Positions 1-64,000 of a stretch of 64,000 nt of DNA are shown in pieces. The DNA comes from Nitrososphaeria archaeon. Lineage in GTDB: Archaea; Thermoproteota; Nitrososphaeria; JACIWG01. Location of the stretch: contig CAVVXT010000007.1 in assembly GCA_963752255.1 (NCBI GenBank), positions 1 to 64,000 of the forward strand. Reading direction: 5' to 3'. The notes beneath the pieces were generated by a model that was not told where the DNA came from, did no database searches, and was given only the letters and a program-made list of their open reading frames with translations. Within the stretch, counting starts at the first letter, position 1. Every line of letters starts with the position of its first letter. The translations under genes were made by a program, and so were the position numbers.

Positions 1-647
1 TGGGGCAGGAAATAGACGCAGTTTTCTCCCAGCAACACCAGGTCGGTGCGGCCATCGCCATTCAGATCGCCGGTGCAGAGGCGCGTTGGCCGAGAGCTGG
101 CCGTCGTCAATGGGCCAGCGTTTGGGGGCGCTCCAGCCGTTGGTGCCCTGGTTGTAGAGCACGATCAGTTCCCGGGGGTCGCCGTAGTAGGCGATGTCGG
201 GCCGGCCATCGCCGTTCAAGTCGGCGACGGCCAGGGAGGAGATGCGTTTCTCGGAGGCGATGGATTCGATGCGGAAGCGGGCATCGGGCGGCAGCTCGTT
301 CGGCTCGCGTTTGCCTGCGGGCTTGGGCTTTTGCGGTCAGGTTGGTCTTGCCGGTCTGGTTGTAGAGCAGGTTGATCCTGGAGCGGGCATTATTGACCAC
401 GATGATGTCGTTCAGGCCGTCGCCATCGAGGTCCGCCACGTGCAGTTGGCTGATCTGGCTGTCAATGGGGAATATCTCCGGGCCGGTGAAGCCGAAGCGG
501 TTGGTGTTGGTGGCGGCGGCCAGGCAGTTCACCGTGAAGCTCACGCCGGCAGCCCAAACCAACGCGCAGCCGAGCCCTGCGTCGGAACCAAGTGATAGTC
601 TTCAAGCGTGGCGGAAAATGCCAATGGGGAAGGGGGTTGGAAAGCAC
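1..647 (-). CDS. FG-GAP/VCBS repeat-containing secreted protein (partial, frameshifted; bacterial fragment)
   Basis: Repeated motifs ADLDGDGLNDIIVVN, ADLNGDGRPDIAYY and GDLNGDGRTDLVLL lie in different minus frames; the gene runs off the window edge. Confidence 0.75.
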
Positions 648-684
648 AAAGCGAAGGCCCGTTGGCCAGCGGGCCGCTGCGCGC

Positions 685-1108
685 TTACTCGCCGACGAAA
701 TGGGCGGTAATGGCGCGGGAGTGCGGCGAGCGGCGATGTTCCCAGAGGTAAATTCCCTGCCAGGTGCCCAGCGCCAGCCGGCCCTGGCTGACGGGAATGG
801 AAAGGTTGACGGCCGTCAGCGCGGTGCGCACGTGGGCGGGCATGTCGTCGTCGCCTTCGACCGTGTGCGAGAAGAGCGGATCGCCGTCCGGCACGAGGCG
901 CGCAAAGAAGCTCTCCAAATCGCGCCGCACATCCGGGTCGGCATTTTCCTGGATGAGCAGCGAGGCCGAAGTGTGGCGGAGGTGCAGGGTGACCAGGCCG
1001 TCTGGTGAAACCGTTCTGCGCAACCCAGTCCGCAACTTTGCCGGTGAAGTCGTAGAGGCCACGGCCGCGCGTGGGAATCCTTATCTCATGCAAAGCCTGG
1101 CGCAACAT
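685..1108 (-). CDS. yjbQ: YjbQ/UPF0047 family protein (secondary thiamine-phosphate synthase), frameshift near 1005
   Basis: N-terminus MLRQALHEIRIPTRGRGLYDFT (ORF 602-1108) continues in another frame as HTSASLLIQENADPDV...DDMPAHVR...LALGTWQGIYLWEHR (ORF 685-1062). Confidence 0.9.
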
Positions 1109-1117
1109 CTCGCTGAT

Positions 1118-1152
1118 AGTCTGGAGTCCAGAGTCTAAAGTCTAAAGTCCGA
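1118..1152. repeat. Heptamer tandem repeat (AGTCYRR x5)
   Basis: agtctgg agtccag agtctaa agtctaa agtccga, intergenic. Confidence 0.8.
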
Positions 1153-1172
1153 GGCAGAAGTGCAGGCTGCGC

Positions 1173-2072
1173 TCATTGGCCGCTGTCGGCGGGCTTCTTG
1201 GCGTCGAGCATCTTCTCCAGCTCCGGGTTGCGCGGGTGGCCGGCGGCCAGGGCTTTTTGGTAATGCCAGCGGGCCAGCTCCACCAGCGGCGGCTGCTGGG
1301 TGATGTAGACCACCGCGAGGTTATTGTGCGCGTTGGCGTAGCCCGGATCGAGCTGAATGGCCTTGCGCAGGGCGGTCTCGGCCGGGTCCGCGCAGGCCCT
1401 TCTCGCTCAGCGCGAGGCCGAGGAAGTTCTGGATCTGCGCATCCTGGGGATCGAGCTTTGCCGCGCGGCTGAGCGCGTCAATCGCCTCGTCGTATTTCTT
1501 CTGGCGGAACCTCAAGCGGCCCAGGACGAAGAGGCTGTAAGGGTCATCGGGCGCGAGGGCGACGGCTTGCTTGATATTGATCTCCGCGGCCTCGAGATGG
1601 TCCGAGATCGAGCTCGATCGCGGCGAGGTTGGCCAGGGTGGGAACATTCTTTTTGTCCTGCTGCAGCACCTGCAGGTATTTCTCCTCGGCTTTGTCGAGT
1701 TGTCGGTTGGCGTAGTAGGCGCTGCGCCTCGGCCACCAGCGCCACCGTGCCGGGGGGCAGCTCCTTGACCGATTTCTTGCCGCCTTTGCGATCGGCCTGG
1801 GCGAGTTTGGTTTCCGGCTGCTTGAACAGGGCCAATTCCTCGGCGGTATAAGGCACTTGCCGCGCCTCGAACACTTCGAGCCGGGCGCGCAGCGTGGCCA
1901 ATTGATTCTCGATTTCCGCCACGCGGGCGGCCGCCGCTTTGCCTTTGCGGCTGTAAAGCTCCTTGTTGGCGGCGGCGAGCTGCTTCTGCAGGTCGTCTCG
2001 TTCCCGTTCCAGTTGCTTGATCCGGGCCGCGTCCGCGGCTTTGGAGGATACGGGCCCGCCGGCTATGGCCGG
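1173..2072 (-). CDS. Tetratricopeptide repeat protein with coiled coil (5'-truncated, several frameshifts)
   Basis: TPR-like helices AEINIKQAVALAPDDPYSLFVLGRLRFRQKKYDEAIDALSRAAKLDPQDAQIQNFLG; segments fall in ORFs 1512-2159 and 1321-2307. Confidence 0.75.
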
Positions 2073-2208
2073 GGGGGCCGTGGGGGACCCTACAAAGGCG
2101 GATGCCAAAAGAGGAAAGGAAATGTTTGAGGCCTTTGTAGACAAGACGGCGGAGTTCATAGCAGAATTCAGGAGAAGACGGATACCTCCGAGAAAGGACT
2201 ATCACTGA
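2072..2208 (+). CDS. Creatininase family protein, C-terminal fragment only
   Basis: GAVGDPTKADAKRGKEMFEAFVDKTAEFIAEF resembles the creatininase C-terminal GDPxxAxxxKG motif; it begins at the GC break. Confidence 0.65.
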
Positions 2209-2370
2209 TCTTTCGAAATGAAGGTATACTTTCTTTTTTCTTTCAAAATTTTGCAGTACACTCGTTTCCACTGGAAAAACCAGTTGACGAACCCAGTACA
2301 CTTTCAAGCCATGGTCCTGTTAAGTCCGTGAGGGTTCCTTTCGCCGTGTTGGGTGTTCATGACTATCAAC

Positions 2371-3384
2371 TCAGAGGAATTTCTCGGCCCAATGACAAGC
2401 CGCTACATGGTTAGGTCTGGACTTGTCGACGTTGCGAAGGAGAGGCTCTTCAGTCCTGCATATGTCGGTGGCGTAAACGCAACGAGGATTGAAACGACAT
2501 CCTGCTGGGGGGTTAATCGCGTTGGGGATCTCTCCACGCGGAATTGTCTTTTCCCTCTTCGCGGAGGGGTCTGGTACTGGAACTGCAGCCAACAAAGCCC
2601 TGGTGTAAGGATGGAGAGGGAGGCCGAATACGTCCTTGGTGTCGCCCATTTCGGCTATCTTTCCAAGGTACATGATGGCTATCCTATTGCAAAGGTATTT
2701 TGCGACCGCAAGGTCATGGGTTATGAAGAGATATGTCAATCCCAGCTGTGTGTGCATCCCGCGCATTACGTCGAGGATCTGTGCCCTTACCGACACGTCC
2801 ACCATGGCTACGGGTTCGTCAGCCACCACATAGTCTGGATGAGTCACCAAGGCGCGCGCGATGACCACTCTCTGCTTCTGCCCGCCGCTGAGGTTCTGAG
2901 GATATCTCTTGTATATCTCGGCAGCGGGGACAAGGCCCACATACTCGAATATCTCTAGGACGCGCCTCCTTGCTTCTTCATCGTCTGCGGATTCTAGAAG
3001 CTTCAACGGGTCGGCCACGGCGTCTCCCACCCTCATCTTGGGGTTCAACGATGCCGTGGGGTCCTGGAAGATGATTTGCATTTTCCTCCTTAGCTTTCGG
3101 ATGCCGTTGGAGTCCAACTTGCCTAACTCGATGCCGTCCAAGGTTACTTTGCCGGAAGTGGGCCGAATCAGGCCGATGGTCAAGCGACCCGTGGTAGTCT
3201 TCCCACTCCCGCTCTCTCCTACGAGGCCGAATATGTCTCCCTTGGCTAGCGAAAAGGTCACACCGTCCACCGCCTTGACGAAGCTTTGATTCCGAGAAAG
3301 CAACTGCTCAAGGAGCCCATGCTGCACGGGGAAGTACTTCTTGAGGTCGACGACTTCGAGTAAGGGCAAATCTTGATCACCCAT
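2371..3384 (-). CDS. Oligopeptide/dipeptide ABC transporter ATP-binding protein (DppF/OppF-like)
   Basis: Walker A GESGSGKTT, LSGGQKQR signature, C-terminal HPYT and Cys cluster; start taken at MGDQDL (3384). Confidence 0.95.
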   Translation of the reverse strand: MGDQDLPLLEVVDLKKYFPVQHGLLEQLLSRNQSFVKAVDGVTFSLAKGDIFGLVGESGSGKTTTGRLTIGLIRPTSGKVTLDGIELGKLDSNGIRKLRRKMQIIFQDPTASLNPKMRVGDAVADPLKLLESADDEEARRRVLEIFEYVGLVPAAEIYKRYPQNLSGGQKQRVVIARALVTHPDYVVADEPVAMVDVSVRAQILDVMRGMHTQLGLTYLFITHDLAVAKYLCNRIAIMYLGKIAEMGDTKDVFGLPLHPYTRALLAAVPVPDPSAKREKTIPRGEIPNAINPPAGCRFNPRCVYATDICRTEEPLLRNVDKSRPNHVAACHWAEKFL

Positions 3385-4336
3385 GTAAATGGCATGCCGT
3401 TTCGGTTTCTTGATCGAGCCGTAGGAGCTTGGGGTCCTCCACCCTGCACCTGTCGAAGACATATGGACATCGAGGGCTGAAAGGACAACCTTGCGGAAGG
3501 TAGCACATGTCAGGGGGCGATCCTGGGATGGACTTCAGCAATTGGTCGTTCACAAGGATGTTAGGGATCGAATTGAGCAGGGCCTCCGTGTAAGGGTTCA
3601 TCGGATGGGAGAAGAGCTTCGCGGTTGAGGAGACCTCCATGAGCTTCCCCGCGTACATGACAGCTATCCTATCAGTGGTCTCGGCCACGACACCCATGTT
3701 GTGGGTGATGAGAATAAGCGAGACAGAATAACGTGTTTTCAGCTCCTTAAGCAGCTGCAGGATCTGGACTTCGACAATGACGTCGAGTGCCGTCGTGGGC
3801 TCATCGGCTATTATCAGCTCTGGTCGGAGGGCGATGGCAAGGCCTATCATGACGCGCTGTCTCATCCCGCCACTGAACTGATGAGGGTAATCCTCAACCC
3901 TTGACTTCTCGATGCCCAAATCTTCGAAGATCTTCCTCGCCGTGTTCAGCGCCTCAGATTTGGAGACGCTCGGGTCGTGTTCCCGAATATATTCAACGAA
4001 ATGTTGCCCGACCTTTTTGACTGGGTTTAGCGAAGACATTGGGTCCTGAAAGATCATGGCGATGCGCTTCCCACGAATCTTTCTCATTTCTTCTTCGTCA
4101 AGAGATAGAATGTCCTGGCCGTTGAAGTAGATGTGGCCACCACTAACGACACCGGGTGGGTCCACCAGTTTCATCAATGCATGCCCAATGGTGGACTTCC
4201 CGCTTCCCGACTCTCCCACCAAGCCCAGTGTGCTCCCCTTCGGGAGGATGAAGGAGACCTTGTTAACCGCTTTCACCACGGCCCCCCGAGTTCTATACTC
4301 GAGGGTCAGGTCTTGGACATCCAGCAGCTCAGCCAA
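3377..4336 (-). CDS. Oligopeptide/dipeptide ABC transporter ATP-binding protein (DppD/OppD-like)
   Basis: GESGSGKST, YPHQFSGGMRQR, DEPTTALD. Confidence 0.95.
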   Translation of the reverse strand: MAELLDVQDLTLEYRTRGAVVKAVNKVSFILPKGSTLGLVGESGSGKSTIGHALMKLVDPPGVVSGGHIYFNGQDILSLDEEEMRKIRGKRIAMIFQDPMSSLNPVKKVGQHFVEYIREHDPSVSKSEALNTARKIFEDLGIEKSRVEDYPHQFSGGMRQRVMIGLAIALRPELIIADEPTTALDVIVEVQILQLLKELKTRYSVSLILITHNMGVVAETTDRIAVMYAGKLMEVSSTAKLFSHPMNPYTEALLNSIPNILVNDQLLKSIPGSPPDMCYLPQGCPFSPRCPYVFDRCRVEDPKLLRLDQETETACHLHG

Positions 4337-4345
4337 TGCGTCTCA

Positions 4346-5236
4346 TCATCCTTGGATTCCCCTCTCGGACAGGCCTTCGCTAATGAGCCCGAAACCTAGG
4401 GCTGAGAGAAGTATCATCAAGCCGGAGAAGAAGATGACCCACCACGCTCCTAAGGGTAGGGCTGACCTTCCGTAAGTCAAGTCGATACCCCAGTCAGGGA
4501 GGTTGACGGGCAGCCCTAGGCCGATGAAGTCCAGGCCTGCTGTTGTGAGGATGGAATCTGCGAAGTTGATGGTCGCGAGCACGACGATGGAGGAGATCAC
4601 GTTAGGGAGGATGTAATGCAAAAGTATGTGACCCGTTTTGCCGCCGATAGATTTGGCAGCCTCCACATATGGGAGCTCCTTAATCGTGAGGACCTGGCTC
4701 CTTATGACACGATAGTAGGACGGAACGTACACCACAGCCAGAGCGATGGCTTCGTTGATCACGTTCACCCCAAAGATGCTGATGATGACTATGGCCAGCA
4801 CGAGGCTCGGAAAGGCGTACACGCTATCCATGAGCAAAGAGATTCCTTTGTCCAGAAAGCCGCCCCAGTAGGCTGATATCAGCCCGATAGGCACGCCTAT
4901 CGAGAGGCAGATGAGCACTGCGGTGACCGCCACAAGGAGGATGAACCTTCCGCCCCAAAGCGTCCTGCTCAACAGGTCACGACCGTAGAGATCAGTTCCC
5001 AGGGGGAAAGCAGTGCTGGGCGGCGAGTTGGGCGGACCTAGCGCTATCTGGGTCGGGTCATGTGGCGATATGTAGGGAGCGAGAAGACTCATGGCGGTTA
5101 TGAATATGACAATCGCGGTACCCGCGAAGATGAAGACTCTTCCAGAGCCCGGGCCGAATGTGGACCTGAACAAACTCATCACCCGAGGCATCAAACCGAA
5201 GTACTCCTTGCTGCTTTTGTTGGTCAATTGTATCAC
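4346..5236 (-). CDS. Peptide ABC transporter permease (DppC-like)
   Basis: PLGTDLYGRD and EAAKSIG (EAA loop), multiple TM segments. Confidence 0.95.
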   Translation of the reverse strand: MIQLTNKSSKEYFGLMPRVMSLFRSTFGPGSGRVFIFAGTAIVIFITAMSLLAPYISPHDPTQIALGPPNSPPSTAFPLGTDLYGRDLLSRTLWGGRFILLVAVTAVLICLSIGVPIGLISAYWGGFLDKGISLLMDSVYAFPSLVLAIVIISIFGVNVINEAIALAVVYVPSYYRVIRSQVLTIKELPYVEAAKSIGGKTGHILLHYILPNVISSIVVLATINFADSILTTAGLDFIGLGLPVNLPDWGIDLTYGRSALPLGAWWVIFFSGLMILLSALGFGLISEGLSERGIQG

Positions 5237-6264
5237 AACCTGATCCTCGGATCAAAATATGCGTATAGGACATCGACAATGAGGCTGACCACCGATATCA
5301 TAAGGGCTAGGAAGACTACAGTCCCTTGCACGGCCGTATAGTCTCTAAAATTGATGCGATCGACTAGGTAGGTCCCCAAACCCAATATGTTGAACTCCGT
5401 CTCAGTCAACACAGCCCCGCTGAGGAGCAGGGCGAACTGGAGCCCCATTATGGTGACGATGGGTAATAGGGCGTTCCTAAGCGCGTAGCTGTAGACGACG
5501 GTATTCTCCTTCAGGCCCCTGGCCCTGGCAGCGGTGACGAACTCCATTTTGAAGGTCTCGATCATGTTGCTGCGTGTCATGCGAACGAATACACCAGATA
5601 TGACGAGGCCTAATGTGACGGAAGGCAGGAGGAGATACTTCAGAGCGAGGAAGAACTGTCCAATGTTGCCCGCTAGCAGGCTATCCACCGTGTACAAACC
5701 GGTCTGCAGGTGGAAGGAACCTATCGTCAGTCCCTGCGGAATGATGCCCGTAGGCATCCTTCCCCCAACGGGGAGGATGTGCAGCCAAATCCCGAAGATA
5801 AGCTGGAGGATCATCCCTAGAAAGAACACAGGGAAAGCGTAGATCATTATCCCGTAAAGCTTGATGCTTCCGTCCACCTTTCCATAGGGCTTCCGAGAGG
5901 CAGTGGAGCCAAAGAGTATACCCACTACAGCGGCAACGATGAACGAATAGGACGTCAACTCTAGCGTGGCGGGAAACCTCGACACTATCTGATTTGTCAC
6001 GGGCTCCAATGTGACTAGGGATTTGCCTAAATTGCCGTGGAATACTCCTACCAGGTAGTTCAAGTACTGCTGCCAAATGGGCACGTCGAGCCCTAATACG
6101 TGCCTCCAAGCGGCCATTAAAGCGGGATCTGCCGTCTTCTCGAACCGGAGGCTCACGGGGTCACCTGGAAGAACCCTCATAACAAAGAAGACAATGGTTA
6201 GGGTCAATAAGAGCATTGGTATAGTTAGGGCGATTCTAGTGAGTACGTAGGTCCGGAGGGTCAA
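5233..6264 (-). CDS. Peptide ABC transporter permease (DppB-like)
   Basis: LPGDP, GNLGKS, TAARARGL, RNALLP motifs. Confidence 0.95.
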   Translation of the reverse strand: MTLRTYVLTRIALTIPMLLLTLTIVFFVMRVLPGDPVSLRFEKTADPALMAAWRHVLGLDVPIWQQYLNYLVGVFHGNLGKSLVTLEPVTNQIVSRFPATLELTSYSFIVAAVVGILFGSTASRKPYGKVDGSIKLYGIMIYAFPVFFLGMILQLIFGIWLHILPVGGRMPTGIIPQGLTIGSFHLQTGLYTVDSLLAGNIGQFFLALKYLLLPSVTLGLVISGVFVRMTRSNMIETFKMEFVTAARARGLKENTVVYSYALRNALLPIVTIMGLQFALLLSGAVLTETEFNILGLGTYLVDRINFRDYTAVQGTVVFLALMISVVSLIVDVLYAYFDPRIRL

Positions 6265-6304
6265 TAAAAAAAAACGGGGGAAGGGATTTAATAAACGTTC
6301 TGCC

Positions 6305-7963
6305 CTAAGTTGTCTCTGACATCAGCCAATATCTGAAGATAGTAGTTGGGTCTAGGACTATTCCACTCACTTTGGGTGTGCTGACGGCTATTGACGTGCC
6401 TTGGAACAATGGCACCATTGGCGCCTGGTCTGCCAGCCTTGATTGCAGCTGTGCGTATAGGGACTGTTGTTGTGTGACATTGGATGTGCTAGCTACGGTA
6501 GTCAGCAGGCTGTTTATGTTTGAATCGATGAAGCCCGTGTTAAGGAATCCAGCGCCGTTGGCCGGAAGGAACGGATAGGTGTAGTCATAGGGATCTATGA
6601 AGTCGGGGTACCAGCCGTAGATGTAGGCGCTCAACTCCCCAGATTGGGTCCTGGCTTTGTAGTCGGACCACGGAAAGTTGTTAAGGTTCACGGAAATCAT
6701 TCCCGTAGCCTCTAGGCTCTGTTTCAACGCCTGTGCGATGCCATCGGTTAAAGTGTAGTGTCCAGTCGGATAGGTCAGCGTTATGGAAAGCTTGTTGGAT
6801 GTACTGTAACCTGCCTGTGTAAGAAGCTGCTGCGCGTAGGTTATGTTTGCTTCACCGTACTTGGACTTGTATGCGTCGGTGTGGGAGAACATCCCAATGG
6901 GTATCATGCTATAGAGCGGCTCGGCTTGGCCAAGGAAGATGCTCTGGGTTATCAGTGACCTGTTGATGGCGGCTGCCACTGCTTGGCGCACAGGAAGCTG
7001 GTCGAACGGGGCTTTCTTGGTGTTGAACACCAAGTATTGGATGAACTGACCTGGTCCGACCCAGACCTTGTAGGCTGAGTTGCTGCTTAGCGATACGATT
7101 TCATTTGCCGTCAATTGCCTGTATGCGGTGTCTATCTCATGGTTCTCAAGGGCCAAGAGCAACGTGGTATCGTCTGAGTAGAACTTTATGATGATGTTCT
7201 TGGTCTTTGCCAAATCGGATGAGTTCCAATAGTTCGGGTTGGCTTGTAGGTCTATTTCGATGTCCTTGCCTGCGGTCCTTTCCCACTTGGTGAGCACGTA
7301 GTGACCTAGTCCGTTAGGATTGGAAGCGGCTAGGTTGCCCTGTGTGTAGTTCACTATTCCCCTCATGGGGGCCACCTTGGGGTTGACCGGATACATGGGC
7401 GTGAATGCTGCCATAGCTAGGAAGGCCGAGAAGGGCGCATTCAGCACGAATTGCACCTGATATGTTCCAGTCATAATCGTCTTGTTGATTATGGTGTCGT
7501 ATCCTGCACCGGCGAAGGGACCGGCGGCTTCGTCAATGGCAAACTCTCTGTCCATCGAGTACTTGACCACAGACGCATTAAAGGGTGTACCATCTGCGAA
7601 CTTTACACCCTGCCTAAGGTTAAAGGTCCATGTGAGGCCGTCTGCACTCATGCTCCAGCTCGTAGCCAAAGCTGGAACGATGTTCGTAGTTCCGGGTACG
7701 TAGTCAGCTAGGCCGTCGCCCAAGTTCTGGATGATGTTTATCCCAAAGTAGTCATAGGCATCGGCAGGATCAATGGTCGTCTGGACCGAGTCTGTTGTGC
7801 CGATGATGATCGTGTCCTTTAGTGGTGTCTGCGTATTGCTGGGCTTGTATACGTAGTAAATCCCAACTGCAGCTGCAACTATTAGGATGATTACGATTAT
7901 AATTATGCTAGTCAGTCTAGAGATTGCTTTGCGCTTGTTTTTGGACGATATTAGTCGTCTCAT
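6305..7963 (-). CDS. Peptide ABC transporter substrate-binding protein (family 5)
   Basis: N-terminal membrane anchor; PALATSWSMSADGLTWTFNLRQGVKFADGTPFNA family-5 signature. Confidence 0.95.
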   Translation of the reverse strand: MRRLISSKNKRKAISRLTSIIIIVIILIVAAAVGIYYVYKPSNTQTPLKDTIIIGTTDSVQTTIDPADAYDYFGINIIQNLGDGLADYVPGTTNIVPALATSWSMSADGLTWTFNLRQGVKFADGTPFNASVVKYSMDREFAIDEAAGPFAGAGYDTIINKTIMTGTYQVQFVLNAPFSAFLAMAAFTPMYPVNPKVAPMRGIVNYTQGNLAASNPNGLGHYVLTKWERTAGKDIEIDLQANPNYWNSSDLAKTKNIIIKFYSDDTTLLLALENHEIDTAYRQLTANEIVSLSSNSAYKVWVGPGQFIQYLVFNTKKAPFDQLPVRQAVAAAINRSLITQSIFLGQAEPLYSMIPIGMFSHTDAYKSKYGEANITYAQQLLTQAGYSTSNKLSITLTYPTGHYTLTDGIAQALKQSLEATGMISVNLNNFPWSDYKARTQSGELSAYIYGWYPDFIDPYDYTYPFLPANGAGFLNTGFIDSNINSLLTTVASTSNVTQQQSLYAQLQSRLADQAPMVPLFQGTSIAVSTPKVSGIVLDPTTIFRYWLMSETT

Positions 7964-8155
7964 TGTTTATTGCATATTTAAATCGTATATTTAAATGTTA
8001 TTAGGGATACAAAATCCTGAATTTATTATTATTAGGGATGCAATGATCGTTATGTAAGGATGATGTTAGATTACCTATATCTTCGGTCATTTTTTCTTTA
8101 CTTCAGTTGTGGTATTGCGACTGCTTTCGAGTAGTCTTTCCCGATTGTTACAGCC

Positions 8156-8551
8156 TTAGTCTTTATCAGTTTTCCGTTTGAAATGCGCTAAAGAATAACA
8201 AAGTAAATTTGACCCTAGTTCCTCGTTTTTCTTGCATTGAGCCTTTAACTCATTTAATCCAGCAGGTTCAAAGGCGTAGATCTTGCAATCTCGTTCTAAC
8301 TTTTGATATTTCATCCAAGCCCTTTCACTTTCTGAAATTTGAAAATCCGTGATTTTATTAAGTTCCTCTATTGCTGAATCTAGTGCGTTCCGATCCTCGC
8401 TAGTAGAGGATTCATTATGGCTGACGTTTAGTTCCAGCCTGTTCATCTTCTCTTTAATTTTTTCTACAGACCTCAGGGCCTTTACGTAACTTTTCCTGAT
8501 GTCTTTCAATTCTTTGTCGATTTGGCTTTGAATCTCAACAACTTCTTGCAA
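8156..8551 (-). CDS. Hypothetical coiled-coil protein
   Basis: 131-aa charged helical ORF with no recognised motif. Confidence 0.5.
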   Translation of the reverse strand: MQEVVEIQSQIDKELKDIRKSYVKALRSVEKIKEKMNRLELNVSHNESSTSEDRNALDSAIEELNKITDFQISESERAWMKYQKLERDCKIYAFEPAGLNELKAQCKKNEELGSNLLCYSLAHFKRKTDKD

Positions 8552-8660
8552 ATCTTTTCTTTCCTTCTATCCAATTATTGTTCACAGATTATTTTAGTTT
8601 TCCTAAATTTCGAAAACTATTTAATCTTATGCAGTTTCGATAGGGATTTGATGGATAAAT

Positions 8661-9356
8661 ATGGAAGCTTCATCTTTTATGGTCGATTTTCCAAGCCAAG
8701 AGCTCGGTAGGAAAACTCGGGGTTTCTTAGCGAGACCGAAGAAAGCTGGAAGGTATCCTGCAGTCATAGTGATTCATGAAATATGGGGCCTAGTTGACAA
8801 TATTAAGGATATAAGTAATAGAATTGCCGCTGAGGGCTACGTAGCCCTTGCTGTCGACCTATTTGACGGTGAAACTGTTTCAAAATTAGAAGAGGGCCGC
8901 AAAATACGCGAAAAGCTTACAGAAGAGAAGATTCTAGGAGACCTAAACGGTGGATACGGCTATCTCAAAACTCTCAATTATGTGAACCCCACACGAATAG
9001 GCAGCGTCGGTTTCTGCATGGGAGGTGGGCTTTCACTTCTACTTGCCTGCCTCAATAAAGAACTGGCAGCCGCAGTCGTATTTTATGGTAGGAATCCTTC
9101 ACCTGTAGATTTAGTGAAGAACATAAAGTGCCCGATCTTAGGCAATTATGCAGGAGTCGATTTAGGTATAACAGAATCAGAAATCAACCTATTAAAACAG
9201 ACTCTAACTAAATATGGAAAGACATTCGACATCAAAGTCTACCCGGGTGCTCCACACGGCTTCTTTAATGACACTCGAGAAGGTTATAGACCTGATGCTG
9301 CCAAAGACGCTTGGGACAGGACCCTGAAGTTTTTCAGCAAATATCTAAATATCTAA
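8661..9356 (+). CDS. Dienelactone hydrolase family protein
   Basis: HEIWG, nucleophile motif GFCMGG, YPGAPHGF. Confidence 0.92.
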   Translation: MEASSFMVDFPSQELGRKTRGFLARPKKAGRYPAVIVIHEIWGLVDNIKDISNRIAAEGYVALAVDLFDGETVSKLEEGRKIREKLTEEKILGDLNGGYGYLKTLNYVNPTRIGSVGFCMGGGLSLLLACLNKELAAAVVFYGRNPSPVDLVKNIKCPILGNYAGVDLGITESEINLLKQTLTKYGKTFDIKVYPGAPHGFFNDTREGYRPDAAKDAWDRTLKFFSKYLNI

Positions 9357-9455
9357 AGGACTATGAACGAGAAAAAAGGATTGCACCCAATGTTGGAACT
9401 GTCTTTCAATCCTAAATACATAATTCTTTCTTGACTTCTATATTTAGTCTTTTTA

Positions 9456-9701
9456 TCACTTTGGCGATGCATAAATTGTTCTTCCCTCTTTGCTCAGAAG
9501 ATATTTTCTTTCATTATCCTGAACAACTAGATCCTTAAGGACATCCAAATGATAGTACATCGTGCCAACTGGCAGCCCTGTCTCAGCCCTGAGTTCGGTC
9601 AAAGACATTTTCTCTTTTGCACCCAAAAGCTCTGCAATCCTTTTGCGCCCAGGGTGACCTATAAGTTTTAATTCTTTGTCTGTCAGCTCTGCGGTAAACA
9701 T
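9456..9701 (-). CDS. ArsR-like winged-helix protein
   Basis: HPGRKRIAELL...SLTELRAETGLPVGTMYYHLDVL. Confidence 0.85.
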   Translation of the reverse strand: MFTAELTDKELKLIGHPGRKRIAELLGAKEKMSLTELRAETGLPVGTMYYHLDVLKDLVVQDNERKYLLSKEGRTIYASPK

Positions 9702-9928
9702 GTCCCACGGTAAGAATGTAGATAATATAACCTTATTTTTTTTAATTGAATTAAAGATGCCGTACTTCTTACTTACGGTTGCCTTTCCAGATGTATTCGA
9801 AAAAAGCCTAAAGATAATATATATTATAAATAAAGTGGAGGAAACCTTTGTGGAGTCCGTCTTAAATTAGTGGGTTATTTATCCAGAGTTGTCTAATCAA
9901 TGCGTGAATAAGTAAATAAGGATGGGCT

Positions 9929-11611
9929 TTATTCTTCTCCCATTCCGCCGCCGTATCCACCCATTCCACCTGGCATACCGCCTGGTGGCGGGCTTGGAGG
10001 TCCACCCATCGTCTTACGGGATGCGATGACATCATCTATCCTCAGAAGCATCGTCGCCGCTTCAGTGGCTGCTGAAAGAATCTCCTCTTTAACAGCCGTC
10101 GGCTCGTAGACCCCAAAGTTCTTAACATCCTCAACCTTTCCAGCTATACCGTTTATGCCAACAGTTTTTCCACCTTTACTATGCTTTGCTCTAAGCTCCA
10201 CCAGGGTGTCTATCGGATTCATTCCAGCGTTTTCAGCCAGAGTTAAGGGGATGACTTCCATGGCTTCTGCAAACTTTTGAACTGCGAGCTGCACCCTTCC
10301 TGAGAGTGTTTGAGCAAATTCGAACAGTTTTGAGGCGATCTCAGCTTCAGGAGCGCCGGCACCTAGAACGATTGAAGGTTTCATCATGACATCTTTAACA
10401 ACACTCAGAGCATCATGTATTGACCTTTCAGTTTCTTCCACTACCCTCTGTGTTCCCCCTCTGATGAATAATGTCACCGACTTTGGATTCTTGCATCCTT
10501 CGATAAAGATCCATTTGCCTTCCTCGATCTTCCTCTCTTCAACATGCTTCGCGTAGCCGAGGTCGTCAGCGTTCAAATCTTCCATGGTTGTGACAACTCT
10601 GCCTCCAGTGGCTCTTGCAAGCCTTCTCATATCGCTCTCACTCGCCCTTCTGATAGTGAGTATTCCTGCCTTAGCCAGATAGTGCTGGGCTATATCATCT
10701 AGGCCCTTCTGGCAGATTAGAACGTTTGCGCCTGATTTAACAACTTTGTCAACCATACCCTTAAGCATCTCGTTTTCTTCGTCAAGGAACATCTTAATCT
10801 GTTCGGGATTATTGATGTTAATCTTAGCATCAAACTCTGTCTTCTCTATTTCCAACGGCGAATTAAGTAACGCGATATGAGCTTCAGATATACTTTTAGG
10901 CATGCCACTGTGAACAACCTCCTTATCTAGGGCTAACCCTTTAATCAGTTGGCTGTCTCTTGTGGAGCCTCCTGCCTTCTTCTCAACCTTCACATCATCT
11001 ATGTCCACCCTGATCTTGCCATCATAATCTTCCGCAACTGAAAGCAAACCGTCGACAACAAGCGAAGCCATAAACTCACCCTCTGAGGAAACCATCTTAG
11101 TAGCCATACTGGTTTTAGCGACCTTAACAAGCCAATCCCTATCCTTTGGACCGACCTTAATAGCCACAGTCTTAAGGATTTGCCTAGCCTTTTCTAACGC
11201 TTTCATGTAGCCGTCAACGATGACCATAGGGTGAACATCCTTATCCATCAGCTCTTCAGCTCTTTCAAGAAGGGCGCCAGCTAAGACTACTGCAGAAGTT
11301 GTTCCATCACCTACTTCGTTGTCGGTTGCCTTAGCAATTTCAACCATCGCCTTCGCAGCCGGATGCTGCACGTCAATATCTTTAAGGATAGTCGCTCCAT
11401 CATCTGTTATAGTAACGTCACCCATGCCGTCCACTAACATCTTATCCATTCCACGTGGGCCTAAGGATGACTTAACGAGTTCGGCCACTATTTTCGCGGC
11501 CATTATGTTGTTTTTTTGCGCGTCTCTGCCTTTTGTTTTAGACGTGCCCTCTTTTAATATTAAAACGGGTTGACCTGAGGAAGTCACACCTGACATTGCT
11601 GTTGTTGACAT
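9929..11611 (-). CDS. Thermosome subunit (group II chaperonin)
   Basis: SLGPRGMDKMLV, GDGTTS, Gly/Met-rich C-terminal tail. Confidence 0.97.
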   Translation of the reverse strand: MSTTAMSGVTSSGQPVLILKEGTSKTKGRDAQKNNIMAAKIVAELVKSSLGPRGMDKMLVDGMGDVTITDDGATILKDIDVQHPAAKAMVEIAKATDNEVGDGTTSAVVLAGALLERAEELMDKDVHPMVIVDGYMKALEKARQILKTVAIKVGPKDRDWLVKVAKTSMATKMVSSEGEFMASLVVDGLLSVAEDYDGKIRVDIDDVKVEKKAGGSTRDSQLIKGLALDKEVVHSGMPKSISEAHIALLNSPLEIEKTEFDAKININNPEQIKMFLDEENEMLKGMVDKVVKSGANVLICQKGLDDIAQHYLAKAGILTIRRASESDMRRLARATGGRVVTTMEDLNADDLGYAKHVEERKIEEGKWIFIEGCKNPKSVTLFIRGGTQRVVEETERSIHDALSVVKDVMMKPSIVLGAGAPEAEIASKLFEFAQTLSGRVQLAVQKFAEAMEVIPLTLAENAGMNPIDTLVELRAKHSKGGKTVGINGIAGKVEDVKNFGVYEPTAVKEEILSAATEAATMLLRIDDVIASRKTMGGPPSPPPGGMPGGMGGYGGGMGEE

Positions 11612-11789
11612 TACAAAACACCTAAATTACATTATCTGCATTTTTAGAGTTTATAAGTCTTTAGTATGCCGTTCCAAAGTTCGGAAGAATAGAATTATGA
11701 ATTTGATTCATCTCATGGAAACCCTGTCAGATAATTGTTAAACTACCTATCTTCCGTTATATTTAAAGACGCGCTGGCTGCAAAGCATC

Positions 11790-12697
11790 CTAGGCAAGCT
11801 TCAATAAAATCTCTTCACGCTGAAATACTTTTATGCTAATATGAAATAAGGCTTCGTCGACAATCCCAAATAAGCCTATTAAGGCCCCGACTAACATGGG
11901 CCCAAAAAAGATTACCCCAGTAATTTGGTCAAAGAATATCGCCAGAATTGGAAGAAGCAGCAGAACACTTATCTGCTGAGCTTCTCTAAATCCTCGAACT
12001 CTTGACGATATAATAACTGTCAAGCCTATGCCTGCAAGTGCCAGAGTTGGAGTCACACCAAAACCCAACATGATCCAAAGAAGGTTGGGAAGCAGAAGCC
12101 TACCATTGAATATTCCGTATGCGGAGACATCAACTACGGTGTGGTAGGCTATGAGTGAGCCTAAGGTCATCACCATAGCAGGAACAAATTAGACCAGAAT
12201 CCTTCCCCATAACAAGATCGCCGTCCGACAGGGGAGTCGCCAACAATGCTTCTATTGTCTTCCTCTCCTTTTCTCCTGCAAAACTATCTGATGAAATTAC
12301 GCTTGAAGCCATTAATGGGATTATCAGGAGGAACGAAGCGAAGAGGTACACGGATGTTATATAGAGAACAGCCTATTGGTAATTCATTCCTGCAACATCG
12401 TTTCTTATGTTTTCGAAGGCTGTCAGTCTCTCGTATAAACTGGGGTTCTCTGTTAAGTATTCCAACTATTTCTCTGACCTTAAGAGAATCATTTCTAATA
12501 TCATATCCTCCTATCCTAGTGCTTCCAAATGAAGGAGAAATAAGGCATGCTAGCATCCTGATTGTGGTCGTCTTACCGGCACCGTTTGGCCCAAGAAGCC
12601 CGAACACCTCACCAACTCCAATCGAGAACATTATGTCGTCCACTGCAACAAAAGAATTAAATCTTTTTACTAAGCCCTCTACTTCTAAGCTGGACAT
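11790..12697 (-). pseudogene. Decayed ABC transporter: ATPase N-terminus fused by deletion to an ABC-2 permease C-terminus
   Basis: GPNGAGKTT, frameshift to TENPSLYERLTAFENI, then abruptly permease sequence (SFAGEKERKTIEALLATPL) with a stop and another frameshift. Confidence 0.85.
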
Positions 12698-12937
12698 CGC
12701 CTTTAGGGCCTGCTGCTAATTTTTAGACCTTGCGTAATTACCAAAAGGCAGAAATGCTAATAAGAGGACCAGTAAGCTGTTACAGTGAAGAAATAAATCT
12801 ACATGTGATGCTGTGCATAAGATGATGTTCCTTTTATAAAAAGTTAGTCAATGATATAGGATACCAAGAAAGTTGGTCAAAAAATCGAAAGCTTTTAAGC
12901 CATCTAACAAGTTGTTAAACAGGTTAAGTGCGCTTAA

Positions 12938-14503
12938 ATGGACTGTTTCGAATCAGATGTTTTAGTTATTGGAGGGGGAATATCAGGATGTGTGACTGCA
13001 CTAAAAGCAGCATCAAACGGATTAGAGGTCAAGATTCTGATAAAGGGTGATGGACCAGAGAAATCGAGCACCTTTCACGCCCAAGGAGGTATAGTCTACA
13101 AGGGGAAGGAAGGTGAACCTTCGCGATTGATAAAGGACATTGAGGCTGCAGGAGACGGTGTAAGTTATCCACCGGCAGTTCGAGTCTTGGCATATGAAGG
13201 CCCTAGGCTTGTCAAAGAGATACTAATAGACCAAGCCCGTGTACCCTTCGACAAAAATTCTGAAGGAGAGCTTGATCTAGCGAATGAAGCAGCCCATTCA
13301 ACTAGACGAATAATTCATGTTGCTGATTTAACAGGAAAAGCTATAGAAACAGGGCTAATGGATCTGGTTAAAAAAAGTAAAAATATAACAATTTTTCCTG
13401 AAAGAGTTGCAATAGACTTATTGACTGAAGAACATCACACCGATGACCCTTTAGCAGTATACAAGAATCCGACATGTTTAGGAGCTTACGTTTATAACGC
13501 TAAAAGAAATAAAGTCGACCTTTTCCTAGCAAAGGTAACCGTTCTCGCAACAGGCGGACTCGGCCGTATTTACCTGTTCACAACCAATCCTGAAGAAGCT
13601 ACAGGGGATGGGTTTGCGATGGCGCATAGGGCGGGAGCTAGACTGATAAACATGGAATATGTACAATTCCATCCGACCGCGTTCTGTTACAAGGAAGCAG
13701 AATGTTTCCTAATAACTGAAGCTGTTAGAGGAGAGGGAGGCGCGCTAAAGACACCCGATGGACTAACCTTTATGGAAAAATACCATCAACTTGGCTCTCT
13801 TGCGCCTAGAGATGTAGTCGCTAGGGCCATCTACGAAGAAATGTTCGAAGGCAAATATTCGTATATGATGCTGGATCTTGCATCTTACATGAAGGCTGGT
13901 AAAATACGAAAACGCTTTCCAACCGTGTACAAAACGTGCATGGAGTATGGTGTAGACATGACCGAACAGCCAATTCCTGTGGTTCCCGCAGCTCATTTCG
14001 AATGTGGTGGAGTGAAGGTTGACCTTTGGGGTAGAACAAACGTAGACCGGCTCTTCGCTGTCGGAGAAGTATCATGTACCGGAGTTCATGGAGCCAACCG
14101 TTTGGCAAGCACTTCAATGCTGGAGGGACTCGTTTGGGCCGATAGGGCTGTAAGAAAGATGGTGGAACGAAAACAGTACTACTTCAATTATAGATCTCCT
14201 ATTGTTAGAGAATGGATTTATACAGGAAATGAGACACCGGATCCGGCACTTATTCGACAAGACATGAATGTCCTCAGGTATACCATGTGGAATTATGTAG
14301 GCTTGGTAAGGACAAGGGACAGACTTAAGAGAGCTATTGCGGATCTTGAGCAACTCAATGAGGATTTAGAGAATTTTTACCGCCACTCCATGCTGACTAA
14401 AGACCTTATAGAGTTAAGAGACGCCATACAGACTGGGTTGATCGTAGCGCATTCAGCTTGGACGAACAGGCACAGTAGAGGCTGCCATTTCAGAAAGAGT
14501 TGA
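12938..14503 (+). CDS. nadB: L-aspartate oxidase
   Basis: FAD motif [47 protein letters not shown]; adjacent to nadC. Confidence 0.95.
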
Positions 14504-14505
14504 TT

Positions 14506-14808
14506 GCGAGCTCGTTAAAGAAGTAATTAAATTTAAAAAGGATTTGAAGGCTATAATAATGGTCCAAAGTTCAAGATATTGAAGATTCTATTGCCTCCGA
14601 ATATGATGTGACATACGGGTTGAACAAACTCTACCCAAATAAAGAATTCAGCCCTAAGCAGGGATAAAGCCTTATGCCTAGTATACGTCAAATAACACTA
14701 GAAAAGGTATGGGAATCCTTAAAATATAAAAGAAACATCATGCAAGTTGGCAAGGAAATTGCACAAATGGTTAAGGGATCAAATTAAAGGATGTTTGAAC
14801 TGATATGA
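14506..14808 (+). pseudogene. nadA: Quinolinate synthase remnant with large internal deletion
   Basis: Manual translation gives ELVKEVIKFKKDLKAIIMV / VQDIED (NadA N-terminus) joined to LNKLYPNKEF / ALC / QITLEKVWESLK...EIAQMVKGSN*RMFEL (NadA C-terminus); lies between nadB and nadC. Confidence 0.85.
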
Positions 14809-15626
14809 CAAACTTCTTCGAAAGACTTCTAGAGGACGATACAGGCTTTGGTGACATAACAAGTGAAGTTGCCATCCCTGAAGATTTAGGCGCGCATTCT
14901 AGGGTGATAGCGAAGGAAGAAGGCTTAGTTGCAGGATTAAAGTACCTAAATGGATGCGTAGAAAAATTTGGTCTAAACGTCATTCTTCTGAAAAAAGATG
15001 GAGAATCCGTTAAAAAAGGCGAGGTAATTGCTCTCATCGATGGTAACGCAAGAAAAATACTTTTGATGGAAAGAACATTTCTAAACATACTCGGAAGAAT
15101 GAGTGGGATCGCAACGGCTACAAGAAGAGTAGTTGACAAGGCCAAAAACGTGAACCCTAATGTCAGGATTGCGGCAACGAGGAAAACGCTTCTAGGGCAA
15201 CTGGATAAGATTGCTGTGATAATTGGAGGAGGCGATCCCCACCGGTGGAGCCTATCGGACCATGTTCTGATAAAGGACAGCCATATAGCTTTAGTTGGGT
15301 TAGAAGAGGCTGTAAGAAGAGCGAAGAGAGCATCCTTTATCAGAAAAATTGAAGTTGAAGTCGAAAAAGTGGATGACACGGTCAAAGCCGTGAATCTGGG
15401 TGTGGATATAATATTATTGGATAACTTTAAACCCGAGCAGGTTTCTCAAGCAATTAAGCTGTTAAAAAGCAGAGGTCTAAGAAAAAAGATTCTCATAGAA
15501 GTCTCCGGTGGCATAAATGAAGAAAACGTGACCGATTATGCCAGATATGATGTCGACATAATATCTATGGGTTCTTTAACACACTCAGTTAAGAGTATTG
15601 ACTTTTCTATGGAAACGGGTCTTTAA
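14805..15626 (+). CDS. nadC: Nicotinate-nucleotide pyrophosphorylase (quinolinate phosphoribosyltransferase)
   Basis: EDDTGFGDITS, SGIAT, ATRKT, HRWSLSDHVLIKDSH, ILLDN, EVSGGI. Confidence 0.96.
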   Translation: MTNFFERLLEDDTGFGDITSEVAIPEDLGAHSRVIAKEEGLVAGLKYLNGCVEKFGLNVILLKKDGESVKKGEVIALIDGNARKILLMERTFLNILGRMSGIATATRRVVDKAKNVNPNVRIAATRKTLLGQLDKIAVIIGGGDPHRWSLSDHVLIKDSHIALVGLEEAVRRAKRASFIRKIEVEVEKVDDTVKAVNLGVDIILLDNFKPEQVSQAIKLLKSRGLRKKILIEVSGGINEENVTDYARYDVDIISMGSLTHSVKSIDFSMETGL

Positions 15627-15738
15627 CAAAGGAGAATATGGCATCATATAGTCTAAGACGAAATCGTAAGACCAAAACATTGTATTATGATAACCGCAGT
15701 TGCAAAGGATAAACCTGGAGCGACCTTAAAATGGGAGA

Positions 15739-15847
15739 TGCAGGGGGTGGGATTTGAACCCACGGAGACCTTCGTCAGCGGATCTTAAGTCCGCCCCCTT
15801 TAGCCGCTTGCGCTGACGGAGCTTTGGCCTGTCTTGGGAACCCCTGC
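15739..15847 (-). tRNA. tRNA-Leu(TAA) with 24-nt D-loop intron (15800-15823)
   Basis: Acceptor GCAGGGG/CCCCTGC, anticodon arm GCGGA-CTTAAGA-TCCGC, long variable arm, T loop TTCAAAT; BHB motif GGCC-AAA-GCT...AGC-GGCT-AAA. Confidence 0.93.
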
Positions 15848-15899
15848 ACGTTGTCAGCGCTTTTGGAAATAGTTTCTTATAAGATTAGAGGTTCACTAC

Positions 15900-16082
15900 T
15901 TAGCTTTCGATTGTTATAGCACTATTGGGGCACTGTACTTCACATGCTCTGCATCCGATGCAAGCTTCAGGGTTTACTGCTACTGCCCTACCTTTTTTAA
16001 TTTTGTAAACTCCAACAGGGCATACGCCAACGCACGTCCCGTCACCTGAACATTTACTCGGATCTATTTTCTGCTGGAGCAT
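15900..16082 (-). CDS. 4Fe-4S dicluster-type ferredoxin
   Basis: CSGDGTCVGVCP and CIGCRACEVQCP. Confidence 0.93.
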   Translation of the reverse strand: MLQQKIDPSKCSGDGTCVGVCPVGVYKIKKGRAVAVNPEACIGCRACEVQCPNSAITIES

Positions 16083-16123
16083 TTTTTGCCATCTTGGCTT
16101 CTTTTTTGAAAAATTTAAATCTT

Positions 16124-17758
16124 TTAGATTGTGCTTATTTCATCTTCGATTTCCTTCCTTATTGAATCAAGTTTCTTCATCGATTCAGGCCTTCTTTTAT
16201 TAAATTCGTCCTTTCCAATCTTCCCTGATTGCAGGCTGTCGTAGTCGCTTACAACCGCTTTTAGAGCTTGGTCGAGGTCTCTGTTAAGGCGCATTACCCT
16301 TTCTGGCTGCTTCCTTTCAGGGTTCTCTTTCGCAAAGTCTTCTGTTATTCTTACAAGGCTGTTGTTCATCTGGCTTGCTCTGCTAAGATATTCCTGTTTT
16401 AAGACGTTGAATCTTTGTTTTATTGTCTGACCAGTTCTTCTCTCTTCATATAATTCTAAAGTCGAACTTACGAGTTGAAGCTTATCCTGAACAGTATCAA
16501 AGAACTCTGAAGAGTATTCCTTTTCTTTACCTTCCTCCCTCTGGAATAGAGAGAAAGCACCGAGAAGAATTATCAACACAATCAAACCTATAGGTACAAT
16601 AGTTGTTGAAGACCAGAAAAGTTTAGGCTCGTACTCTATAATGAAACTTCCCCCTGTATACCTATCAGCATTTAAGAATGTCTTCATGGAGGGTTGTTTT
16701 GGTGCTATGCCATCAGAGAAGTCTGCTTTTATAGTATATTCATTAACGATCGCATCCAAAGGAGGAAAAGTGGTTATATTTCCTACGTATTTTCCGTTGA
16801 CAAACTTTATCATCCCTTTTGGAGCAGGATACGTTATCGTAAAAGTGTAGGTTTCGTTGAACATTACTTCCTTATCAAACAAGAATTGTTGATTAGAACC
16901 TAAGTTGGAGCTCTCATCTGGGCCAATTGGCATTACAACACTGACGCTTAAAAGGTCAGGATTAAGAATTGCGAGATTAAGTGATGTTACGTTTTTCTGT
17001 GACAAGTTCTTCAGTTGGATCATATCTGTAACTAATATTGAGCCGTCATCGTTGACTTGAAGTGTTCTCTCCGCTGTAGGAACGTCTATCAAAAGTACAT
17101 TGGAAGTAGGATCTACGCCTAAGGTCAAATTCTGATAGCTATATTTCCCCGCGACTGTATTGTTATAGATCCTGCTGTAGACCAGCTGATCAGCTAGATT
17201 TGTCGTATTTTGATAACCTGTCAGGTTCGTGAACGCTGCACCCGGAGGCACATACACTTCCGAAACTATTTTTAAGCCGCCTAGACTAACTCCAGGATAA
17301 AGTACAAGGTAAGCGTAGAATAACTGAGCACTCTCAGATGAGATTAAGTCCTGAGCAGAAAATGTCACTGACAAGTTGTATTCTAAGCCTGGGTTTAGTG
17401 TCACATCCTTTGTTGGAGCCAATCTTATGATGGTTAAGTTGCCCACTTTAGAAAATGAAACCTGGAAGTTTGGGTCAGAGACAGAATCAACCGACATTCT
17501 GTTATAGTATTGACCCGGATATGTCAGAGCTATTTCTGGAATTAACACTTGGCTTGTACCATTATTTTCTAAGAGGAAGGTGTCATTTATATAAAGTTGG
17601 CCATATTCATTGATTTCAATGCTGTGACTGAGCTGACTGTAGTAGCCTATAGATGATAAGGCATGACATGGTATAAAGTTCACATTTATTGTTAAAATGG
17701 AGAATAGTAATAATATTAATACGGCTTGAGCGAATCTAGACTTTCTTAACTTTAGCAC
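16124..17758 (-). CDS. Single-pass membrane glycoprotein, ribophorin I-like architecture
   Basis: Signal peptide, two beta-rich repeats (SHSIEINEYGQLYINDTF; ERTLQVNDDGSILVTDMI), one TM, cytoplasmic helical C-terminus. Confidence 0.6.
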   Translation of the reverse strand: MLKLRKSRFAQAVLILLLFSILTINVNFIPCHALSSIGYYSQLSHSIEINEYGQLYINDTFLLENNGTSQVLIPEIALTYPGQYYNRMSVDSVSDPNFQVSFSKVGNLTIIRLAPTKDVTLNPGLEYNLSVTFSAQDLISSESAQLFYAYLVLYPGVSLGGLKIVSEVYVPPGAAFTNLTGYQNTTNLADQLVYSRIYNNTVAGKYSYQNLTLGVDPTSNVLLIDVPTAERTLQVNDDGSILVTDMIQLKNLSQKNVTSLNLAILNPDLLSVSVVMPIGPDESSNLGSNQQFLFDKEVMFNETYTFTITYPAPKGMIKFVNGKYVGNITTFPPLDAIVNEYTIKADFSDGIAPKQPSMKTFLNADRYTGGSFIIEYEPKLFWSSTTIVPIGLIVLIILLGAFSLFQREEGKEKEYSSEFFDTVQDKLQLVSSTLELYEERRTGQTIKQRFNVLKQEYLSRASQMNNSLVRITEDFAKENPERKQPERVMRLNRDLDQALKAVVSDYDSLQSGKIGKDEFNKRRPESMKKLDSIRKEIEDEISTI

Positions 17759-17805
17759 GGCAGGTAATACAGGAAATTAATTTTAAAAGTTTCTTATCCG
17801 ACTAG

Positions 17806-19192
17806 ATGAGGGCAAGAAAGTTGGCAAAGTTCGTAAAGGAATGTACCGAGGAAAAGCTGATGGATATCCTTAACAAGACGGGTGTTAAAAGCGTAGATGA
17901 ACTCTTTAGAGACGTGCCAAGTAAGATAATTCTTGGTGAAGAGCTTAACCTGCCAGCGCCGTTAAATGATAAGGACGTTGAATCATACGTTGAGAAGGCT
18001 TTAGATAAAAACAAGGTTCCAGGAGAATATCTAGTGTTCTTGGGGGGAGGGTTACCCCATCACTATGTTCCAGCAGCGGTAGAAGCTATAGTTTCAAGAA
18101 GCGAATTCTATACCGCTTATACACCATACCAGCCCGAAATCTCACAGGGCATGTTGCAGGCTCTCTTCGAATACCAGAGCATGATATGTGATTTAACGGG
18201 CATGGACGTTGCTAACAGCTCGATGTACGATTGGGCGACCTCAGCAGCAGAGGCAATCAGAATGGTTACAAGGGTCAAAGGAAATAAGAGGGTGCTCTTA
18301 GGAGGGAACATCGGATCCGAGAGAAAGAAGGTTATAAGGACATACTTAGAGCCTCTTAATACAGAAGTCTTAGAGGTAGAGTATTCAAAAGAAAGTGGCA
18401 GAATAGATCTTTCAGACCTAGAGAAAAAGGTTTATGGATCCTCATGCTTATATTTAGAGAACCCTAACTTTTTTGGAGTTTTGGAGAAAGAAATCTCAAA
18501 GGCCGCAGAACTTGTTCACGATAACAACGGGTTGTTTGTTGTCGGCGTCGACCCTGTAAGCCTCGCCATCGTTAAACCCCCTAAAGAGTATAATGTGGAT
18601 ATCGTTGTGGGAGAGGGGCAGTCCCTGGGAGGTGCACTTAACTTTGGCGGCCCATCTCTAGGCATACTCGCATGCAGGGAAGACCCGATTCTTATAAGGC
18701 AGATGCCTGGAAGGATCATTGGAATAACAACCGATCTGGCTAACACCCAAAGAGGCTTCACAATGGTTCTTCAGACCAGGGAGCAGCACATCCGAAGGGA
18801 GCAAGCGACATCGAACATCTGCTCAAACGAGGCGCTTATGGCTGTCGGAGCACTATCGTATTTGGCGATATTAGGTTCAGAGGGATTAAGGAACTTGGCA
18901 CTAGTAAATTTATGATAGAGCTCACTACGCGAGTAAAAGACTTGCTGAAGTGACGGATACATTGGCGCCCTACTTTTCGGGAGAATTCTTCCAAGAGTTT
19001 ACTACGAAATTTGGTGGTAGAGAGCTAGATGTAATCTTCAAGAGTCTGCTTAAAAGAAGAATTATTCCGGGAACAACGCTTGGCAAGGATTTTCCCGGAC
19101 TTGAAAACGTCCTGCTGTCTTGCTTCACAGAAGTTAACGGTGTAGAAGACATAGATATATTTGCAGAAGCTGTTAAAGAGGTGATAGCATAA
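17806..19192 (+). CDS. gcvPA: Glycine dehydrogenase (decarboxylating) subunit 1, one frameshift near 18910
   Basis: EFYTAYTPYQPEISQG, QTREQHIRREQATSNICSN; continues in another frame as YDRAHYASKRL... into ORF 18950-19192. Confidence 0.93.
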
Positions 19193-19193
19193 G

Positions 19194-20663
19194 ATGTTCA
19201 AGCAGGCAAAATGGAGTGAGCCGCTGCTAAATGAGTTATCGGATAATACGTGCCTATCTGGGGGTACTATACCACAAGGCTTCCCTAAAGAACTCTACAG
19301 ACAAGAGCTTGCTCTGCCTAACATTCAGGAACCGAGAGTAGTAAGACACTTTGTTAGACTGTCTCAGATGAATTTTGCGGTAGATCTAGGATCTTACCCC
19401 CTTGGGAGCTGCACGATGAAGTACAACCCAAAAATTGCTGACAGAATCGTGTCTAACAAGAAGCTAAAATACGTACATCCACTTCAACCAAATGAAACTT
19501 GCCAAGGAATATTGCAGATACTCTATGAACTATCTCAGTACTTAATAGAGATTACAGGCACCAGTGAGGCTAGCTTAGTTCCATCTGCAGGCGCACATGG
19601 AGAACTCGTTGGCGCACTTATGATTAGAAAGGCCCTCAAAGATAAAGGAGAAGTCTTTACAAGGAAGGAGATGCTTATACCAGATTCTGCCCACGGTACC
19701 AACCCTGCAAGCGCTTCGATGGCTGGCTTCAAAGTTGTGGAGATACCGTCAGACAAAGAAGGCTTAATAGACGTTGACGCCTTAAAGAACGCAGTCGGAA
19801 AAACCACAGCTGGAATCATGCTGACGGTCCCTAACACACTTGGATTATTTGAAAAAAATATCCTTGACGTTGTTAAGATAGTCAAAGAAGCTGGTGGGTA
19901 CGCGTACTACGATGGAGCCAACCTCAACGCTCTCTTGGGCAAGGTCAAACCAAAAGATATGGGTTTCGATATAGTTCATCTGAACCTCCACAAGACGTTT
20001 GCCACCCCACATGGAGGTGGAGGCCCAGGCGCAGGCCCAATCTGTGTGTCAAAAGAGGTTGAGGACTATCTCCCAGTTCCCTTAGTTGAACATGATGCCG
20101 GCAACTATTTCCTATCGTACGATCATCCTAAAAGCATTGGTCATGTCAAGGGATTTATGGGAAACATAAGCATACTGGTCAGAGCCTATACGTACATCAG
20201 ACTTCTTGGGGGGAGGGGGTTGAAGGAAGTTTCGGAGAGAGCAGTCCTCAACGCAAACTATCTATTATCGCTATTAGATCGGGAGTTTTATGACGTACCC
20301 TACGGTATGAGCGCACCGAGAAAACATGAGTTTGTTGTGAAAGTTTCGGAGAAACTGATTGCCAAAGGGGTTACGACAAAGGACATCGCAAAGACGCTAT
20401 TAGATTATGGCGTTCACGCACCAACCATATATTTCCCGTTGGTGGTAGAAGAAGCTCTGATGATCGAGCCCACGGAAACAGAAAGCTTTGATGAAGTAGA
20501 AGCATACGCCAAGATAATGAACGAAGTCGCGTCAAGAGCGTATAGCAGTCCCGAAAATGTACGCGGAGCACCATATAATACAAGCATAGGCAGGCTAGAT
20601 GAAGTTAAGGCATCACACCCGAGGACTTTGCGGATGAACTGGAGGAATACCGGAAAAGACTAA
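19194..20663 (+). CDS. gcvPB: Glycine dehydrogenase (decarboxylating) subunit 2
   Basis: YPLGSCTMKYNP, SAHGTNPASA, PLP motif HLNLHKTFATPHGGGGPG. Confidence 0.96.
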   Translation: MFKQAKWSEPLLNELSDNTCLSGGTIPQGFPKELYRQELALPNIQEPRVVRHFVRLSQMNFAVDLGSYPLGSCTMKYNPKIADRIVSNKKLKYVHPLQPNETCQGILQILYELSQYLIEITGTSEASLVPSAGAHGELVGALMIRKALKDKGEVFTRKEMLIPDSAHGTNPASASMAGFKVVEIPSDKEGLIDVDALKNAVGKTTAGIMLTVPNTLGLFEKNILDVVKIVKEAGGYAYYDGANLNALLGKVKPKDMGFDIVHLNLHKTFATPHGGGGPGAGPICVSKEVEDYLPVPLVEHDAGNYFLSYDHPKSIGHVKGFMGNISILVRAYTYIRLLGGRGLKEVSERAVLNANYLLSLLDREFYDVPYGMSAPRKHEFVVKVSEKLIAKGVTTKDIAKTLLDYGVHAPTIYFPLVVEEALMIEPTETESFDEVEAYAKIMNEVASRAYSSPENVRGAPYNTSIGRLDEVKASHPRTLRMNWRNTGKD

Positions 20664-20736
20664 GAGGAAAGTAGGTCTGAAAAACTTATTGGGAGGAGAT
20701 GCCAGTCATAAAAAAGTTCTAATAGGTGTTGAATAG

Positions 20737-22027
20737 ATGCGCCCCAAGATATTTTTTGAGACATATGGGTGCCCGTATAATAAGGCGGACACAAAAATAA
20801 TGGAAAACATTGCCTCGAAAAAGTTTGACATCATAGACGACGTTGAACAATCAGACATCATAATATTGAACACATGTTACGTTAAAACGCCTACAGAAAA
20901 TAGAATAGTTAACAGGATAAAGGAACTTGCGAGAAGATTTCCTGAGAAGAAGATGGTGGTGGCAGGCTGTATGACAATAGTTGATAAAGAAAGAGTTCTT
21001 TTATCAAATCCTAGGGCGTCACTTCCTAGGGCCTCAAAATGTTGATCGTATCGAAGAAGCAATTGAGAAATCCCTTTTAGGCGAGCGCTTCATATTCTTG
21101 GACCGTAGAAGGGTCGATAAAAGCAGGCTGCCTAAACTCTGGAAAAAGAACGATGTAATTAGAATTATACCCGTATGCGAAGGGTGCTCAGAAAACTGTA
21201 ATTATTGCTGTACAAGAATAGCGCGCGGATCAATCTTTTCATTTGATACCGAAAGCATAGTGAGGGAGGTCTTGGAAGGAGTCCAAGATGGTGCGAAGGA
21301 ATTCTGGCTTTCAGCCCAGGATACGAGTGCCTACGGACTTGATGTGGGGAACGATCTGGCTGATTTAATAAGTAGGGTTACCGAAGTGGATGGAGAATTC
21401 TTCATTAGAGTTGGCATGATGAATGTCAATCATGCCATTAAAATCTTGGAGAAACTTATCCGAGCATATAAAAGCCCTAAGGTCTTCAAGTTTCTCCATT
21501 TACCTGTGCAAAGCGGTAGCGATAAAATTTTGGGGGCCATGCGTAGGAGATATGAGATTAGGGAAGCTGAAAAGGTTATAGAATATTTCAGAAAGGAGTT
21601 TCCAATGATCACGTTTGCAACGGACATTATTGTAGGCTATCCTGGGGAAACAGATGAAGACTTTAGCAAGACCCTAGAGTTTCTCAGGATAACAAGACCA
21701 GATGTAGTCAATTTGTCAAAGTTTGGAAAAAGGCCCGGAACTGTAGTTAACCAAGGCAAAGACTACGATTTGGATAAGGTTAAAGAAAGAACAAGGATAG
21801 CTCATGATGTTACATCAAGGCTGCAGATGCAAGGATATTTTAGGTGGTTGGGGTGGTGTGGCAAAGTCCTCATCGACGAATACATAGGAGCAGATAGCAT
21901 TGGCAGAAATGACCATTACAAGAATGTTGTTATAAGGGAGAATATTCCGCTTGGGACTATGGTTGATGTGGAAGCTGTAGAAGCACATAAGCACTTCCTC
22001 CTCGGCAAAGTGAAAGGTGTCCAATAA
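20737..22027 (+). CDS. tRNA t6A37 methylthiotransferase (MtaB/MiaB-like radical SAM), frameshift near 21024
   Basis: UPF0004 domain ETYGCPYN / LNTC / VAGC in ORF 20737-21045; CxxxCxxC (CSENCNYC), HLPVQSGS and TRAM domain in ORF 20981-22027. Confidence 0.9.
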
Positions 22028-22228
22028 TCATCAAAGTCGCATCAATTTTGGAGTTCACTGTCATATATGACATATTATGCTAACAGTTTTTTTTCCCTTC
22101 TACTTGTTTTTTGTTAGCATCTTGGCGGATATTCAATGAGACAAGACCGTTGTATAATTTTTTCTACTGGAAATCGGGATTTTTTGTCATATAACGTTAA
22201 GTTGGTCAAATGCGACCTTTGTCTTGCA

Positions 22229-23227
22229 ATGACTTTACATGGTATAGGGGTTGCTGGCATAGGTACAACAGGTAAAAGCGTTGTAGAGAAGATTTCTTTT
22301 AGTCTTCCTGATGCACAATGTGTAACCTTAGATGATTCAAAGTGGAATATCTCTGGTGGCAGGGCTCAGGAAATCAAACTACCTTTAGATTTTGATAGAA
22401 GTGTTGGCAACATAAAAAGGATGGCTTGGAATTCTACAGAAGAGATTTCCGAGACTTTTAAGGACGTAGATAGCTCTATTGTTGTCACTGGATTAGGAGG
22501 AATAGTTGGCTCTTCGGCTGCACCAATAATAGCTCAGAGGTTAAAAGAAGACGGAAAGAAGGTTTTAGGTGTCACCATTATGCCATTCAAGTTCGAGAAG
22601 GACAGGCTCTTTAGAGCAGCGGTCGGCTTGAAGAAGATGAAGGCAATATGCGATGGTGTTGTCATTATAGATAACCAAGATTTTATAGAGAAAGCGCCTC
22701 AGACTCCTCTTTTACACGCTTACGAAATAGAAAATGACTGGATTAGCAAGTTTATCTCCTCATTGTTTAGTAGTGACGAAAGGTTCAGCTTAAACGAAAA
22801 CGAAATTTACGGATTTACCTCAAACAACAAGAATAACGTTTTAGCCATTGGAACAGCAGAAGGTCCAAGTATGGCAGAAGAAGCAACCTTCAAAGTGTCG
22901 TCTTCTCTAATGAGGCAGACTAAGTCAAATGTTAACGGGGCATTGATGTGTGTCGTAGGATGGAAAGATCTCAGTGTTGGAGACTTTTCAACAATAATTT
23001 CGACATTTAGGGGGATGACCCTATGTGAGGGTGAAGTTAGGACAGGATTTTATGCGAGCGGAGAAAGAAATCTTACCGTCTACGCTCTCGCTGCGGTAGA
23101 GCGCACAAGATTTGACGACTGGGATCCATTGTCAGCGATCCTAGGTGATAGAGAGTTAGACTTTGACCCTTGCAGTGGCATGAAACTAGATGAGGGGGAC
23201 TGCTCCAAGATCTGTAGGATAGACTAA
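22229..23227 (+). CDS. Divergent FtsZ/tubulin-family protein
   Basis: GVAGIGTTG, degenerate signature GLGGIVGSSAAP, MPFKFEK, VVIIDN; start taken at MTLHG. Confidence 0.8.
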   Translation: MTLHGIGVAGIGTTGKSVVEKISFSLPDAQCVTLDDSKWNISGGRAQEIKLPLDFDRSVGNIKRMAWNSTEEISETFKDVDSSIVVTGLGGIVGSSAAPIIAQRLKEDGKKVLGVTIMPFKFEKDRLFRAAVGLKKMKAICDGVVIIDNQDFIEKAPQTPLLHAYEIENDWISKFISSLFSSDERFSLNENEIYGFTSNNKNNVLAIGTAEGPSMAEEATFKVSSSLMRQTKSNVNGALMCVVGWKDLSVGDFSTIISTFRGMTLCEGEVRTGFYASGERNLTVYALAAVERTRFDDWDPLSAILGDRELDFDPCSGMKLDEGDCSKICRID

Positions 23228-23859
23228 AATTTTCTCTTTAACACTCGGACTATATTTAACTGGACGAACTCTTTTATTGTTCTTGCTTCTCCATGGGGCA
23301 CCCCATTTCCCTGAAAAACCTCATCCAAAGCTTCATTTAGGGAGCTCGCATTAATTTCCATATAGCATAAGCCCACGTGCTTTGGCATATGAGCGTCACT
23401 TCCTGCAGTCTTGGGAAGATGCATTTCTTCTGCGAGTAGCCATGCTTTCCTAGAGGAGCTTCCAAATGGAAATGATGCTGAATTGTATACTTCGATTGCG
23501 TCGGGTTTAATATTTACTTTTTGCTTCCTCATATAAGATTGGCCATACGGGTGTGCTAATATTGCGTGACCCCCAACCTGATGAACATATCTGATGGGGT
23601 CACTGTACGCCGCAGTTGGGTCAAAATGTTCTTTCGGAAGCAGGCATACTATATGCCCTGCAAAGGTTTTTAGTTCAATAGCTGGAATAAAAAAGACGCC
23701 GTCAACTTCGCTTACTGCATCGATTGTAAACTTGTTATGATCTGCGATCGCCACCGCGTTGATGTCACGTTTTTTAGCGAAGTAAGAAATCTCTTTTAGT
23801 GATCCAAAGGCGTCGTTAGAATTTTCGGTATGAACATGGAAATCGATTTTAAAGCTCAT
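23224..23859 (-). CDS. PHP domain metal-dependent phosphoesterase
   Basis: DFHVHT, ADHN, AHPY, IEVYN, GSDAH. Confidence 0.9.
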   Translation of the reverse strand: MSFKIDFHVHTENSNDAFGSLKEISYFAKKRDINAVAIADHNKFTIDAVSEVDGVFFIPAIELKTFAGHIVCLLPKEHFDPTAAYSDPIRYVHQVGGHAILAHPYGQSYMRKQKVNIKPDAIEVYNSASFPFGSSSRKAWLLAEEMHLPKTAGSDAHMPKHVGLCYMEINASSLNEALDEVFQGNGVPHGEARTIKEFVQLNIVRVLKRKF

Positions 23860-23867
23860 CCTTTACA

Positions 23868-24203
23868 CTATGTTACCTTGCTTCCTGGTGCTACTGCTTT
23901 ATCTGGTGCAATCAACGAAATGTTCGATTGATCATTCTGATCTATTGCCGCCAGTAGCATGACCTGCGATTCAAATCCGAACAAAGTTCTCGGCTTAAGG
24001 TTCGTGACAACTGCAACACTTTTGCCTAGAAGGTCTTCTGGGTTATAGAACTCGGCTATTCCTCCAACGCAGCTTCTGACCGAACCTCCTATATCGATCT
24101 CTAGGTGTAGAAGCTTTTTTGAGTTAGGAACCTTTTCAGCTTTGACTATTTTACCAATGCGAATATCTAGCTTTGCGAATTCATTAAATTCTAGAGTACT
24201 CAT
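23868..24203 (-). CDS. tRNA-binding protein (Trbp111/CsaA; MetRS C-terminal-like OB fold)
   Basis: FAKLDIRIGKI, NLKPR, ESQVMLLAA; overlaps the metG stop. Confidence 0.92.
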   Translation of the reverse strand: MSTLEFNEFAKLDIRIGKIVKAEKVPNSKKLLHLEIDIGGSVRSCVGGIAEFYNPEDLLGKSVAVVTNLKPRTLFGFESQVMLLAAIDQNDQSNISLIAPDKAVAPGSKVT

Positions 24204-25888
24204 TTGGATTTCCCACCACCTTTAAGTTCCTCCAGTTTATTTATAACTTCTTCCGTGGAAAGCTTAGTGAAAAGGGGAGGAAACCTTTTAATCTCTATGG
24301 GATAGGTAAAGTCTTCTTTTGCACCTTCCCATCCAACCTTGAGAACAGATTCTTTTTCGTTCATATTCTTCCAGAGCAGCTCAGAACTGTACGGCGTAAA
24401 TGGGTACAGTTCAACAGCAATTACACGTATCAGTCTTAGAAGAGAGTACGTTATAGACTTGGTCTTCTCTTTATCGGTCTTGAATAGATTCCAAGGCTCC
24501 TTTTCGTTCAAGAATCTGTTTCCGCCTTCGCTTTGGAGAATTATTTCCTTTGCAGCCCTTTGTATCTTGAAGTCCTGTAACAGCGAGCCGACTTTATCGT
24601 GTTCTTTGAGAATTGATTCTATAAACTTCTCAGAGTCTTCGTCGATCTTTGGTTTTTCCTCAAACCTGCTATTACAGAACTTCTCGAAGCCGACTACAGT
24701 TCTATTTACAAGATTACCTATAACATTATTGAGGTCTGTGTTGATCTTTTCAACAAAAAGTTCCATTTTGAAGTTAACGTCACCGCTTTCAGGTCTCAGA
24801 GACAGGAGCGCGTACCTCCAATAATCTGCAGGCGCCAGTTGTAAAGCTTCATCGATCCAGATGCCTATATGCCTGCTCTTGGAGAACTTTTGACCTTCGA
24901 ACATAAGGAAGTCTGTTGAATCAACAGCCGACGGAAGATTGTATCCTTCTCTAGAGCCCAGCAGAAGTCCTGGTAATATTATTGTGTGGAAGGGAATATT
25001 GTCTTTGCCAATTAGATAAGCACTTTTCGCATCCTTTTCAAACCAAAATCTTTTCCAACCCTCCGGTTCTCCCTTCTTTTCAAAATATTCTATTGTTGCA
25101 GAAATATACCCTAAAACTGCTTCCATCCAAACATAAATAGTTTTACCCTCAGCACCCTTAAACGGTGCTGGAATACCCCACTTAGAATCTCTTGTGAGAG
25201 ACCTCGGTTTTAAACCTTCCTCCACAAGCTTTAAACTGAAAGACCTTGCGATTTCAGAAAGGTGAATGTTATCACCTAAAAGATATTTTTTAATGTCATC
25301 CTTTAGTTTCGGAAGGTCAAAGAACCACTGTTTCGTTTCCTTCAAGTGCACAGGTGAATGGCAAACCACGCAGACGGGATTAACTAACTTCTCAGGTTCA
25401 AGTGGTCTACCGCAACTATCACATTGATCTCCTCTGGCATTCTTGAAACCGCAGAACGGACATTCTCCTTCAACAAAGCGGTCGGGTAGAAAGCGTTCAT
25501 CTTTATCACAGTAGTGCACCCTTTCTATGGCTTCGTAGACGAAGCCATTCTTCTGAAGCTGGATGTAGAAACCCTGAACAAAACGTATGTGAGTTGGATT
25601 CTCAGTTCTGGTGTAGTTGTCGTAAGATATTTCCCATCGTTCAATAAGGTCCTTAATTTTTTTATGGTTCTTATCCGCAAATTCTCTGACAGGAAGATTT
25701 TCCTTTAGCGCTTCAACTTCAACAGGGGTGCCATGCTCATCTGAGCCTGAAACGTAGAGGACCTCGTGCCCTTTTAGTCGCATAAATCTAGCCACAGCGT
25801 CGCCAGAAAGTATTGATCCTATCATGTTACCCAGATGAGGAGTCACAGACGAATATGGCCAAGCGGAAGTAATTAGCCATTTAGTCAA
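24200..25888 (-). CDS. metG: Methionine--tRNA ligase
   Basis: HLGN, GSDEHG, Zn knuckles, YVWMEA, GKDNIPFH, KFSKS. Confidence 0.97.
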   Translation of the reverse strand: MTKWLITSAWPYSSVTPHLGNMIGSILSGDAVARFMRLKGHEVLYVSGSDEHGTPVEVEALKENLPVREFADKNHKKIKDLIERWEISYDNYTRTENPTHIRFVQGFYIQLQKNGFVYEAIERVHYCDKDERFLPDRFVEGECPFCGFKNARGDQCDSCGRPLEPEKLVNPVCVVCHSPVHLKETKQWFFDLPKLKDDIKKYLLGDNIHLSEIARSFSLKLVEEGLKPRSLTRDSKWGIPAPFKGAEGKTIYVWMEAVLGYISATIEYFEKKGEPEGWKRFWFEKDAKSAYLIGKDNIPFHTIILPGLLLGSREGYNLPSAVDSTDFLMFEGQKFSKSRHIGIWIDEALQLAPADYWRYALLSLRPESGDVNFKMELFVEKINTDLNNVIGNLVNRTVVGFEKFCNSRFEEKPKIDEDSEKFIESILKEHDKVGSLLQDFKIQRAAKEIILQSEGGNRFLNEKEPWNLFKTDKEKTKSITYSLLRLIRVIAVELYPFTPYSSELLWKNMNEKESVLKVGWEGAKEDFTYPIEIKRFPPLFTKLSTEEVINKLEELKGGGKSK

Positions 25889-26068
25889 CTCTATCAGCCA
25901 CTATCATTCATAAAGATAAAATTATAATGTTTCTCTTCTACTTATATGCAGCAGCCTGTGATGCATTTTTATCGTTTAATGTTACATATGGAACGGAGCT
26001 AGTTTGATAGTAAACGGTTTAGCACAATTTTATTAACTGATGTAAACTGTCTATTTATGGTGGAATAG

Positions 26069-26737
26069 CTGCCTAAAGTAAATTGTAAGAAAGTTACATG
26101 GGATGAGGTTGAATTCTGGAGCAGGGTTGTCAGCGACAAGATCTACAATTCGAGTTGGCTTCCAGACTCCATAGTAGCGATATCGAGAGGGGGTTATGTT
26201 CCAGCACGCTTGATTTGCGACCGTCTGCTTGTGGGAGAACTTGTTTCACTTCAGATATCTCACTGGCCTTCAGCTGCTCAAGTTGCAAAGGAAGCTGGAG
26301 TCAGAGTACCATTATATTGCGACATGAGTGCGAAAAGGGTGCTTGTCGTTGACGACATCTCAGACACAGGCGATTCAATAGCTATTGCCAAAGATCATAT
26401 ACGAGCCAACTGTAAACCAAAGGATATTCAGGTTGCAACGCTTCAATGGATTTCGGAAACCAGTAAGGTCACTCCAGATTTTTATGCTGAGGAAGTGAAA
26501 GGTTGGCGGTGGTACCAGTATCCCTGGACGCGGCTAGAGGACGTAATCGGTTTTATAAAGAGAATAATCGCTGACAACAAAGACATCGAGATTTGGACTA
26601 TCAACGAAATCGAAAATATGTTCCCTGAATGGTACGGTGTCACCTTTGATAGATGGTTCTACGATAAGGCTTTTGAGACCCTTACGGCGAAAGGATATCT
26701 GACGAAGGAAAACGGCAGATACCGTGCCCCAAAATAA
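26069..26737 (+). CDS. Purine phosphoribosyltransferase family protein (probable CTG start)
   Basis: Frame is open from CTG 26069: PKVNCKKVTWDEV...VAISRGG...; PRPP motif VLVVDDISDTGDS; WYQYPW. Confidence 0.88.
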   Translation: MPKVNCKKVTWDEVEFWSRVVSDKIYNSSWLPDSIVAISRGGYVPARLICDRLLVGELVSLQISHWPSAAQVAKEAGVRVPLYCDMSAKRVLVVDDISDTGDSIAIAKDHIRANCKPKDIQVATLQWISETSKVTPDFYAEEVKGWRWYQYPWTRLEDVIGFIKRIIADNKDIEIWTINEIENMFPEWYGVTFDRWFYDKAFETLTAKGYLTKENGRYRAPK

Positions 26738-26855
26738 GCCTCACCTTTTACCATAGATCTCCCGTTTTATCCACATTCAGGGAACTTGTAAAGCGCCTTT
26801 AAAATGGAAAATGGTTTTTATAACCCTTCCAATATATATCTTACACGGTGTCATT

Positions 26856-27653
26856 ATGGTTACAAGTTGCAGAGCTGAAGTTGGTGTTATAGGTGGTAGC
26901 GGCTTCTACGATCCTGCCATGTTTGGGGAAATTTCAGAAGTCAAGATGTATACACCTTATGGTGCACCATCGGACATCATTTCCGTTGGCGAGCTGAAAG
27001 GTGTAAAGGTGGCTTTCTTACCACGGCATGGAAAACGGCATTCTATACCACCACACCTAATCAACTTCAGGGCAAACGTCTGGGCGATGAGGGACCTTGG
27101 AGTGAAGAGGATCATAGCTCCTTCAGCAGTAGGAAGTCTTAGAGAGGATATGAAACCCGGTGACCTCGTCATACCAAATCAATTCATTGACTTTACTAAG
27201 AACAGGGTGTACTCTTTCTACGACGGAGCTGTCGTAGGTCATTTCTCGCTTGCAGACCCCTTTTGCCCAGAGCTGAACAGACTAGCAGCAGAGGAGGCTG
27301 CTAAACTAAAGATTCGATTCCATGGGGGAGGAACTTACGTCTGCATAGAGGGCCCTCGGTTTTCAACAAGAGCCGAATCGAAGATGTTCCGAACTTGGAG
27401 CGCAGATATCATAGGGATGACATTGATACCTGAGGTATCACTGGCTAGGGAGGCTGGAATATGCTATACCACTCTTGCCACAGTTACAGACTATGATGTT
27501 TGGGCCGATAAACCGGTGACCGCGCAGGAAGTGGTGGAGACCCTAAAGTCCAATGTTGAAAAGGTTAAGTCACTGCTAACAGAGCTGATACCAGTAATAT
27601 CTAAAGAAAGGAAATGTCAGTGTTCTAAATCTGCCGAGAACGCGTTGGTCTAA
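26856..27653 (+). CDS. mtnP: S-methyl-5'-thioadenosine phosphorylase
   Basis: GVIGGSG, LPRHG, EGPRFSTRAES, TDYD specificity motif, C-terminal CxC. Confidence 0.92.
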   Translation: MVTSCRAEVGVIGGSGFYDPAMFGEISEVKMYTPYGAPSDIISVGELKGVKVAFLPRHGKRHSIPPHLINFRANVWAMRDLGVKRIIAPSAVGSLREDMKPGDLVIPNQFIDFTKNRVYSFYDGAVVGHFSLADPFCPELNRLAAEEAAKLKIRFHGGGTYVCIEGPRFSTRAESKMFRTWSADIIGMTLIPEVSLAREAGICYTTLATVTDYDVWADKPVTAQEVVETLKSNVEKVKSLLTELIPVISKERKCQCSKSAENALV

Positions 27654-27682
27654 TCCATTACATCCTTCTTTAAGCGCGCTAA

Positions 27683-28450
27683 TCAACCTTTTTCACTTTC
27701 TTTTAAGACCTTTATTGATTCTAGGATAAGTAACTTGGTTTTCTCTTGCGATTTATGCATTATATCTAAAACAAGATTGTGTGAGACATTATTTATCATC
27801 CCGGCAGCATAGTTCGTCGAAATCGCTATCGCTGCGTACTCTATACCAAGCTCCTTCGCGAGGAAAACCTCTGGTACACTGGTCATACCTACAATGTCGG
27901 CTCCAAGAATCCTAAAAGCCCTGATTTCGGCAGGGGTCTCATATCTTGGGCCTTCTGTGCAAACATATGTTCCCTCGCCACAAACCTTAATTTGCAAACG
28001 TTCACTTGCCTCTAGGATTGCTGACCTAACCCTTTCTGAATATGGTTGACTAACATCAGTAAAGACAACGTCACCATCTCCACCCTCAAAGAATGTGGAA
28101 ACACGATTTTTTGTAAAATCAAGTACCTGATCAGGCACCACAAAAGAGCCTGGAGCGATTTTCTTCCTAAGCGAGCCCACAGCATTCGTAGCTATAACAT
28201 GCTTAATACCAAATACGCTCAAAGCAAAGATATTCGCTCTATAGTTAATCTTATGAGGTGGGACAGAATAGTTCACTCCGTGCCTGGGAAGAAAGAAGAC
28301 ATTCTTATGATCCTTCACACCATATATTGAAGCGTAACCATATGGAGTCTTTATATCTAGTTTTGTTAGAAGCTCAAAAAACTTATCTACACCTGTACCT
28401 GCTATTATTGCATATCTACGACGCCCCATGCATAAAATTTTGTTTATCAA
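27683..28450 (-). CDS. MTAP-family purine nucleoside phosphorylase, probably 6-oxopurine specific
   Basis: LPRHG, EGPRYETPAE, TNYAAG in place of TDYD. Confidence 0.88.
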   Translation of the reverse strand: MINKILCMGRRRYAIIAGTGVDKFFELLTKLDIKTPYGYASIYGVKDHKNVFFLPRHGVNYSVPPHKINYRANIFALSVFGIKHVIATNAVGSLRKKIAPGSFVVPDQVLDFTKNRVSTFFEGGDGDVVFTDVSQPYSERVRSAILEASERLQIKVCGEGTYVCTEGPRYETPAEIRAFRILGADIVGMTSVPEVFLAKELGIEYAAIAISTNYAAGMINNVSHNLVLDIMHKSQEKTKLLILESIKVLKESEKG

Positions 28451-28546
28451 ATATATTTCTCTTCCGATTTATTGAAGGAGCAAAACTTCCTGCTGTTTAA
28501 CTTAAGGTTATTATAGGAGTGTAATTTAACTCGGAGTAGAAGAAGC

Positions 28547-28961
28547 TTGAGCCTAACCTACGATGAACTTTTGAAAAGGCTAAGGGAAAAAGCTAAACCT
28601 ACTGAGAAGTCTAGCGAAGTGGAGACTTGAAGTTCCGAAAATTCAAGTTATCTGGCTGGGAAACAAAACAATCATCAGGAACTATATGGACTTTCCAAGA
28701 GTTCTAAGAAGAGATTCCAGCAGGCTCCTCATGTATCTGGCGAAAAAACTTGCCGTACCCGCTTCATTAGATGGTGAGAGAGCGATACTTATAGGGAGAA
28801 GAGACCCGAGAACTATCTCAGCCGTCATAGAGAAATACGTTAACGAAAGGGTAAGATGTCCGGTCTGCGGTAGCCCAGACACAAACATTAAGAGGGAAAA
28901 GAGAATGGAGTTCCTCGTGTGCGAAGCCTGTGGTGGAAAATCTCCCATCGGTGAAAAATAG
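28547..28961 (+). CDS. Translation initiation factor aIF-2 beta subunit, frameshift near 28621
   Basis: TTG start, LTYDELLKRL, then shifted RLEVPK...GNKTIIRN into ORF 28686-28961 with CPVCGSPDT...CEACG. Confidence 0.9.
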
Positions 28962-29282
28962 TTGCGCAAAGAAAGAAGAGATTATATCGCTAGAGTTATC
29001 GAAGCATCAGAATATAATATGCTCAGCGTTTGTGATGAAGAAGTTTTTGGATGCACCGTAGAGGAAAACGGGCTTCAAATGTGCATCTCCGCCGAATTCT
29101 ATGGCGGAGCAAAGGTAGACGAAAAAAAGCTTGTCGAGCTTCTGAAGACAACTCCGATAATAAGTCTGGCAGGAAACCGCTGCGTAGAACTAGCGGTGAA
29201 GAAGGGGTTCGCGCACAGAGACGCAATTAAAAAGGTTAAAAGCATATCATTTCTTATGATATTTAAATTTATGAGGGGATAA
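28962..29282 (+). CDS. DUF424 family protein
   Basis: LSVCDEEVFG, EFYGG, LAGNRCV; usual position beside aIF genes. Confidence 0.8.
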   Translation: MRKERRDYIARVIEASEYNMLSVCDEEVFGCTVEENGLQMCISAEFYGGAKVDEKKLVELLKTTPIISLAGNRCVELAVKKGFAHRDAIKKVKSISFLMIFKFMRG

Positions 29283-29284
29283 GA

Positions 29285-29596
29285 TTGGGAAAGAGAAAGG
29301 TTCTAAATGAAGCAGATCTCAAAGAACTCGTGCTACCGGAGTCTGGGGAACTGTTGGGTATCGCAGTGAAGCTAATGGGAAGTGACCACATCATGGTCAA
29401 ATGCACTGACGGCAAATTTAGAATGGGTAGAATAATTGGTAGGCTCAAGAGAAAGATATGGATTAGAGAAGGAGACGTCGTTTTGGTTGCCCCATGGGAT
29501 TTTAAAGCAAATGAAAAAGCTGATGTCGTATGGCGTTATACGATATCTCAAGTGGACTGGCTCAAGGCAAATAAGTATCTTCCTGAAGAGCTATAG
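29285..29596 (+). CDS. eif1A: Translation initiation factor aIF-1A
   Basis: CTDGKFRMGRIIGRLKRKIWIREGDVVLVAPWDF. Confidence 0.95.
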   Translation: MGKRKVLNEADLKELVLPESGELLGIAVKLMGSDHIMVKCTDGKFRMGRIIGRLKRKIWIREGDVVLVAPWDFKANEKADVVWRYTISQVDWLKANKYLPEEL

Positions 29597-29599
29597 GTA

Positions 29600-30394
29600 A
29601 TGGAGGACAACACTTTCTTAGGAGACTATGATATCAGTAAGCTGACACGTCTAACTACCCACGGTAAGAAAAGACTCCTCAGAGAGAAGGATTGGGATAA
29701 GAGAAAGACGTACGAGCAAGCTCTGGATGGGAGAACGCTAACAACATTATATAAACTGACAAAAAAGAAAATTATTTACAGATTGGGAGGACCTATAGGC
29801 TCAGGAAAGGAGTCTAAGATCTTCCTTGCAAAAGACTTTGATAATAAAGATATAGCTTTAAAGATATTTCTTACCTCAACTGCCGAGTTCAAGAAAAGGC
29901 TTCCGTACATCCTTGGAGATAGAAGATTTGAGGGAATGAAGAAAAACGGTTATTGGCTGATAAAGCTTTGGGCTAAAAAAGAATATGTTAACCTGAACAC
30001 AGCCTACTATAACAGTGTTAACGTTCCGAAGCCTATAACGGTACTTAATAACGTTCTCGCTATGGAGTTTATTGGAAAAGAAGGAAAGAAAGCGCCATTA
30101 CTTGCGGATGTTGAACCGACTAAGACCGATTACTTGAAGGTTGTAGAAATGATCAGAAGGCTTTACTTTAAGGCTAAACTTGTGCACTCCGATCTTTCTG
30201 AGCACAACATCTTCAAGCTGGGTTCAGAGATCTACTTCTTCGACTTTGGATCGGCAGTCGTAGCAGATCATCCCAACGCTCTGGAGTTTTTATTAAGGGA
30301 TGTTAGAAACGTTAACAGATTTTTTATAAGAAATGGAATAGAGGTTTTTGATGAAAAGAGAGTTTTAAAGGGGGTCAGAGAAAGATGGCCTTAA
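29600..30394 (+). CDS. rio1: RIO1 family serine protein kinase
   Basis: GSGKES, WAKKEY, LVHSDLSEHNI, FDFG. Confidence 0.92.
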   Translation: MEDNTFLGDYDISKLTRLTTHGKKRLLREKDWDKRKTYEQALDGRTLTTLYKLTKKKIIYRLGGPIGSGKESKIFLAKDFDNKDIALKIFLTSTAEFKKRLPYILGDRRFEGMKKNGYWLIKLWAKKEYVNLNTAYYNSVNVPKPITVLNNVLAMEFIGKEGKKAPLLADVEPTKTDYLKVVEMIRRLYFKAKLVHSDLSEHNIFKLGSEIYFFDFGSAVVADHPNALEFLLRDVRNVNRFFIRNGIEVFDEKRVLKGVRERWP

Positions 30395-30954
30395 AGATGG
30401 AGATAAAAATTCCAAAAGAGCGAATTGGAGCCGTTATAGGAAAGAGTGGAAAGATAAAGGAGCTATTGGAGAAAGAATGCCAGGTCACGGTAAAGGTTGA
30501 TAGCGAAAACGGTGACGTAGTTGTTACAGCCAACGAGGAAACAAATGTGGTAGGTGTAACAAAGGTTTTAGGAGTAGTACAGGCAATAGGAAGGGGCTTC
30601 TCTTACGAGAAGGCTAAGACACTGTTAGATGACCAATACTCGCTCGATGTGATAGACCTAACAGACTATTCAGGAAAGTCCGAGTCTAATCTTAAAAGAA
30701 TCAGGGGAAGAATCATAGGTGCGGAAGGAAAGGCAAGAAAGATTGTCGAAGATTTGACTGAAACATATATTTCCGTATACGGTCACACTGTCTCAATAAT
30801 CGGACAGATTGACGACTTGAAGGCAGCGCACGAAGCCATAGAGATACTTGCAAATGGCAGCCAACATAAAACCGTTTATGAACGGCTACAGAAAAGGAGG
30901 ACGAGGCTTAAACTTGAAAGGCTGCAGCTATGGGAAAAGAGGGAGGAGCTTTGA
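30385..30954 (+). CDS. KH-domain rRNA-processing protein (Dim2/Pno1-like)
   Basis: RIGAVIGKSG, AIGRGFS, GRIIGAEGK, ISVYG. Confidence 0.92.
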   Translation: MALKMEIKIPKERIGAVIGKSGKIKELLEKECQVTVKVDSENGDVVVTANEETNVVGVTKVLGVVQAIGRGFSYEKAKTLLDDQYSLDVIDLTDYSGKSESNLKRIRGRIIGAEGKARKIVEDLTETYISVYGHTVSIIGQIDDLKAAHEAIEILANGSQHKTVYERLQKRRTRLKLERLQLWEKREEL

Positions 30955-32576
30955 AGGAAACATTCTCTGAAATATCTCCAAGTGACTTCTTCTATAGGAA
31001 CAGAGATTTAGCGGGGTTCACAAACCCTTCAAGAGCGCTTTATTCCACAGTTAGAGAGCTTGTAGAAAACTCTCTTGATGCCTGTGAGCTTGACAGTATA
31101 CCACCAGAGATTTACACGAGGATAACACAGTTCGATCCAAGAGAAACAGAAGATCCGAGAAAATATCTTGTTAGAATCCAAGACAACGGGCCAGGGGTTT
31201 CACCGGATTATGTACCAGAAGCCTTTGGTAAAGTACTATACGGTTCAAAATACAAGCTTAGGCAATCAAGGGGAATGTTCGGACTAGGTGGAACAATGGC
31301 GATACTGTATGGGCAGATAACCTCTAACAGGCCTGTAGTAATCCAGACTTCATTTGACGGAATAAAAAAGTACACATTCAGACTTATGATAGACATTGAA
31401 AAAAACAAGCCTCTGATCTTGGAGAAGAAGACGGAGGACGCCAATGGTAAAAGGGGTACTATAGTTGAACTCGTTGTGGAGGGAGACTATTTCAGGTCGA
31501 CCCAGAAGATACAGGATTACTTCAAACAGACGGCCTTAGTAGTTCCATACGCAGATATCACCTTTATAGACCCAGTTGGAAGAATATTCTACTATCTTAA
31601 GACAACAGGAGAAATGCCTCCTCCACCGAAAGAAACCTTGCCCCATCCTCACGGAATAGATGTAGAATTTATGAGAAGGATGATAAGACAAAGTAAGGAG
31701 CCGTATCTGGTTAAGTACATGTCAAAGAGGTTTCATAGGGTTGGAGAGAAGACAGCGATTAAGTTCCTGCAGTTTGCGGGCTTTGACCAGAATAGAGACC
31801 CCAAAAGTCTTTCAGACGAAGAGATAGTTAACCTCGTTACGTCTATGCACAAGTATGAAGAATTCCTCCCACCAAATGCTGACTGCCTTTCACCTCTTGG
31901 AGCAAACATTTTTTCTGCCGGGATAATAAAAGAGCTTGTGCCAGAGTTCTTTACAATAGTGATGAGACCGCCTTCGGCGTATTCTGGTTTCCCATTCATC
32001 GTCGAGCTTGCGTTAATTTATGGCGGAAAGATGTCAGACAAGGGTATAAAGCTGTATAGGTTTGCGAACAGGATACCCTTGCTATATGATGAAGCATCAG
32101 ACGTTTCTTGGAAGGTGATCAACGAGGAAATAGATTGGAAAAGATACAAGATACCTCAAGAAGCGCCGATTGCAGTTGTGGTCAACATAAGCTCGACAAG
32201 AATCCCATACAAAACCGTTGGCAAAGAATATCTGGCCGATAGACCAGAACTTGAGAAGGAACTTAAGAACGCGTTAAGAGAGACGTTAAGGAAGCTCTCA
32301 GCATACCTCTCAAGAAGAACATCAGAAGAGCATGAAAAAAGAAAGACGAACCTATACATGAAGTACCTGCCATTAATCGCAAACTTTTCAAGAGAACTAG
32401 CAAATAAGGAGAAGCTTCCAAACTATAAAAGGCTTCTAAAGGAGGGACAGGGTGAAATAGCAGTTGAAAAGGAGGCTGAAAAGATAGTTGAAAAAGAAGT
32501 AGCTGAAGAGGATAATGAGAAAGTTGAAGTTATAAAAGGGGGTCAGAAAAAAATTGAAGAATTCACCGTCGACTAG
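30951..32576 (+). CDS. top6B: DNA topoisomerase VI subunit B
   Basis: ELVENSLDA, QDNGPG, QSRGMFGLG, RFANRIPL. Confidence 0.96.
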   Translation: MKETFSEISPSDFFYRNRDLAGFTNPSRALYSTVRELVENSLDACELDSIPPEIYTRITQFDPRETEDPRKYLVRIQDNGPGVSPDYVPEAFGKVLYGSKYKLRQSRGMFGLGGTMAILYGQITSNRPVVIQTSFDGIKKYTFRLMIDIEKNKPLILEKKTEDANGKRGTIVELVVEGDYFRSTQKIQDYFKQTALVVPYADITFIDPVGRIFYYLKTTGEMPPPPKETLPHPHGIDVEFMRRMIRQSKEPYLVKYMSKRFHRVGEKTAIKFLQFAGFDQNRDPKSLSDEEIVNLVTSMHKYEEFLPPNADCLSPLGANIFSAGIIKELVPEFFTIVMRPPSAYSGFPFIVELALIYGGKMSDKGIKLYRFANRIPLLYDEASDVSWKVINEEIDWKRYKIPQEAPIAVVVNISSTRIPYKTVGKEYLADRPELEKELKNALRETLRKLSAYLSRRTSEEHEKRKTNLYMKYLPLIANFSRELANKEKLPNYKRLLKEGQGEIAVEKEAEKIVEKEVAEEDNEKVEVIKGGQKKIEEFTVD

Positions 32577-33636
32577 AAAAAAGGAAGTTAAAGAGCTTCT
32601 TGAAAGGTTGGGAGAGAAGATATATCAGCAGATAGAACAAGGAAATTTTCCGGAAGTAGAAATGCCGAGCAGATCCGTTAAGAACATCGTCTATGACAAG
32701 GAACTCAAACAGTATGTTGTAGGAGGGAATATGGTTAAGAGAAATGCGAAGAACATCAAACACCTAAGACCATTCACACAGACTATATGGCTAGCCTTCT
32801 TTGTAAATAAGCTGATAAACGAAGGAAAGACGTCAACTCTGAGGGATGTCTACTATTCCGCGCAGGCGTTTAATATCGAGTTCACGGACCAAGCAGAATC
32901 CGATGAAATAATAACCGACTTGGAAGCGTTACTGAGAAAGGCAAGGGAAGAGTACAACGTCTATCCAGAAGAGAGAAGTGCGATATACGGCGATCTGACA
33001 ATAACGTACACGGTTCCAGGACACGAGGGGAAAAAGCTTAACTTAGCATCACACCCGGACGGCTATCTTATAGGATCCAGCCTGAGCACAGCGGAGTTCA
33101 CTAAAACTTCAGCAAAGCTTGTATTCGCGGTAGAAAAGGGAGGACTATTTACAAGGTTCGTGGAAAACAATGTCCACGAAAAATATAGAGCGCTTATAGT
33201 CGATACAGCAGGGCAGCCACCGAGATCAACAAGGTACTTCTTGAAACGACTAAACCAAGAACTGGGGCTGCCGGTCTATGTTTTAACAGACGCAGACCCT
33301 TACGGAATGCATATCTTTATGGTCATAGCATCAGGCTCAGCCAACGCGGCACATCTTACAGAGCTAACCGTGCCAACAGCGAAATGGCTAGGTGTAACGG
33401 CAACGGACATAGAAACATACAAGCTGCCATATGTGAAGCTTAAAGACGAAGATGTGAAGAGAGCCTACGAACTTAAAAATGACCCGAGGTACAAGGATGC
33501 AAGGTTCCAGAAGGAACTTGATGTATTCATAAAAAAGCAGAAGAAGGCAGAGCTGGAAGCGTTTGCAAAATACTCTCTAGATTACATTGTAGAAAAGTAT
33601 CTTCCAGACAAACTTAAAGAAATCAACAGTAAGTAG
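32554..33636 (+). CDS. top6A: DNA topoisomerase VI subunit A
   Basis: TLRDVYY, VEKGG, GQP, TDADPYG, KAELEA. Confidence 0.96.
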   Translation: MKNSPSTRKKEVKELLERLGEKIYQQIEQGNFPEVEMPSRSVKNIVYDKELKQYVVGGNMVKRNAKNIKHLRPFTQTIWLAFFVNKLINEGKTSTLRDVYYSAQAFNIEFTDQAESDEIITDLEALLRKAREEYNVYPEERSAIYGDLTITYTVPGHEGKKLNLASHPDGYLIGSSLSTAEFTKTSAKLVFAVEKGGLFTRFVENNVHEKYRALIVDTAGQPPRSTRYFLKRLNQELGLPVYVLTDADPYGMHIFMVIASGSANAAHLTELTVPTAKWLGVTATDIETYKLPYVKLKDEDVKRAYELKNDPRYKDARFQKELDVFIKKQKKAELEAFAKYSLDYIVEKYLPDKLKEINSK

Positions 33637-33667
33637 AAAAAGTTATATCCATATCACTAAACCAAGA

Positions 33668-33871
33668 GTGAGCATGAACGACCAAAACATAGATACAAGG
33701 CTTAACTTTATAACAAAGATCATCGGCATAGTTTTTTTAATAATTGGATTATTTATGGAGTTTATGATAGCTACAACATCACTCTATCCACCATTAGCAG
33801 GAATGTTCCAGATACTCGCTATTATAATGATAGTCGTTGGAGCGGTATCACTTATAGCTAAGATAAGCTGA
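33668..33871 (+). CDS. Small two-TM membrane protein
   Basis: Two hydrophobic helices; upstream TATA-like ttatat. Confidence 0.7.
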   Translation: MSMNDQNIDTRLNFITKIIGIVFLIIGLFMEFMIATTSLYPPLAGMFQILAIIMIVVGAVSLIAKIS

Positions 33872-33916
33872 AAAGGTCAAAAGTTATATATTGAGAAGTA
33901 CGACCTCCAAAAACGT

Positions 33917-33990
33917 GCCGCTGTAGCTTAACCCGGTAAAGCGGCTGGCTGTTAACCAGTAGAGTGGAGGTTCAAATCCTCCCAGCGGCG
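33917..33990 (+). tRNA. tRNA-Asn(GTT)
   Basis: GCCGCTG/CAGCGGC acceptor, GCTGG-CTGTTAA-CCAGT, TTCAAAT loop. Confidence 0.95.
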
Positions 33991-34042
33991 CACCAAATTT
34001 AGTGCACATCCATTATATGCCAAGACGTGCTATGTCATATCG

Positions 34043-34264
34043 ATGAGAGTTAGGAAGGTGGACAAGCTTCTTGAAGATGGGAATGTCCGTAGATGATTTG
34101 AGAATGTAAGAAGGGGAAGCCTGATCAGCTCAGAGAACATGCTACGCTCTTTGAACCTATTCTGTGAGCGGAACTCCGTTACTCCAAATGAGCTTATTGG
34201 AATGCAGAAAAAGCGAATTGAGGACCTGCGTCATTACAATACGATACAGGGCCTTCAGTGCTAA
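34043..34264 (+). pseudogene. Archaeal tyrosine integrase N-terminal remnant
   Basis: MRVRKVDKLLEDGNVRR*FENVRRGSLISSENMLRSLNLFCERNSVTPNELI; in-frame TGA at 34094, truncated, ~50 bp after tRNA-Asn. Family recalled, not searched. Confidence 0.65.
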
Positions 34265-34525
34265 AACCAAGTATTTGCTTTTGTGCCCCCCTTTGAGCCC
34301 TAGCATTCACCAAAAAGTCTATAGATTTTAGTAATTTTTTACCACTTCAATATTCTTTTATCCTATTATTATCATTTTATCAATAATTTTATTATTATTT
34401 TTTTCCAAAGATTTTTACAAAATAAAAAGCAAGCTAGGAAGAACATTTCTCTAATCTTCAAGGTGTTATTAAGGTAAGAAAGGTCCAAATGGCCAACCTC
34501 CTTGAAAACAGAAGATATAAGGATG

Positions 34526-34632
34526 TGGGCCCAATGGGATTTGAACCCACGGCTGACCGGTGTCTCAAGGGAGTTTAGATATGTTATGCCCTATATGAGC
34601 CGGTCACTCTGACCAAACTGAGTTATGGGCCC
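34526..34632 (-). tRNA. tRNA with CAT anticodon, probably tRNA-Ile2, 32-nt canonical intron (34562-34593)
   Basis: GGGCCCA/TGGGCCC acceptor (Ile-like), ACCGG-CTCATA^A-CCGGT, BHB CTCA-TAT-AGGG...CCCT-TGAG-ACA. Confidence 0.9.
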
Positions 34633-34742
34633 ATTTTTATATAGGTCTGTACTTTAGGGCTGTTTAAATAATTTTTGTTTTGGACATAAAGTAACTTATT
34701 TAACCGGAAACGGGAATGCAATAAAAAAAAGTAGGTTTTCTC

Positions 34743-35513
34743 TTATACTCCCTTCTTTAGTTCATTAAGCCATTCTTTTGCAGCGTTCACCATAATCGCA
34801 AGTTCGCCTGAGCAGTCTATCATCTTGAAACCCTGCTTTATCCTCTTTACCGCTGTCTTCGGGTCGTCAGTCCAGATTCCTCCCGGTTTGTCAGCCTGCT
34901 TAGAAGCCCTCAAAACTGCATCAATTGCGCTCTTGAACTTTTCACTTTCAAAATCTCCTGGACAACCAAGAGACCAGGATAAATCGTACGGGCCAATAAA
35001 GAAGGCGTCGATACCATCTATCAACAGCATGTCTTTTATGTTCTTTATCGCCTGTTCTGTTTCGATCTGGATAATGGTCACAATGCTATCATTAGCTCTT
35101 TTACCATATGTGGGGTCAAAACCGTAGGCAGATGCTCTCCTAGGGCCGAAACCTCTAATGCCCTTCGGGGGATATCTGCAGGCTTTAACAGCTTTCTCCG
35201 CTTCTTCAACTGTGTTTACCCAAGGCACAACGACACCTTCAGAACCGACGTCTAGAGCCAATTTTATGAGAACCGGGTCGTTCCATGCTACACGCACAAG
35301 GGGGGAAGTAGTGCTACTGCTCATAGGCTGAATAAGTTTCTGTACTATTCCCGCGTTCAGAGGAGAGTGTTCCGTGTCAAATACGAACCAGTCAAAACCA
35401 ACTCTAGAAAGAGCGTCGACGACGTCGGAATCGGTCAATGTTATCCAAGTGCCAAAATTTACTTTTTGCTCAGCCAGAATCTTCTTCATTCTATTAGAAA
35501 CAAATTCGGGCAT
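34743..35513 (-). CDS. HpcH/HpaI aldolase family protein
   Basis: FDTEH, PLVRV, YPPKGIRG, QIET, FIGPYDLS. Confidence 0.93.
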   Translation of the reverse strand: MPEFVSNRMKKILAEQKVNFGTWITLTDSDVVDALSRVGFDWFVFDTEHSPLNAGIVQKLIQPMSSSTTSPLVRVAWNDPVLIKLALDVGSEGVVVPWVNTVEEAEKAVKACRYPPKGIRGFGPRRASAYGFDPTYGKRANDSIVTIIQIETEQAIKNIKDMLLIDGIDAFFIGPYDLSWSLGCPGDFESEKFKSAIDAVLRASKQADKPGGIWTDDPKTAVKRIKQGFKMIDCSGELAIMVNAAKEWLNELKKGV

Positions 35514-35608
35514 ATTCCCTCAATTATGTGTTTGAAGTGCAGGGTATAAAGTCTTCGACCTAAAACTATATGGTTCAATAAATAGTTTAAAATCTTGTTA
35601 TGAATTCC

Positions 35609-36634
35609 TTATAAGTTTGTAAATGTTGTTTTGGACAGTATTGTCTTCCCCTGCTCAGCGATTATCCTATTAACCCTCTCTATCGTGACGCCGGTCGTTG
35701 TCCCTATCTCCCCAACGCATGCAGCGCCAGCAGCTTGCGCGAACAGCAGGATCTCAGCAGCTTCCTGCACGTTCAGATCCTCCAGCTTTCTTCCGGCTTC
35801 TATAATATCGAGAAGCTTCCTTGCGGTTCCAGCGCACATAGAGTCCCCAGCACCTGTAGGATCGATGGCCTCAACGTTAAACGCCGGTTGTTTGATGAAC
35901 CTGTTCTTAAATAGCACAGTTGAACCGTACTTTCCGTCACTTACAATCGTAAACTTGACCCCTCTATCAGCAGCCCACCTAAGGCCGTCTAGTGGATCGG
36001 ACTGGCCTGTTATACCTTGAAGTTCCTGAACATTACTATGTAAAATGTCAACGTAAGGCAGTGCAGGATGGCTGTAGCTCCACTCTTTCCCATAGGGTCT
36101 AGCCAAATCTAGAATAGTGCGGATATTATTGTTAAAGCAGTACTTAAGAAGATCTTTGAGCCTGAAGTCAAAGTTGCCCAGTATACCGGATGCGACGTAA
36201 AGTATTTTGGGCTCAGATTTTTTGACCACACGCATTACATATTCGAAGTCTAAGAACAGATTGGCACCCAACATTCCAACATTAGCTTTATCCTCGCCTT
36301 TTTTTACAAGGAGTATCGATATGCCCGTCGGTGCATTTTCTACGCGTTGGAGTCTTCCAACTACACCCCTAGATCTCAGGAAATCTTGTACAAAATCGCC
36401 TAACATATCTCTGCCTGCTGCTAAGGCAACTCTAACATCGCCCTTCTTAAGGTTCAGCTGTTTTAAATCCACTGAAACATTGGCAGGATGTCCACCGAGA
36501 GAGATTTTGATTCCTTGAGGAGTTGTAATCGCTTCCCCCGGTCCTGGGATCTTAGGCAGCTCGGGGGCCAATATGTCCACGAAGACAAACCCGCACGTTA
36601 ATATCTTAGCCAACAAAATCACTACATGATTCAA
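35609..36634 (-). CDS. PfkB family carbohydrate kinase
   Basis: GGHPANVS and DPTGAGDS. Confidence 0.9.
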   Translation of the reverse strand: MNHVVILLAKILTCGFVFVDILAPELPKIPGPGEAITTPQGIKISLGGHPANVSVDLKQLNLKKGDVRVALAAGRDMLGDFVQDFLRSRGVVGRLQRVENAPTGISILLVKKGEDKANVGMLGANLFLDFEYVMRVVKKSEPKILYVASGILGNFDFRLKDLLKYCFNNNIRTILDLARPYGKEWSYSHPALPYVDILHSNVQELQGITGQSDPLDGLRWAADRGVKFTIVSDGKYGSTVLFKNRFIKQPAFNVEAIDPTGAGDSMCAGTARKLLDIIEAGRKLEDLNVQEAAEILLFAQAAGAACVGEIGTTTGVTIERVNRIIAEQGKTILSKTTFTNL

Positions 36635-36670
36635 TTTATAAAATGCATATTTAAATCTTGTTTCAGAAGA

Positions 36671-37915
36671 CTATTCTTCTAGGATCATCCCTTCAAACAG
36701 GTGCTCCATAAGTAGCCGCATGTTTTCCTCCGTTATCTTTCTTGGATTGAATGTTGGCAGCCCATAAATGTACTGCCGCTCATTGACTATATAGTCAGAG
36801 AACTCGGGGAGCTCATTCTTAGGAACACTAAACTCCTTTAGTGTCAAAGGCAAGTCTAGATCTTTCATTAGAGTTACTACCTCACGTATGGCGGCCTTTG
36901 CCGCTTCCCTAGTGGAAAGCGCATGGACATCTGCACCCGTCATCCAAGAAAATCTGGCAATCTTCTCAAAACATGCTGGAAGGTTAAATCCTAAAACATA
37001 TGGCAGGGTCATCCCACACGCGGCACCATGTGGTATATTCCATCTAGGCCCAGCCGCTTCAGCTATGCAGTGACCTAGGATTGCCGGCCCACCGATCCAG
37101 GTGTAACCTATTACAATCCCTCCAAGCATAGACGCACATGACATACCCCATCGAGCTTCAAGATCCTTACCATTGTGGTAAGCACGTCTCGCGTACTTGA
37201 ATATAAGTCTAACAGCTTCAAGAGCCTGGCTATCTGAAATCGGATTAGAATAGTTGCTGATTAATGCTTCAACACAATGGCTTAGTGCATCCATGGCACT
37301 GCCAGCCGTCTGTTTTTGAGGACAACTCATCGCCATAAGCGGATCCACTATTGCGGTTTCAGCGTAGAGGCTTGGACTTGCAGCCCAAGTCTTGTACACG
37401 CCTTCAATAATCACCGAATATGGAGACACCTCGCTCCCCGTTCCTGAAGTCGTCGGTATCAAAATTTTTGCTTTGGGTGGGAACTTTATCATATCCTGCG
37501 CCGGATTAACATATGTCATCAGATCGTCTGGATTAGTTAGGCATGTAGCGACCATCTTTGCTGTGTCCATCACCGCCCCTCCGCCTAGGCCTACCACTGC
37601 ATCATACTTTCCCTCTCTCCCGAATGCGACAGCCTTTCTTACGCTGTCAGAATCTGGCTCGCTAGCAATATCGTCATAGACATCGACACCAACACTTTCT
37701 CTCTTTATTAGGTCAACAACCTTGCCAACTATGCCCACTTTCTGTATTCCTTTATCTGTAATTAATCCAACTCTCTGACCAAAGCGTTTGACTTCAGGTC
37801 CTATAAAAGATTCGACAGACCCAGTACCAAATATAACCTTCTTTGCACCCTGATATTCTGATATTCGAGCCAGAGGCAGATTTGTTTCAAAAGATCTTAA
37901 ACTCAAATCATACAC
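36671..37915 (-). CDS. Iron-containing alcohol dehydrogenase
   Basis: GLGGGAVMDTAK, PTTSGTGSE, DALSHCVE, IPHG. Confidence 0.93.
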   Translation of the reverse strand: MYDLSLRSFETNLPLARISEYQGAKKVIFGTGSVESFIGPEVKRFGQRVGLITDKGIQKVGIVGKVVDLIKRESVGVDVYDDIASEPDSDSVRKAVAFGREGKYDAVVGLGGGAVMDTAKMVATCLTNPDDLMTYVNPAQDMIKFPPKAKILIPTTSGTGSEVSPYSVIIEGVYKTWAASPSLYAETAIVDPLMAMSCPQKQTAGSAMDALSHCVEALISNYSNPISDSQALEAVRLIFKYARRAYHNGKDLEARWGMSCASMLGGIVIGYTWIGGPAILGHCIAEAAGPRWNIPHGAACGMTLPYVLGFNLPACFEKIARFSWMTGADVHALSTREAAKAAIREVVTLMKDLDLPLTLKEFSVPKNELPEFSDYIVNERQYIYGLPTFNPRKITEENMRLLMEHLFEGMILEE

Positions 37916-38269
37916 CTTAAGTATACTATCAAGCCATGCTTTTAATAATTTTTAATCTAACAGAAGAACATCGTGTCCATACCTTTAGAATCAAACGGTG
38001 CCAAACAGTCCCCACCATTGAGGGTTAATTGAACTATAGTGCAAAGTAACCAATCATGTGCTTTTAAAAAAGAAGAATAGGTAGATATGTTAAATAATTA
38101 AGAAAGGTGATAGCCGAAACCCTGATGATTTAAGATATGTTGACCATAGCACCACGTACAACCAAAGAAAGGCTGTTTGTTTCGTTCACAAATTATCAGA
38201 GCGATATATGTGATCCGACTCATTTCCTTCTTTCATAATGAAGATAAAGATTTTAGCGTATGGTTTATG

Positions 38270-38293
38270 GTGCTCCGGCCGGGATTTAAACCC
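38270..38293 (-). repeat. att site: duplicated tRNA-Glu 3' end
   Basis: 23 of 24 bases match 50450-50473. Confidence 0.88.
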
Positions 38294-38500
38294 TAATTTA
38301 CTAGTAAATTATTAGGAGGATAACTGCTTTCGAATTCGGTGGGATTTGAACTAATTTGGGTTTAAGTCTGCATCGTTATACAACTGTACTCCATAAATTC
38401 GTTGAATATGTCGCAGGCTCTATAAATGTTTTAAATTTTTGGATATTTAGAAAGGTTTAAAACCGTCCAATCATTCAATCAGATTTAAAATGGTGACCGT

Positions 38501-38908
38501 TTGAAAAGGACAATTGCATTAGTTGCACATGATAATAAAAAAAATGATTTAGTGGAGTGGGTTGAATATAACAAAGGGACATTAACCCCCCATAATTTAT
38601 ATGCAACTGGACAAACCGGAAGAAAGATAATCGAGAACACAGGGTTAGAAATAAATCTCCTCAAGGATGGCTCTAGAGGAGGAGACATGGAAATTGGCGC
38701 TCTAATAGCAAACGGGAAATTAGATTACCTGATCTTCTTTTGGGATCCTTTGGAATCTCTTCCCCATGATGTGGACGTTAAAGCACTTCTTAGGATAGCT
38801 GTTCTATATAATATACCCACTGCATGTAATAGGGCAACAGCCGATTTGATAATTTCAAGCCCACTATTTAAGAGCGAAGAATATATGCCAAAAAAGGCGA
38901 CAGAATAA
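38501..38908 (+). CDS. mgsA: Methylglyoxal synthase
   Basis: IALVAHDNKK, ATGQTG, GGDMEIGA, FFWDPL, PHDVDVKALLR, ACNRATAD. Confidence 0.95.
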   Translation: MKRTIALVAHDNKKNDLVEWVEYNKGTLTPHNLYATGQTGRKIIENTGLEINLLKDGSRGGDMEIGALIANGKLDYLIFFWDPLESLPHDVDVKALLRIAVLYNIPTACNRATADLIISSPLFKSEEYMPKKATE

Positions 38909-39241
38909 AAATTAATTTAACGATCCCAAGTCTTTTAGTTTTAATCCTAGAGTGCCCTTCAATATCATATCTTATCTCCAATCACTCTCTAGGAAGACAT
39001 TACACAGATTATAGCTCCACAAAGACTAAAAGGGATATAAGATAAAGCTGAGCTAAAAATATTAATTATTGATTAGGTTAGATAGTCTATTCATATACTC
39101 GGAAGCATATTAAAGAAATAGCCATAAGATTCAATTTTAATCTTTATGAAATATCTATTTCCCTTTACTAATAATGTTACCAGTTCAAATTCTTGATCTC
39201 TTTTTTTTAATTGTATATTTCCAGAAAATAGTCCAAACCTT

Positions 39242-39676
39242 TTAACTTCGATTTATTGCACTTTCGTCCACATATATTCTTTTTCTGCATTCGGGACAGA
39301 ATTTTTGCTTGAATCCTCTTCTCCGTAAAGGTTTGAACAGTTTTCTGCAAACACTGCATTCGACCTGATTAGCACTAGGAGATTTAATTATCTTCAATCT
39401 TCTTCCAATTTCAGCTTTAGTTTCAACATCAATCTCAGCCTCAAGCGCATCAGTCAACAGTTGACTAGCCAGTTCTACGCTTTTGTCTCCAAAAAGTTTC
39501 ACAAAAACACTATGCTTATCCGAGCCTATTTGCGCTGGCAACATGCAAACAAAGTTTGAGGGATACTTTTCAGGCCTATCCAAATCAACTACTGCACAGC
39601 GATAGCGTTGCGCCAAAGAAGTTCCACTTGCTCCTTTCATCTTGAATATTTTCAGCTTAACATTCATGTCCATCAA
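39242..39676 (-). CDS. Hypothetical protein with C-terminal Zn ribbon
   Basis: CSVC...CPEC; YPSNFVCMLP. Confidence 0.75.
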   Translation of the reverse strand: MMDMNVKLKIFKMKGASGTSLAQRYRCAVVDLDRPEKYPSNFVCMLPAQIGSDKHSVFVKLFGDKSVELASQLLTDALEAEIDVETKAEIGRRLKIIKSPSANQVECSVCRKLFKPLRRRGFKQKFCPECRKRIYVDESAINRS

Positions 39677-39875
39677 CTAGTTTTTTATGATATAAGATAG
39701 GAAGAGCTAGGATCACAACTAAGATTAGTTAGCTGTTTCTATAGCTTCTCAGTTGTCTAAGCCATTGATAGCTTATGCTCTTAGTGAGATAGCCTCCTTT
39801 AACGGTGTAAAATCTGTTAGGACACATATCTATCAGTTTTTAATAGTGGTCCTCCTATTTAAAGAAGCCCTTATT

Positions 39876-39953
39876 CTTCAATCAAATAGAGATTTCTTAA
39901 TTTCTATGCCCTTGATCTTGATATAGAGTTCGTCTGCTCTCCATGTGTCGCCA
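39876..39953 (-). pseudogene. IS6-family transposase fragment
   Basis: Translates to IGDTWRADELYIKIKG, nearly the same as VGDTWRADELYVKIKG in the transposase at 44815. Confidence 0.8.
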
Positions 39954-40020
39954 ATAATGCATTTTTATTCTCTTACGCCCATGAAGACAAAACTGAGGAA
40001 CGGATTCTGAGAACTGTTCT

Positions 40021-40299
40021 CTATCTTCTGATTGATGCAATTATCTTCCCGTTCGCATTGTCTCTCACGTTTATCTGCTGGGGGTGCACCTCAAAGTTGA
40101 CATAGCTTAGACAGTCCATAGATTCTTGACTTACCTCTCCATCTGGGCTTCCTGTCGCACCTATTGCAATCAGAACTTTAGAAGCACGCCTGCTCTTTGG
40201 CACACCATTCTTCGAAAGGTATCTTACTACTTCTCTCCTCGTGTAGAACTTCACTCTTTGTTCACACTGTTCGTTGGATGACATACCATTTCCTAACAT
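40021..40299 (-). CDS. Hypothetical protein
   Basis: 92-aa ORF with upstream TATA-like element; no motif recognised. Confidence 0.55.
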   Translation of the reverse strand: MLGNGMSSNEQCEQRVKFYTRREVVRYLSKNGVPKSRRASKVLIAIGATGSPDGEVSQESMDCLSYVNFEVHPQQINVRDNANGKIIASIRR

Positions 40300-40336
40300 T
40301 TATCGAGTGGAGTACTATATAAAGGAAGCTCGGTCT

Positions 40337-40388
40337 GGTTCTGTTAACTTATCGGCTCGTCAATCTTGGTGTTAACCGTCGGCTCATG
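40337..40388 (+). repeat. Left terminal inverted repeat (52 bp)
   Basis: ggttctgttaacttatcggctcgtcaatcttggtgttaaccgtcggctcatg. Confidence 0.95.
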
Positions 40389-40404
40389 TCATTTTGTCGG
40401 AGGG

Positions 40405-40815
40405 CTAACCATGAATGTCTTTCAATCTTGTCTTTAGCAATATTTTCTTTCCATCCTTGAAAACAATCTTAGCGTTGTCATCTTCCTTTCCAGCGGGTAT
40501 TCGATATAATCCTGTTCCGTTTTCAAGGATATACTTGGCATGCTCCCTGTTGTTTTCACAAAGGAGACTTTCTCCATTGTAAAGGACAATAAAATCTGCG
40601 ATTGCCTTAGTCGGGCGAACTTCTATCGCTTTGTTACTTGCAATAGGTTCTGTAACTATCGACTTCCTTATGGTAGGATTAATCAGAATTTTCTCTTTCT
40701 GTTTCTCCCTTCTCATTTTTATAGTCTCAAAAATTATGCCTACCCAAATCCCAATAGCTGTAATAATACTTGCTATAATCCCAATAGATGTAAGGTCAAG
40801 ACTTACCATAGGCAC
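40405..40815 (-). CDS. Hypothetical protein with N-terminal TM helix (cargo)
   Basis: One hydrophobic helix followed by a beta-rich soluble part. Confidence 0.7.
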   Translation of the reverse strand: MPMVSLDLTSIGIIASIITAIGIWVGIIFETIKMRREKQKEKILINPTIRKSIVTEPIASNKAIEVRPTKAIADFIVLYNGESLLCENNREHAKYILENGTGLYRIPAGKEDDNAKIVFKDGKKILLKTRLKDIHG

Positions 40816-41028
40816 ACCTAATTAAGATACAGAACCCAATGGTTAAAAGGCTTAACTCACACACAAATTTTATATTACGGCTTACCAATTAATATTTGAA
40901 CAATTTGGAAAAAAAAGAAGTTGAACCCCCAGATAAAGAAGTAAAAGAGGTCAAACTCCCAGATAAAGAAGTCAATTTAATGATTCCGCACTTATTCGAT
41001 TGAGTTTTTCCTTCTAATGCTTAAATAT

Positions 41029-41499
41029 TTAAAAATGGAAGATTAATTTTATTATTTCTTGATAGATAACAATAATTAAGAGTGAAATATAGAATAGTAT
41101 AAGCCAATTTTCAGCTTTTGGAAAAAGTGAGAATTTAAGATAATAATAGATGGGTATAGTCAGAAGGAAACTAATGGAAATAACAATTAGCTGTATAGAC
41201 GCAGGAAGATTAGCAAGGTTAGGTATTTTAAGGATTAATGAGGAAATGAAGATTAATGTATAAATCATTAAAGTGAACCAAGATAATAATTTTAAAAATG
41301 CCTCATTATATGAATAGCTCATAAAATGTCCGAAAGACCAGAAAGAAAAAGAGAAGATTATCATAACTGAATAGATTACGAAACTAATCCAATATTGTTG
41401 ATAATCTTTTAGAAGCCCTATTGAGATAGTAAGTATTATTGTTGTAACCAAAAACAATAATTCAAAAACCTTATCAAACTTCTCAATTGGTTTCGGCAA
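41029..41499 (-). CDS. Hypothetical multi-pass membrane protein (cargo)
   Basis: About five hydrophobic segments; very AT-rich. Confidence 0.7.
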   Translation of the reverse strand: MPKPIEKFDKVFELLFLVTTIILTISIGLLKDYQQYWISFVIYSVMIIFSFSFWSFGHFMSYSYNEAFLKLLSWFTLMIYTLIFISSLILKIPNLANLPASIQLIVISISFLLTIPIYYYLKFSLFPKAENWLILFYISLLIIVIYQEIIKLIFHF

Positions 41500-41550
41500 C
41501 TAAAATCAACATTAAAGTTGATAATCTTATAATCATTTAAACTTTATAGA

Positions 41551-42552
41551 CTAACAAACTTCATTGCCTTGCTTTCGCAAGTAATCCCAATAGCTTGTGT
41601 TTGATACAATCTTCTCAATGGCTTCTTCATCAATGTCTCCATGTTCATCTATTGGCACATGAATTTGTAACTTTGACAATTTTTCTCTGAAACATTTCCT
41701 ACCATAGGAGTAACGCCATATCTGTCGGTTGATGATGTATTGGATAAAAATAAGGGTGCTGGTTTTTAACAGTTTTTTTGGGATGCATACTGCAACATCA
41801 TCTTTAGCTGCAAATCTATAAGGATGATATTTTGTCGTCAATGGACGACCATTATAAGCTATGGTGAGAGTATTAGCGTATATCATATTTTTCGGAACAG
41901 AACAATACTTCACCAAACCATTGCCAGTTTCACCGCAAGAAATCAATGGAATCTTGCCATCAGGCAATTCAGAAGCATTATGATAATCACCACTGTGAAG
42001 TTCAAACACATCCGTGATACCAACATGAGCATACTTTAATTTTGGCTCGGGTATCTCCACCTTGTTAGTTTTGGAAGGTAAAAACTTTTGAATTGTCGCA
42101 TTTTTAAGGACATCTGCGATTTTATCCTGATCAATTTTTCCTTCATTATTTATCGGAAATAAAACGGAAAGTTTCTTGACTTTGTTCATGTAACTTTTTC
42201 TACCATACGAGAACCGCCAACGTTCCCTATTCAAATACGCAATTGTATAAAAAATTGTGGACAACTTTACACCTTCTCTTGGAATACATACCAAAACATT
42301 ATCTTTTGCAGCAAATCTATAAGGATGATAGAAACTTGTTAAAGGTGTACCATCACAAGCAATTGTAACGCAATTCTCATAAGTCTTTGGCAAAGGAATT
42401 TTGAAATATCCTTCTACTCCATGTTCTTCCGTCTTGCATGATATTAACGGTACATCACCTGATTCAAGATGAGAAGAGGCATGATAGTCGCCTGTTTTCA
42501 CTTGAGAAAAAACAGCGTCCACACTAAATCTTGAAAACTTAACTTCACTCAT
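41551..42552 (-). CDS. Restriction-modification specificity subunit (two TRD halves)
   Basis: Internal duplication GDYH...PLISC...YHPYRFAAKD...WRxSYGRK; directly downstream of the N6-methyltransferase. Confidence 0.88.
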   Translation of the reverse strand: MSEVKFSRFSVDAVFSQVKTGDYHASSHLESGDVPLISCKTEEHGVEGYFKIPLPKTYENCVTIACDGTPLTSFYHPYRFAAKDNVLVCIPREGVKLSTIFYTIAYLNRERWRFSYGRKSYMNKVKKLSVLFPINNEGKIDQDKIADVLKNATIQKFLPSKTNKVEIPEPKLKYAHVGITDVFELHSGDYHNASELPDGKIPLISCGETGNGLVKYCSVPKNMIYANTLTIAYNGRPLTTKYHPYRFAAKDDVAVCIPKKLLKTSTLIFIQYIINRQIWRYSYGRKCFREKLSKLQIHVPIDEHGDIDEEAIEKIVSNTSYWDYLRKQGNEVC

Positions 42553-42553
42553 T

Positions 42554-44498
42554 CTAAGCCCCCCCTTCATGTGAAGTGCGAATCAAATAGGCTACAACAT
42601 CTCGCACAGTTTCCTCAACGCCTTTTTGAATATCATTCAGTGTTGGAACATTCTCATCTAAATAAGCCTCTGAAATCAACTCAAGCTCGGTATCATCGAA
42701 ATCAATTTTTGAGATTTTTTGAGACTCTGGAATACTCTCAACTTGAATATGTGGGTTCATGATGAAGGACTGTACCAAACCTTTAACTCTTTCAAGGTCA
42801 GTGGGGACGTTAGGATCGGCTTTGAGATCAGGAAGACGCTTTCCTTTGATTTTCCGATACCCATCATTTGTTATCTTAATCCAGAGAACACCTTGTTCAT
42901 GAGGGTGTGGATAACCCTTTCTGACGATTATGCCAAGAGAGGGCGGTTGTGATTGTGGGTAAAAGAGGTCTTCAGCGAAAGTAATTACAGAGAGAAGCGT
43001 GTTTCCAGCTAACAGATTTGACCTCCATGACTTGTATACACTTCCTTTGACCATTGTAGAACATGGCAATATAGAGAAAAGCAATCCCCCATCTTCCATT
43101 TGTTCTAATGCATGTTCTATGAAATCGAACTCTTTCTCATTACTTTTTTTCAATGCGAAAGGTGGATTCATCAAAACTTTTGTAATTGCCCTTTGTTCAT
43201 TCTTAACATCTCGTGAAACGAACTTTGCGGACGGTTCAGAATTGATGGTTGTAGCCACAATGCCTCGTGCAAAACAGTTGTCATTAATAATATTGTTTTT
43301 TCCATCTCCTCGAAATATCATGTTGGTTATTGCAAGTGTTGCAACACTTGACTGCAAGTCTACACCGAATATTCGATAAAGCCTAAATGCGTCAAGTTGT
43401 GATTGATTTGAGTTATTTTTCACATGATAAAAACTTGATACCAGAAATCCCCCTGTCCCGCATGTCGGATCGTAAATAACATCTTTGTGCGTGATATTCA
43501 AAACATCAGAAGCAAACTCCGTTATATGTCTTGGAGTTAGAACTATGCCCAAATCCTTTGCACCATTTCCGTATTTTAAGAATGCTTCGTAGAATCTACC
43601 TAATACATCAGAACCTGTCCTCATGGCTGCTTTTATGTTAACTTTCCGTAGTATAAAGAAACCTTGCACCAAAGCCTCTTTGAACCTATTCTTGGCATCC
43701 TGCTTTTCTGGCAATTGTATTTCTATATACTTAAAAAAGTCTTCCTTTCCATTCTTTTTTAATACTTCTTTTGCTCGAACGTTAATATCATTCACGAAAA
43801 CATCAGGGTTGTCATTATAATTCGGTTCAGTTTCCCCTAAGAGTGAAAGAAGCATTGTGGCAACTATGGTTGCTCTTTTATCCTTTCTTATTCCTGCCTC
43901 ATGAAATTTTTTGTTAATGTCATCAGCAGCTTTCAGCAATAGGTCGTCAAGAATATCAAATTCCTTTAAGATTGACGTTTTCTCATACATCAACCTCTTA
44001 GCAATCTCAGGAGTGAGAAGGCTCGTTATTTCCTTTCCTTCATATATTATAGGATGAAACTCCTTTTTTTCTTCAACCCAAAAAGCGTTTCTTACAAGAT
44101 ATTTGTCAATGTCATTTCCTGCTATACCAGTAACAATCATTGCCTTCACAAATTTATGATCATTAAGCAATGTGCCATACCATTTCGCTTCGCTGAACGC
44201 TTTTTCTATTTCCTCAAGAGTTGGCTTTGCTTCAATTACCCAAAAGGCATCTTCAGCTAATTTTACTACATATTCAGGGTGCAGTTTTACCCATTTGCTC
44301 GCAATCTCTCTGTTTTGATGACATTCGTTTTGTGTGTATACTTGCCCATTTGGATCTCTGTTAGGGTTGTTAACATTCCATCCTTTGTCTAAGCTCATTC
44401 TTGATGTAAGTGTAGGATTGAAATTCAGAATCTAAAGATTTTCTTCTCTTTTTTATTACTGCATCCTGTCCTTCAAAAGTTTTTTGGGATTCAACCAT
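42554..44498 (-). CDS. Fused restriction endonuclease / N6-adenine methyltransferase (Type IIB BcgI-like), frameshift near 44391
   Basis: PEYVV...VIEAK nuclease-like motif, LTPRHI, YDPTCGTGGFL, MNPPF; upstream frame from ATG 44498 (…DSEFQSYTYIKNEL) shifts into DKGWNV. Confidence 0.85.
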
Positions 44499-44504
44499 AA
44501 CTTT

Positions 44505-44705
44505 TCATCCTTCCCTTAACGGTTCTACTATAATAGCCATTTTTCCGTTTATTACGTTGATTTGCCATTTAAGTTTATCCCCTTCTCTTAAATGAAACTG
44601 TCTCACAAAACCTATGGGAATTGTAGTTCGCAGAGATTTACTTTTTGTGGTTGCTACCGCTATTGTTGTGATTTCTCCTTCTTGGTCTTTTGATTGGTTC
44701 GCCAT
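44505..44705 (-). CDS. AbrB/MazE/SpoVT family DNA-binding protein
   Basis: SKSLRTTIPIGFVRQFHLREGDKLKW. Confidence 0.88.
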   Translation of the reverse strand: MANQSKDQEGEITTIAVATTKSKSLRTTIPIGFVRQFHLREGDKLKWQINVINGKMAIIVEPLREG

Positions 44706-44707
44706 CG

Positions 44708-44814
44708 CTTACCTATGGATAGGTGCCTACCTATAAACTTACCTATTAGATTACCAATAGATTTACCTAAAAATTTATATAGTTAGGTAATCATATAGGT
44801 ATGGCGATAGGTAA
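44708..44814. promoter_or_regulatory. Divergent promoter with symmetric TACC/GGTA operator array
   Basis: TACC at 44710, 44728, 44740, 44752, 44764; GGTA at 44786, 44798, 44810; dyad centred on TTTATATA. Confidence 0.8.
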
Positions 44815-45927
44815 ATGATTAACAATCTGCGTGAACAAAAAGGAAAGGAAATAGCCCAACTTGAAGGGCAAATAAAAAGGATTGACGGTCATTTATACAA
44901 AGTTAACTCCCAAAGTGGTAACGGTGTCTATGATGTTTTCAGCACAGAGTTAGGCTGGAAATGCTCTTGCCTCGACCACCAGTTTCGTGGCGTGAAGTGC
45001 AAGCATATATTCGGGGTTGAGTTCTCACTTGAATTAAGACGAGAGGTCGAAAACTCTATCATAATCAAGCCAGTAAGCATTCAAATATGTCCTGAATGCC
45101 AATCTAATGATATTGTAAAGCATGGTATAAGACACAATGAATCAGTTGACATTCAGAGATACTACTGCAAGGCTTGTGGTAAATGGTTCGTCATTAACTT
45201 AGGATTCGAAAAGATGCACGCCACCCCTCAAATGATAACCTCTGCCATGCAACTCTATTTCACGGGAGAATCATTAAGAAGTGTGCAGAAGTTCTTAAGA
45301 TTACAAGGCGTAAACATATCCCATGTAGCCGTCTATAAGTGGATAAGAAAATATGTAGGTCTAATGGAGAAATATCTTGACCAAATAAAGCCCAACGTTG
45401 GCGATACTTGGAGAGCCGATGAACTTTATGTTAAGATCAAAGGAAATATGAAATATCTCTTTGCACTTATGGACGACGACACACGCTTTTGGATAGCTCA
45501 AGAGGTAGCGGACACAAAATACACCCATGACGCAAGAAGACTATTCCAATTAGGCAAAGAAGCAACTGGAAAGAGACCAGAGACCTTAATCACCGATGGT
45601 CTACCAACTTACCACGACGCATACAAGAAAGAGTTTTACACCAACTATAAGCCGAGAACCGAGCATGTAAAAGAAATTCGTTTAAGCGGGGAAATCCACA
45701 ACAACAAGATGGAGAGGATGAACGGTGAAATCAGGGATAGGGAGAAGGTTATGAGGGGATTAAAGAAGGGCAATACACCAATCCTGAAAGGCTATCAGAT
45801 TTTCCACAACTATCTAAGACCGCATGAGGCGTTAGATGGACAAACCCCTGCTGACAAGTGTGGAATCAAAGTCGAGGGAGATAACAAGTGGATAACATTA
45901 ATACAGAACGCAAGTAAGAATATTTGA
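44815..45927 (+). CDS. IS6-family DDE transposase with N-terminal SWIM and Zn-ribbon domains
   Basis: SWIM CSC...CKH, CPEC...CKAC, HTH (SLRSVQKFL...SHVAVYKWIRKY), WRADE, ITDG, NNKMER. Confidence 0.92.
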   Translation: MINNLREQKGKEIAQLEGQIKRIDGHLYKVNSQSGNGVYDVFSTELGWKCSCLDHQFRGVKCKHIFGVEFSLELRREVENSIIIKPVSIQICPECQSNDIVKHGIRHNESVDIQRYYCKACGKWFVINLGFEKMHATPQMITSAMQLYFTGESLRSVQKFLRLQGVNISHVAVYKWIRKYVGLMEKYLDQIKPNVGDTWRADELYVKIKGNMKYLFALMDDDTRFWIAQEVADTKYTHDARRLFQLGKEATGKRPETLITDGLPTYHDAYKKEFYTNYKPRTEHVKEIRLSGEIHNNKMERMNGEIRDREKVMRGLKKGNTPILKGYQIFHNYLRPHEALDGQTPADKCGIKVEGDNKWITLIQNASKNI

Positions 45928-45984
45928 CAATCCTCTAATTTTTTTATTGTGGACTAAAGTAAAAAAAATTTATATATTAATTTA

Positions 45985-46356
45985 TTGAATTTACAGAAAA
46001 TGGCACTCAGTTCCGATATTATAACTGTGTTTTTACTCTTTCTTTTTATTTTTATTCCTGTTGCGGTGATATTGCTCTCTAATATTATTTATAATAAATT
46101 AGCAAGAACAGAAGAAGAAGTTGCAGTAGATTATACGGGACAGTTGGTTTCTGGGCTTGTAGCAGGTATAATAGTTGCATCTGCAACATCCTTTACAGAA
46201 CTTAGTCAAATGAACCTTAGCTTTGAAGCAAAAATAACAGTTGGTTTAGTAATTGTGGCAATCATTTTTGCTGTTATGACATTTGGATTGTATATATTTA
46301 CCAAAACCAAATCAAAAAATAAAAAACAAGAGCACACGATTTATCAGTATGACTGA
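45985..46356 (+). CDS. Hypothetical three-TM membrane protein (cargo)
   Basis: Three hydrophobic segments and a basic tail. Confidence 0.7.
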   Translation: MNLQKMALSSDIITVFLLFLFIFIPVAVILLSNIIYNKLARTEEEVAVDYTGQLVSGLVAGIIVASATSFTELSQMNLSFEAKITVGLVIVAIIFAVMTFGLYIFTKTKSKNKKQEHTIYQYD

Positions 46357-46475
46357 TATTCATAGGTTGTATAAGATTTACCCTAACCTTTTGAACCATG
46401 CACAACGAACGCAACACCAATATTTTCCTAAATCGCATGCACAATGGATACATAAGAACCGACCAAAGATTTGAG

Positions 46476-46527
46476 CATGAGCCGACGGTTAACACCAAGA
46501 TTGACGAGCCGATAAGTTAACAGAACC
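46476..46527 (-). repeat. Right terminal inverted repeat (52 bp)
   Basis: Exact reverse complement of 40337-40388. Confidence 0.95.
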
Positions 46528-46954
46528 TGGAAACGGACGTTGACAGAAGTTTATCAATGAAGCCAAAACGTCGATCTAGAACAACCGATGTGGAACTATA
46601 AGTGGTTGCAAGGAGTGTTATGAAAATAACAATACCGCAAGCTAAGAAAGAGAAGTAATCAGTTACGCCAAATACATTCGTCATTATGTGCGATTGCAGA
46701 CCACTAAAATATGTGCTTATTTGCAGGAGTTGTTGTTGAGTGGCTGGTGGAGTAATTATTAAAGCAGGAAATTGGCCAGCTGTGAATATTCCGTTTATGT
46801 TTATGCCTTTTCCAAGCAGACCCATCCATATAATAGGCTGGGCAACAGTGAGAACGAATACAACGGGATTTTTGAACCATTTTATGAGTTCACGACCCGT
46901 TAGCGCTCCCAAACCATGTAGGGGATTGTTCGAATCTCTGGCGTTGCCCGTCAT
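46528..46954 (-). pseudogene. ABC-2 (DrrB-like) permease truncated by the transposon end
   Basis: RELIKWFKNP...QPIIW...DRRFGFIDKLLSTSVSR then reads into the TIR and stops. Confidence 0.88.
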
Positions 46955-46957
46955 ACA

Positions 46958-47879
46958 TCATCGCATCCTTCTTCCTTCTGCTCTTTGCATAGTCTCCCTT
47001 TGCCGAAAAACCGTAACTTTAGATCCTTCCTCTTCCCGCAAACTCTTGCCCGTGAACTCAATGTAAACTTCATCCAGCGTGGGTTTCGCCAATGAAAACC
47101 TTGCCACCTTATATCCTTCCGTTCTCACTGCATCTATTATGTCTGGAGCAGCTTCCTCTCCGTCTTCTACCTTTATCCTATAAGTGCTATCCTGCCTTTT
47201 CACTTCCTTAACTCTTGGAACTCTTTCAATTATGCCAGAAATATCTGTGGCATCTTGGATGCTTAACATTATAATGTCTCCGCCGAGACCTTTTTTCAAA
47301 TCATTTGGAGTGCCAATGGTAACTATTTTTCCATGGTCAATGATGGCAATACGGTCGCAGATCGAGTCAGCCTCTTCCATATAATGCGTTGTCAGAAATA
47401 GAGTCATTAAAAATTCTTTTTTCAACGTTTTGAGGTAATTCCAAGTGGCTGCTCTTGTTTGGACATCTAATCCCAAGGTGGGTTCGTCTAGAAAGAGCAC
47501 TTTAGGGCTGTTAATTAAACTGCAAACAACTTCTAACCTTCTGCGCATTCCTCTCGAGTAAGTTTGAACTTCTTTGTCTTTGAATGCGGTTAACTCAACT
47601 AGGTTCAAGAGTTCCAAGGCACGTTTCTTCGAAATATCCTTTGGAACTCCGTAAAGGGCTGCGCATAACAATATGTTCTGATAGCCTGTTAGATCTTCGT
47701 CGGCAGTATATTCCTGTGGCAACATACCGATCGAGTTCTTGACGCTTGAATTCTGTTTGGCAACATCTTTGCCAAGTATCAAGGCCCTACCTTCTGTTGG
47801 CTTTAGTATTGTGGTGAGCATTTTGATAGTTGTTGTTTTTCCAGCACCATTTGGCCCTAAAAAACCAAAATTCTCGCCT
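46958..47879 (-). pseudogene. ABC transporter ATP-binding protein (DrrA-like) lacking its N-terminus
   Basis: Homology begins at GENFGFLGPNGAGKTT; signature altered to YSRGMRRR; DEPTLGLD. Confidence 0.8.
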
Positions 47880-48074
47880 GATTCGCCGCTTAATGCTTTG
47901 ACTGAAAAGCAAAGACGAGTCCTCATTACGGCGTACAAGTTAGGGTATTATGACTTGCCAAGAAAAATCAGTTCTGAACAATTATCAAGAAAACTCAACC
48001 TTCACAAATCCGCTTTGGCGACGCACCGCAGAAAAGCAGAACTACGCATACTCACTCAGATGCTAAAAGAATAA
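47880..48074 (+). pseudogene. C-terminal HTH (bacterio-opsin activator type, HTH_10) regulator fragment
   Basis: LTEKQRRVLITAYKLGYYDLPRKISSEQLSRKLNLHKSALATHRRKAE, with no N-terminal domain or start of its own. Confidence 0.85.
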
Positions 48075-48169
48075 TGCCGAGGTAGCCACTTGACCAATCA
48101 AAGGGATTTCCCGCATTTTCTCTTAGAAATAACTAATGGAAAAAGGACTTAAACCCTTTTGGGTATAGG

Positions 48170-48253
48170 TCCCACCGAACTTGAACCTAATTGCCCTTCT
48201 AATAATTTACCAGTAGATTTATGCCGAAATCCCACCCCCCACACTAATAGACC
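48170..48253 (+). repeat. att-like relic: conserved flank, 18-bp box and tRNA-Leu(GAG) 3' end copy
   Basis: 48170-48220 aligns in reverse with 38294-38344; aatcccaccccccacactaat matches the tRNA-Leu(GAG) 3' end plus its flank. Confidence 0.75.
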
Positions 48254-48471
48254 GAACACGCGATCTCATCTTCAATTAAAACTTTTAGAAAGGTGAATCC
48301 ACACTTTTCGTAGAGTTTCTGCAGTGTTTGAGTTCTTGCAGGACTTTCCACAGACGTTTATTCCAGATAGATGGAAAGGTGATATTTAGGGTTTATTGTC
48401 TCAATCAGTCAAAAGATTACTTCATCCGTCTAATAAAAGGTTAAAAATGTACAAACAATTATAAATTTTAA

Positions 48472-49557
48472 ATGGCAAAAAACATCAAATGGATAGGAAT
48501 CATCATAGGTTTGATCTTAATTGGAATGATACTAGGGATTTCACTTTTCCAAAATGTTACAACGACTTCGCCTTCCACAGTAACATCAACAACCACAGAA
48601 CATTCCACTTATACATCGACCTTTACAACTACATTTCTAACTATGTCGGCAATAACATCGACTCAGACTTTAACTACGACACTGCCAGTAACCATTACAG
48701 CAACTTCTCCGCAATATACTACAGTTACGACAACAGCAACTTCAGTTCAGCCTTCGGGCGAAGTTGTTGGCGTCTATTTTTCCCCCAACGGTGGCTGTGC
48801 GGATAAGGTAGCATATTGGATAAGCCGAGCAAATTCTTCCATACACGTTCTGATATATAGTTTTACGCTCACAAATATCGGTGATTCGTTGATACAGGCA
48901 AAGAATAAGGGTGTAGACGTTAAAGTTGTCTTTGAAAAGAGTCAGGTCAGTCAGGACTCTCAGTATTTCAGGCTCGCAAACGCAGGCTTGGATGTAAGAA
49001 ATGACACTAACCCAGACCTAATGCACAATAAGGTCGCGATAATAGACGGATACATCATAATAACGGGGAGCTTCAACTGGTCCAGTGCTGCAGAGAGTGA
49101 CAACAACGAAAACATGATCATCATAAACAGCAGCAACCTTGCGGTCAGATATGAGGCAGTGTTCCAGCAGATCTGGAGCCTTAGCATATCTACATCAAGT
49201 CAGACCACTAAAACCTCTACAACACTGCCCAGTGCAGTCACCATCTACGAAGCACATTATGATGCTGCAGGAGACGACTGGAACAACTTAAACGATGAAT
49301 ACATTATAATTAAGAACTTTGGAAATGCTGTTGTATCTTTGACAGGATGGCAGCTTGTAGATTCGATTGGGCATACTTTCACATTCCCAGAGTTCTCCTT
49401 GTATCCTGGAGGTACTGTAACTGTTTACACTGGCTCCGGCATGAACACGGTGACTGCGCTTTACTGGGGGTCGGCAAGTCCGATATGGAACAACGACCAT
49501 GATACAGCGTACCTTTACGACCAAAATAGGAACTTGATCGATAAGAAGATCTGGTAA
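48472..49557 (+). CDS. Membrane-anchored PLD-family (Nuc-like) nuclease with Thr-rich linker and lamin tail domain
   Basis: VYFSPNGG, single HKD (HNKVAIID...TGSFN), C-terminal DEYIIIKN...LTGWQL...IWNNDHDTAYL. Confidence 0.88.
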   Translation: MAKNIKWIGIIIGLILIGMILGISLFQNVTTTSPSTVTSTTTEHSTYTSTFTTTFLTMSAITSTQTLTTTLPVTITATSPQYTTVTTTATSVQPSGEVVGVYFSPNGGCADKVAYWISRANSSIHVLIYSFTLTNIGDSLIQAKNKGVDVKVVFEKSQVSQDSQYFRLANAGLDVRNDTNPDLMHNKVAIIDGYIIITGSFNWSSAAESDNNENMIIINSSNLAVRYEAVFQQIWSLSISTSSQTTKTSTTLPSAVTIYEAHYDAAGDDWNNLNDEYIIIKNFGNAVVSLTGWQLVDSIGHTFTFPEFSLYPGGTVTVYTGSGMNTVTALYWGSASPIWNNDHDTAYLYDQNRNLIDKKIW

Positions 49558-50023
49558 CTCAAAATTTCTCTTACTCAATAATGATTAATGTAGTATAAAG
49601 TATCAATACGCTGCATAAAGAGAGTTAAACTAAAATTTCAGAATCAATTGTCGAGTTTAATTTATGTTAGCCTTTTTTTGTTCTATCTCCAAAAATGCTT
49701 TATATCATAATAATCATTTGATTTCCATCAACTTTTTTTCTAAAGTCTGACTTTTCTGTGTCTTGTGTAGTCTAATATCAGTGCACCAATAATAGCCAGC
49801 GTCCCAACGACAGAAAGTGGGAGAAGAAGAATTGGAAGATTTCCTGACTCTGGCAATCCCTGTTGCCCGTTTCTAAGCGTGTAGCTGGAAACTGGTGTAC
49901 TTGTGCCCTGTTCGTAAAGTGTTGAAAGCTTCCTGAGTTTGAAAAGACATCATGAAGCCCTTATATCCAGTTAAATAGAGAGCTTTTATTCTCAAGTGCT
50001 CAAATAATTTAGAAAAGTTGCTT

Positions 50024-50323
50024 CTAAAGAAAACGTGCTTTCTTTAACTCTCCGTTGACTTTGTTAAATTCTTTGAAGGTGTCTTTTAGTGAAATCGGCG
50101 CCTTTCTCTGCATATATTTACCTGAAATAAAAAGGGCCCATCCAACCGCATCTGATATTGTCGGATCGGGCAACGCTACCAAAGCGATGCCGAAGTTAGA
50201 AATTTTTTTGCCAACATTTGTTGAATGAGTAATGTTATACACTCTGGGCTTTAGAGAATTCGAGTCTATACAAGAACCTGTTTTTTTTAAAAAAGAATAA
50301 TGTTCATCATATTCAGTAGACAC
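50024..50323 (-). CDS. Hypothetical archaeal protein
   Basis: Hydrophobic core GIALVALPDPTISDAVGWAL. Confidence 0.6.
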   Translation of the reverse strand: MSTEYDEHYSFLKKTGSCIDSNSLKPRVYNITHSTNVGKKISNFGIALVALPDPTISDAVGWALFISGKYMQRKAPISLKDTFKEFNKVNGELKKARFL

Positions 50324-50450
50324 TTTTTATTTCGTCAACTTTATTTGAATGTTTATTCATTGCTGTTTCTGACTTGTTGGTCTGCTAATTAAATCACTAA
50401 AGGTGCCAAAAATATGGTTCAAAGTTAAAAAATTTTTACCAGTAAAAAAG

Positions 50451-50526
50451 TGCTCCGGCCGGGATTTGAACCCGGGATCTTCGGCTCGAAAGGCCGGAAT
50501 GCTTGACCGGACTACACCACCGGAGC
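50451..50526 (-). tRNA. tRNA-Glu(TTC)
   Basis: GCTCCGG/CCGGAGC acceptor, loop CTTTCGA, TTCAAAT. Confidence 0.95.
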
Positions 50527-50636
50527 ACGTTTATCTGTGGAGTTTTTAATGTGTTTATATTGTTTTTGTTTTCGTTGACATTTCGATCGCGTTTACCTTA
50601 AAGTTATATAAATTACGTTTTATACGTCCTAGGCAA

Positions 50637-51008
50637 ATGGAAAAGATAGGGCATATCATTTGTCATGTTAAAATTTCAACAAACAATGTCGGACAATCAG
50701 GCAAGTTCTATAAAGAGGTATTTGGCTGGAAAATCGTCTGTGACCCGGCAAATTCGAACTATGCCACATTTGATCCGGGTTCGGGTGTTGGGGGAGGAAT
50801 TGTAAAGTCAAAGAACATTATTCCACCGCACACCGTTGTTTATGTTTTGACTGACGATATAGCGGAAACTTTAAAGAAGGTGGTAGAAAAAGGAGGAAAA
50901 ATTATTTTAGACAAAACGAAGTTAGGACAAAACGAAAAAAGAGGATGGTTTGCATTCTTCCCAGATCCCGATGGAAATCTGATCGGATTATTTGAACCTA
51001 AGCTGTAG
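50637..51008 (+). CDS. VOC (glyoxalase/bleomycin resistance) family protein
   Basis: FYKEVFGW, GGGI, FPDPDGNLIGL. Confidence 0.9.
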   Translation: MEKIGHIICHVKISTNNVGQSGKFYKEVFGWKIVCDPANSNYATFDPGSGVGGGIVKSKNIIPPHTVVYVLTDDIAETLKKVVEKGGKIILDKTKLGQNEKRGWFAFFPDPDGNLIGLFEPKL

Positions 51009-51382
51009 GTTCTGGACGGTAAAATTCTACCTTACACTTTGTTAGAAGGTTGTTTTTGAAGACGATATATAATATTTCTACTTGGGAGTAAAGTTTGATG
51101 TCGGCTGTAAACATGATTTTGGCTTTAGACCTATAAAATTGGCGCTGCCCATGTTAATGTTTCTTTTTTGGCTTATGCAGGACGGCAAGCCGCTAGTTCA
51201 CTTAATTAAAGCTATAGAAATTTAAATATTTGCTGAATAAAAGGAACTCATGAGGTAATAGAAGTCAAAACGAAAGCCTTTTAGATCGTCGAAAAGGGTC
51301 CTCAGTCTAACTGTGTGTATGGTTTGAAATAGTTACCCAAGATGAAAGTGCTTCATGTTCAAACTCTATTAAAGGTTACCTT

Positions 51383-51775
51383 TCACGTTACACATATTTT
51401 GCAGTCTGACGGCACGCCACTGACATTCCTGTGAATTTCACAGAGGAGACCCTTTCTCCTAAGTTCTTTACATAGGGCGCAGAAGTATTCCATGCTTTCA
51501 ACTGAGGGATTATTTGTGATTTCTTCCGCATAAGAGTGGGCATAGTGATCAATGACATCCAAATCAAAAAATGATCTGAACTTCTGGCTAAACCCCCTCT
51601 TTTGTCCCACATAGAGACTTACGGTTGCCTGTGAAATACTCAGCAGTTTCGCTACTTCGATCTGGGTTAAGCCTCTTTCATTTATCAGTATATTGACCAC
51701 CTTAGATCTAAAGACAGGTAATACATACTTGGAAGAAATTTCGCAAACGGGATGCATAATACCAAAATATAACAA
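51383..51775 (-). CDS. Archaeal HTH transcriptional regulator with Cys-rich C-terminus
   Basis: CEISSKYVLPVFR, GLTQIEVAKLLSISQATVSLY, CALC, CKIC. Confidence 0.85.
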   Translation of the reverse strand: MLYFGIMHPVCEISSKYVLPVFRSKVVNILINERGLTQIEVAKLLSISQATVSLYVGQKRGFSQKFRSFFDLDVIDHYAHSYAEEITNNPSVESMEYFCALCKELRRKGLLCEIHRNVSGVPSDCKICVT

Positions 51776-51878
51776 AGGTTAAATAAAGATATAAATGTTT
51801 TCTAAAATACCCTAGTCCGATAATAAAAAATAATTTAATAATTAAAGTTTTATATTTGACTATTAAGGGTGTGGATTC

Positions 51879-52301
51879 GTGCCGGACAAGGAATTGGACA
51901 AAATTATGGAGAAGAAGTACGGGGAAATGCTCAAAAATGAGCATAGCGCAGATGCTGATGTTGCAGTAACATCAGGAAAAATACTTTATCAAATAGGAGA
52001 CAGCGACTTTGATCAGTTTTTAAAAGCCAAAAAGGACATGGCTGTAGACTTCTATGCTGACTGGTGTGGTCCGTGCAAGATAATGTCTCCAATCTTCGAT
52101 GAAGTCGCAAATGAAATTTCCCCAAAGGTTTCGTTTGCAAAGGTCAACGTCGACGATAGTCCTAACACAGCGGAAAAGTTCTCTATAATGGGCGTACCAA
52201 CTGTTTTATACTTTAAGAGCGGTAGTCTAGTTGATAAAACCGTCGGAGCAATTCCAAAAAACGCCTTCAGGAACAAGATAAAAGAAATTTACGGAATCTA
52301 A
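51879..52301 (+). CDS. trxA: Thioredoxin
   Basis: DFYADWCGPCK, GVPT. Confidence 0.95.
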   Translation: MPDKELDKIMEKKYGEMLKNEHSADADVAVTSGKILYQIGDSDFDQFLKAKKDMAVDFYADWCGPCKIMSPIFDEVANEISPKVSFAKVNVDDSPNTAEKFSIMGVPTVLYFKSGSLVDKTVGAIPKNAFRNKIKEIYGI

Positions 52302-52341
52302 AAATCATTCTGTATTAACAGAATTATCTGTTTAAAAATTG

Positions 52342-53523
52342 TCATCCTTTTGAAAGCATAAACTCTAGACCCAAAATTTGATATACATCAGACAGAACTT
52401 CCAAATTCGAACCGTCTCTCATGGTTGTATCTGTCACTTTGAAAAACAAATTCAACGCATTACCTGTATCCATGTTGGAGTACAGTTCTTCAAAAAATTT
52501 GTTCTTTAAATCTAGAACCTCCTTTGACGGAGCAGAAACACCTCTATAATTGTGGAGACGTCTCTGCATGTCTCCTAAAATTTCCTTATACCTGAGCAGA
52601 TCTTCCATCTTAAAGTCGAGTTCTTCTTCTCTGCTCTTTGAGAGAAAATACGCTCTTAAAGCTTCAGGAGGACATTCACTTAGTATCTTGTCAGCGTAAA
52701 TAATGTTTCCCTCAGACTTCGACATCTTTTTACCTTCAATCAACAGAACACACGTGTGAACCCAATAAGGTACGTAAGGCGATGTATCTTCAACAGCTAT
52801 CCCCAAGCATTCTAGACAATCATGGTGGGGGTAAACGAGTTCAACGGCTCCACCGTGCAAATCGTGCGGGCCTTTGAAAACATCGTTAGCTATAACGACG
52901 TCTTGCAGATGCCACCCGGGCCTGCCCATGCCCCAGGGAGAGTCCCAATAGGGTTTTTCATCGCTTTTGAACCACAGGAGGAAATCAAGCGGCCCCTTTT
53001 TCCCATCATAGGAGTCAAGCCTGAGATCGTAAAGCCTTTCCCTGCTAAGACCGGAAACCAGTCCATGATCAACAATTTTATCATAGTCAAGGAAGATGTT
53101 ACTATTCAGTTGGTAGGCAAGTCCTTTAGAGATAAGTTTTTTCACAACGTCTATACTCATTTGGACGTATTCTGAAGCTCTTGGATAGTATGTGGGTGTT
53201 CGGATGTTCAGTTTAGATAAGGTCTTTAACGTCTTCCTGTAGAACTTATCAGATATTTCCTTATACGAGACGCCTTCTCTTCTTGCCTTTTTAAAGACGT
53301 CTTCGTCTACGTCTGTAAAGTTCAGGGCGAAATCAACCTTGTACCCTGAACGCCGTAGTGTTCTTGCGAGTACATCAAAAAAGACGAAAGTTCTAACATG
53401 TCCTAGGTGCAGCCCGTCGTACACTGTTGGACCACAGACCTGCATCTGAAGTCGATCGGCGTGCCTCGACCTGATTTCAACAATCGAATTAGTGTTTGTG
53501 GTGTAGATGCGCATGTACGCCAA
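52342..53523 (-). CDS. cysS: Cysteine--tRNA ligase (short, divergent)
   Basis: VCGPTVYD, HLGH, NFTDVD, SPWGMGRPGWH, KMSKS. Confidence 0.85.
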   Translation of the reverse strand: MAYMRIYTTNTNSIVEIRSRHADRLQMQVCGPTVYDGLHLGHVRTFVFFDVLARTLRRSGYKVDFALNFTDVDEDVFKKARREGVSYKEISDKFYRKTLKTLSKLNIRTPTYYPRASEYVQMSIDVVKKLISKGLAYQLNSNIFLDYDKIVDHGLVSGLSRERLYDLRLDSYDGKKGPLDFLLWFKSDEKPYWDSPWGMGRPGWHLQDVVIANDVFKGPHDLHGGAVELVYPHHDCLECLGIAVEDTSPYVPYWVHTCVLLIEGKKMSKSEGNIIYADKILSECPPEALRAYFLSKSREEELDFKMEDLLRYKEILGDMQRRLHNYRGVSAPSKEVLDLKNKFFEELYSNMDTGNALNLFFKVTDTTMRDGSNLEVLSDVYQILGLEFMLSKG

Positions 53524-53563
53524 AACTTAAATTTCCAATCCTATTTAAGTAGTACGCGATATA

Positions 53564-53860
53564 ATGAAAAAAGATGACAGATGCTACATATATTATATAC
53601 CTTGGGAAAGAGAGCTGCCAGAAAACGAACTGGAGAAGAAAGTCCTCACACTTGGACCAGATGAGGGAATAAGGATATCAGCTGAACTAAATGATGGAAG
53701 GATGGTAAAAATTTTTGTAAACAAAACTGGTCTTGAATATGTTATCACACTAACTTATGATAATGGAAAAGAGCACATATCCAGCTTCAAAAGTGGTATC
53801 GAAGCTTACAATGCACTATTTAAACAAATAAAGAGGATAAGAAATATCATTCTATACTAA
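53564..53860 (+). CDS. Hypothetical protein
   Basis: 98-aa ORF divergent from cysS. Confidence 0.65.
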   Translation: MKKDDRCYIYYIPWERELPENELEKKVLTLGPDEGIRISAELNDGRMVKIFVNKTGLEYVITLTYDNGKEHISSFKSGIEAYNALFKQIKRIRNIILY

Positions 53861-53892
53861 GCTAAGTCTACGGAAAAACGTTTCGATGGAGA

Positions 53893-54921
53893 TTAGTAAA
53901 ACAGCTCTTTTAATGCGCTAAGTATCGCAGGATCTAAGGTCTTCGTCTTTGAGGCTGATTCATCAATGCTTACAGAAACAATCTGAGTTCCTTTTAGTGC
54001 GACCATCATGCCAAACTTTTCTTCTTTTATTAGGTCGACAGCTGCGAGGCCGAAACGGCTCGAGAGGACCCTATCAAACGCTGTCGGCTGTCCACCTCTA
54101 ATAGTGTGACCAAGAGATGTAGCCCTAATTTCACCTCCGATTCTCTTCTCAAGTTCTTCAGCCAAGAATTGTCCTACTCCACCGAGTTTCACGTGACCGA
54201 AATCGTCAACTTTTCCGTCTCTGGCGAATGTTTTAGGCATGTTCTTCAAAATCGCACCTTCAGATACGACTATAAGAGCTGCCTTGTCCCCCTTCAGGCG
54301 TCTTTTCTTAATAAAGGATGCGATATCTTCTATATCGAACGGCTCTTCCGGAACTAGAGTTAAGTTAGCGCCTGCCGCTATCCCAGCGTATGCTGCGACC
54401 CATCCCGAATTGCGGCCCATTATTTCAGCGATCATTACGCGATCGTGGGATTCACCTGTCTGTAGAAGATTATCCAACGCATACATCGCTTCGTTAACTG
54501 CAGAATCGAAGCCAAACGTATAATCGGTAAAAGACAAATCATTATCCATCGTCTTAGGAACGCCGACAACCTTTAACCCCATTTTATAGAATCTTGCTGC
54601 AGCACCAAGAGTGTCGTCGCCGCCGATGGCAATAAGGCCGCCTAAGCCAAGTTTCTCCACATTATCCATCACCTTTTCAGGGCCTTCAGGATACTTGAAG
54701 GGATTAGTTCTAGTAGTTTTCAGTATGGTTCCACCCCACTTATGAATATTTGATATGTTTTTGAAGGAGAGGTCAATAGAATCTGGCTCAAGAAGACCCT
54801 TCCAGCCGTATCTAATTCCCACAGCCTCCCAACCGTATTCCTCCGCACGTTTAACAGCAGCCCTTATTACAGCATTTAAGCCAGCGCAGTCCCCACCGCC
54901 AGTAAGGAGACCTATCTTCAA
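53893..54921 (-). CDS. pfp: Family A phosphofructokinase, probably PPi-dependent
   Basis: TGGGDCAGLN, IGGDDT, PKTMDND, EIMGR, LGHTIRGG. Confidence 0.9.
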   Translation of the reverse strand: MKIGLLTGGGDCAGLNAVIRAAVKRAEEYGWEAVGIRYGWKGLLEPDSIDLSFKNISNIHKWGGTILKTTRTNPFKYPEGPEKVMDNVEKLGLGGLIAIGGDDTLGAAARFYKMGLKVVGVPKTMDNDLSFTDYTFGFDSAVNEAMYALDNLLQTGESHDRVMIAEIMGRNSGWVAAYAGIAAGANLTLVPEEPFDIEDIASFIKKRRLKGDKAALIVVSEGAILKNMPKTFARDGKVDDFGHVKLGGVGQFLAEELEKRIGGEIRATSLGHTIRGGQPTAFDRVLSSRFGLAAVDLIKEEKFGMMVALKGTQIVSVSIDESASKTKTLDPAILSALKELFY

Positions 54922-54934
54922 TGCAATTCGCCTT

Positions 54935-55711
54935 TTATCCTTTAACTATTTTTAATGCTTCCTCTAAACTCTTCCCTTCTATGACTAAGGCTCTTAAAGC
55001 ACCAGCCATTTTAAGAGGCTGATTATGTTGCCAAACATTTCTCCCCACCGCTACCCCATTGCCACCGGCATCTATGACCCCTTTAACATGCTGTAAGAAG
55101 ATCTCTTCAGTGGGAGCTTTTGGGCCGCCTGACATCAAGACCTTCGATTTCCCCGCGGCCTTAACAGCCCAGCTAAACGATGCAGGATCACCTGAGTACT
55201 TTATCTTCACAGCATCAGCCCCGAGCTCATGACCTATCCTCGCTGCGTAGGCAACTATTTCTTTGGTGGTATCATCCTTCACTGCTTCCCCTCTTGGATA
55301 AATCCAAACTACAACTGCCAGGTCGTGTTTCCGAGCTTCTTCCTGAATCTTCCCGAATTCTTGAATCATTAAGCTCTCATACATGCTGCCTGGGTATATG
55401 GTGTAGCCTACTGCTTTAGCGCCCAAACTTACGGCGTATTCGACAGAACAGTTTTGTCTAGCAATTGGATCACCTTTAACGATGTTTGTTTTACCATTTA
55501 CCTTCACAATCAGGGGAACTCTACCATTGTAGTAGTGCTCAGCTAATCCCTTTTGAAAAACGATACCGTTGAAATGCCCCTTTTCAGCAATCTCCATTAT
55601 GAAGCTGGGGTCTATGTTTTTTTGGTTAAAGTCTGTGGGACCGTGCTCTAAGCCTTGATCGTATGCGAGTATTATGGCTCTATCCTTTTCTAGGAACTTA
55701 TCAAAACCCAT
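54935..55711 (-). CDS. fba: Archaeal-type class I fructose-bisphosphate aldolase (DhnA family)
   Basis: AYDQGLEHGP, WIYPRG, ELGADAVKIKY, SGGPK, VGRNVWQ. Confidence 0.93.
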   Translation of the reverse strand: MGFDKFLEKDRAIILAYDQGLEHGPTDFNQKNIDPSFIMEIAEKGHFNGIVFQKGLAEHYYNGRVPLIVKVNGKTNIVKGDPIARQNCSVEYAVSLGAKAVGYTIYPGSMYESLMIQEFGKIQEEARKHDLAVVVWIYPRGEAVKDDTTKEIVAYAARIGHELGADAVKIKYSGDPASFSWAVKAAGKSKVLMSGGPKAPTEEIFLQHVKGVIDAGGNGVAVGRNVWQHNQPLKMAGALRALVIEGKSLEEALKIVKG

Positions 55712-55825
55712 AGTTATCTAAGCAAAGAGATAGAAAGCGATATATTAACTTTTAACATAAGCCTGTTTTAAAACTGACTTGAGACGTCAAAGATTTAAAT
55801 CATATCAAATAAAATAATGCAAAAA

Positions 55826-56965
55826 TCATTTTTTGAATAAGAGGACGCTCTCAAGGGCTGATCCAATCTTGCGTCTTTCGTGATCAGTAACCGTTCTCCT
55901 GTTAACGTACAGTATCTTTTCCACTTTGAATCCAACGCTTTTGGCCAGTTCTGATATATGTAAATGAACAGGAATGATCCTATCAGGGAAGACCCCTTCG
56001 CCAACGACCATGGCAACTTTCCCTCCGTCTTTCAGAACCCTAAACTGCTCCAGGAGAATCCTTTTAATATCCTTAAGATACGCTTTTCCAACAGCTGGAA
56101 TATCCAAGTCTGAGAAATCTGAGAAATCGCCGGTTACATCAAGCCCAATATAGGATCTGATAGCTTCAGATCTTGATTCTCCGAAGAAGAGCTCATTTTC
56201 CAGAGAATACACTTTCATGTAGTCTATTATGTTAAGATAGGGGGGAGAAGTGATAACGGCATCAAAAGCCGCATCATCAAGGAAATTGAGACTCCTAGCG
56301 TCTCCTTGGAAGACCTTAACCGATGCTCTCTCAGGACCGAACTTCTTTAGATCATTAAACATTCTCTTCACCGTCCTCTTAAACAGCGGCCTGAATGGAG
56401 GAACATTTTTAATCGGACGTATCTTTATATAAGATCCATCCTTGTAAGCGAATGAAACCTTCTCTGAAGATATCATAAGCGCCAGAGTGAAAAAGTTCCG
56501 AATCGTAGGATCTTCGATGCGCGCTATAATACCCTTGAAGAAGATAATATCCTCAAGCGCATATTTTGTAAACGAACGCTTCACCATTGAACTATAAGCA
56601 CTGACATCGGTGGGAACAAATTTGTTCGCAAAGATGTTTCTGGATATCACCTTCATTTTTTCTATGTCATAGTCCATAGTTTTGACTTGGGAGAGAAAGA
56701 TCGACAAAGGCATCACATCAACCCCTATAGAGTTTATTGCACGCTCCTTGCACGAAAGAAGGGTCGTCCCTGAACCACAAAAGGGGTCCAGAACCCATTT
56801 GCCGCCTTTGATCCTAAAGCGATCTAACATAAGAAAAACAAAATCTCGTGAGAAACCTTCTTTAAAATGGAACCAGTTATATATGGGATACCGTTTGTTT
56901 GGAACAAAGGTTATAAGCGGACCCCGATCAAAGTCTTCTTCGACTCTAAAATTACCCATCTGCAA
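55826..56965 (-). CDS. DNA methyltransferase (N4-cytosine type)
   Basis: WFHFKEGFS, LDPFCGSGTT, ITSPPY. Confidence 0.88.
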   Translation of the reverse strand: MQMGNFRVEEDFDRGPLITFVPNKRYPIYNWFHFKEGFSRDFVFLMLDRFRIKGGKWVLDPFCGSGTTLLSCKERAINSIGVDVMPLSIFLSQVKTMDYDIEKMKVISRNIFANKFVPTDVSAYSSMVKRSFTKYALEDIIFFKGIIARIEDPTIRNFFTLALMISSEKVSFAYKDGSYIKIRPIKNVPPFRPLFKRTVKRMFNDLKKFGPERASVKVFQGDARSLNFLDDAAFDAVITSPPYLNIIDYMKVYSLENELFFGESRSEAIRSYIGLDVTGDFSDFSDLDIPAVGKAYLKDIKRILLEQFRVLKDGGKVAMVVGEGVFPDRIIPVHLHISELAKSVGFKVEKILYVNRRTVTDHERRKIGSALESVLLFKK

Positions 56966-57312
56966 TCATCATTCGTCCTACGGGAGTGAATTTAACAATT
57001 GTGCACAGGCAGCCTCCGTTTACTATCCTTCTTCGCAATCCCTATTTTATTTTATAAGTGCTTGAATTCAAAGTCTATTACTTTCTTAACATAATTTCAC
57101 TATTTATCTAACTATGACAAATGACAAACCTCCTGCCTTCCAAAACCATATTAAATAAAAAATATGGCCCTCAATCTCAGAAAATCTATACCAATTTCCG
57201 CATATAGCGCTAAATATTTCACGTTTGAATACTAATTAATGAAGTGTTAGATGAATGAATATTCGTTATAGAAAGATTTAATATCTCTCCTATTATTTTT
57301 TATGGAGACTAT

Positions 57313-58326
57313 TTGAAGGCCATAATGATTGCTAAACCACATAAGATCGAAGTCGTTGACGTCGAAAGACCGATAATAAACGATACAGAGATATTGGTTA
57401 AGGTTAGGGCTGTAGGAATATGTGCTTCAGAAGTTCACGCATTCGAAGGAACACATCCCTGGAGAGTTCCTCCGGTAATTTCAGGCCATGAATTTTCAGG
57501 CTCAATAGTTGAAGTCGGAAAGGAGGTTAAAGGATTCAGTGCAGGGGATAGCGTTACAGCCTGCCCAATAGCAACATGCGACATATGTGAATACTGTCTA
57601 GCGGGAAGGGACAACATCTGCGATAATATCAGAATCCTTGGGACGCCAAAGTGGCCCGGTCCATTTGCTGAATATGTAAGAATACCTTATTCGATCGCCT
57701 ACAGGTTACCCTCTAGCCTGACCTTTGAGGAGGGAGCTCTCATAGAGCCTCTTACAGTAGGATTACATACTGTGAACAGATCTTCGATAAAGAATGGACA
57801 ATTTGTAGCCGTCTTAGGAGCTGGGGCAATAGGCCTCTGTACGTTAATTATAGCTAAACATTTGGAAATAGCGTCAATAATATCGGATATAGTTGATTTC
57901 AAACTAGATAAAGCAAAGAGTCTTGGAGCGGATTTTATTATTAACCCCAAAAGCGAGGAACTTTACAAAATCGTTAGAGATGCAACAAAGGGCAAAGGAG
58001 TTGATGTAGCGATAGACTGCGCCGGTGTATCTAAGAGTCTCACAGATTCATTGAGCCTTGTGAAGAAGGGTGGAACAGTCGTTGTGACCGCACTGTTTAA
58101 GAAGAGCGTGGAAATGGACCCGGGAACAATTACCACAAGGGAACTTGATGTTCGGGGAGCAATTTTATATACAAAGGCGGAGTTCAAGAAGGCTGTATCA
58201 GTAAGCGAGGGAGTTAGAACCGATCTAAGGCAGCTGATAACACATAGAATGCATTTTGAAGACGCAGAAGAAGCTTTTGGACTGATGCAAAGAGGGGAAG
58301 CAATCAGGATAATGTTGAGCCCATAG
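57313..58326 (+). CDS. Zinc-dependent alcohol dehydrogenase (sorbitol/threonine dehydrogenase-like)
   Basis: GICASE, GHEFSG, CDICEYC...C, GAGAIG. Confidence 0.93.
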   Translation: MKAIMIAKPHKIEVVDVERPIINDTEILVKVRAVGICASEVHAFEGTHPWRVPPVISGHEFSGSIVEVGKEVKGFSAGDSVTACPIATCDICEYCLAGRDNICDNIRILGTPKWPGPFAEYVRIPYSIAYRLPSSLTFEEGALIEPLTVGLHTVNRSSIKNGQFVAVLGAGAIGLCTLIIAKHLEIASIISDIVDFKLDKAKSLGADFIINPKSEELYKIVRDATKGKGVDVAIDCAGVSKSLTDSLSLVKKGGTVVVTALFKKSVEMDPGTITTRELDVRGAILYTKAEFKKAVSVSEGVRTDLRQLITHRMHFEDAEEAFGLMQRGEAIRIMLSP

Positions 58327-58695
58327 CGTGAAAAGATCTTGAACATTCCTTCTAAAACAGTGCTTAATCTCCTTTATTTCGACTCCATCTTAGAAATCAT
58401 CTTATACATTATTAGCTAATGCTTCTGGTTAAACTTGATGTTGGAGTTTATCTACCATTATTCCAGAATATACATATTATCGCCTAGACTTTCTCTCATT
58501 TTAGATTTTGTAAAATATTCCAGGTGCTAAAGAAAAATGTACAAGCTAAACTGTGTTTTTAGTAACCTTTGTCCACTTGATCTTTTATTAAAACCTCAAG
58601 CTCAGCGAAAAGGCTGAATGCGTGGGTATGGAATCGATAAAATTTAAATCAGTGTTTGCTACAGTCTAGTCGGATATTATCTGAGAGGCGCAATA

Positions 58696-58944
58696 GTGTT
58701 TCTTGTAGTCTTCTTCATTCTAGTCTTCGCTACTCTCGGATACGTTGAACTACCACCTGGAAGAATGATATACAACCTACTTAACGTCCCCGAAACAGAC
58801 TATTCTGTACTCGGAATTGAAGCGACAACTCTAGCTATTTCAGTGTTCAATGGGGTAGTTTATGGACTCATAGCCTGGTTAATCTATACTCTGGTAGCAG
58901 GAAGGGAGAAGAAGGACCAGACCACCAAGAAAAAGTCGAATTAG
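58696..58944 (+). CDS. Small membrane protein
   Basis: Two hydrophobic segments and a basic tail. Confidence 0.65.
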   Translation: MFLVVFFILVFATLGYVELPPGRMIYNLLNVPETDYSVLGIEATTLAISVFNGVVYGLIAWLIYTLVAGREKKDQTTKKKSN

Positions 58945-59336
58945 CCTTTTTTTACTATCATTATTTCTTCCAAATAGTAGGTTCACCATCACTGATTGTC
59001 TATAAGATTATATTCAAACTCTCTTAATGAATTTGCATAATCTTTATTTTGCAAAGTAAACACTCTTCATAACTCGAACATCATACTGAATGGCTCAGGT
59101 CTTCTTTATTCGAAATTCGATTACAACTACTCGGGAACTATGGTTCACAGTTCCTCCCAAGACTCGTTTAGCACGATGTCTCTAGTGACTATTCTCCTCT
59201 GTTGTTTCTTATCCAAAAAAGGTCAGAGGAACCTATTCTCTAATCCAGACTCACTAGCCTAAGCAGAAGTAAAGAGGGTGCTTTAAGGAAGATAAGGAAA
59301 CAAATTCAACCAACAGACATTTCCACACATAATAAG

Positions 59337-59353
59337 GTGCGGGGGTGGGATTC
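59337..59353 (-). repeat. Short direct repeat of tRNA-Leu(GAG) 3' end
   Basis: gtgcgggggtgggattc versus gtgcggggggtgggattc at 59850-59867. Confidence 0.7.
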
Positions 59354-59850
59354 CCTGACGCATATGTGGGTTCGAATTCCGCGAAGCCAGCCAAGTCGGG
59401 CGTAGAAAAACTAATTACATGCTTCGGCAGTTTCAGATTTTATGAGCGGAATCAAGCACCCCCAGATGTGCCCGCGACCGCCACCTTACTTCGTTGAAGA
59501 GCAACCCGCCTTACGAGGTACAATACTGCACCTGAGAAAATTGCTATAAATGCACCCTGGCTAAATTGTAGAGTATGCTTTCTTGGTCGTACAGATTCGA
59601 AAGGAGTCCAAACGCTATGAACAGGGCGGCCATCCACACAACAATTGCGACGTTCGGGTAGTCGGACCTGCTTCTGCGCCGTACCCCAACAGACGTAGCC
59701 TTGAAAGCATACTGGCATCTCTTAAGGCTTCGTATAGATTATGCCAGATTTATTAATATTTATTGGCTATATTACATATTTAGACATCAATTATTAGCAT
59801 AAATTTTAAGGTTCTTCAGGACATCCCATAATAATTCACTGGTAGATTAG

Positions 59851-59935
59851 TGCGGGGGGTGGGATTCGAACCCACGAACCCCTACAGGATAGACGCCTCA
59901 GGCCTACGCCTTTGACCTGGCTTGGCAACCCCCGC
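59851..59935 (-). tRNA. tRNA-Leu(GAG)
   Basis: GCGGGGG/CCCCCGC, TAGGC-CTGAGGC-GTCTA, long variable arm. Confidence 0.95.
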
Positions 59936-59974
59936 TTGTGGCTTATGGTTGCGTTTGGTTGCTCTTAATTTTTT

Positions 59975-60357
59975 TGCGTTTGGGTAGTCTTCCTTGAAAA
60001 TAACAGAAGTATTTGGATTAGCCAACCTTGAAGCCACCGACCCAACGTAATTTACTGCTTCCTTAGTTACCTTTTTCGTCTCAACCGCGTCTGCGGGGGA
60101 GATGATGACTAAATTAGGTATAACCCTTAGGACGACAATATCTTCGATTATCTGATGCGACCCTCCCATAAAGGTCCAAAGCGTACTTGAATTGTAGAGG
60201 ACAATCTTTACATTAGATTTATCAAAAACTAAATTTTTCCTTATCTGGTTATATGCTTACCTAAAGCAAATATGCGATGACAATGTGTTAAGGGAATCTT
60301 TCCACCAGCGGCAAGGCCTGCAGCTACCGTTATCATATTTGCTTCCGCAATTTCAAA
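59975..60357 (-). pseudogene. Transketolase C-terminal subunit remnant
   Basis: EIAEANMITVAAGLAAGGKIP, YNQIR and GGSHQIIEDIVVLRVIPNLVIISPADAVETKK in broken frames. Confidence 0.85.
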
Positions 60358-60358
60358 G

Positions 60359-60445
60359 CACATAAGAAGATTACCCATAATAAAGAACGATACGTTATTA
60401 GGCATTATCACGGCACGTGGCCTTGTTGAAGCGTACGCAAAGTGA
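60359..60445 (+). pseudogene. CBS-domain C-terminal fragment
   Basis: HIRRLPIIKNDTLLGIITARGLV, with no start. Confidence 0.65.
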
Positions 60446-60486
60446 ATTCAAAATTCCTTCCTCTTTCTTAGATTCAAGATAGGAAC

Positions 60487-60561
60487 TGGAGCCCCGAGCG
60501 GGGATTGAACCCGCGGCCTATTGCTTACGAGGCAATCGCTCCACCGCTGAGCTACCGGGGC
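60487..60561 (-). tRNA. tRNA-Thr(CGT), CCA encoded
   Basis: GCCCCGG/TCGGGGC, ATTGC-CTCGTAA-GCAAT, discriminator T then CCA. Confidence 0.95.
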
Positions 60562-60730
60562 ACGTTTTTGCTCTAAAAGCTCAAATTATTTAAGCTTAGT
60601 GCATGAAAAACAGGTAGAACGTTACTCACCCTAGAAAATTTTTATTTACAACGGAACTGCTAGCGTAAGACAGTTGAGTGTTCATTGGTGAAAAAAAGAG
60701 TAATACAAAAGAGTGAAGCGGTGGATCTTA

Positions 60731-61693
60731 ATGCTTGACGAGTGGAAAATCATAGAAATTATTATAAATACTGTAGGTCAACCTAAGAAACTTTTTTCTG
60801 AAATTGGAGACGATGTCGCCTGGACCAAAAGAGCTATGAAGAAAGAGAAGTTTGTAATTAAATGCGATATGCTCGTTGGGAAAACGGATATGCCGAAAGG
60901 TATGACACTTAGACAGGCGGCGAGAAAAAGTGTTGTAGCATGCATCAGTGACTTCGTTTGCAAAGGTGTTAAACCCTGGGGTGCACTTATTTCACTGGGT
61001 ATTCCAAGGGGGTTTACAGATGAAAACGTACTCGAGCTAGCTAATGGACTGAAGGACGCGAAGATCGAATATGGAATAGAAATTGTTGGAGGGGACACTA
61101 ATGAGACGTCAGACTTGGTCATCGACTGTGTGATGTTCGGGTGGGCCCGACGAATCGTTAGTAGAGAGGGTGCCTATAGCGATGAAGCGGTCTTAGCAAC
61201 GGGAGACTTCGGTCTGCCGCCTCTGGGGCTTGATATAATAAATGGAGTTAAGCAGATAAAGAGCCCGCGTCTAACTGAAAAAGCAATAAAGTCGGTGCTG
61301 TATCCTAATGTAAGAGTAGATTTTGGCCTAAACGCCAGCAGTAAAAAACTGATGACCTCCTCTATAGATTCTAGTGATGGCCTATCTATATCAATTTACG
61401 AAATAGCGCAGCGGAGCCATGTTGACATCTTCCTTGACGAGTTGCCAATCAATGACACTTTGAAGAATAATAACGAAGTCTCAGATAAGGAAAAGAGAGA
61501 TTACACATTATTTGGGGGGGAAGAATACGAGATAGTGTTTACATGCAAACTCAAGGACTATCCTAAGGTAACAAAAATAGCTGAAGAGACAGCAACACCT
61601 ATCAAAAAGATAGGTCGAACAGTAGAGGGGAACGGAAAAGTGTATTTTAACGACGAAATGCTCGCGAAGAAGGGCTGGGTTCACTTCAAATAA
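60731..61693 (+). CDS. thiL: Thiamine-monophosphate kinase
   Basis: IGDDVA, ISDFVCKG, VGGDT, IDSSDGL, GGEEYEIVFT, GWVHF. Confidence 0.93.
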   Translation: MLDEWKIIEIIINTVGQPKKLFSEIGDDVAWTKRAMKKEKFVIKCDMLVGKTDMPKGMTLRQAARKSVVACISDFVCKGVKPWGALISLGIPRGFTDENVLELANGLKDAKIEYGIEIVGGDTNETSDLVIDCVMFGWARRIVSREGAYSDEAVLATGDFGLPPLGLDIINGVKQIKSPRLTEKAIKSVLYPNVRVDFGLNASSKKLMTSSIDSSDGLSISIYEIAQRSHVDIFLDELPINDTLKNNNEVSDKEKRDYTLFGGEEYEIVFTCKLKDYPKVTKIAEETATPIKKIGRTVEGNGKVYFNDEMLAKKGWVHFK

Positions 61694-61760
61694 TTTCAAA
61701 TGAGACAACGAAAAGGGAAAGGTTTTTATCTCATCCTTTGAAAGCGTATAACGAGACGAT

Positions 61761-61943
61761 ATGTCTAAGAATTTCACAACAGGACAGACTTGGGGCGCCC
61801 TAAAGAAGGCGTGGAAAGGTTACAAGATTGCTAAAGTTCAGAGTGACAAAGCTAGAATGATGGAATACGCTAAAAGGATAAGGACTTTACAGGAAGAACT
61901 AAAGGTAGAGAAAGCGAAGTTCCCAGACTTAAACCTGTACTAA
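61761..61943 (+). CDS. Small hypothetical protein
   Basis: 60-aa helical ORF (WGALKKAWKGYKIA...YAKRIRTLQEEL), recalled as similar to small thaumarchaeal proteins. Confidence 0.75.
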   Translation: MSKNFTTGQTWGALKKAWKGYKIAKVQSDKARMMEYAKRIRTLQEELKVEKAKFPDLNLY

Positions 61944-62087
61944 GCTAAGCAAAGGGTGCCACCTCACTTTTTCTTTTTGTCCCAGTAAGATAACTAATGT
62001 TATATTCTATAAAATGTATTATCGTGGAAAAATATTTTTTTATTGTGAAAAAACTTAATTTAAAGGTTGTCAAGGAACCTTTATGAT

Positions 62088-62162
62088 GGGCTCGTGGCTC
62101 AGTTTGGATAGAGTACAGGCCCTCTAAGCCTGGGGTCGTGGGTTCAAATCCCACCGGGCCCG
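62088..62162 (+). tRNA. tRNA-Arg(TCT)
   Basis: GGGCTCG/CGGGCCC, CAGGC-CCTCTAA-GCCTG, TTCAAAT. Confidence 0.95.
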
Positions 62163-62225
62163 CTTTACCATTTTGGGATAGATTGCTATTTGGAATGATA
62201 TGCATGAGAAAGGATTGAAGATTAT

Positions 62226-62420
62226 TTAAAAGATGTCACCAATAGTTTTTGCTTTCTTAATCAGATCTATTTTTGTGTATTTTGGTGCCCTTGAAGCTTT
62301 ATTCTTGTCCTCTTTTACAAGTTTTATAGGGCCAACTTGTTCCTTCTTTCCAACAAACACTTCATATTGCAGTTTTTCATATCCAGGTCTGAATTGGGGA
62401 CATGAATTAAACGTATCCAA
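62226..62420 (-). CDS. Hypothetical protein (possibly a fragment)
   Basis: 64-aa ORF only. Confidence 0.35.
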   Translation of the reverse strand: MDTFNSCPQFRPGYEKLQYEVFVGKKEQVGPIKLVKEDKNKASRAPKYTKIDLIKKAKTIGDIF

Positions 62421-62458
62421 GAAGGCTCAAAAATATCTGCGTAGTCTATTTTAGGAGA

Positions 62459-62689
62459 TTACTTGGAGATAAAGTCGTCTAGATCGTTTGTTAGACTCCC
62501 AGTTTCCAAAATAAATTCCCTAACAATTTTGTCTATCTTCAACAGTTCTTCCATAATCTCGACCTTTATCAGCTGCCTAATCTTACCGATACCAGAATAC
62601 TTGGATTCGAGCTCCATTACTAGTTTCTCGGATTTGGCCTGAGCCTGCTTTGCAAGCGCAACTATGTTCCATGTGACTCTTGGTTGCAT
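62459..62689 (-). CDS. Hypothetical helical protein
   Basis: 76-aa ORF with amphipathic pattern. Confidence 0.55.
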   Translation of the reverse strand: MQPRVTWNIVALAKQAQAKSEKLVMELESKYSGIGKIRQLIKVEIMEELLKIDKIVREFILETGSLTNDLDDFISK

Positions 62690-62788
62690 CGTTAAAGATC
62701 CTTCGGAAGATGCAAGTTTAAGAATTGGTCTGGCTCATAAGAAAAGTTAATATCAGGTCGACATGTTCAAAGAATTAGCGGATAAGGT

Positions 62789-63934
62789 ATGACTGTTAAG
62801 AATATTGGAGTAGGAATGTTAGGTTATGCGTTTATGGGGAAAGCGCACTCTTATGCCTTCAAGAATATGCCTCTTTTCTTTCATCCTGCCCCCGCAATAC
62901 CAGAGCTGGTTTCGATCTTTGGTAGAACAGATTCTAAAGTCGCGGAAGCCGCGCAAAACTTTGGGTTCAAAAAATATACAACCGATTGGCACGAGGTAAT
63001 AGGGGATAAAGAAGTTGAAATTATCGATAACTGTCTTCCCAATGACATGCATCACGATGCATCCATAGAAGCTATTGAAGCAGGTAAACATGTGATATGC
63101 GAGAAACCTCTTGCAATGAACAGTAGGCAGGCAAAGGAAATGTGGGATGTCGCAAGAAAGAGCTCTGTAAAGTCTATGGTCGCTTTCAATTATAGATTCG
63201 TTCCAGCCGTTGGTCTAGCAAGGGAAATAGTAAGGTCAGAAAGACTGGGTAGGATCTACCATTTCAGGGCAAGATACCTTCAACAATGGCTTAGAAATCC
63301 TAACACTCCTCTAGTTTGGAGACTCGATAAAGAAAAGGCGGGAAGCGGACCTATAGGAGATCTCGGTAGCCACGTTTTTGACACCATTCGATTTGTAATG
63401 GGAGAAGTAAAAGCGGTTACAGCTATATCAAAGACGTTCGTCAAGGAAAGACCTTTGCCAACCGATAAAATGAAAAAGGGAAAGGTTTCTGTAGAAGATG
63501 CATTTGAGTCCATCGTTGAATTCGAGAATGGCGCAACAGGTACCGTTGAGGCATCGAGGATGGCAACAGGGAGAAAGAATTTTAACAACTTTGAGATCAA
63601 TGGAGAAAAGGGTTCGATAGAATTCGATATGGAAAGGCTCAACGAACTTCGTTTCTATTCAGAAGAAGGTGATGTAAGTACGATTGGCTGGAATAATATT
63701 CTTGTAACAGAAAGCGTTCACCCTTTCGTATCCCATTATTGGCCTTCGGGGCACGTAATCGGATGGGGAGATACATTCGTGAATGAGATATATCATTTTA
63801 TGGACGTTGTAGTCAACGATAAAAGAGTCGACCCTATTGGTGCGACGTTCGAGGATGGCTACAAGAATAATGTAATATTAGATGCTATCATACAATCTAC
63901 GTTAACAGGTAAAAAAATACCTATAGTGTTCTAA
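62789..63934 (+). CDS. Gfo/Idh/MocA family oxidoreductase
   Basis: GMLGYAFMGKAH, CEKPLA, FNYRF, GDLGSH. Confidence 0.94.
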   Translation: MTVKNIGVGMLGYAFMGKAHSYAFKNMPLFFHPAPAIPELVSIFGRTDSKVAEAAQNFGFKKYTTDWHEVIGDKEVEIIDNCLPNDMHHDASIEAIEAGKHVICEKPLAMNSRQAKEMWDVARKSSVKSMVAFNYRFVPAVGLAREIVRSERLGRIYHFRARYLQQWLRNPNTPLVWRLDKEKAGSGPIGDLGSHVFDTIRFVMGEVKAVTAISKTFVKERPLPTDKMKKGKVSVEDAFESIVEFENGATGTVEASRMATGRKNFNNFEINGEKGSIEFDMERLNELRFYSEEGDVSTIGWNNILVTESVHPFVSHYWPSGHVIGWGDTFVNEIYHFMDVVVNDKRVDPIGATFEDGYKNNVILDAIIQSTLTGKKIPIVF

Positions 63935-64000
63935 TGACGTAAACACTTTACAATAACGTATATTAAATCGCAAAAAAATATGTTTTATATATCAAATATA

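Follow-up and report, generated by a model that had tools for sequence, protein, structure and literature searches.

Islands at Two tRNA Genes

The window (the whole 64,000-nucleotide stretch analyzed here) belongs to the Nitrososphaeria genome G000, for which a sister species of approximately 95% identity, G001, served as comparison. The tRNA-Glu(UUC) gene (50450..50526, - strand) harbors an integrated island of 12,156 bp (12.2 kb; 38294..50449; islands and boxes are given without strand), which lacks an integrase, is absent between the same flanks of G001, and regenerates the last 24 nt of the gene. At its far end lies the attR core, a displaced copy of the tRNA-Glu 3′ end (38270..38293, - strand) that forms a direct repeat of 24 nt with one mismatch to 50450-50473; in G001 the flank ending at this core directly adjoins tRNA-Glu. 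The displaced core carries an element-type base that is also present in the Glu module of G001. The cargo comprises an MGS-like protein (38501-38908), the S (41551-42570) and M (42554-44398) subunits of a type I restriction-modification system, an IS6/IS240-type transposase (44815-45927), an ABC transporter (46517-47938), an HTH_10 protein (47739-48074) and a PLD-like nuclease with a lamin-tail domain (48472-49557), in DNA of 35-40% GC against 41-44% in the flanks.

The island is bordered by two copies of an 18-bp box. The distal (X-side) copy (38294..38311) is a perfect palindrome, with which the inserted DNA begins. Next to it is a conserved element-side X arm (38312..38370, - strand), which could be aligned to seven further copies in G000 and G001 and includes a degenerate Arg-like T-arm piece (CCCACCGAA). 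The proximal (Y-side) copy (50432..50449) lies directly 3′ of tRNA-Glu and is degenerate as an 18-mer, yet its central 12-mer, TTTACCAGTAAA, is perfect. A search of the window for the 18-mer with up to three mismatches returned three matches against 0.08 expected from shuffles, and missed the box at 50432-50449, which is too degenerate for this threshold.

The second site is the tRNA-Leu(GAG) gene (59850..59935, - strand), which is directly followed on its 3′ side by a proximal box (59832..59849) and a 496-bp remnant of an element (59354..59849) that is absent from G001. The displaced 3′ core of this gene (59337..59353, - strand) repeats the terminal 18 nt of the tRNA with one G missing and has no adjoining box because the distal arm has been lost. 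The 88-aa ORF of the remnant (59452-59718) matches no family. A further Leu core lies inside the Glu island, within an orphan attR-type module in inverted orientation (48150..48244, + strand) in which an X arm (48150-48202) and a box (48203-48220) are followed by a slot of 24 nt (48221-48244) that the tRNA-Leu 3′ core fills; the junction and downstream flank of this module are found again at C19:539836-539930. An earlier, sequence-only reading of the window had matched this fragment (discriminator 48243) to the Leu gene at 59850. That pairing was mistaken: the fragment lies on the strand opposite tRNA-Leu(GAG) and is therefore not its displaced copy, the true one being 59337-59353.

The geometry described in the same reading was otherwise reproduced. 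All four boxes were found again at 38294-38311 (the perfect palindrome), 48203-48220, 50432-50449 and 59832-59849. At the intact genes a single base (50450, 59850) separates the box from the discriminator (50451, 59851), and in the fragments the distance from box to discriminator is 23 nt (38294 to 38271 and 48220 to 48243). Similarity continues past the box to a common TTCGGTGGGA at 38336-38345, with its complement at 48176-48185, and no box follows the remaining tRNA genes of the window (Asn, Met, Thr, Arg). At occupied sites, then, a box follows the tRNA on one side, and on the other the distance from a box to the far end of the displaced core is exactly 24 nt. A Ser element on contig C19 has the same kind of direct repeat, 24 nt of the tRNA 3′ end with two mismatches.

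The tRNA-Glu, tRNA-Leu(GAG) and tRNA-Ser(UGA) sites of G001 are empty; each abuts the distal flank, and none has a box, at the very loci where a relative's box would have spoken against a link to integration. Since the Glu and Leu sites are empty in G001, 38294-50449 and 59354-59849 are insertions, and their boxes are part of the inserted DNA. The boxless empty sites and the fixed register at occupied ones agree with the attP form that had been proposed for these elements, namely a box, a tRNA T-arm and acceptor segment, and a second box. No PF00589 match was found in or near the two islands of the window, and neither an integrase nor a small-protein gene of the family described below occurs anywhere in G000. 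The operon of these two genes was likewise not found in G000, G001 or eight other family members searched; the local islands are therefore orphan relics. As part of the overall explanation developed below, the boxes are probably the element-side (inner) borders of two decayed foreign insertions at tRNA genes.

Recurrence of the Box with Different Cores

Across G000, the 18-mer with up to one mismatch has nine forward and seven reverse placements, against none for a reversed-pattern control. With up to two mismatches, 11 of the 12 sites stand in register beside a T-loop-like motif, and the remaining site is next to a degenerate version of it; this speaks against the possibility, raised at the outset, that the box is common in the genome without any association with tRNAs. 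Once three mismatches are allowed, the motif by itself loses its discriminating power: it hits 17 sites, and the reversed control 21. Boxes are present at three of the 46 tRNA genes of G000. In a related genus (G007), a single box lies directly after tRNA-Leu, with no integrase nearby.

Homologous arms and boxes bear four different cores (Glu, Ser, Leu and His-like) in G000 and G001, and the distance from box to core end is 24 nt for each of them. Moreover, in the tree of the integrases introduced below, Leu- and Glu-targeting enzymes fall within one well-supported clade at 63-68% identity. These data uphold, at the level of sequence, the suggestion that elements are retargeted by swapping the core; the accompanying suggestion that a single recombinase serves several targets at once is not supported.

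Some arrangements are more complex, among them a composite of an Arg core, a spacer, a box and a Leu core. One box joins a tRNA to the core of a different tRNA at L113, L119, L127 and C12:265523. Simple integration does not explain the L113, L119 and L127 junctions or the composite. The one-box junctions would suit a model in which the box is the crossover site itself, a small dif-like palindrome that carries adjacent tRNA pieces as passengers, as would the palindromic form of the box, its variable central YR and the Xer-like nature of the integrases. We nevertheless consider this highly improbable: the direct repeats of the islands consist of 17-24 nt of tRNA core rather than of the box, empty sites offer no box to recombine with, and the element-type base in the displaced Glu core, shared with the Glu module of G001, places the exchange within the core.

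A Co-occurring Operon

A metagenome scan for the box plus T-loop motif yielded 20 contigs, of which all but L073 (19 contigs) have acceptor-like ends outside the search pattern. A scan of public genomes for a tRNA end plus box yielded at least 119 loci, of which 80 were fetched and sorted by record title: 75 are archaeal, from many phyla, four are bacterial and one (L145) is unplaced. The gene that was expected to co-occur with intact elements was found in this material, outside the genome of the window. In 24 of the 80 fetched loci (of at least 119), the box is followed by a small gene, encoding RHH-like, coiled-coil and wHTH-like parts, that overlaps a gene for an Xer-like integrase. This operon is present in 20 of the 57 fetched loci (80 of at least 119) with at least 1600 nt of downstream sequence, and fragments of the small gene occur in nine further loci among the same 80 of at least 119. 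Among the matches listed, 34 of the 57 loci whose downstream sequence is long enough have a box after the tRNA and no operon; we read these as relics, although a small number could have matched by chance.

Displaced cores in other archaea have a box in the same register in six of seven cases within the fetched loci, and in an 11.5-kb element that retains its operon and integrase the far end also has a box in register. The distal core was not found in two of three extended operon-bearing elements, within 13 kb and 24 kb, and a search for a free circular attP found none. We found no published description of an integration module with this layout in the literature; box, 24-nt core and box thus mark a widespread archaeal integration module that is apparently undescribed. 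A reading of the box as a signal native to tRNA flanks, or as a dispersed genomic repeat that has nothing to do with mobile DNA, retains next to no probability. The solitary box beside tRNA-Leu in G007 would accord with it, but it is already contradicted by the boxless Glu, Leu and Ser sites of G001, by the 43 boxless tRNA genes among the 46 of G000, and by the co-occurrence of box and integrase operon in other archaea.

The operon encodes a protein of approximately 178 residues without annotation, with an RHH-like N-terminus, a coiled coil and a wHTH-like C-terminus, and a tyrosine integrase of approximately 320 residues. All 17 integrases tested match PF00589 at 81-112 bits against the Pfam cut-off of 27.1 (E 1e-22 to 1e-32); they comprise a SAM-like N domain and a catalytic domain, and an extra N-terminal arm-binding domain is absent. 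XerA_Arch (NCBIfam NF040815) is the best NCBIfam match, with four integrases scoring 154.5-180.2 bits, below the 220-bit cut-off. Members of the small-protein family are 38-84% identical across phyla, and the family comprises at least 1404 clusters, with no Pfam domain in any of the 120 listed. Its N-terminus matches DUF6364, ParG and Arc in Pfam, all below cut-off; hhalign aligned the protein in register with RHH_1 segments (E 1.3e-3, with a probability of just 18%), and a PDB sequence search returned no significant match.

In operon-bearing loci a TATA-like hexamer stands directly after the proximal box, and 16-39 nt separate the box from the start of the small ORF (complete ORFs of family size, among those listed). 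The operon of intact members is thus probably leaderless, with two genes and a proximal box that abuts the TATA box. This arrangement invites an explanation in which the box is a promoter-proximal operator or BRE of the integrase operon, perhaps also ending the transcript of the regenerated tRNA, with no role in recombination; the proximal box does occupy the BRE position, and the Glu copy has flanking T runs. Such an explanation appears improbable, as it leaves the other copy unaccounted for. The distal box is far from promoters and holds a fixed 24-nt distance from the core end in G000, G001, metagenome contigs and other phyla, a register that is meaningless for a promoter, and in an excised circle the core would be bracketed by both boxes.

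Proposed Mechanism and Its Implications

The explanation that best accounts for these data, and that we consider probable as a whole, is a family of box-core-box elements mobilized by a module of small protein and Xer-like integrase, of which the islands of the window are relics. The insertions and their direct repeats, the register of the boxes, the layout throughout the family and the co-occurrence with the operon are shown by the sequences; we infer which protein binds the box, the position of the strand cuts and the way in which one core replaces another. The attachment site of the element would consist of two 18-bp palindromic boxes (core TTTACYRGTAAA) with 24 nt copied from a tRNA 3′ end between them, a segment that spans the T stem to one base beyond the discriminator. 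The integrase would swap strands within this 24-nt core with the chromosomal tRNA gene, which would leave one box after the intact tRNA and the other before the displaced core. Dimers of the small protein may occupy both boxes, whose centers would lie 42 bp apart, or about four helical turns, and so position the integrase on a core that is free to vary in sequence; on the proximal box the same protein would repress its own operon. A change of target would then require merely a new 24-nt core between the boxes.

Within this scheme the small protein most likely binds the boxes, scaffolding recombination and repressing its own promoter. A competing assignment places the integrase itself on the boxes, as arm-type or extended core-type sites, and leaves the small protein only to regulate transcription or to serve at other sites as a directionality factor. 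The boxes are symmetric around the crossover region, as recombinase sites are, passages of PMC8371274 describe inverted repeats bound by Xer-type enzymes, and the DNA-binding folds of the small protein are weakly supported. We nonetheless regard this assignment as unlikely, given that the integrases of approximately 320 residues lack the extra arm-binding domain and that attB, the bare tRNA gene, is a substrate despite being boxless. Tyrosine recombinases use a 6-8 bp overlap plus core sites, far below the 42 bp between box centers.

A bolder reading, which we offer only tentatively, is that one conserved two-protein module, made up of a box-binding RHH/coiled-coil/wHTH protein and an Xer-like integrase, might serve any tRNA whose last 24 bases lie between its two operator boxes. 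The main determinants of the target would then be an exchangeable DNA cassette and scaffolding by protein, and not sequence reading on the part of the integrase.

How the targets of tRNA-targeting integrases change is an old open question, and archaeal att sites are usually defined by the common repeat alone. The short, symmetric and highly conserved layout described here offers a directly testable model, an accessory protein on two operators that frame a variable core. If correct, it would explain repeated target switching (Leu, Ser, Glu, Gly, His), provide a simple marker for relic and live integrative elements in archaeal genomes, and supply a compact site-specific integration tool for archaea, where genetic tools are few. 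The more tentative reading would imply a naturally programmable integration system across archaeal phyla. The window alone is a modest result, two orphan islands with restriction-modification and nuclease cargo.

Relationship to Known Systems

Integration of SSV-type elements splits the integrase ORF, since this ORF contains their att site. The integrases of these "suicidal" elements are likewise archaeal and tRNA-targeting, with targets that change between relatives; membership of this partitioned class is ruled out by stops in all six frames across the box-core and by integrase ORFs that, in related loci, lie whole downstream of the site. Archaeal XerA/dif is a further relative, in that XerA_Arch is the best model for the integrases and the targets are palindromic. 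The scores are under 220 bits, however, the present genes lie in mobile islands at tRNA genes, and dif is described as 11-nt arms around a 6-nt spacer, as against box, 24 nt and box here.

The non-partitioned pNOB8-type elements and the thaumarchaeal XerC/D-type cryptic integrated elements are characterized, in passages of PMC6563490, by an intact tyrosine integrase, short att cores at tRNA 3′ ends, frequent restriction-modification cargo and CopG/RHH proteins among the common genes. To judge from those passages, the present family of islands resembles them in its intact integrase, tRNA 3′-end cores and restriction-modification cargo, with the putatively RHH-like protein as a further parallel. 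The same passages define att sites by the common repeat only, and mention neither flanking palindromes nor a small-protein/integrase operon abutting the site (PMC6563490).

The haloarchaeal pleolipovirus SNJ2 encodes a tRNA-targeting tyrosine integrase, IntSNJ2, that is co-transcribed with small helpers, Orf2 and Orf3; as described in parts of PMC8371274 and PMC5861418, the two are a coiled-coil protein and a wHTH protein of MarR type, and both increase integration and presumably contact conserved arms next to the short core. The likeness, one of description, lies in an archaeal tyrosine integrase at a tRNA, accompanied by coiled-coil and putative wHTH-like helper parts. The arms of the present elements are two palindromic boxes in fixed register, whereas neither "palindrom" nor "inverted repeat" appears in the main text of PMC5861418. 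Here, moreover, the coiled coil and wHTH-like part are combined in one protein of approximately 178 residues with an added RHH-like N-terminus, the small gene precedes the integrase whereas the SNJ2 helper genes follow theirs, and the hosts are non-halophilic archaea of many phyla.

In lambda-type intasomes, accessory DNA-binding proteins on attP bring the integrase to a naked attB. In passages of PMC8371274, attP is described with Int, Xis and IHF sites and attB with two Int sites. At the KplE1 intS promoter, the subject of PMC2951348, binding sites overlap the int promoter and reportedly confer autoregulation. The proposed module would resemble both, with an accessory protein on attP and a binding site at the int promoter. 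The attP of lambda, however, spans approximately 240 bp, and its arm sites are asymmetric and recognized by the N domain of the integrase itself, whereas the site proposed here is symmetric and approximately 60 bp long, and the integrases have no arm-binding domain.

Boxes and tRNA genes in the window

ARAGORN and Rfam place two box-adjoining tRNA genes on the minus strand: tRNA-Glu(UUC) at 50450-50526 and tRNA-Leu(GAG) at 59850-59935. The four 18-bp palindromic boxes of the sequence-only reading lie exactly where it placed them (38294-38311, 48203-48220, 50432-50449 and 59832-59849), its spacings are correct, and the remaining tRNA genes indeed lack a box. Within the window, two further sites resemble the perfect palindrome of 38294-38311 at up to three mismatches, against 0.08 expected, and the central 12-mer of the Glu-side box is still perfect.

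Two further features of the window were recorded. The stretch at 15739-15830 (minus strand) resembles the anticodon arm (TAA), variable arm, T arm and 3' acceptor of a tRNA-Leu(UAA); it has no ARAGORN call and no Rfam match at gathering score, and may be an intron-containing gene or a fragment. Positions 1-8000 have a GC content of 50-64%, against ~41% in the rest of the genome, and Rfam detected neither rRNA nor any other RNA family there.

Genome-wide association of the box with tRNA 3' ends

A strict search for the 12-mer in the window's own genome (G000) returned 13 sites, eight of which lie beside a tRNA or a 3' fragment of one. At up to one mismatch, the full 18-mer has 9 forward and 7 reverse placements in G000, against 0 for the reversed control, and 8 forward and 8 reverse placements in the sister species G001; among 39 other relatives, 38 have at most one. 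At up to two mismatches, all 12 sites in G000 adjoin a core, i.e. a 24-nt copy of a tRNA 3' end, one of them degenerate. At three mismatches the motif by itself does no better than its control (17 sites vs 21). In every case the box stands 24 nt from the end of the core. When sites from G000 and G001 are aligned (A4), a homologous element-side arm of ~55 nt and a box precede four different cores: Glu, Ser, Leu and a His-like core, CCCACTTCAC.

G000 also carries a composite comprising an Arg 3' core, the 23-nt spacer ACCCAATTCTTCTCTGTTCATTA, a box, and then a Leu or other core (C12:265523-265665, C10:49448-49560 and C19:77284-77370), one copy of which stands behind an intact tRNA-Arg(CCG). This arrangement could be a trace of serial target change. 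Separately, a ~790-bp repeat of 99% identity (C19:539094-539884, C19:35967-36757 and C6:29475-30140) carries a gene for a 166-aa HTH protein (DUF7347/HTH_20) with a box and a Leu core after it; in the third copy the repeat ends ahead of the box.

Empty sites in a sister species delimit the islands

The flanks matched in G001, a member of the same genus, are 88-97% identical to the window. There, the flank ending at window position 38293 is joined straight to tRNA-Glu, the two matches share the 24-nt core, and this empty site lacks a box. This identifies the 12,156 bp at 38294-50449 as an insertion. On either side of it stand 24-nt direct repeats, 38270-38293 and 50450-50473, with one mismatch between them. 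Integration occurs at the tRNA 3' end with duplication of the core. A terminal-inverted-repeat transposon (38294-38370 and 48150-48220) was considered and rejected as the primary reading, since the empty site sets the unit as 38294-50449. The cargo of this Glu island comprises the M and S subunits of a type I restriction-modification system, an IS6-type transposase, an ABC transporter, an HTH_10 protein and a PLD-like nuclease, with no integrase among its genes. A candidate intact Glu element on G001 contig C18 was dismissed, as it has neither a tRNA nor an integrase.

Similarly, the end of tRNA-Leu(GAG) in G001 is joined to the sequence that ends at 59353 in the window, identifying 59354-59849 (496 bp) as what is left of an inserted element. 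The displaced Leu core occupies 59337-59353, without its distal arm and box, which have been lost. The sequence-only reading had instead assigned the role of displaced copy to the Leu fragment at 48221-48244, which lies on the opposite strand and within the Glu island. This fragment is an orphan module of the same type (arm, box, core), whose inverted placement could have arisen by nesting, inversion or capture.

A third island, at tRNA-Ser(UGA) (C19:145294-148800), likewise corresponds to an empty site in G001. Its 353-aa ORF matched no Pfam or PHROG family, and its sequence suggests a putative glycoside-hydrolase-type enzyme rather than a recombinase. The 3.4-kb cargo (C19:145330-148715) encodes an SPFH/zinc-ribbon protein and has two ORFs besides; it shares 88% identity with G001 C4:50259-53655, a different locus whose ends lack boxes. 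The sequence-only reading had held that boxes at the empty tRNA loci of relatives would count against an integration system; none was found at those of G001, an outcome in its favor.

A small-protein/integrase operon follows the box in other archaea

To survey the box more widely, one public genome per species was scanned for the 12-mer preceded by a T loop and 14 unconstrained bases. This yielded at least 119 loci, of which 80 were fetched: by record title 75 are archaeal, four bacterial and one unplaced (L145). Named sources include Bathyarchaeia, Thermoplasmata, Archaeoglobi, Methanothrix, ANME-1, Hadesarchaea, Nitrososphaerales and Nezhaarchaeota. ARAGORN assigned the adjoining tRNA in these 80 of at least 119 loci as Leu (36), Ser (17), Glu (6), Gly (4), other (6) or none (11), some of its class II assignments appearing wrong. 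The free positions flanking the 12-mer are A/T-rich and extend the palindrome, and a TATA-like hexamer directly follows the 18-mer.

The sequence-only reading had proposed looking for a gene that co-occurs in intact elements, and an operon of two genes answers to that description in 24 of the 80 fetched loci. An ORF of a small-protein family (~178 aa) begins a few tens of nucleotides past the box and overlaps a 313-338-aa ORF by ~15 nt. The box co-occurs with the operon, whose TATA box abuts the proximal box, the one directly after the intact tRNA. Among the 57 fetched loci with at least 1600 nt downstream, 20 have the operon; fragments of the small gene alone occur in 9/80, and neither gene in 47/80. 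The larger ORF encodes a tyrosine recombinase, with PF00589 matches at E 1e-22 to 1e-32 in 17 of 17 tested, and a SAM-like N domain; the nearest NCBIfam model is XerA_Arch, with a score below cut-off.

The small protein is 38-84% identical across phyla. It has no family in Pfam, NCBIfam or PHROG, no match in sequenced phages and plasmids, and no significant sequence match in the PDB. It forms at least 1404 clusters in the protein collection, whose names, among 120 listed, are 'hypothetical' or plainly spurious; matches in the protein atlas are unnamed archaeal clusters only. Its N-terminus follows a strand, helix, G-x-S, helix pattern that hhalign places in register with segments of RHH_1 (E 1.3e-3, probability 18%), its middle has weak matches, below cut-off, to coiled-coil families in Pfam, and its end is winged-helix-like with a weak HTH match.

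The far ends of these elements were also assessed. Seven displaced cores lie within the fetched loci, six with a box in register. On the element, two boxes bracket the core. The operon-bearing element at L130 spans ~11.5 kb; at its far end a box is separated by 3 nt from a slot of 24 nt, the final 14 nt of which duplicate the tRNA end. Two other operon-bearing elements were extended over the available 13 kb and 24 kb and yielded no distal core. A metagenome scan for box plus T-loop motif gave 20 contigs. All but one of them (L073) show an acceptor-like end (Leu, Ser and others), a feature that was not part of the search pattern; the distal-side genes are varied cargo. The arrangement also recurs on three IMG/VR contigs, where the boxes vary slightly and the tRNA in front is tRNA-Leu, tRNA-Ser or tRNA-His.

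Neither of two scans of viral contigs revealed a free attP (box-core-box); they yielded a chance match and an unrelated array of 42-nt iterons. The latter (positions 1-140 of IMG/VR contig L204) consists of tandem 42-nt units, each with GTTTACTAGTAAA; it is iteron-like, has no tRNA piece, and resembles the box only in the 12-mer. The box-core-box arrangements at L056 and L072 were rejected as attP because the operon does not come next; they are probably tandem or relic junctions. In the Thermoplasmatales MAG that contains L135 and L131 (G045), the box-plus-T-loop pattern has 7 forward and 7 reverse matches vs 0 for the control. Two of the matches share a box, leaving ~13 distinct junctions, and this genome is rich in elements of the family.

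The window's islands are orphan relics

None of the PF00589 matches in G000 (6), G001 (5) or the related genus G007 (2) lies near a box, and neither all-against-all BLAST of flanking ORFs nor Pfam revealed a common recombinase gene beside the box sites of G000. An SSV-type split integrase was rejected for the window's elements, as stops cross the site in all frames. The small-protein gene was not found in G000, G001 or eight other searched members of their family; it is present in three of 41 relatives, some of the copies being pseudogenes. The islands in the window are orphan relics. Given that the G001 sites are empty, an active integrase worked in this lineage after the two species split, and its source may be an element absent from these assemblies.

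Other integrase-like genes occur in G000. Two other integrated elements (C19:525901-527300, i.e. L027:1901-3302, and C5:73094-74600) carry a 457-481-aa ORF with a weak PF00589 match, whose frame opens inside the 3' end of tRNA-Arg(UCG) or tRNA-Lys(UUU), neither of which is then followed by a box. These ORFs are a different integrase family. At C3:166879-168967, an inverted copy of the tRNA-Cys 3' end (32/32 nt) lies 2 kb from the gene, and the copies bracket an integrase gene broken by stops; this may be an inverted or invertible segment.

Proposed mechanism and target switching

We propose that a dimer of the small protein would bind the palindromic boxes, the two sites, 42 bp apart centre to centre, probably lying on one face of the helix. 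Such a complex could set the integrase on the core without the core being read in detail, and might also capture a bare tRNA gene. Binding at the proximal box would be expected to repress the operon.

Within the integrase tree, one supported clade (97/99) unites a Glu-targeting enzyme with three that target Leu; its members, from Nitrososphaerales, Nezhaarchaeota and Bathyarchaeia, are 63-68% identical. Across the rest of the tree, Gly, Ser and Leu targets are interleaved. The proposed mechanism leaves unaccounted the junctions of a tRNA, one box and the core of a different tRNA (L113, L119 and L127), and likewise the Arg-Leu composite, which could all be traces of new-core acquisition.

Relationship to known systems

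The exact strings of the four boxes occur in no relevant paper, and no description of the box or operon was found in the literature text searched. Flanking palindromes are likewise not described in text passages of PMC8371274, PMC5861418, PMC6563490 and PMC4158269. The closest described system is SNJ2, for which the text of two of these papers describes coiled-coil and MarR-like proteins that are co-transcribed with the integrase and raise integration (PMC8371274, PMC5861418). We class the box-bearing elements as a variant of tRNA-targeting tyrosine-integrase elements with helper proteins.

Follow-up and report, generated by a model that had tools for sequence, protein, structure and literature searches.

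A cargo-carrying, IS6-related unit transposon of a Nitrososphaeria archaeon with its left end beside a host TATA box

Organization of the element

The window, a 64,000-nucleotide stretch of contig CAVVXT010000007.1 (assembly GCA_963752255.1), holds a 6,191-bp unit transposon of a Nitrososphaeria archaeon at positions 40337 to 46527, with one transposase gene and six passenger genes. The element and the host features at its borders are as follows:

40316..40323, minus strand: host TATA box TTTATATA, at offset 14 from the left end; docking site
40329..40336, no strand: remaining copy of the presumed original 8-bp target, proposed from the 8-bp duplications of the family; second copy absent
40337..40388, plus strand: left terminal inverted repeat, with the motif TGTTAAC-n-TCGGCTC twice, 28 bp apart
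40405..40815, minus strand: orphan protein, 136 aa, one N-terminal hydrophobic segment
41029..41499, minus strand: orphan membrane protein, 156 aa, five hydrophobic segments
41551..42570, minus strand: S (specificity) subunit, two target-recognition repeats (PF01420)
42554..44398, minus strand: rest of the BcgI-like fused endonuclease-methyltransferase, 614 aa, with PE..EAK nuclease and NPPF methyltransferase motifs
44370..44498, minus strand: N-terminal piece of the restriction-methyltransferase gene, about 37 codons, severed by a frameshift
44505..44705, minus strand: AbrB/MazE-fold DNA-binding protein, 66 aa (PF04014, E 6.5e-7), divergent from the transposase
44706..44814, no strand: divergent promoter region, with a TATA box and TACCTA repeats on both strands
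44815..45927, plus strand: transposase, 370 aa (SWIM zinc finger 1-80, zinc ribbon 92-121, HTH, DDE core, C-terminal tail)
45985..46356, plus strand: orphan membrane protein, 123 aa, two hydrophobic segments
46476..46527, minus strand: right terminal inverted repeat, same sequence as the left
46517..46954, minus strand: host ABC-2 permease gene, cut at 46528 by the right end of the element; whole in related strains

The first-pass annotation had described perfect 52-bp terminal repeats enclosing a single transposase with cargo on both sides, and this architecture stands. The arms (40337-40388 and 46476-46527) are complementary over 100% of their 52 nt, start with GGTTCTGT, and are found nowhere else in the genome; the transposase gene sits off-center, with 4.5 kb to its left and 0.6 kb to its right. 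The paired motif in each end likely marks two putative transposase sites. Contigs of related strains follow the left flank as far as exactly 40336 and the right flank from exactly 46528 onward, diverging at those points, so both borders are fixed independently. ARAGORN detects no tRNA at either end, and tRNA targeting was set aside. The suggestion of recent activity is not supported: the assembly holds a single copy of the element, and the transposase of a sister element in this genome is frameshifted despite near-perfect ends and an intact duplication.

The cargo is as first read (AbrB, a restriction-modification and S pair, and three further proteins, here orphans), except that the restriction gene is frameshifted as assembled. 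The frameshift, near 44398, splits the gene and takes off its conserved first helix; it rests on the assembly, as no reads over the element interior were found in any run examined. The gene encodes an N6-methyltransferase domain (PF02384), its PE..EAK motif recurs in 110 of 120 proteins compared with it, and its product is 52% identical to an entry named "Restriction enzyme BgcI subunit alpha." The module resembles BcgI-like type IIB/IIG systems in combining a fused nuclease-methyltransferase with a separate two-repeat S subunit, and differs from them in that its first 37 codons are out of frame in the assembly.

The AbrB/MazE-fold protein is likely a putative repressor, and the TACCTA repeats, seven of which fall within 150 bp 5' of the transposase, are likely a putative operator array. 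A small DNA-binding protein encoded divergently in this way would repress both itself and the transposase through the repeated boxes around the shared TATA box. A 38%-identical paralogue has the same AbrB type and also seven TACCTA boxes. Across relatives, a regulator gene could be assigned at 80 of the 101 transposase loci, the repeats there being family-specific, and its slot is common to at least eight small-protein clusters. A fixed partnership with AbrB was rejected, given that a profile built from this AbrB matches only 9 of 56 elements; the linkage raised by the first-pass annotation exists at this locus, but AbrB is one of several interchangeable regulators.

Relationship of the transposase to IS6

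The transposase has the DDE core residues D202, D261, and E300, and fold comparison recovers an integrase-type core (Z 15.1, rmsd 3.5 over 159 residues); no solved structures related to it by sequence were found. Profile comparisons and pairwise identities support a predicted relationship to IS6 rather than IS1. The profile probability is 99.6% against IS1216 versus 6% against IS1B InsB (21% identity), and the best Pfam match is DDE_Tnp_IS240. The IS6 model NF033587 scores 121.2 bits, below its cut-off of 125, and the IS1 model NF033558 scores 65.1 bits against a cut-off of 100, so that the protein fails the IS1-type test. Neither a Mutator-family Pfam match nor a full-length IS256 NCBIfam match was obtained, and no plasmid relatives covering 80% of the transposase appear among the best 5,000 records.

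In two accounts (Varani 2021, PMC7986276; Harmer & Hall 2019, PMC6807381), IS6/IS26 elements such as IS26, IS257, IS1216, and IS6100 are 700 to 890 bp long with 14-bp ends. Our element shares with them a single HTH-DDE transposase with an H-HTH ahead of the catalytic domain, GG..G7 ends (GGTTCTG here), the 8-bp duplication (in its relatives, absent at this copy), and a flank structure that fits the deletions in cis produced by intramolecular transposition. It nonetheless fails the strict IS6/IS26 criteria of Harmer & Hall: ends of 14 bp with G10 (here 52-bp, two-part ends), a length of about 700 to 890 bp filled by the transposase (here 6,191 bp), and at least 40% transposase identity (here 19 to 27% to six named IS6 members, with IS1216 and IS6100 at 24 to 25%). 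Unlike this unit transposon, IS6/IS26 elements are described there as lacking internal cargo and moving genes as two-copy structures. The long zinc-finger IS6 clade (ISCpe7) shares the N-terminal zinc ribbon and supplies the best named match (27% over residues 75-358), but is clostridial, 1.2 to 1.8 kb long, and without SWIM, with 18-bp ends that rarely start with GG. ISDsp3 is the sole passenger-carrying member, with one passenger, according to the IS6 review; no regulator or multigene cargo is described for this clade or ISDsp3, unlike the present element. The archaeal IS6 group (ISH15, ISH17, ISSte1) shares its archaeal hosts, DDE transposase, and, in many cases, GG ends, but its members are about 0.7 to 0.85 kb long and encode transposases of 211 to 237 aa with 19 to 22% identity to ours.

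We regard it as unlikely that ISfinder already catalogs the family under IS1, as its passenger-carrying ISMhu11 subgroup. That subgroup has archaeal members, GGnnnTG ends, lengths of 0.9 to 4.6 kb, and upstream passengers, features that fit loosely, and the transposase zinc ribbon scores above the cut-off of the IS1/IS1595 model NF050000. The model scores and profile probabilities above point the other way, and the 10 member proteins examined bear no ISfinder element name. In the two methanogen orders to which the archaeal ISMhu11 members would belong, represented by 110 and 125 genomes, the 3.5-Mb G190 and the 5.8-Mb G293 gave only weak partial matches, that in G190 being IS66-like by eye, and no close member came up among the candidates scored. 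No published description of the family was found in searches of the open literature.

A family of archaeal unit transposons

Transposase clusters of the family number in the thousands (5,549 matches) and come from Nitrososphaeria, Bathyarchaeia, methanogen relatives, Asgard archaea, and one viral contig. These relatives yielded 56 distinct elements of 1.9 to 9.2 kb with two-part ends and unrelated cargo, a list that leaves out seven duplicates, L049 (a partial transposase, likely a chance pair), and L146 (the same element as L014). The first-pass annotation had postulated a distinct archaeal group of IS6-derived, single-transposase unit transposons, recognizable by homologues with distal ends and variable cargo; both were found, and the group is borne out as one related to IS6. 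Target duplications are 8 bp in 40 elements, 9 bp in 3, and missing in 13; an exact 8- or 9-bp duplication flanks 32 of the 45 elements found by inverted repeats first, the remaining 11 of the 56 having been found by requiring a duplication. Two-part structure is seen in 93 of 112 ends, compared with 0.5 in shuffles, and A occupies end position 10 in 92 of 112. The family-wide GG/G7 count is circular because the motif seeded that search, whereas an unseeded, unbiased repeat search recovered the same ends at about 22 of 66 loci. Of 33 full-length transposases whose flanks were long, 11 had no paired ends by the search used. In a sister group with GATTCTCCAG ends, present in nine copies in genome G037, AT-rich boxes are visible by eye near offset 14.

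Cargo among the relatives is mostly unannotated (89 of 117 proteins are without a Pfam match) and often includes restriction, TIR-domain, or protease genes. The proposed role in spreading antiviral genes is more weakly supported: restriction-modification genes occur in 10 of the 56 elements, a minority by annotation, and the restriction gene of this copy is frameshifted as assembled.

Docking and a probable deletion at this copy

About half of the relatives share the arrangement seen here, in which the left end precedes a host TATA box by 13 bp; this box stands upstream of the host gene at 40021-40299 (minus strand). No target duplication flanks the element. On the right, the truncated ABC-2 permease is whole in 3 of 3 runs of related strains; the left flank runs on into two different sequences in two such runs. 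The missing duplication, together with a truncated permease that is whole in relatives, fits an IS26-type adjacent deletion; intramolecular transposition by IS6/IS26 elements deletes adjacent DNA, according to the available text of PMC7986276. An inversion was considered and rejected: the second half of the permease was sought elsewhere in the genome, and only a paralogue was found. On the lost side of the target in the permease coding sequence, TTATA occupies offsets 15-19, noticed by eye and post hoc (TTAWA background frequency, 0.0042 per position); this is a TTATA core only and fails the strict TATA test given below. The first-pass annotation overlooked both the TATA docking of the left end and the probable secondary deletion at the right; it also made no mention of the missing duplication, the frameshift, the truncated permease, or the two-part structure of the ends.

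We consider it probable that the unit transposon docked by promoter-directed target choice and that a replicative jump into the ABC permease then deleted the DNA on its right side. Following IS26 biology, the transposase would bind two sites per end and move the whole unit by replicative strand transfer, and a jump in cis would delete the intervening DNA, leaving one copy without a duplication. Another rearrangement, or the assembly process, could also have brought the two flanks together. An assembly chimera, or two ends paired by accident, is scarcely credible as an account of the whole block: although there is no duplication, the flanks are unrelated, and no read crosses the 6.2-kb element, the ends match over 52 bp and are unique in the genome, the divergence points of related strains fall on both borders to the base, and the duplication is also missing in 13 of 56 family members.

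TATA docking across the family

At the family's docking sites the TATA box begins 5 bp beyond the target duplication, and the element faces either way. Under a strict test (at most one mismatch, at offset 14-15), a TATA box is found at 27 of 57 independent sites, compared with a shuffle mean of 2.1 and a maximum of 9 in 2,000, the offset having been chosen after looking at an earlier tally of sites; the count leaves out L039 (inverted flanks) and four sites with short flanks. Fifteen of the matches are on the left and 12 on the right, and other offsets give a mean of 1.5 TATA sites out of 57. The peak comprises 21 sites at offset 14, 7 at 15, and 6 at 16, with 0 to 3 elsewhere. With motif and offset set in advance, docking recurred in six of nine sites of a later set, from which L393 was dropped (same as L030) and in which L383, L390, and L395 were without paired ends. 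AA stands at offsets 10-11 in 20 and 19 of the 27 matches, a position that recalls the TFB recognition element. Among the 30 sites that fail the strict test, several are near misses or lie within stacks and some have no TATA box; another element's end adjoins the duplication at 8 of the 57.

That accessible AT-rich intergenic DNA receives insertions without active targeting, and selection retains those that spare promoters, could be argued from these 30 sites and from the AT-rich flanks. We consider this very unlikely, as selection alone would leave a broad zone, whereas the peak is sharp and shifts by one base with the 9-bp duplication. All six SWIM-less relatives with ends (three of them from one genus) are docked at TATA boxes at offset 15 with a 9-bp duplication. 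SWIM is therefore unnecessary for docking and was ruled out as the targeting domain. Because SWIM-less relatives, one of them 286 aa long, dock, the search for a determinant narrows to the zinc ribbon, the core, or the C-terminal tail (residues 345-370), one of which would carry it.

The target may be captured beside TBP-bound, bent TATA DNA, with the transposase in the place that TFB would occupy, a reading to which we give nearly even weight. It is also possible, if somewhat doubtful, that the transposase itself reads a TATA/BRE-like sequence or shape with no host factor. The TATA box lies 10 to 17 bp from the target center, a distance that a DDE target-capture complex could span; the cut nearer to the box lands at the margin of the TFB-binding place, where a full TBP-TFB complex would obstruct it; and TTATA on the lost permease side stands in the family register. 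Against direct reading, all eight positions of the TBP-type box are enriched, with TBP-like tolerance, and contact with the initiation complex has been proposed for bacterial promoter-targeting transposases (PMC3942029).

Comparison with promoter-directed elements

According to Guerillot 2014 (PMC3942029), the p-MULT elements TnGBS, ISLre2, and ISKra4 insert 15 to 17 bp upstream of a core promoter element. The archaeal family is alike in its fixed distance upstream of a core promoter, its use of either orientation with symmetric ends, and its range from IS to large cargo element sizes, but it uses an archaeal TATA box, not a sigma-A -35 element. That text mentions only ISH6, which duplicates an AT-rich motif, for archaea, and the available text of PMC7986276 and PMC6807381 mentions no promoter targeting by IS6/IS26. 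The p-MULT elements, as described there, occupy bacterial sigma-A promoters and have a Mutator-type transposase and circular intermediates, whereas the transposase studied here is not Mutator-type.

The yeast retrotransposon Ty3 inserts at the start site rather than upstream of TATA. Its integrase at TFIIIB-bound genes (PDB 7q5b) is a DDE enzyme placed by a TBP-containing complex through an experimentally shown tether; for our family such placement is a hypothesis. PMC3942029 itself draws the Ty3 analogy.

A 2019 survey of thaumarchaeal mobile elements reported passenger-carrying DNA transposons as undetected in archaea (PMC6563490). We tentatively propose that the family lands on the basal transcription machinery. 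The transposase would dock on TBP where TFB otherwise sits, a part of it other than SWIM, derived from a plain 1-kb IS, would place each insertion exactly 5 bp upstream of a TATA box, and the outcome would be harmless, reusable, integron-like stacks of defense cargo. TBP docking, if true, would parallel Ty3 targeting in a prokaryote and would serve as a tool for promoter-directed integration in archaea. Fixed docking at TATA boxes poses a testable question, namely how a DDE transposase finds archaeal promoters, and the cargo slots form a bounded pool of candidate archaeal defense genes. For the archaea that carry these elements, TATA docking is likely a way to spread defense and other genes while leaving host genes unbroken.

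Anatomy and affiliation of the window element

The 6,191-bp element is real, and the perfect 52-bp terminal inverted repeats described in the first-pass annotation are borne out, with exact complementarity over 52/52 nt:

40337-40388: left inverted repeat, 52 nt, 100% complementary to the right repeat
46476-46527: right inverted repeat, 52 nt, 100% complementary to the left repeat

From left to right, the element encodes a 136-aa orphan, a 156-aa orphan, an S subunit, a fused nuclease-methyltransferase, a 66-aa AbrB-fold protein, the transposase, and a 123-aa orphan; the first five lie on the minus strand, and the three orphans contain one, five, and two hydrophobic segments, respectively. GC content is 36% versus 41% for the genome. 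The element occurs as one copy only in the 2.1-Mb assembly, which also has several related elements, mostly broken.

The closest match to the 370-aa transposase (82%) is from a Nitrososphaeria archaeon. Pfam identifies DDE_Tnp_IS240 (E 9e-17); its matches to SWIM and zinc ribbon are weak. NCBIfam scores fall below the cutoffs of both the IS6 model (121.2 versus 125) and the IS1 model (65 versus 100). Residues D202, D261, and E300 do not vary across 118 close relatives and, in an alignment, fall on the DDE residues of named IS6 members. In the confidently predicted structure (pLDDT 95.4), the core resembles those of integrases and TnsB (best Z 15.1, rmsd 3.5, 159 aligned). The similarity of residues 1-78 to ZSWIM8 has a middling score (Z 6.7, rmsd 2.7, 74 aligned). 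Identity over the HTH and core is 27% to ISCpe7, 25% to IS1216, 24% to IS6100, 19-22% to three archaeal IS6 members, and 21% to IS1B InsB. The transposase is thus IS6-related yet outside the strict IS6 family. Indirect tests argue against identity of the family with the ISMhu11 subgroup of IS1.

Archaeal IS6 members measure approximately 0.7-0.85 kb in the accessible text of Harmer and Hall 2019 (PMC6807381), whose criteria would leave out even these members, and a single IS6 member with a single passenger appears in that of Varani 2021 (PMC7986276). As far as the accessible text of Krupovic 2019 (PMC6563490) goes, thaumarchaeal IS are counted as one- to two-gene elements, no passenger-carrying transposons were detected in archaea, and "SWIM" and "TATA" are absent from the main text. 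A literature search for this architecture found no description.

A family with two-part ends and divergent putative regulators

Three collection scans for relatives of the transposase yielded 146 loci. An unseeded inverted-repeat search around the transposase recovered GG(T/C)TCTG ends in approximately 22 of 66 loci. A seeded search covering all loci, the window, and five paralogues from its own genome found paired ends in 65, leaving 56 elements once duplicates and one likely chance pair were removed (for 11 of these, a target duplication was a condition of the search). Among full-length transposases with long flanks, 22 of 33 have paired ends. The 56 elements span 1.9-9.2 kb (median, 3.2 kb), with 8-bp target duplications in 40, 9-bp duplications in 3, and none in 13. 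The ends are two-part: a two-block motif recurs 26-29 or 36-38 bp further inward in 93 of 112 ends, compared to 0.5 in shuffles.

A small divergent gene lies immediately upstream of the transposase in 80 of 101 non-redundant loci and falls into eight clusters (three AbrB-like, three ribbon-helix-helix, one zinc ribbon, and one unknown), several with weak or absent Pfam support and fold labels assigned by eye. Repeats in the regulator-transposase intergenic DNA vary with cluster; the window element and a 38%-identical paralogue are alike in having an AbrB-type gene and seven TACCTA boxes. The small protein would act as a repressor, and transposition would be replicative.

Docking upstream of TATA boxes

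We searched for TATA boxes (at most one mismatch) outward from each end at 57 independent sites, counting offsets from the element end and including the duplication. Boxes start at offset 14 in 21 sites, 15 in 7, and 16 in 6, and at any other offset in 0 to 3. Offsets 14-15 are occupied in 27/57 sites, against 2.1 in shuffles (maximum of 9 over 2,000 rounds), with the box to the left of the element in 15 and to the right in 12. At 8/57 sites, the end of a second element directly abuts the duplication. Among loci fetched afterwards, six of nine SWIM-bearing elements pass the same test. All six relatives that have ends but lack SWIM (286-314 aa, approximately 33% identical; one already in the first set and three from one genus) have 9-bp duplications and a TATA box at offset 15; they include a plain 1,020-bp IS whose duplication lies 5 bp upstream of the box. 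As the offset is 14 with 8-bp and 15 with 9-bp duplications, the fixed quantity is the 5 bp from duplication to TATA box, and as SWIM-less relatives, including the plain IS, dock alike, docking needs neither SWIM nor cargo. To the left of the window element, TTTATATA lies at offset 14 (40323-40316, minus strand) and precedes a gene at 40021-40299.

The sharp spacing all but rules out a mere preference for open DNA. The transposase might instead capture its target beside TBP-bound DNA, a reading that we favor tentatively. TFB probably does not occupy its site, since the near cut falls at that site's upstream border. Direct reading of promoter DNA by the transposase is also conceivable, if somewhat doubtful. 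The nearest behavioral analogy, with a different transposase, comes from the accessible text of Guerillot 2014 (PMC3942029), in which bacterial Mutator-type elements insert 15-17 bp upstream of sigma-A promoters.

Several loci merit separate mention. The plain 1,020-bp IS (L384; G226:C16) offers a minimal system for experiments. One genome (G037) has nine copies of a SWIM-bearing IS of 1.75-1.8 kb without cargo (L177-L183, L175, and L176), with GATTCTCCAG ends and flanks that by eye are AT-rich near offset 14. Five different elements from different samples (L099, L100, L109, L115, and L139) occupy one homologous target, whose flanking DNA resembles a conserved RNA gene's promoter. An IMG/VR viral contig (L146) and a possibly mis-binned bacterial MAG contig (L014) share one 2,937-bp element, duplication included. 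Another family element (L198; G016:C1:191418-192545) lies immediately upstream of a TFB-TBP gene pair.

History of the window copy

The window element lacks a target duplication, and its right end interrupts an ABC-2 permease after 143 codons (frames of relatives are approximately 300-330 aa). We compared contigs of near-identical strains from three peat runs in two studies. The right flank is matched from exactly 46528 in all three runs, beyond which one common sequence leaves the permease frame open (read by eye). The left flank is matched up to exactly 40336 in two runs, followed by two different sequences, neither being the window element nor the permease. As no read crosses the window element, support for its junctions comes from the assembly. 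The simplest reading of these flanks is that the element first inserted at the promoter and then jumped in cis, replicatively, to a target in the permease, a move that would have deleted all DNA in between. The window copy bears the mark of IS26-type adjacent deletion; deletion by such a jump is described for IS26 in the accessible text of PMC7986276.

Elsewhere in the window, two tRNA-like stretches (38270-38368 and 48146-48233) are 70% complementary, and neither is called by ARAGORN; one is 96% like the 3' part of the tRNA-Glu at 50450. They are perhaps intron-bearing tRNAs or integration scars. A non-coding dispersed repeat at 39700-39950 has many similar copies in a same-genus genome. GC content at 1-8000 (48-65%, versus approximately 41% for the rest) suggests a foreign island or a mis-joined contig start.

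Cargo and defence

Cargo is mostly unique (142 clusters from 176 proteins), with Pfam matches in 28 of 117 proteins scanned (123 listed). Restriction-modification genes occur in 10/56 elements, one of them by clustering only; further cargo includes five kinds of protease together with Fic, HTH regulators, and candidate systems called by PADLOC. Proteases (proteasome-subunit-like, ClpP-like SDH, aspartyl, trypsin-like, and M6) are common as cargo in L001, L088, L007, L127, L131, L039, L096, L108, and L117. A fusion protein, an N4/N6 methyltransferase with a Mrr-like nuclease at its C terminus, recurs downstream of the transposase in L019, L078, L105, and L141. A 4,891-bp sister element in the window's genome (L147:897-5787; G000:C19:19396-24286) has near-perfect ends, an 8-bp duplication, a frameshifted transposase, and cargo of ParB, an unknown protein, and a CAP12-type TIR protein. 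In a same-genus genome, its site is occupied by a different, 9.2-kb element (L001).

The restriction gene of the window element loses frame near 44398. An upstream 42-codon frame corresponds to the first conserved helix of its homologues (94% over 17 residues), which among the closest matches are 634-682 aa or longer fusions. If the frameshift is real, the nuclease is probably crippled, and the methyltransferase may be made from an internal start; a sequencing error could also explain the apparent frameshift. The first-pass annotation had proposed IS6-derived unit transposons spreading anti-viral genes. What is confirmed is a family of cargo transposons that are IS6-related and dock at promoters; a defence role, doubtful for the window copy, is plausible for the family.
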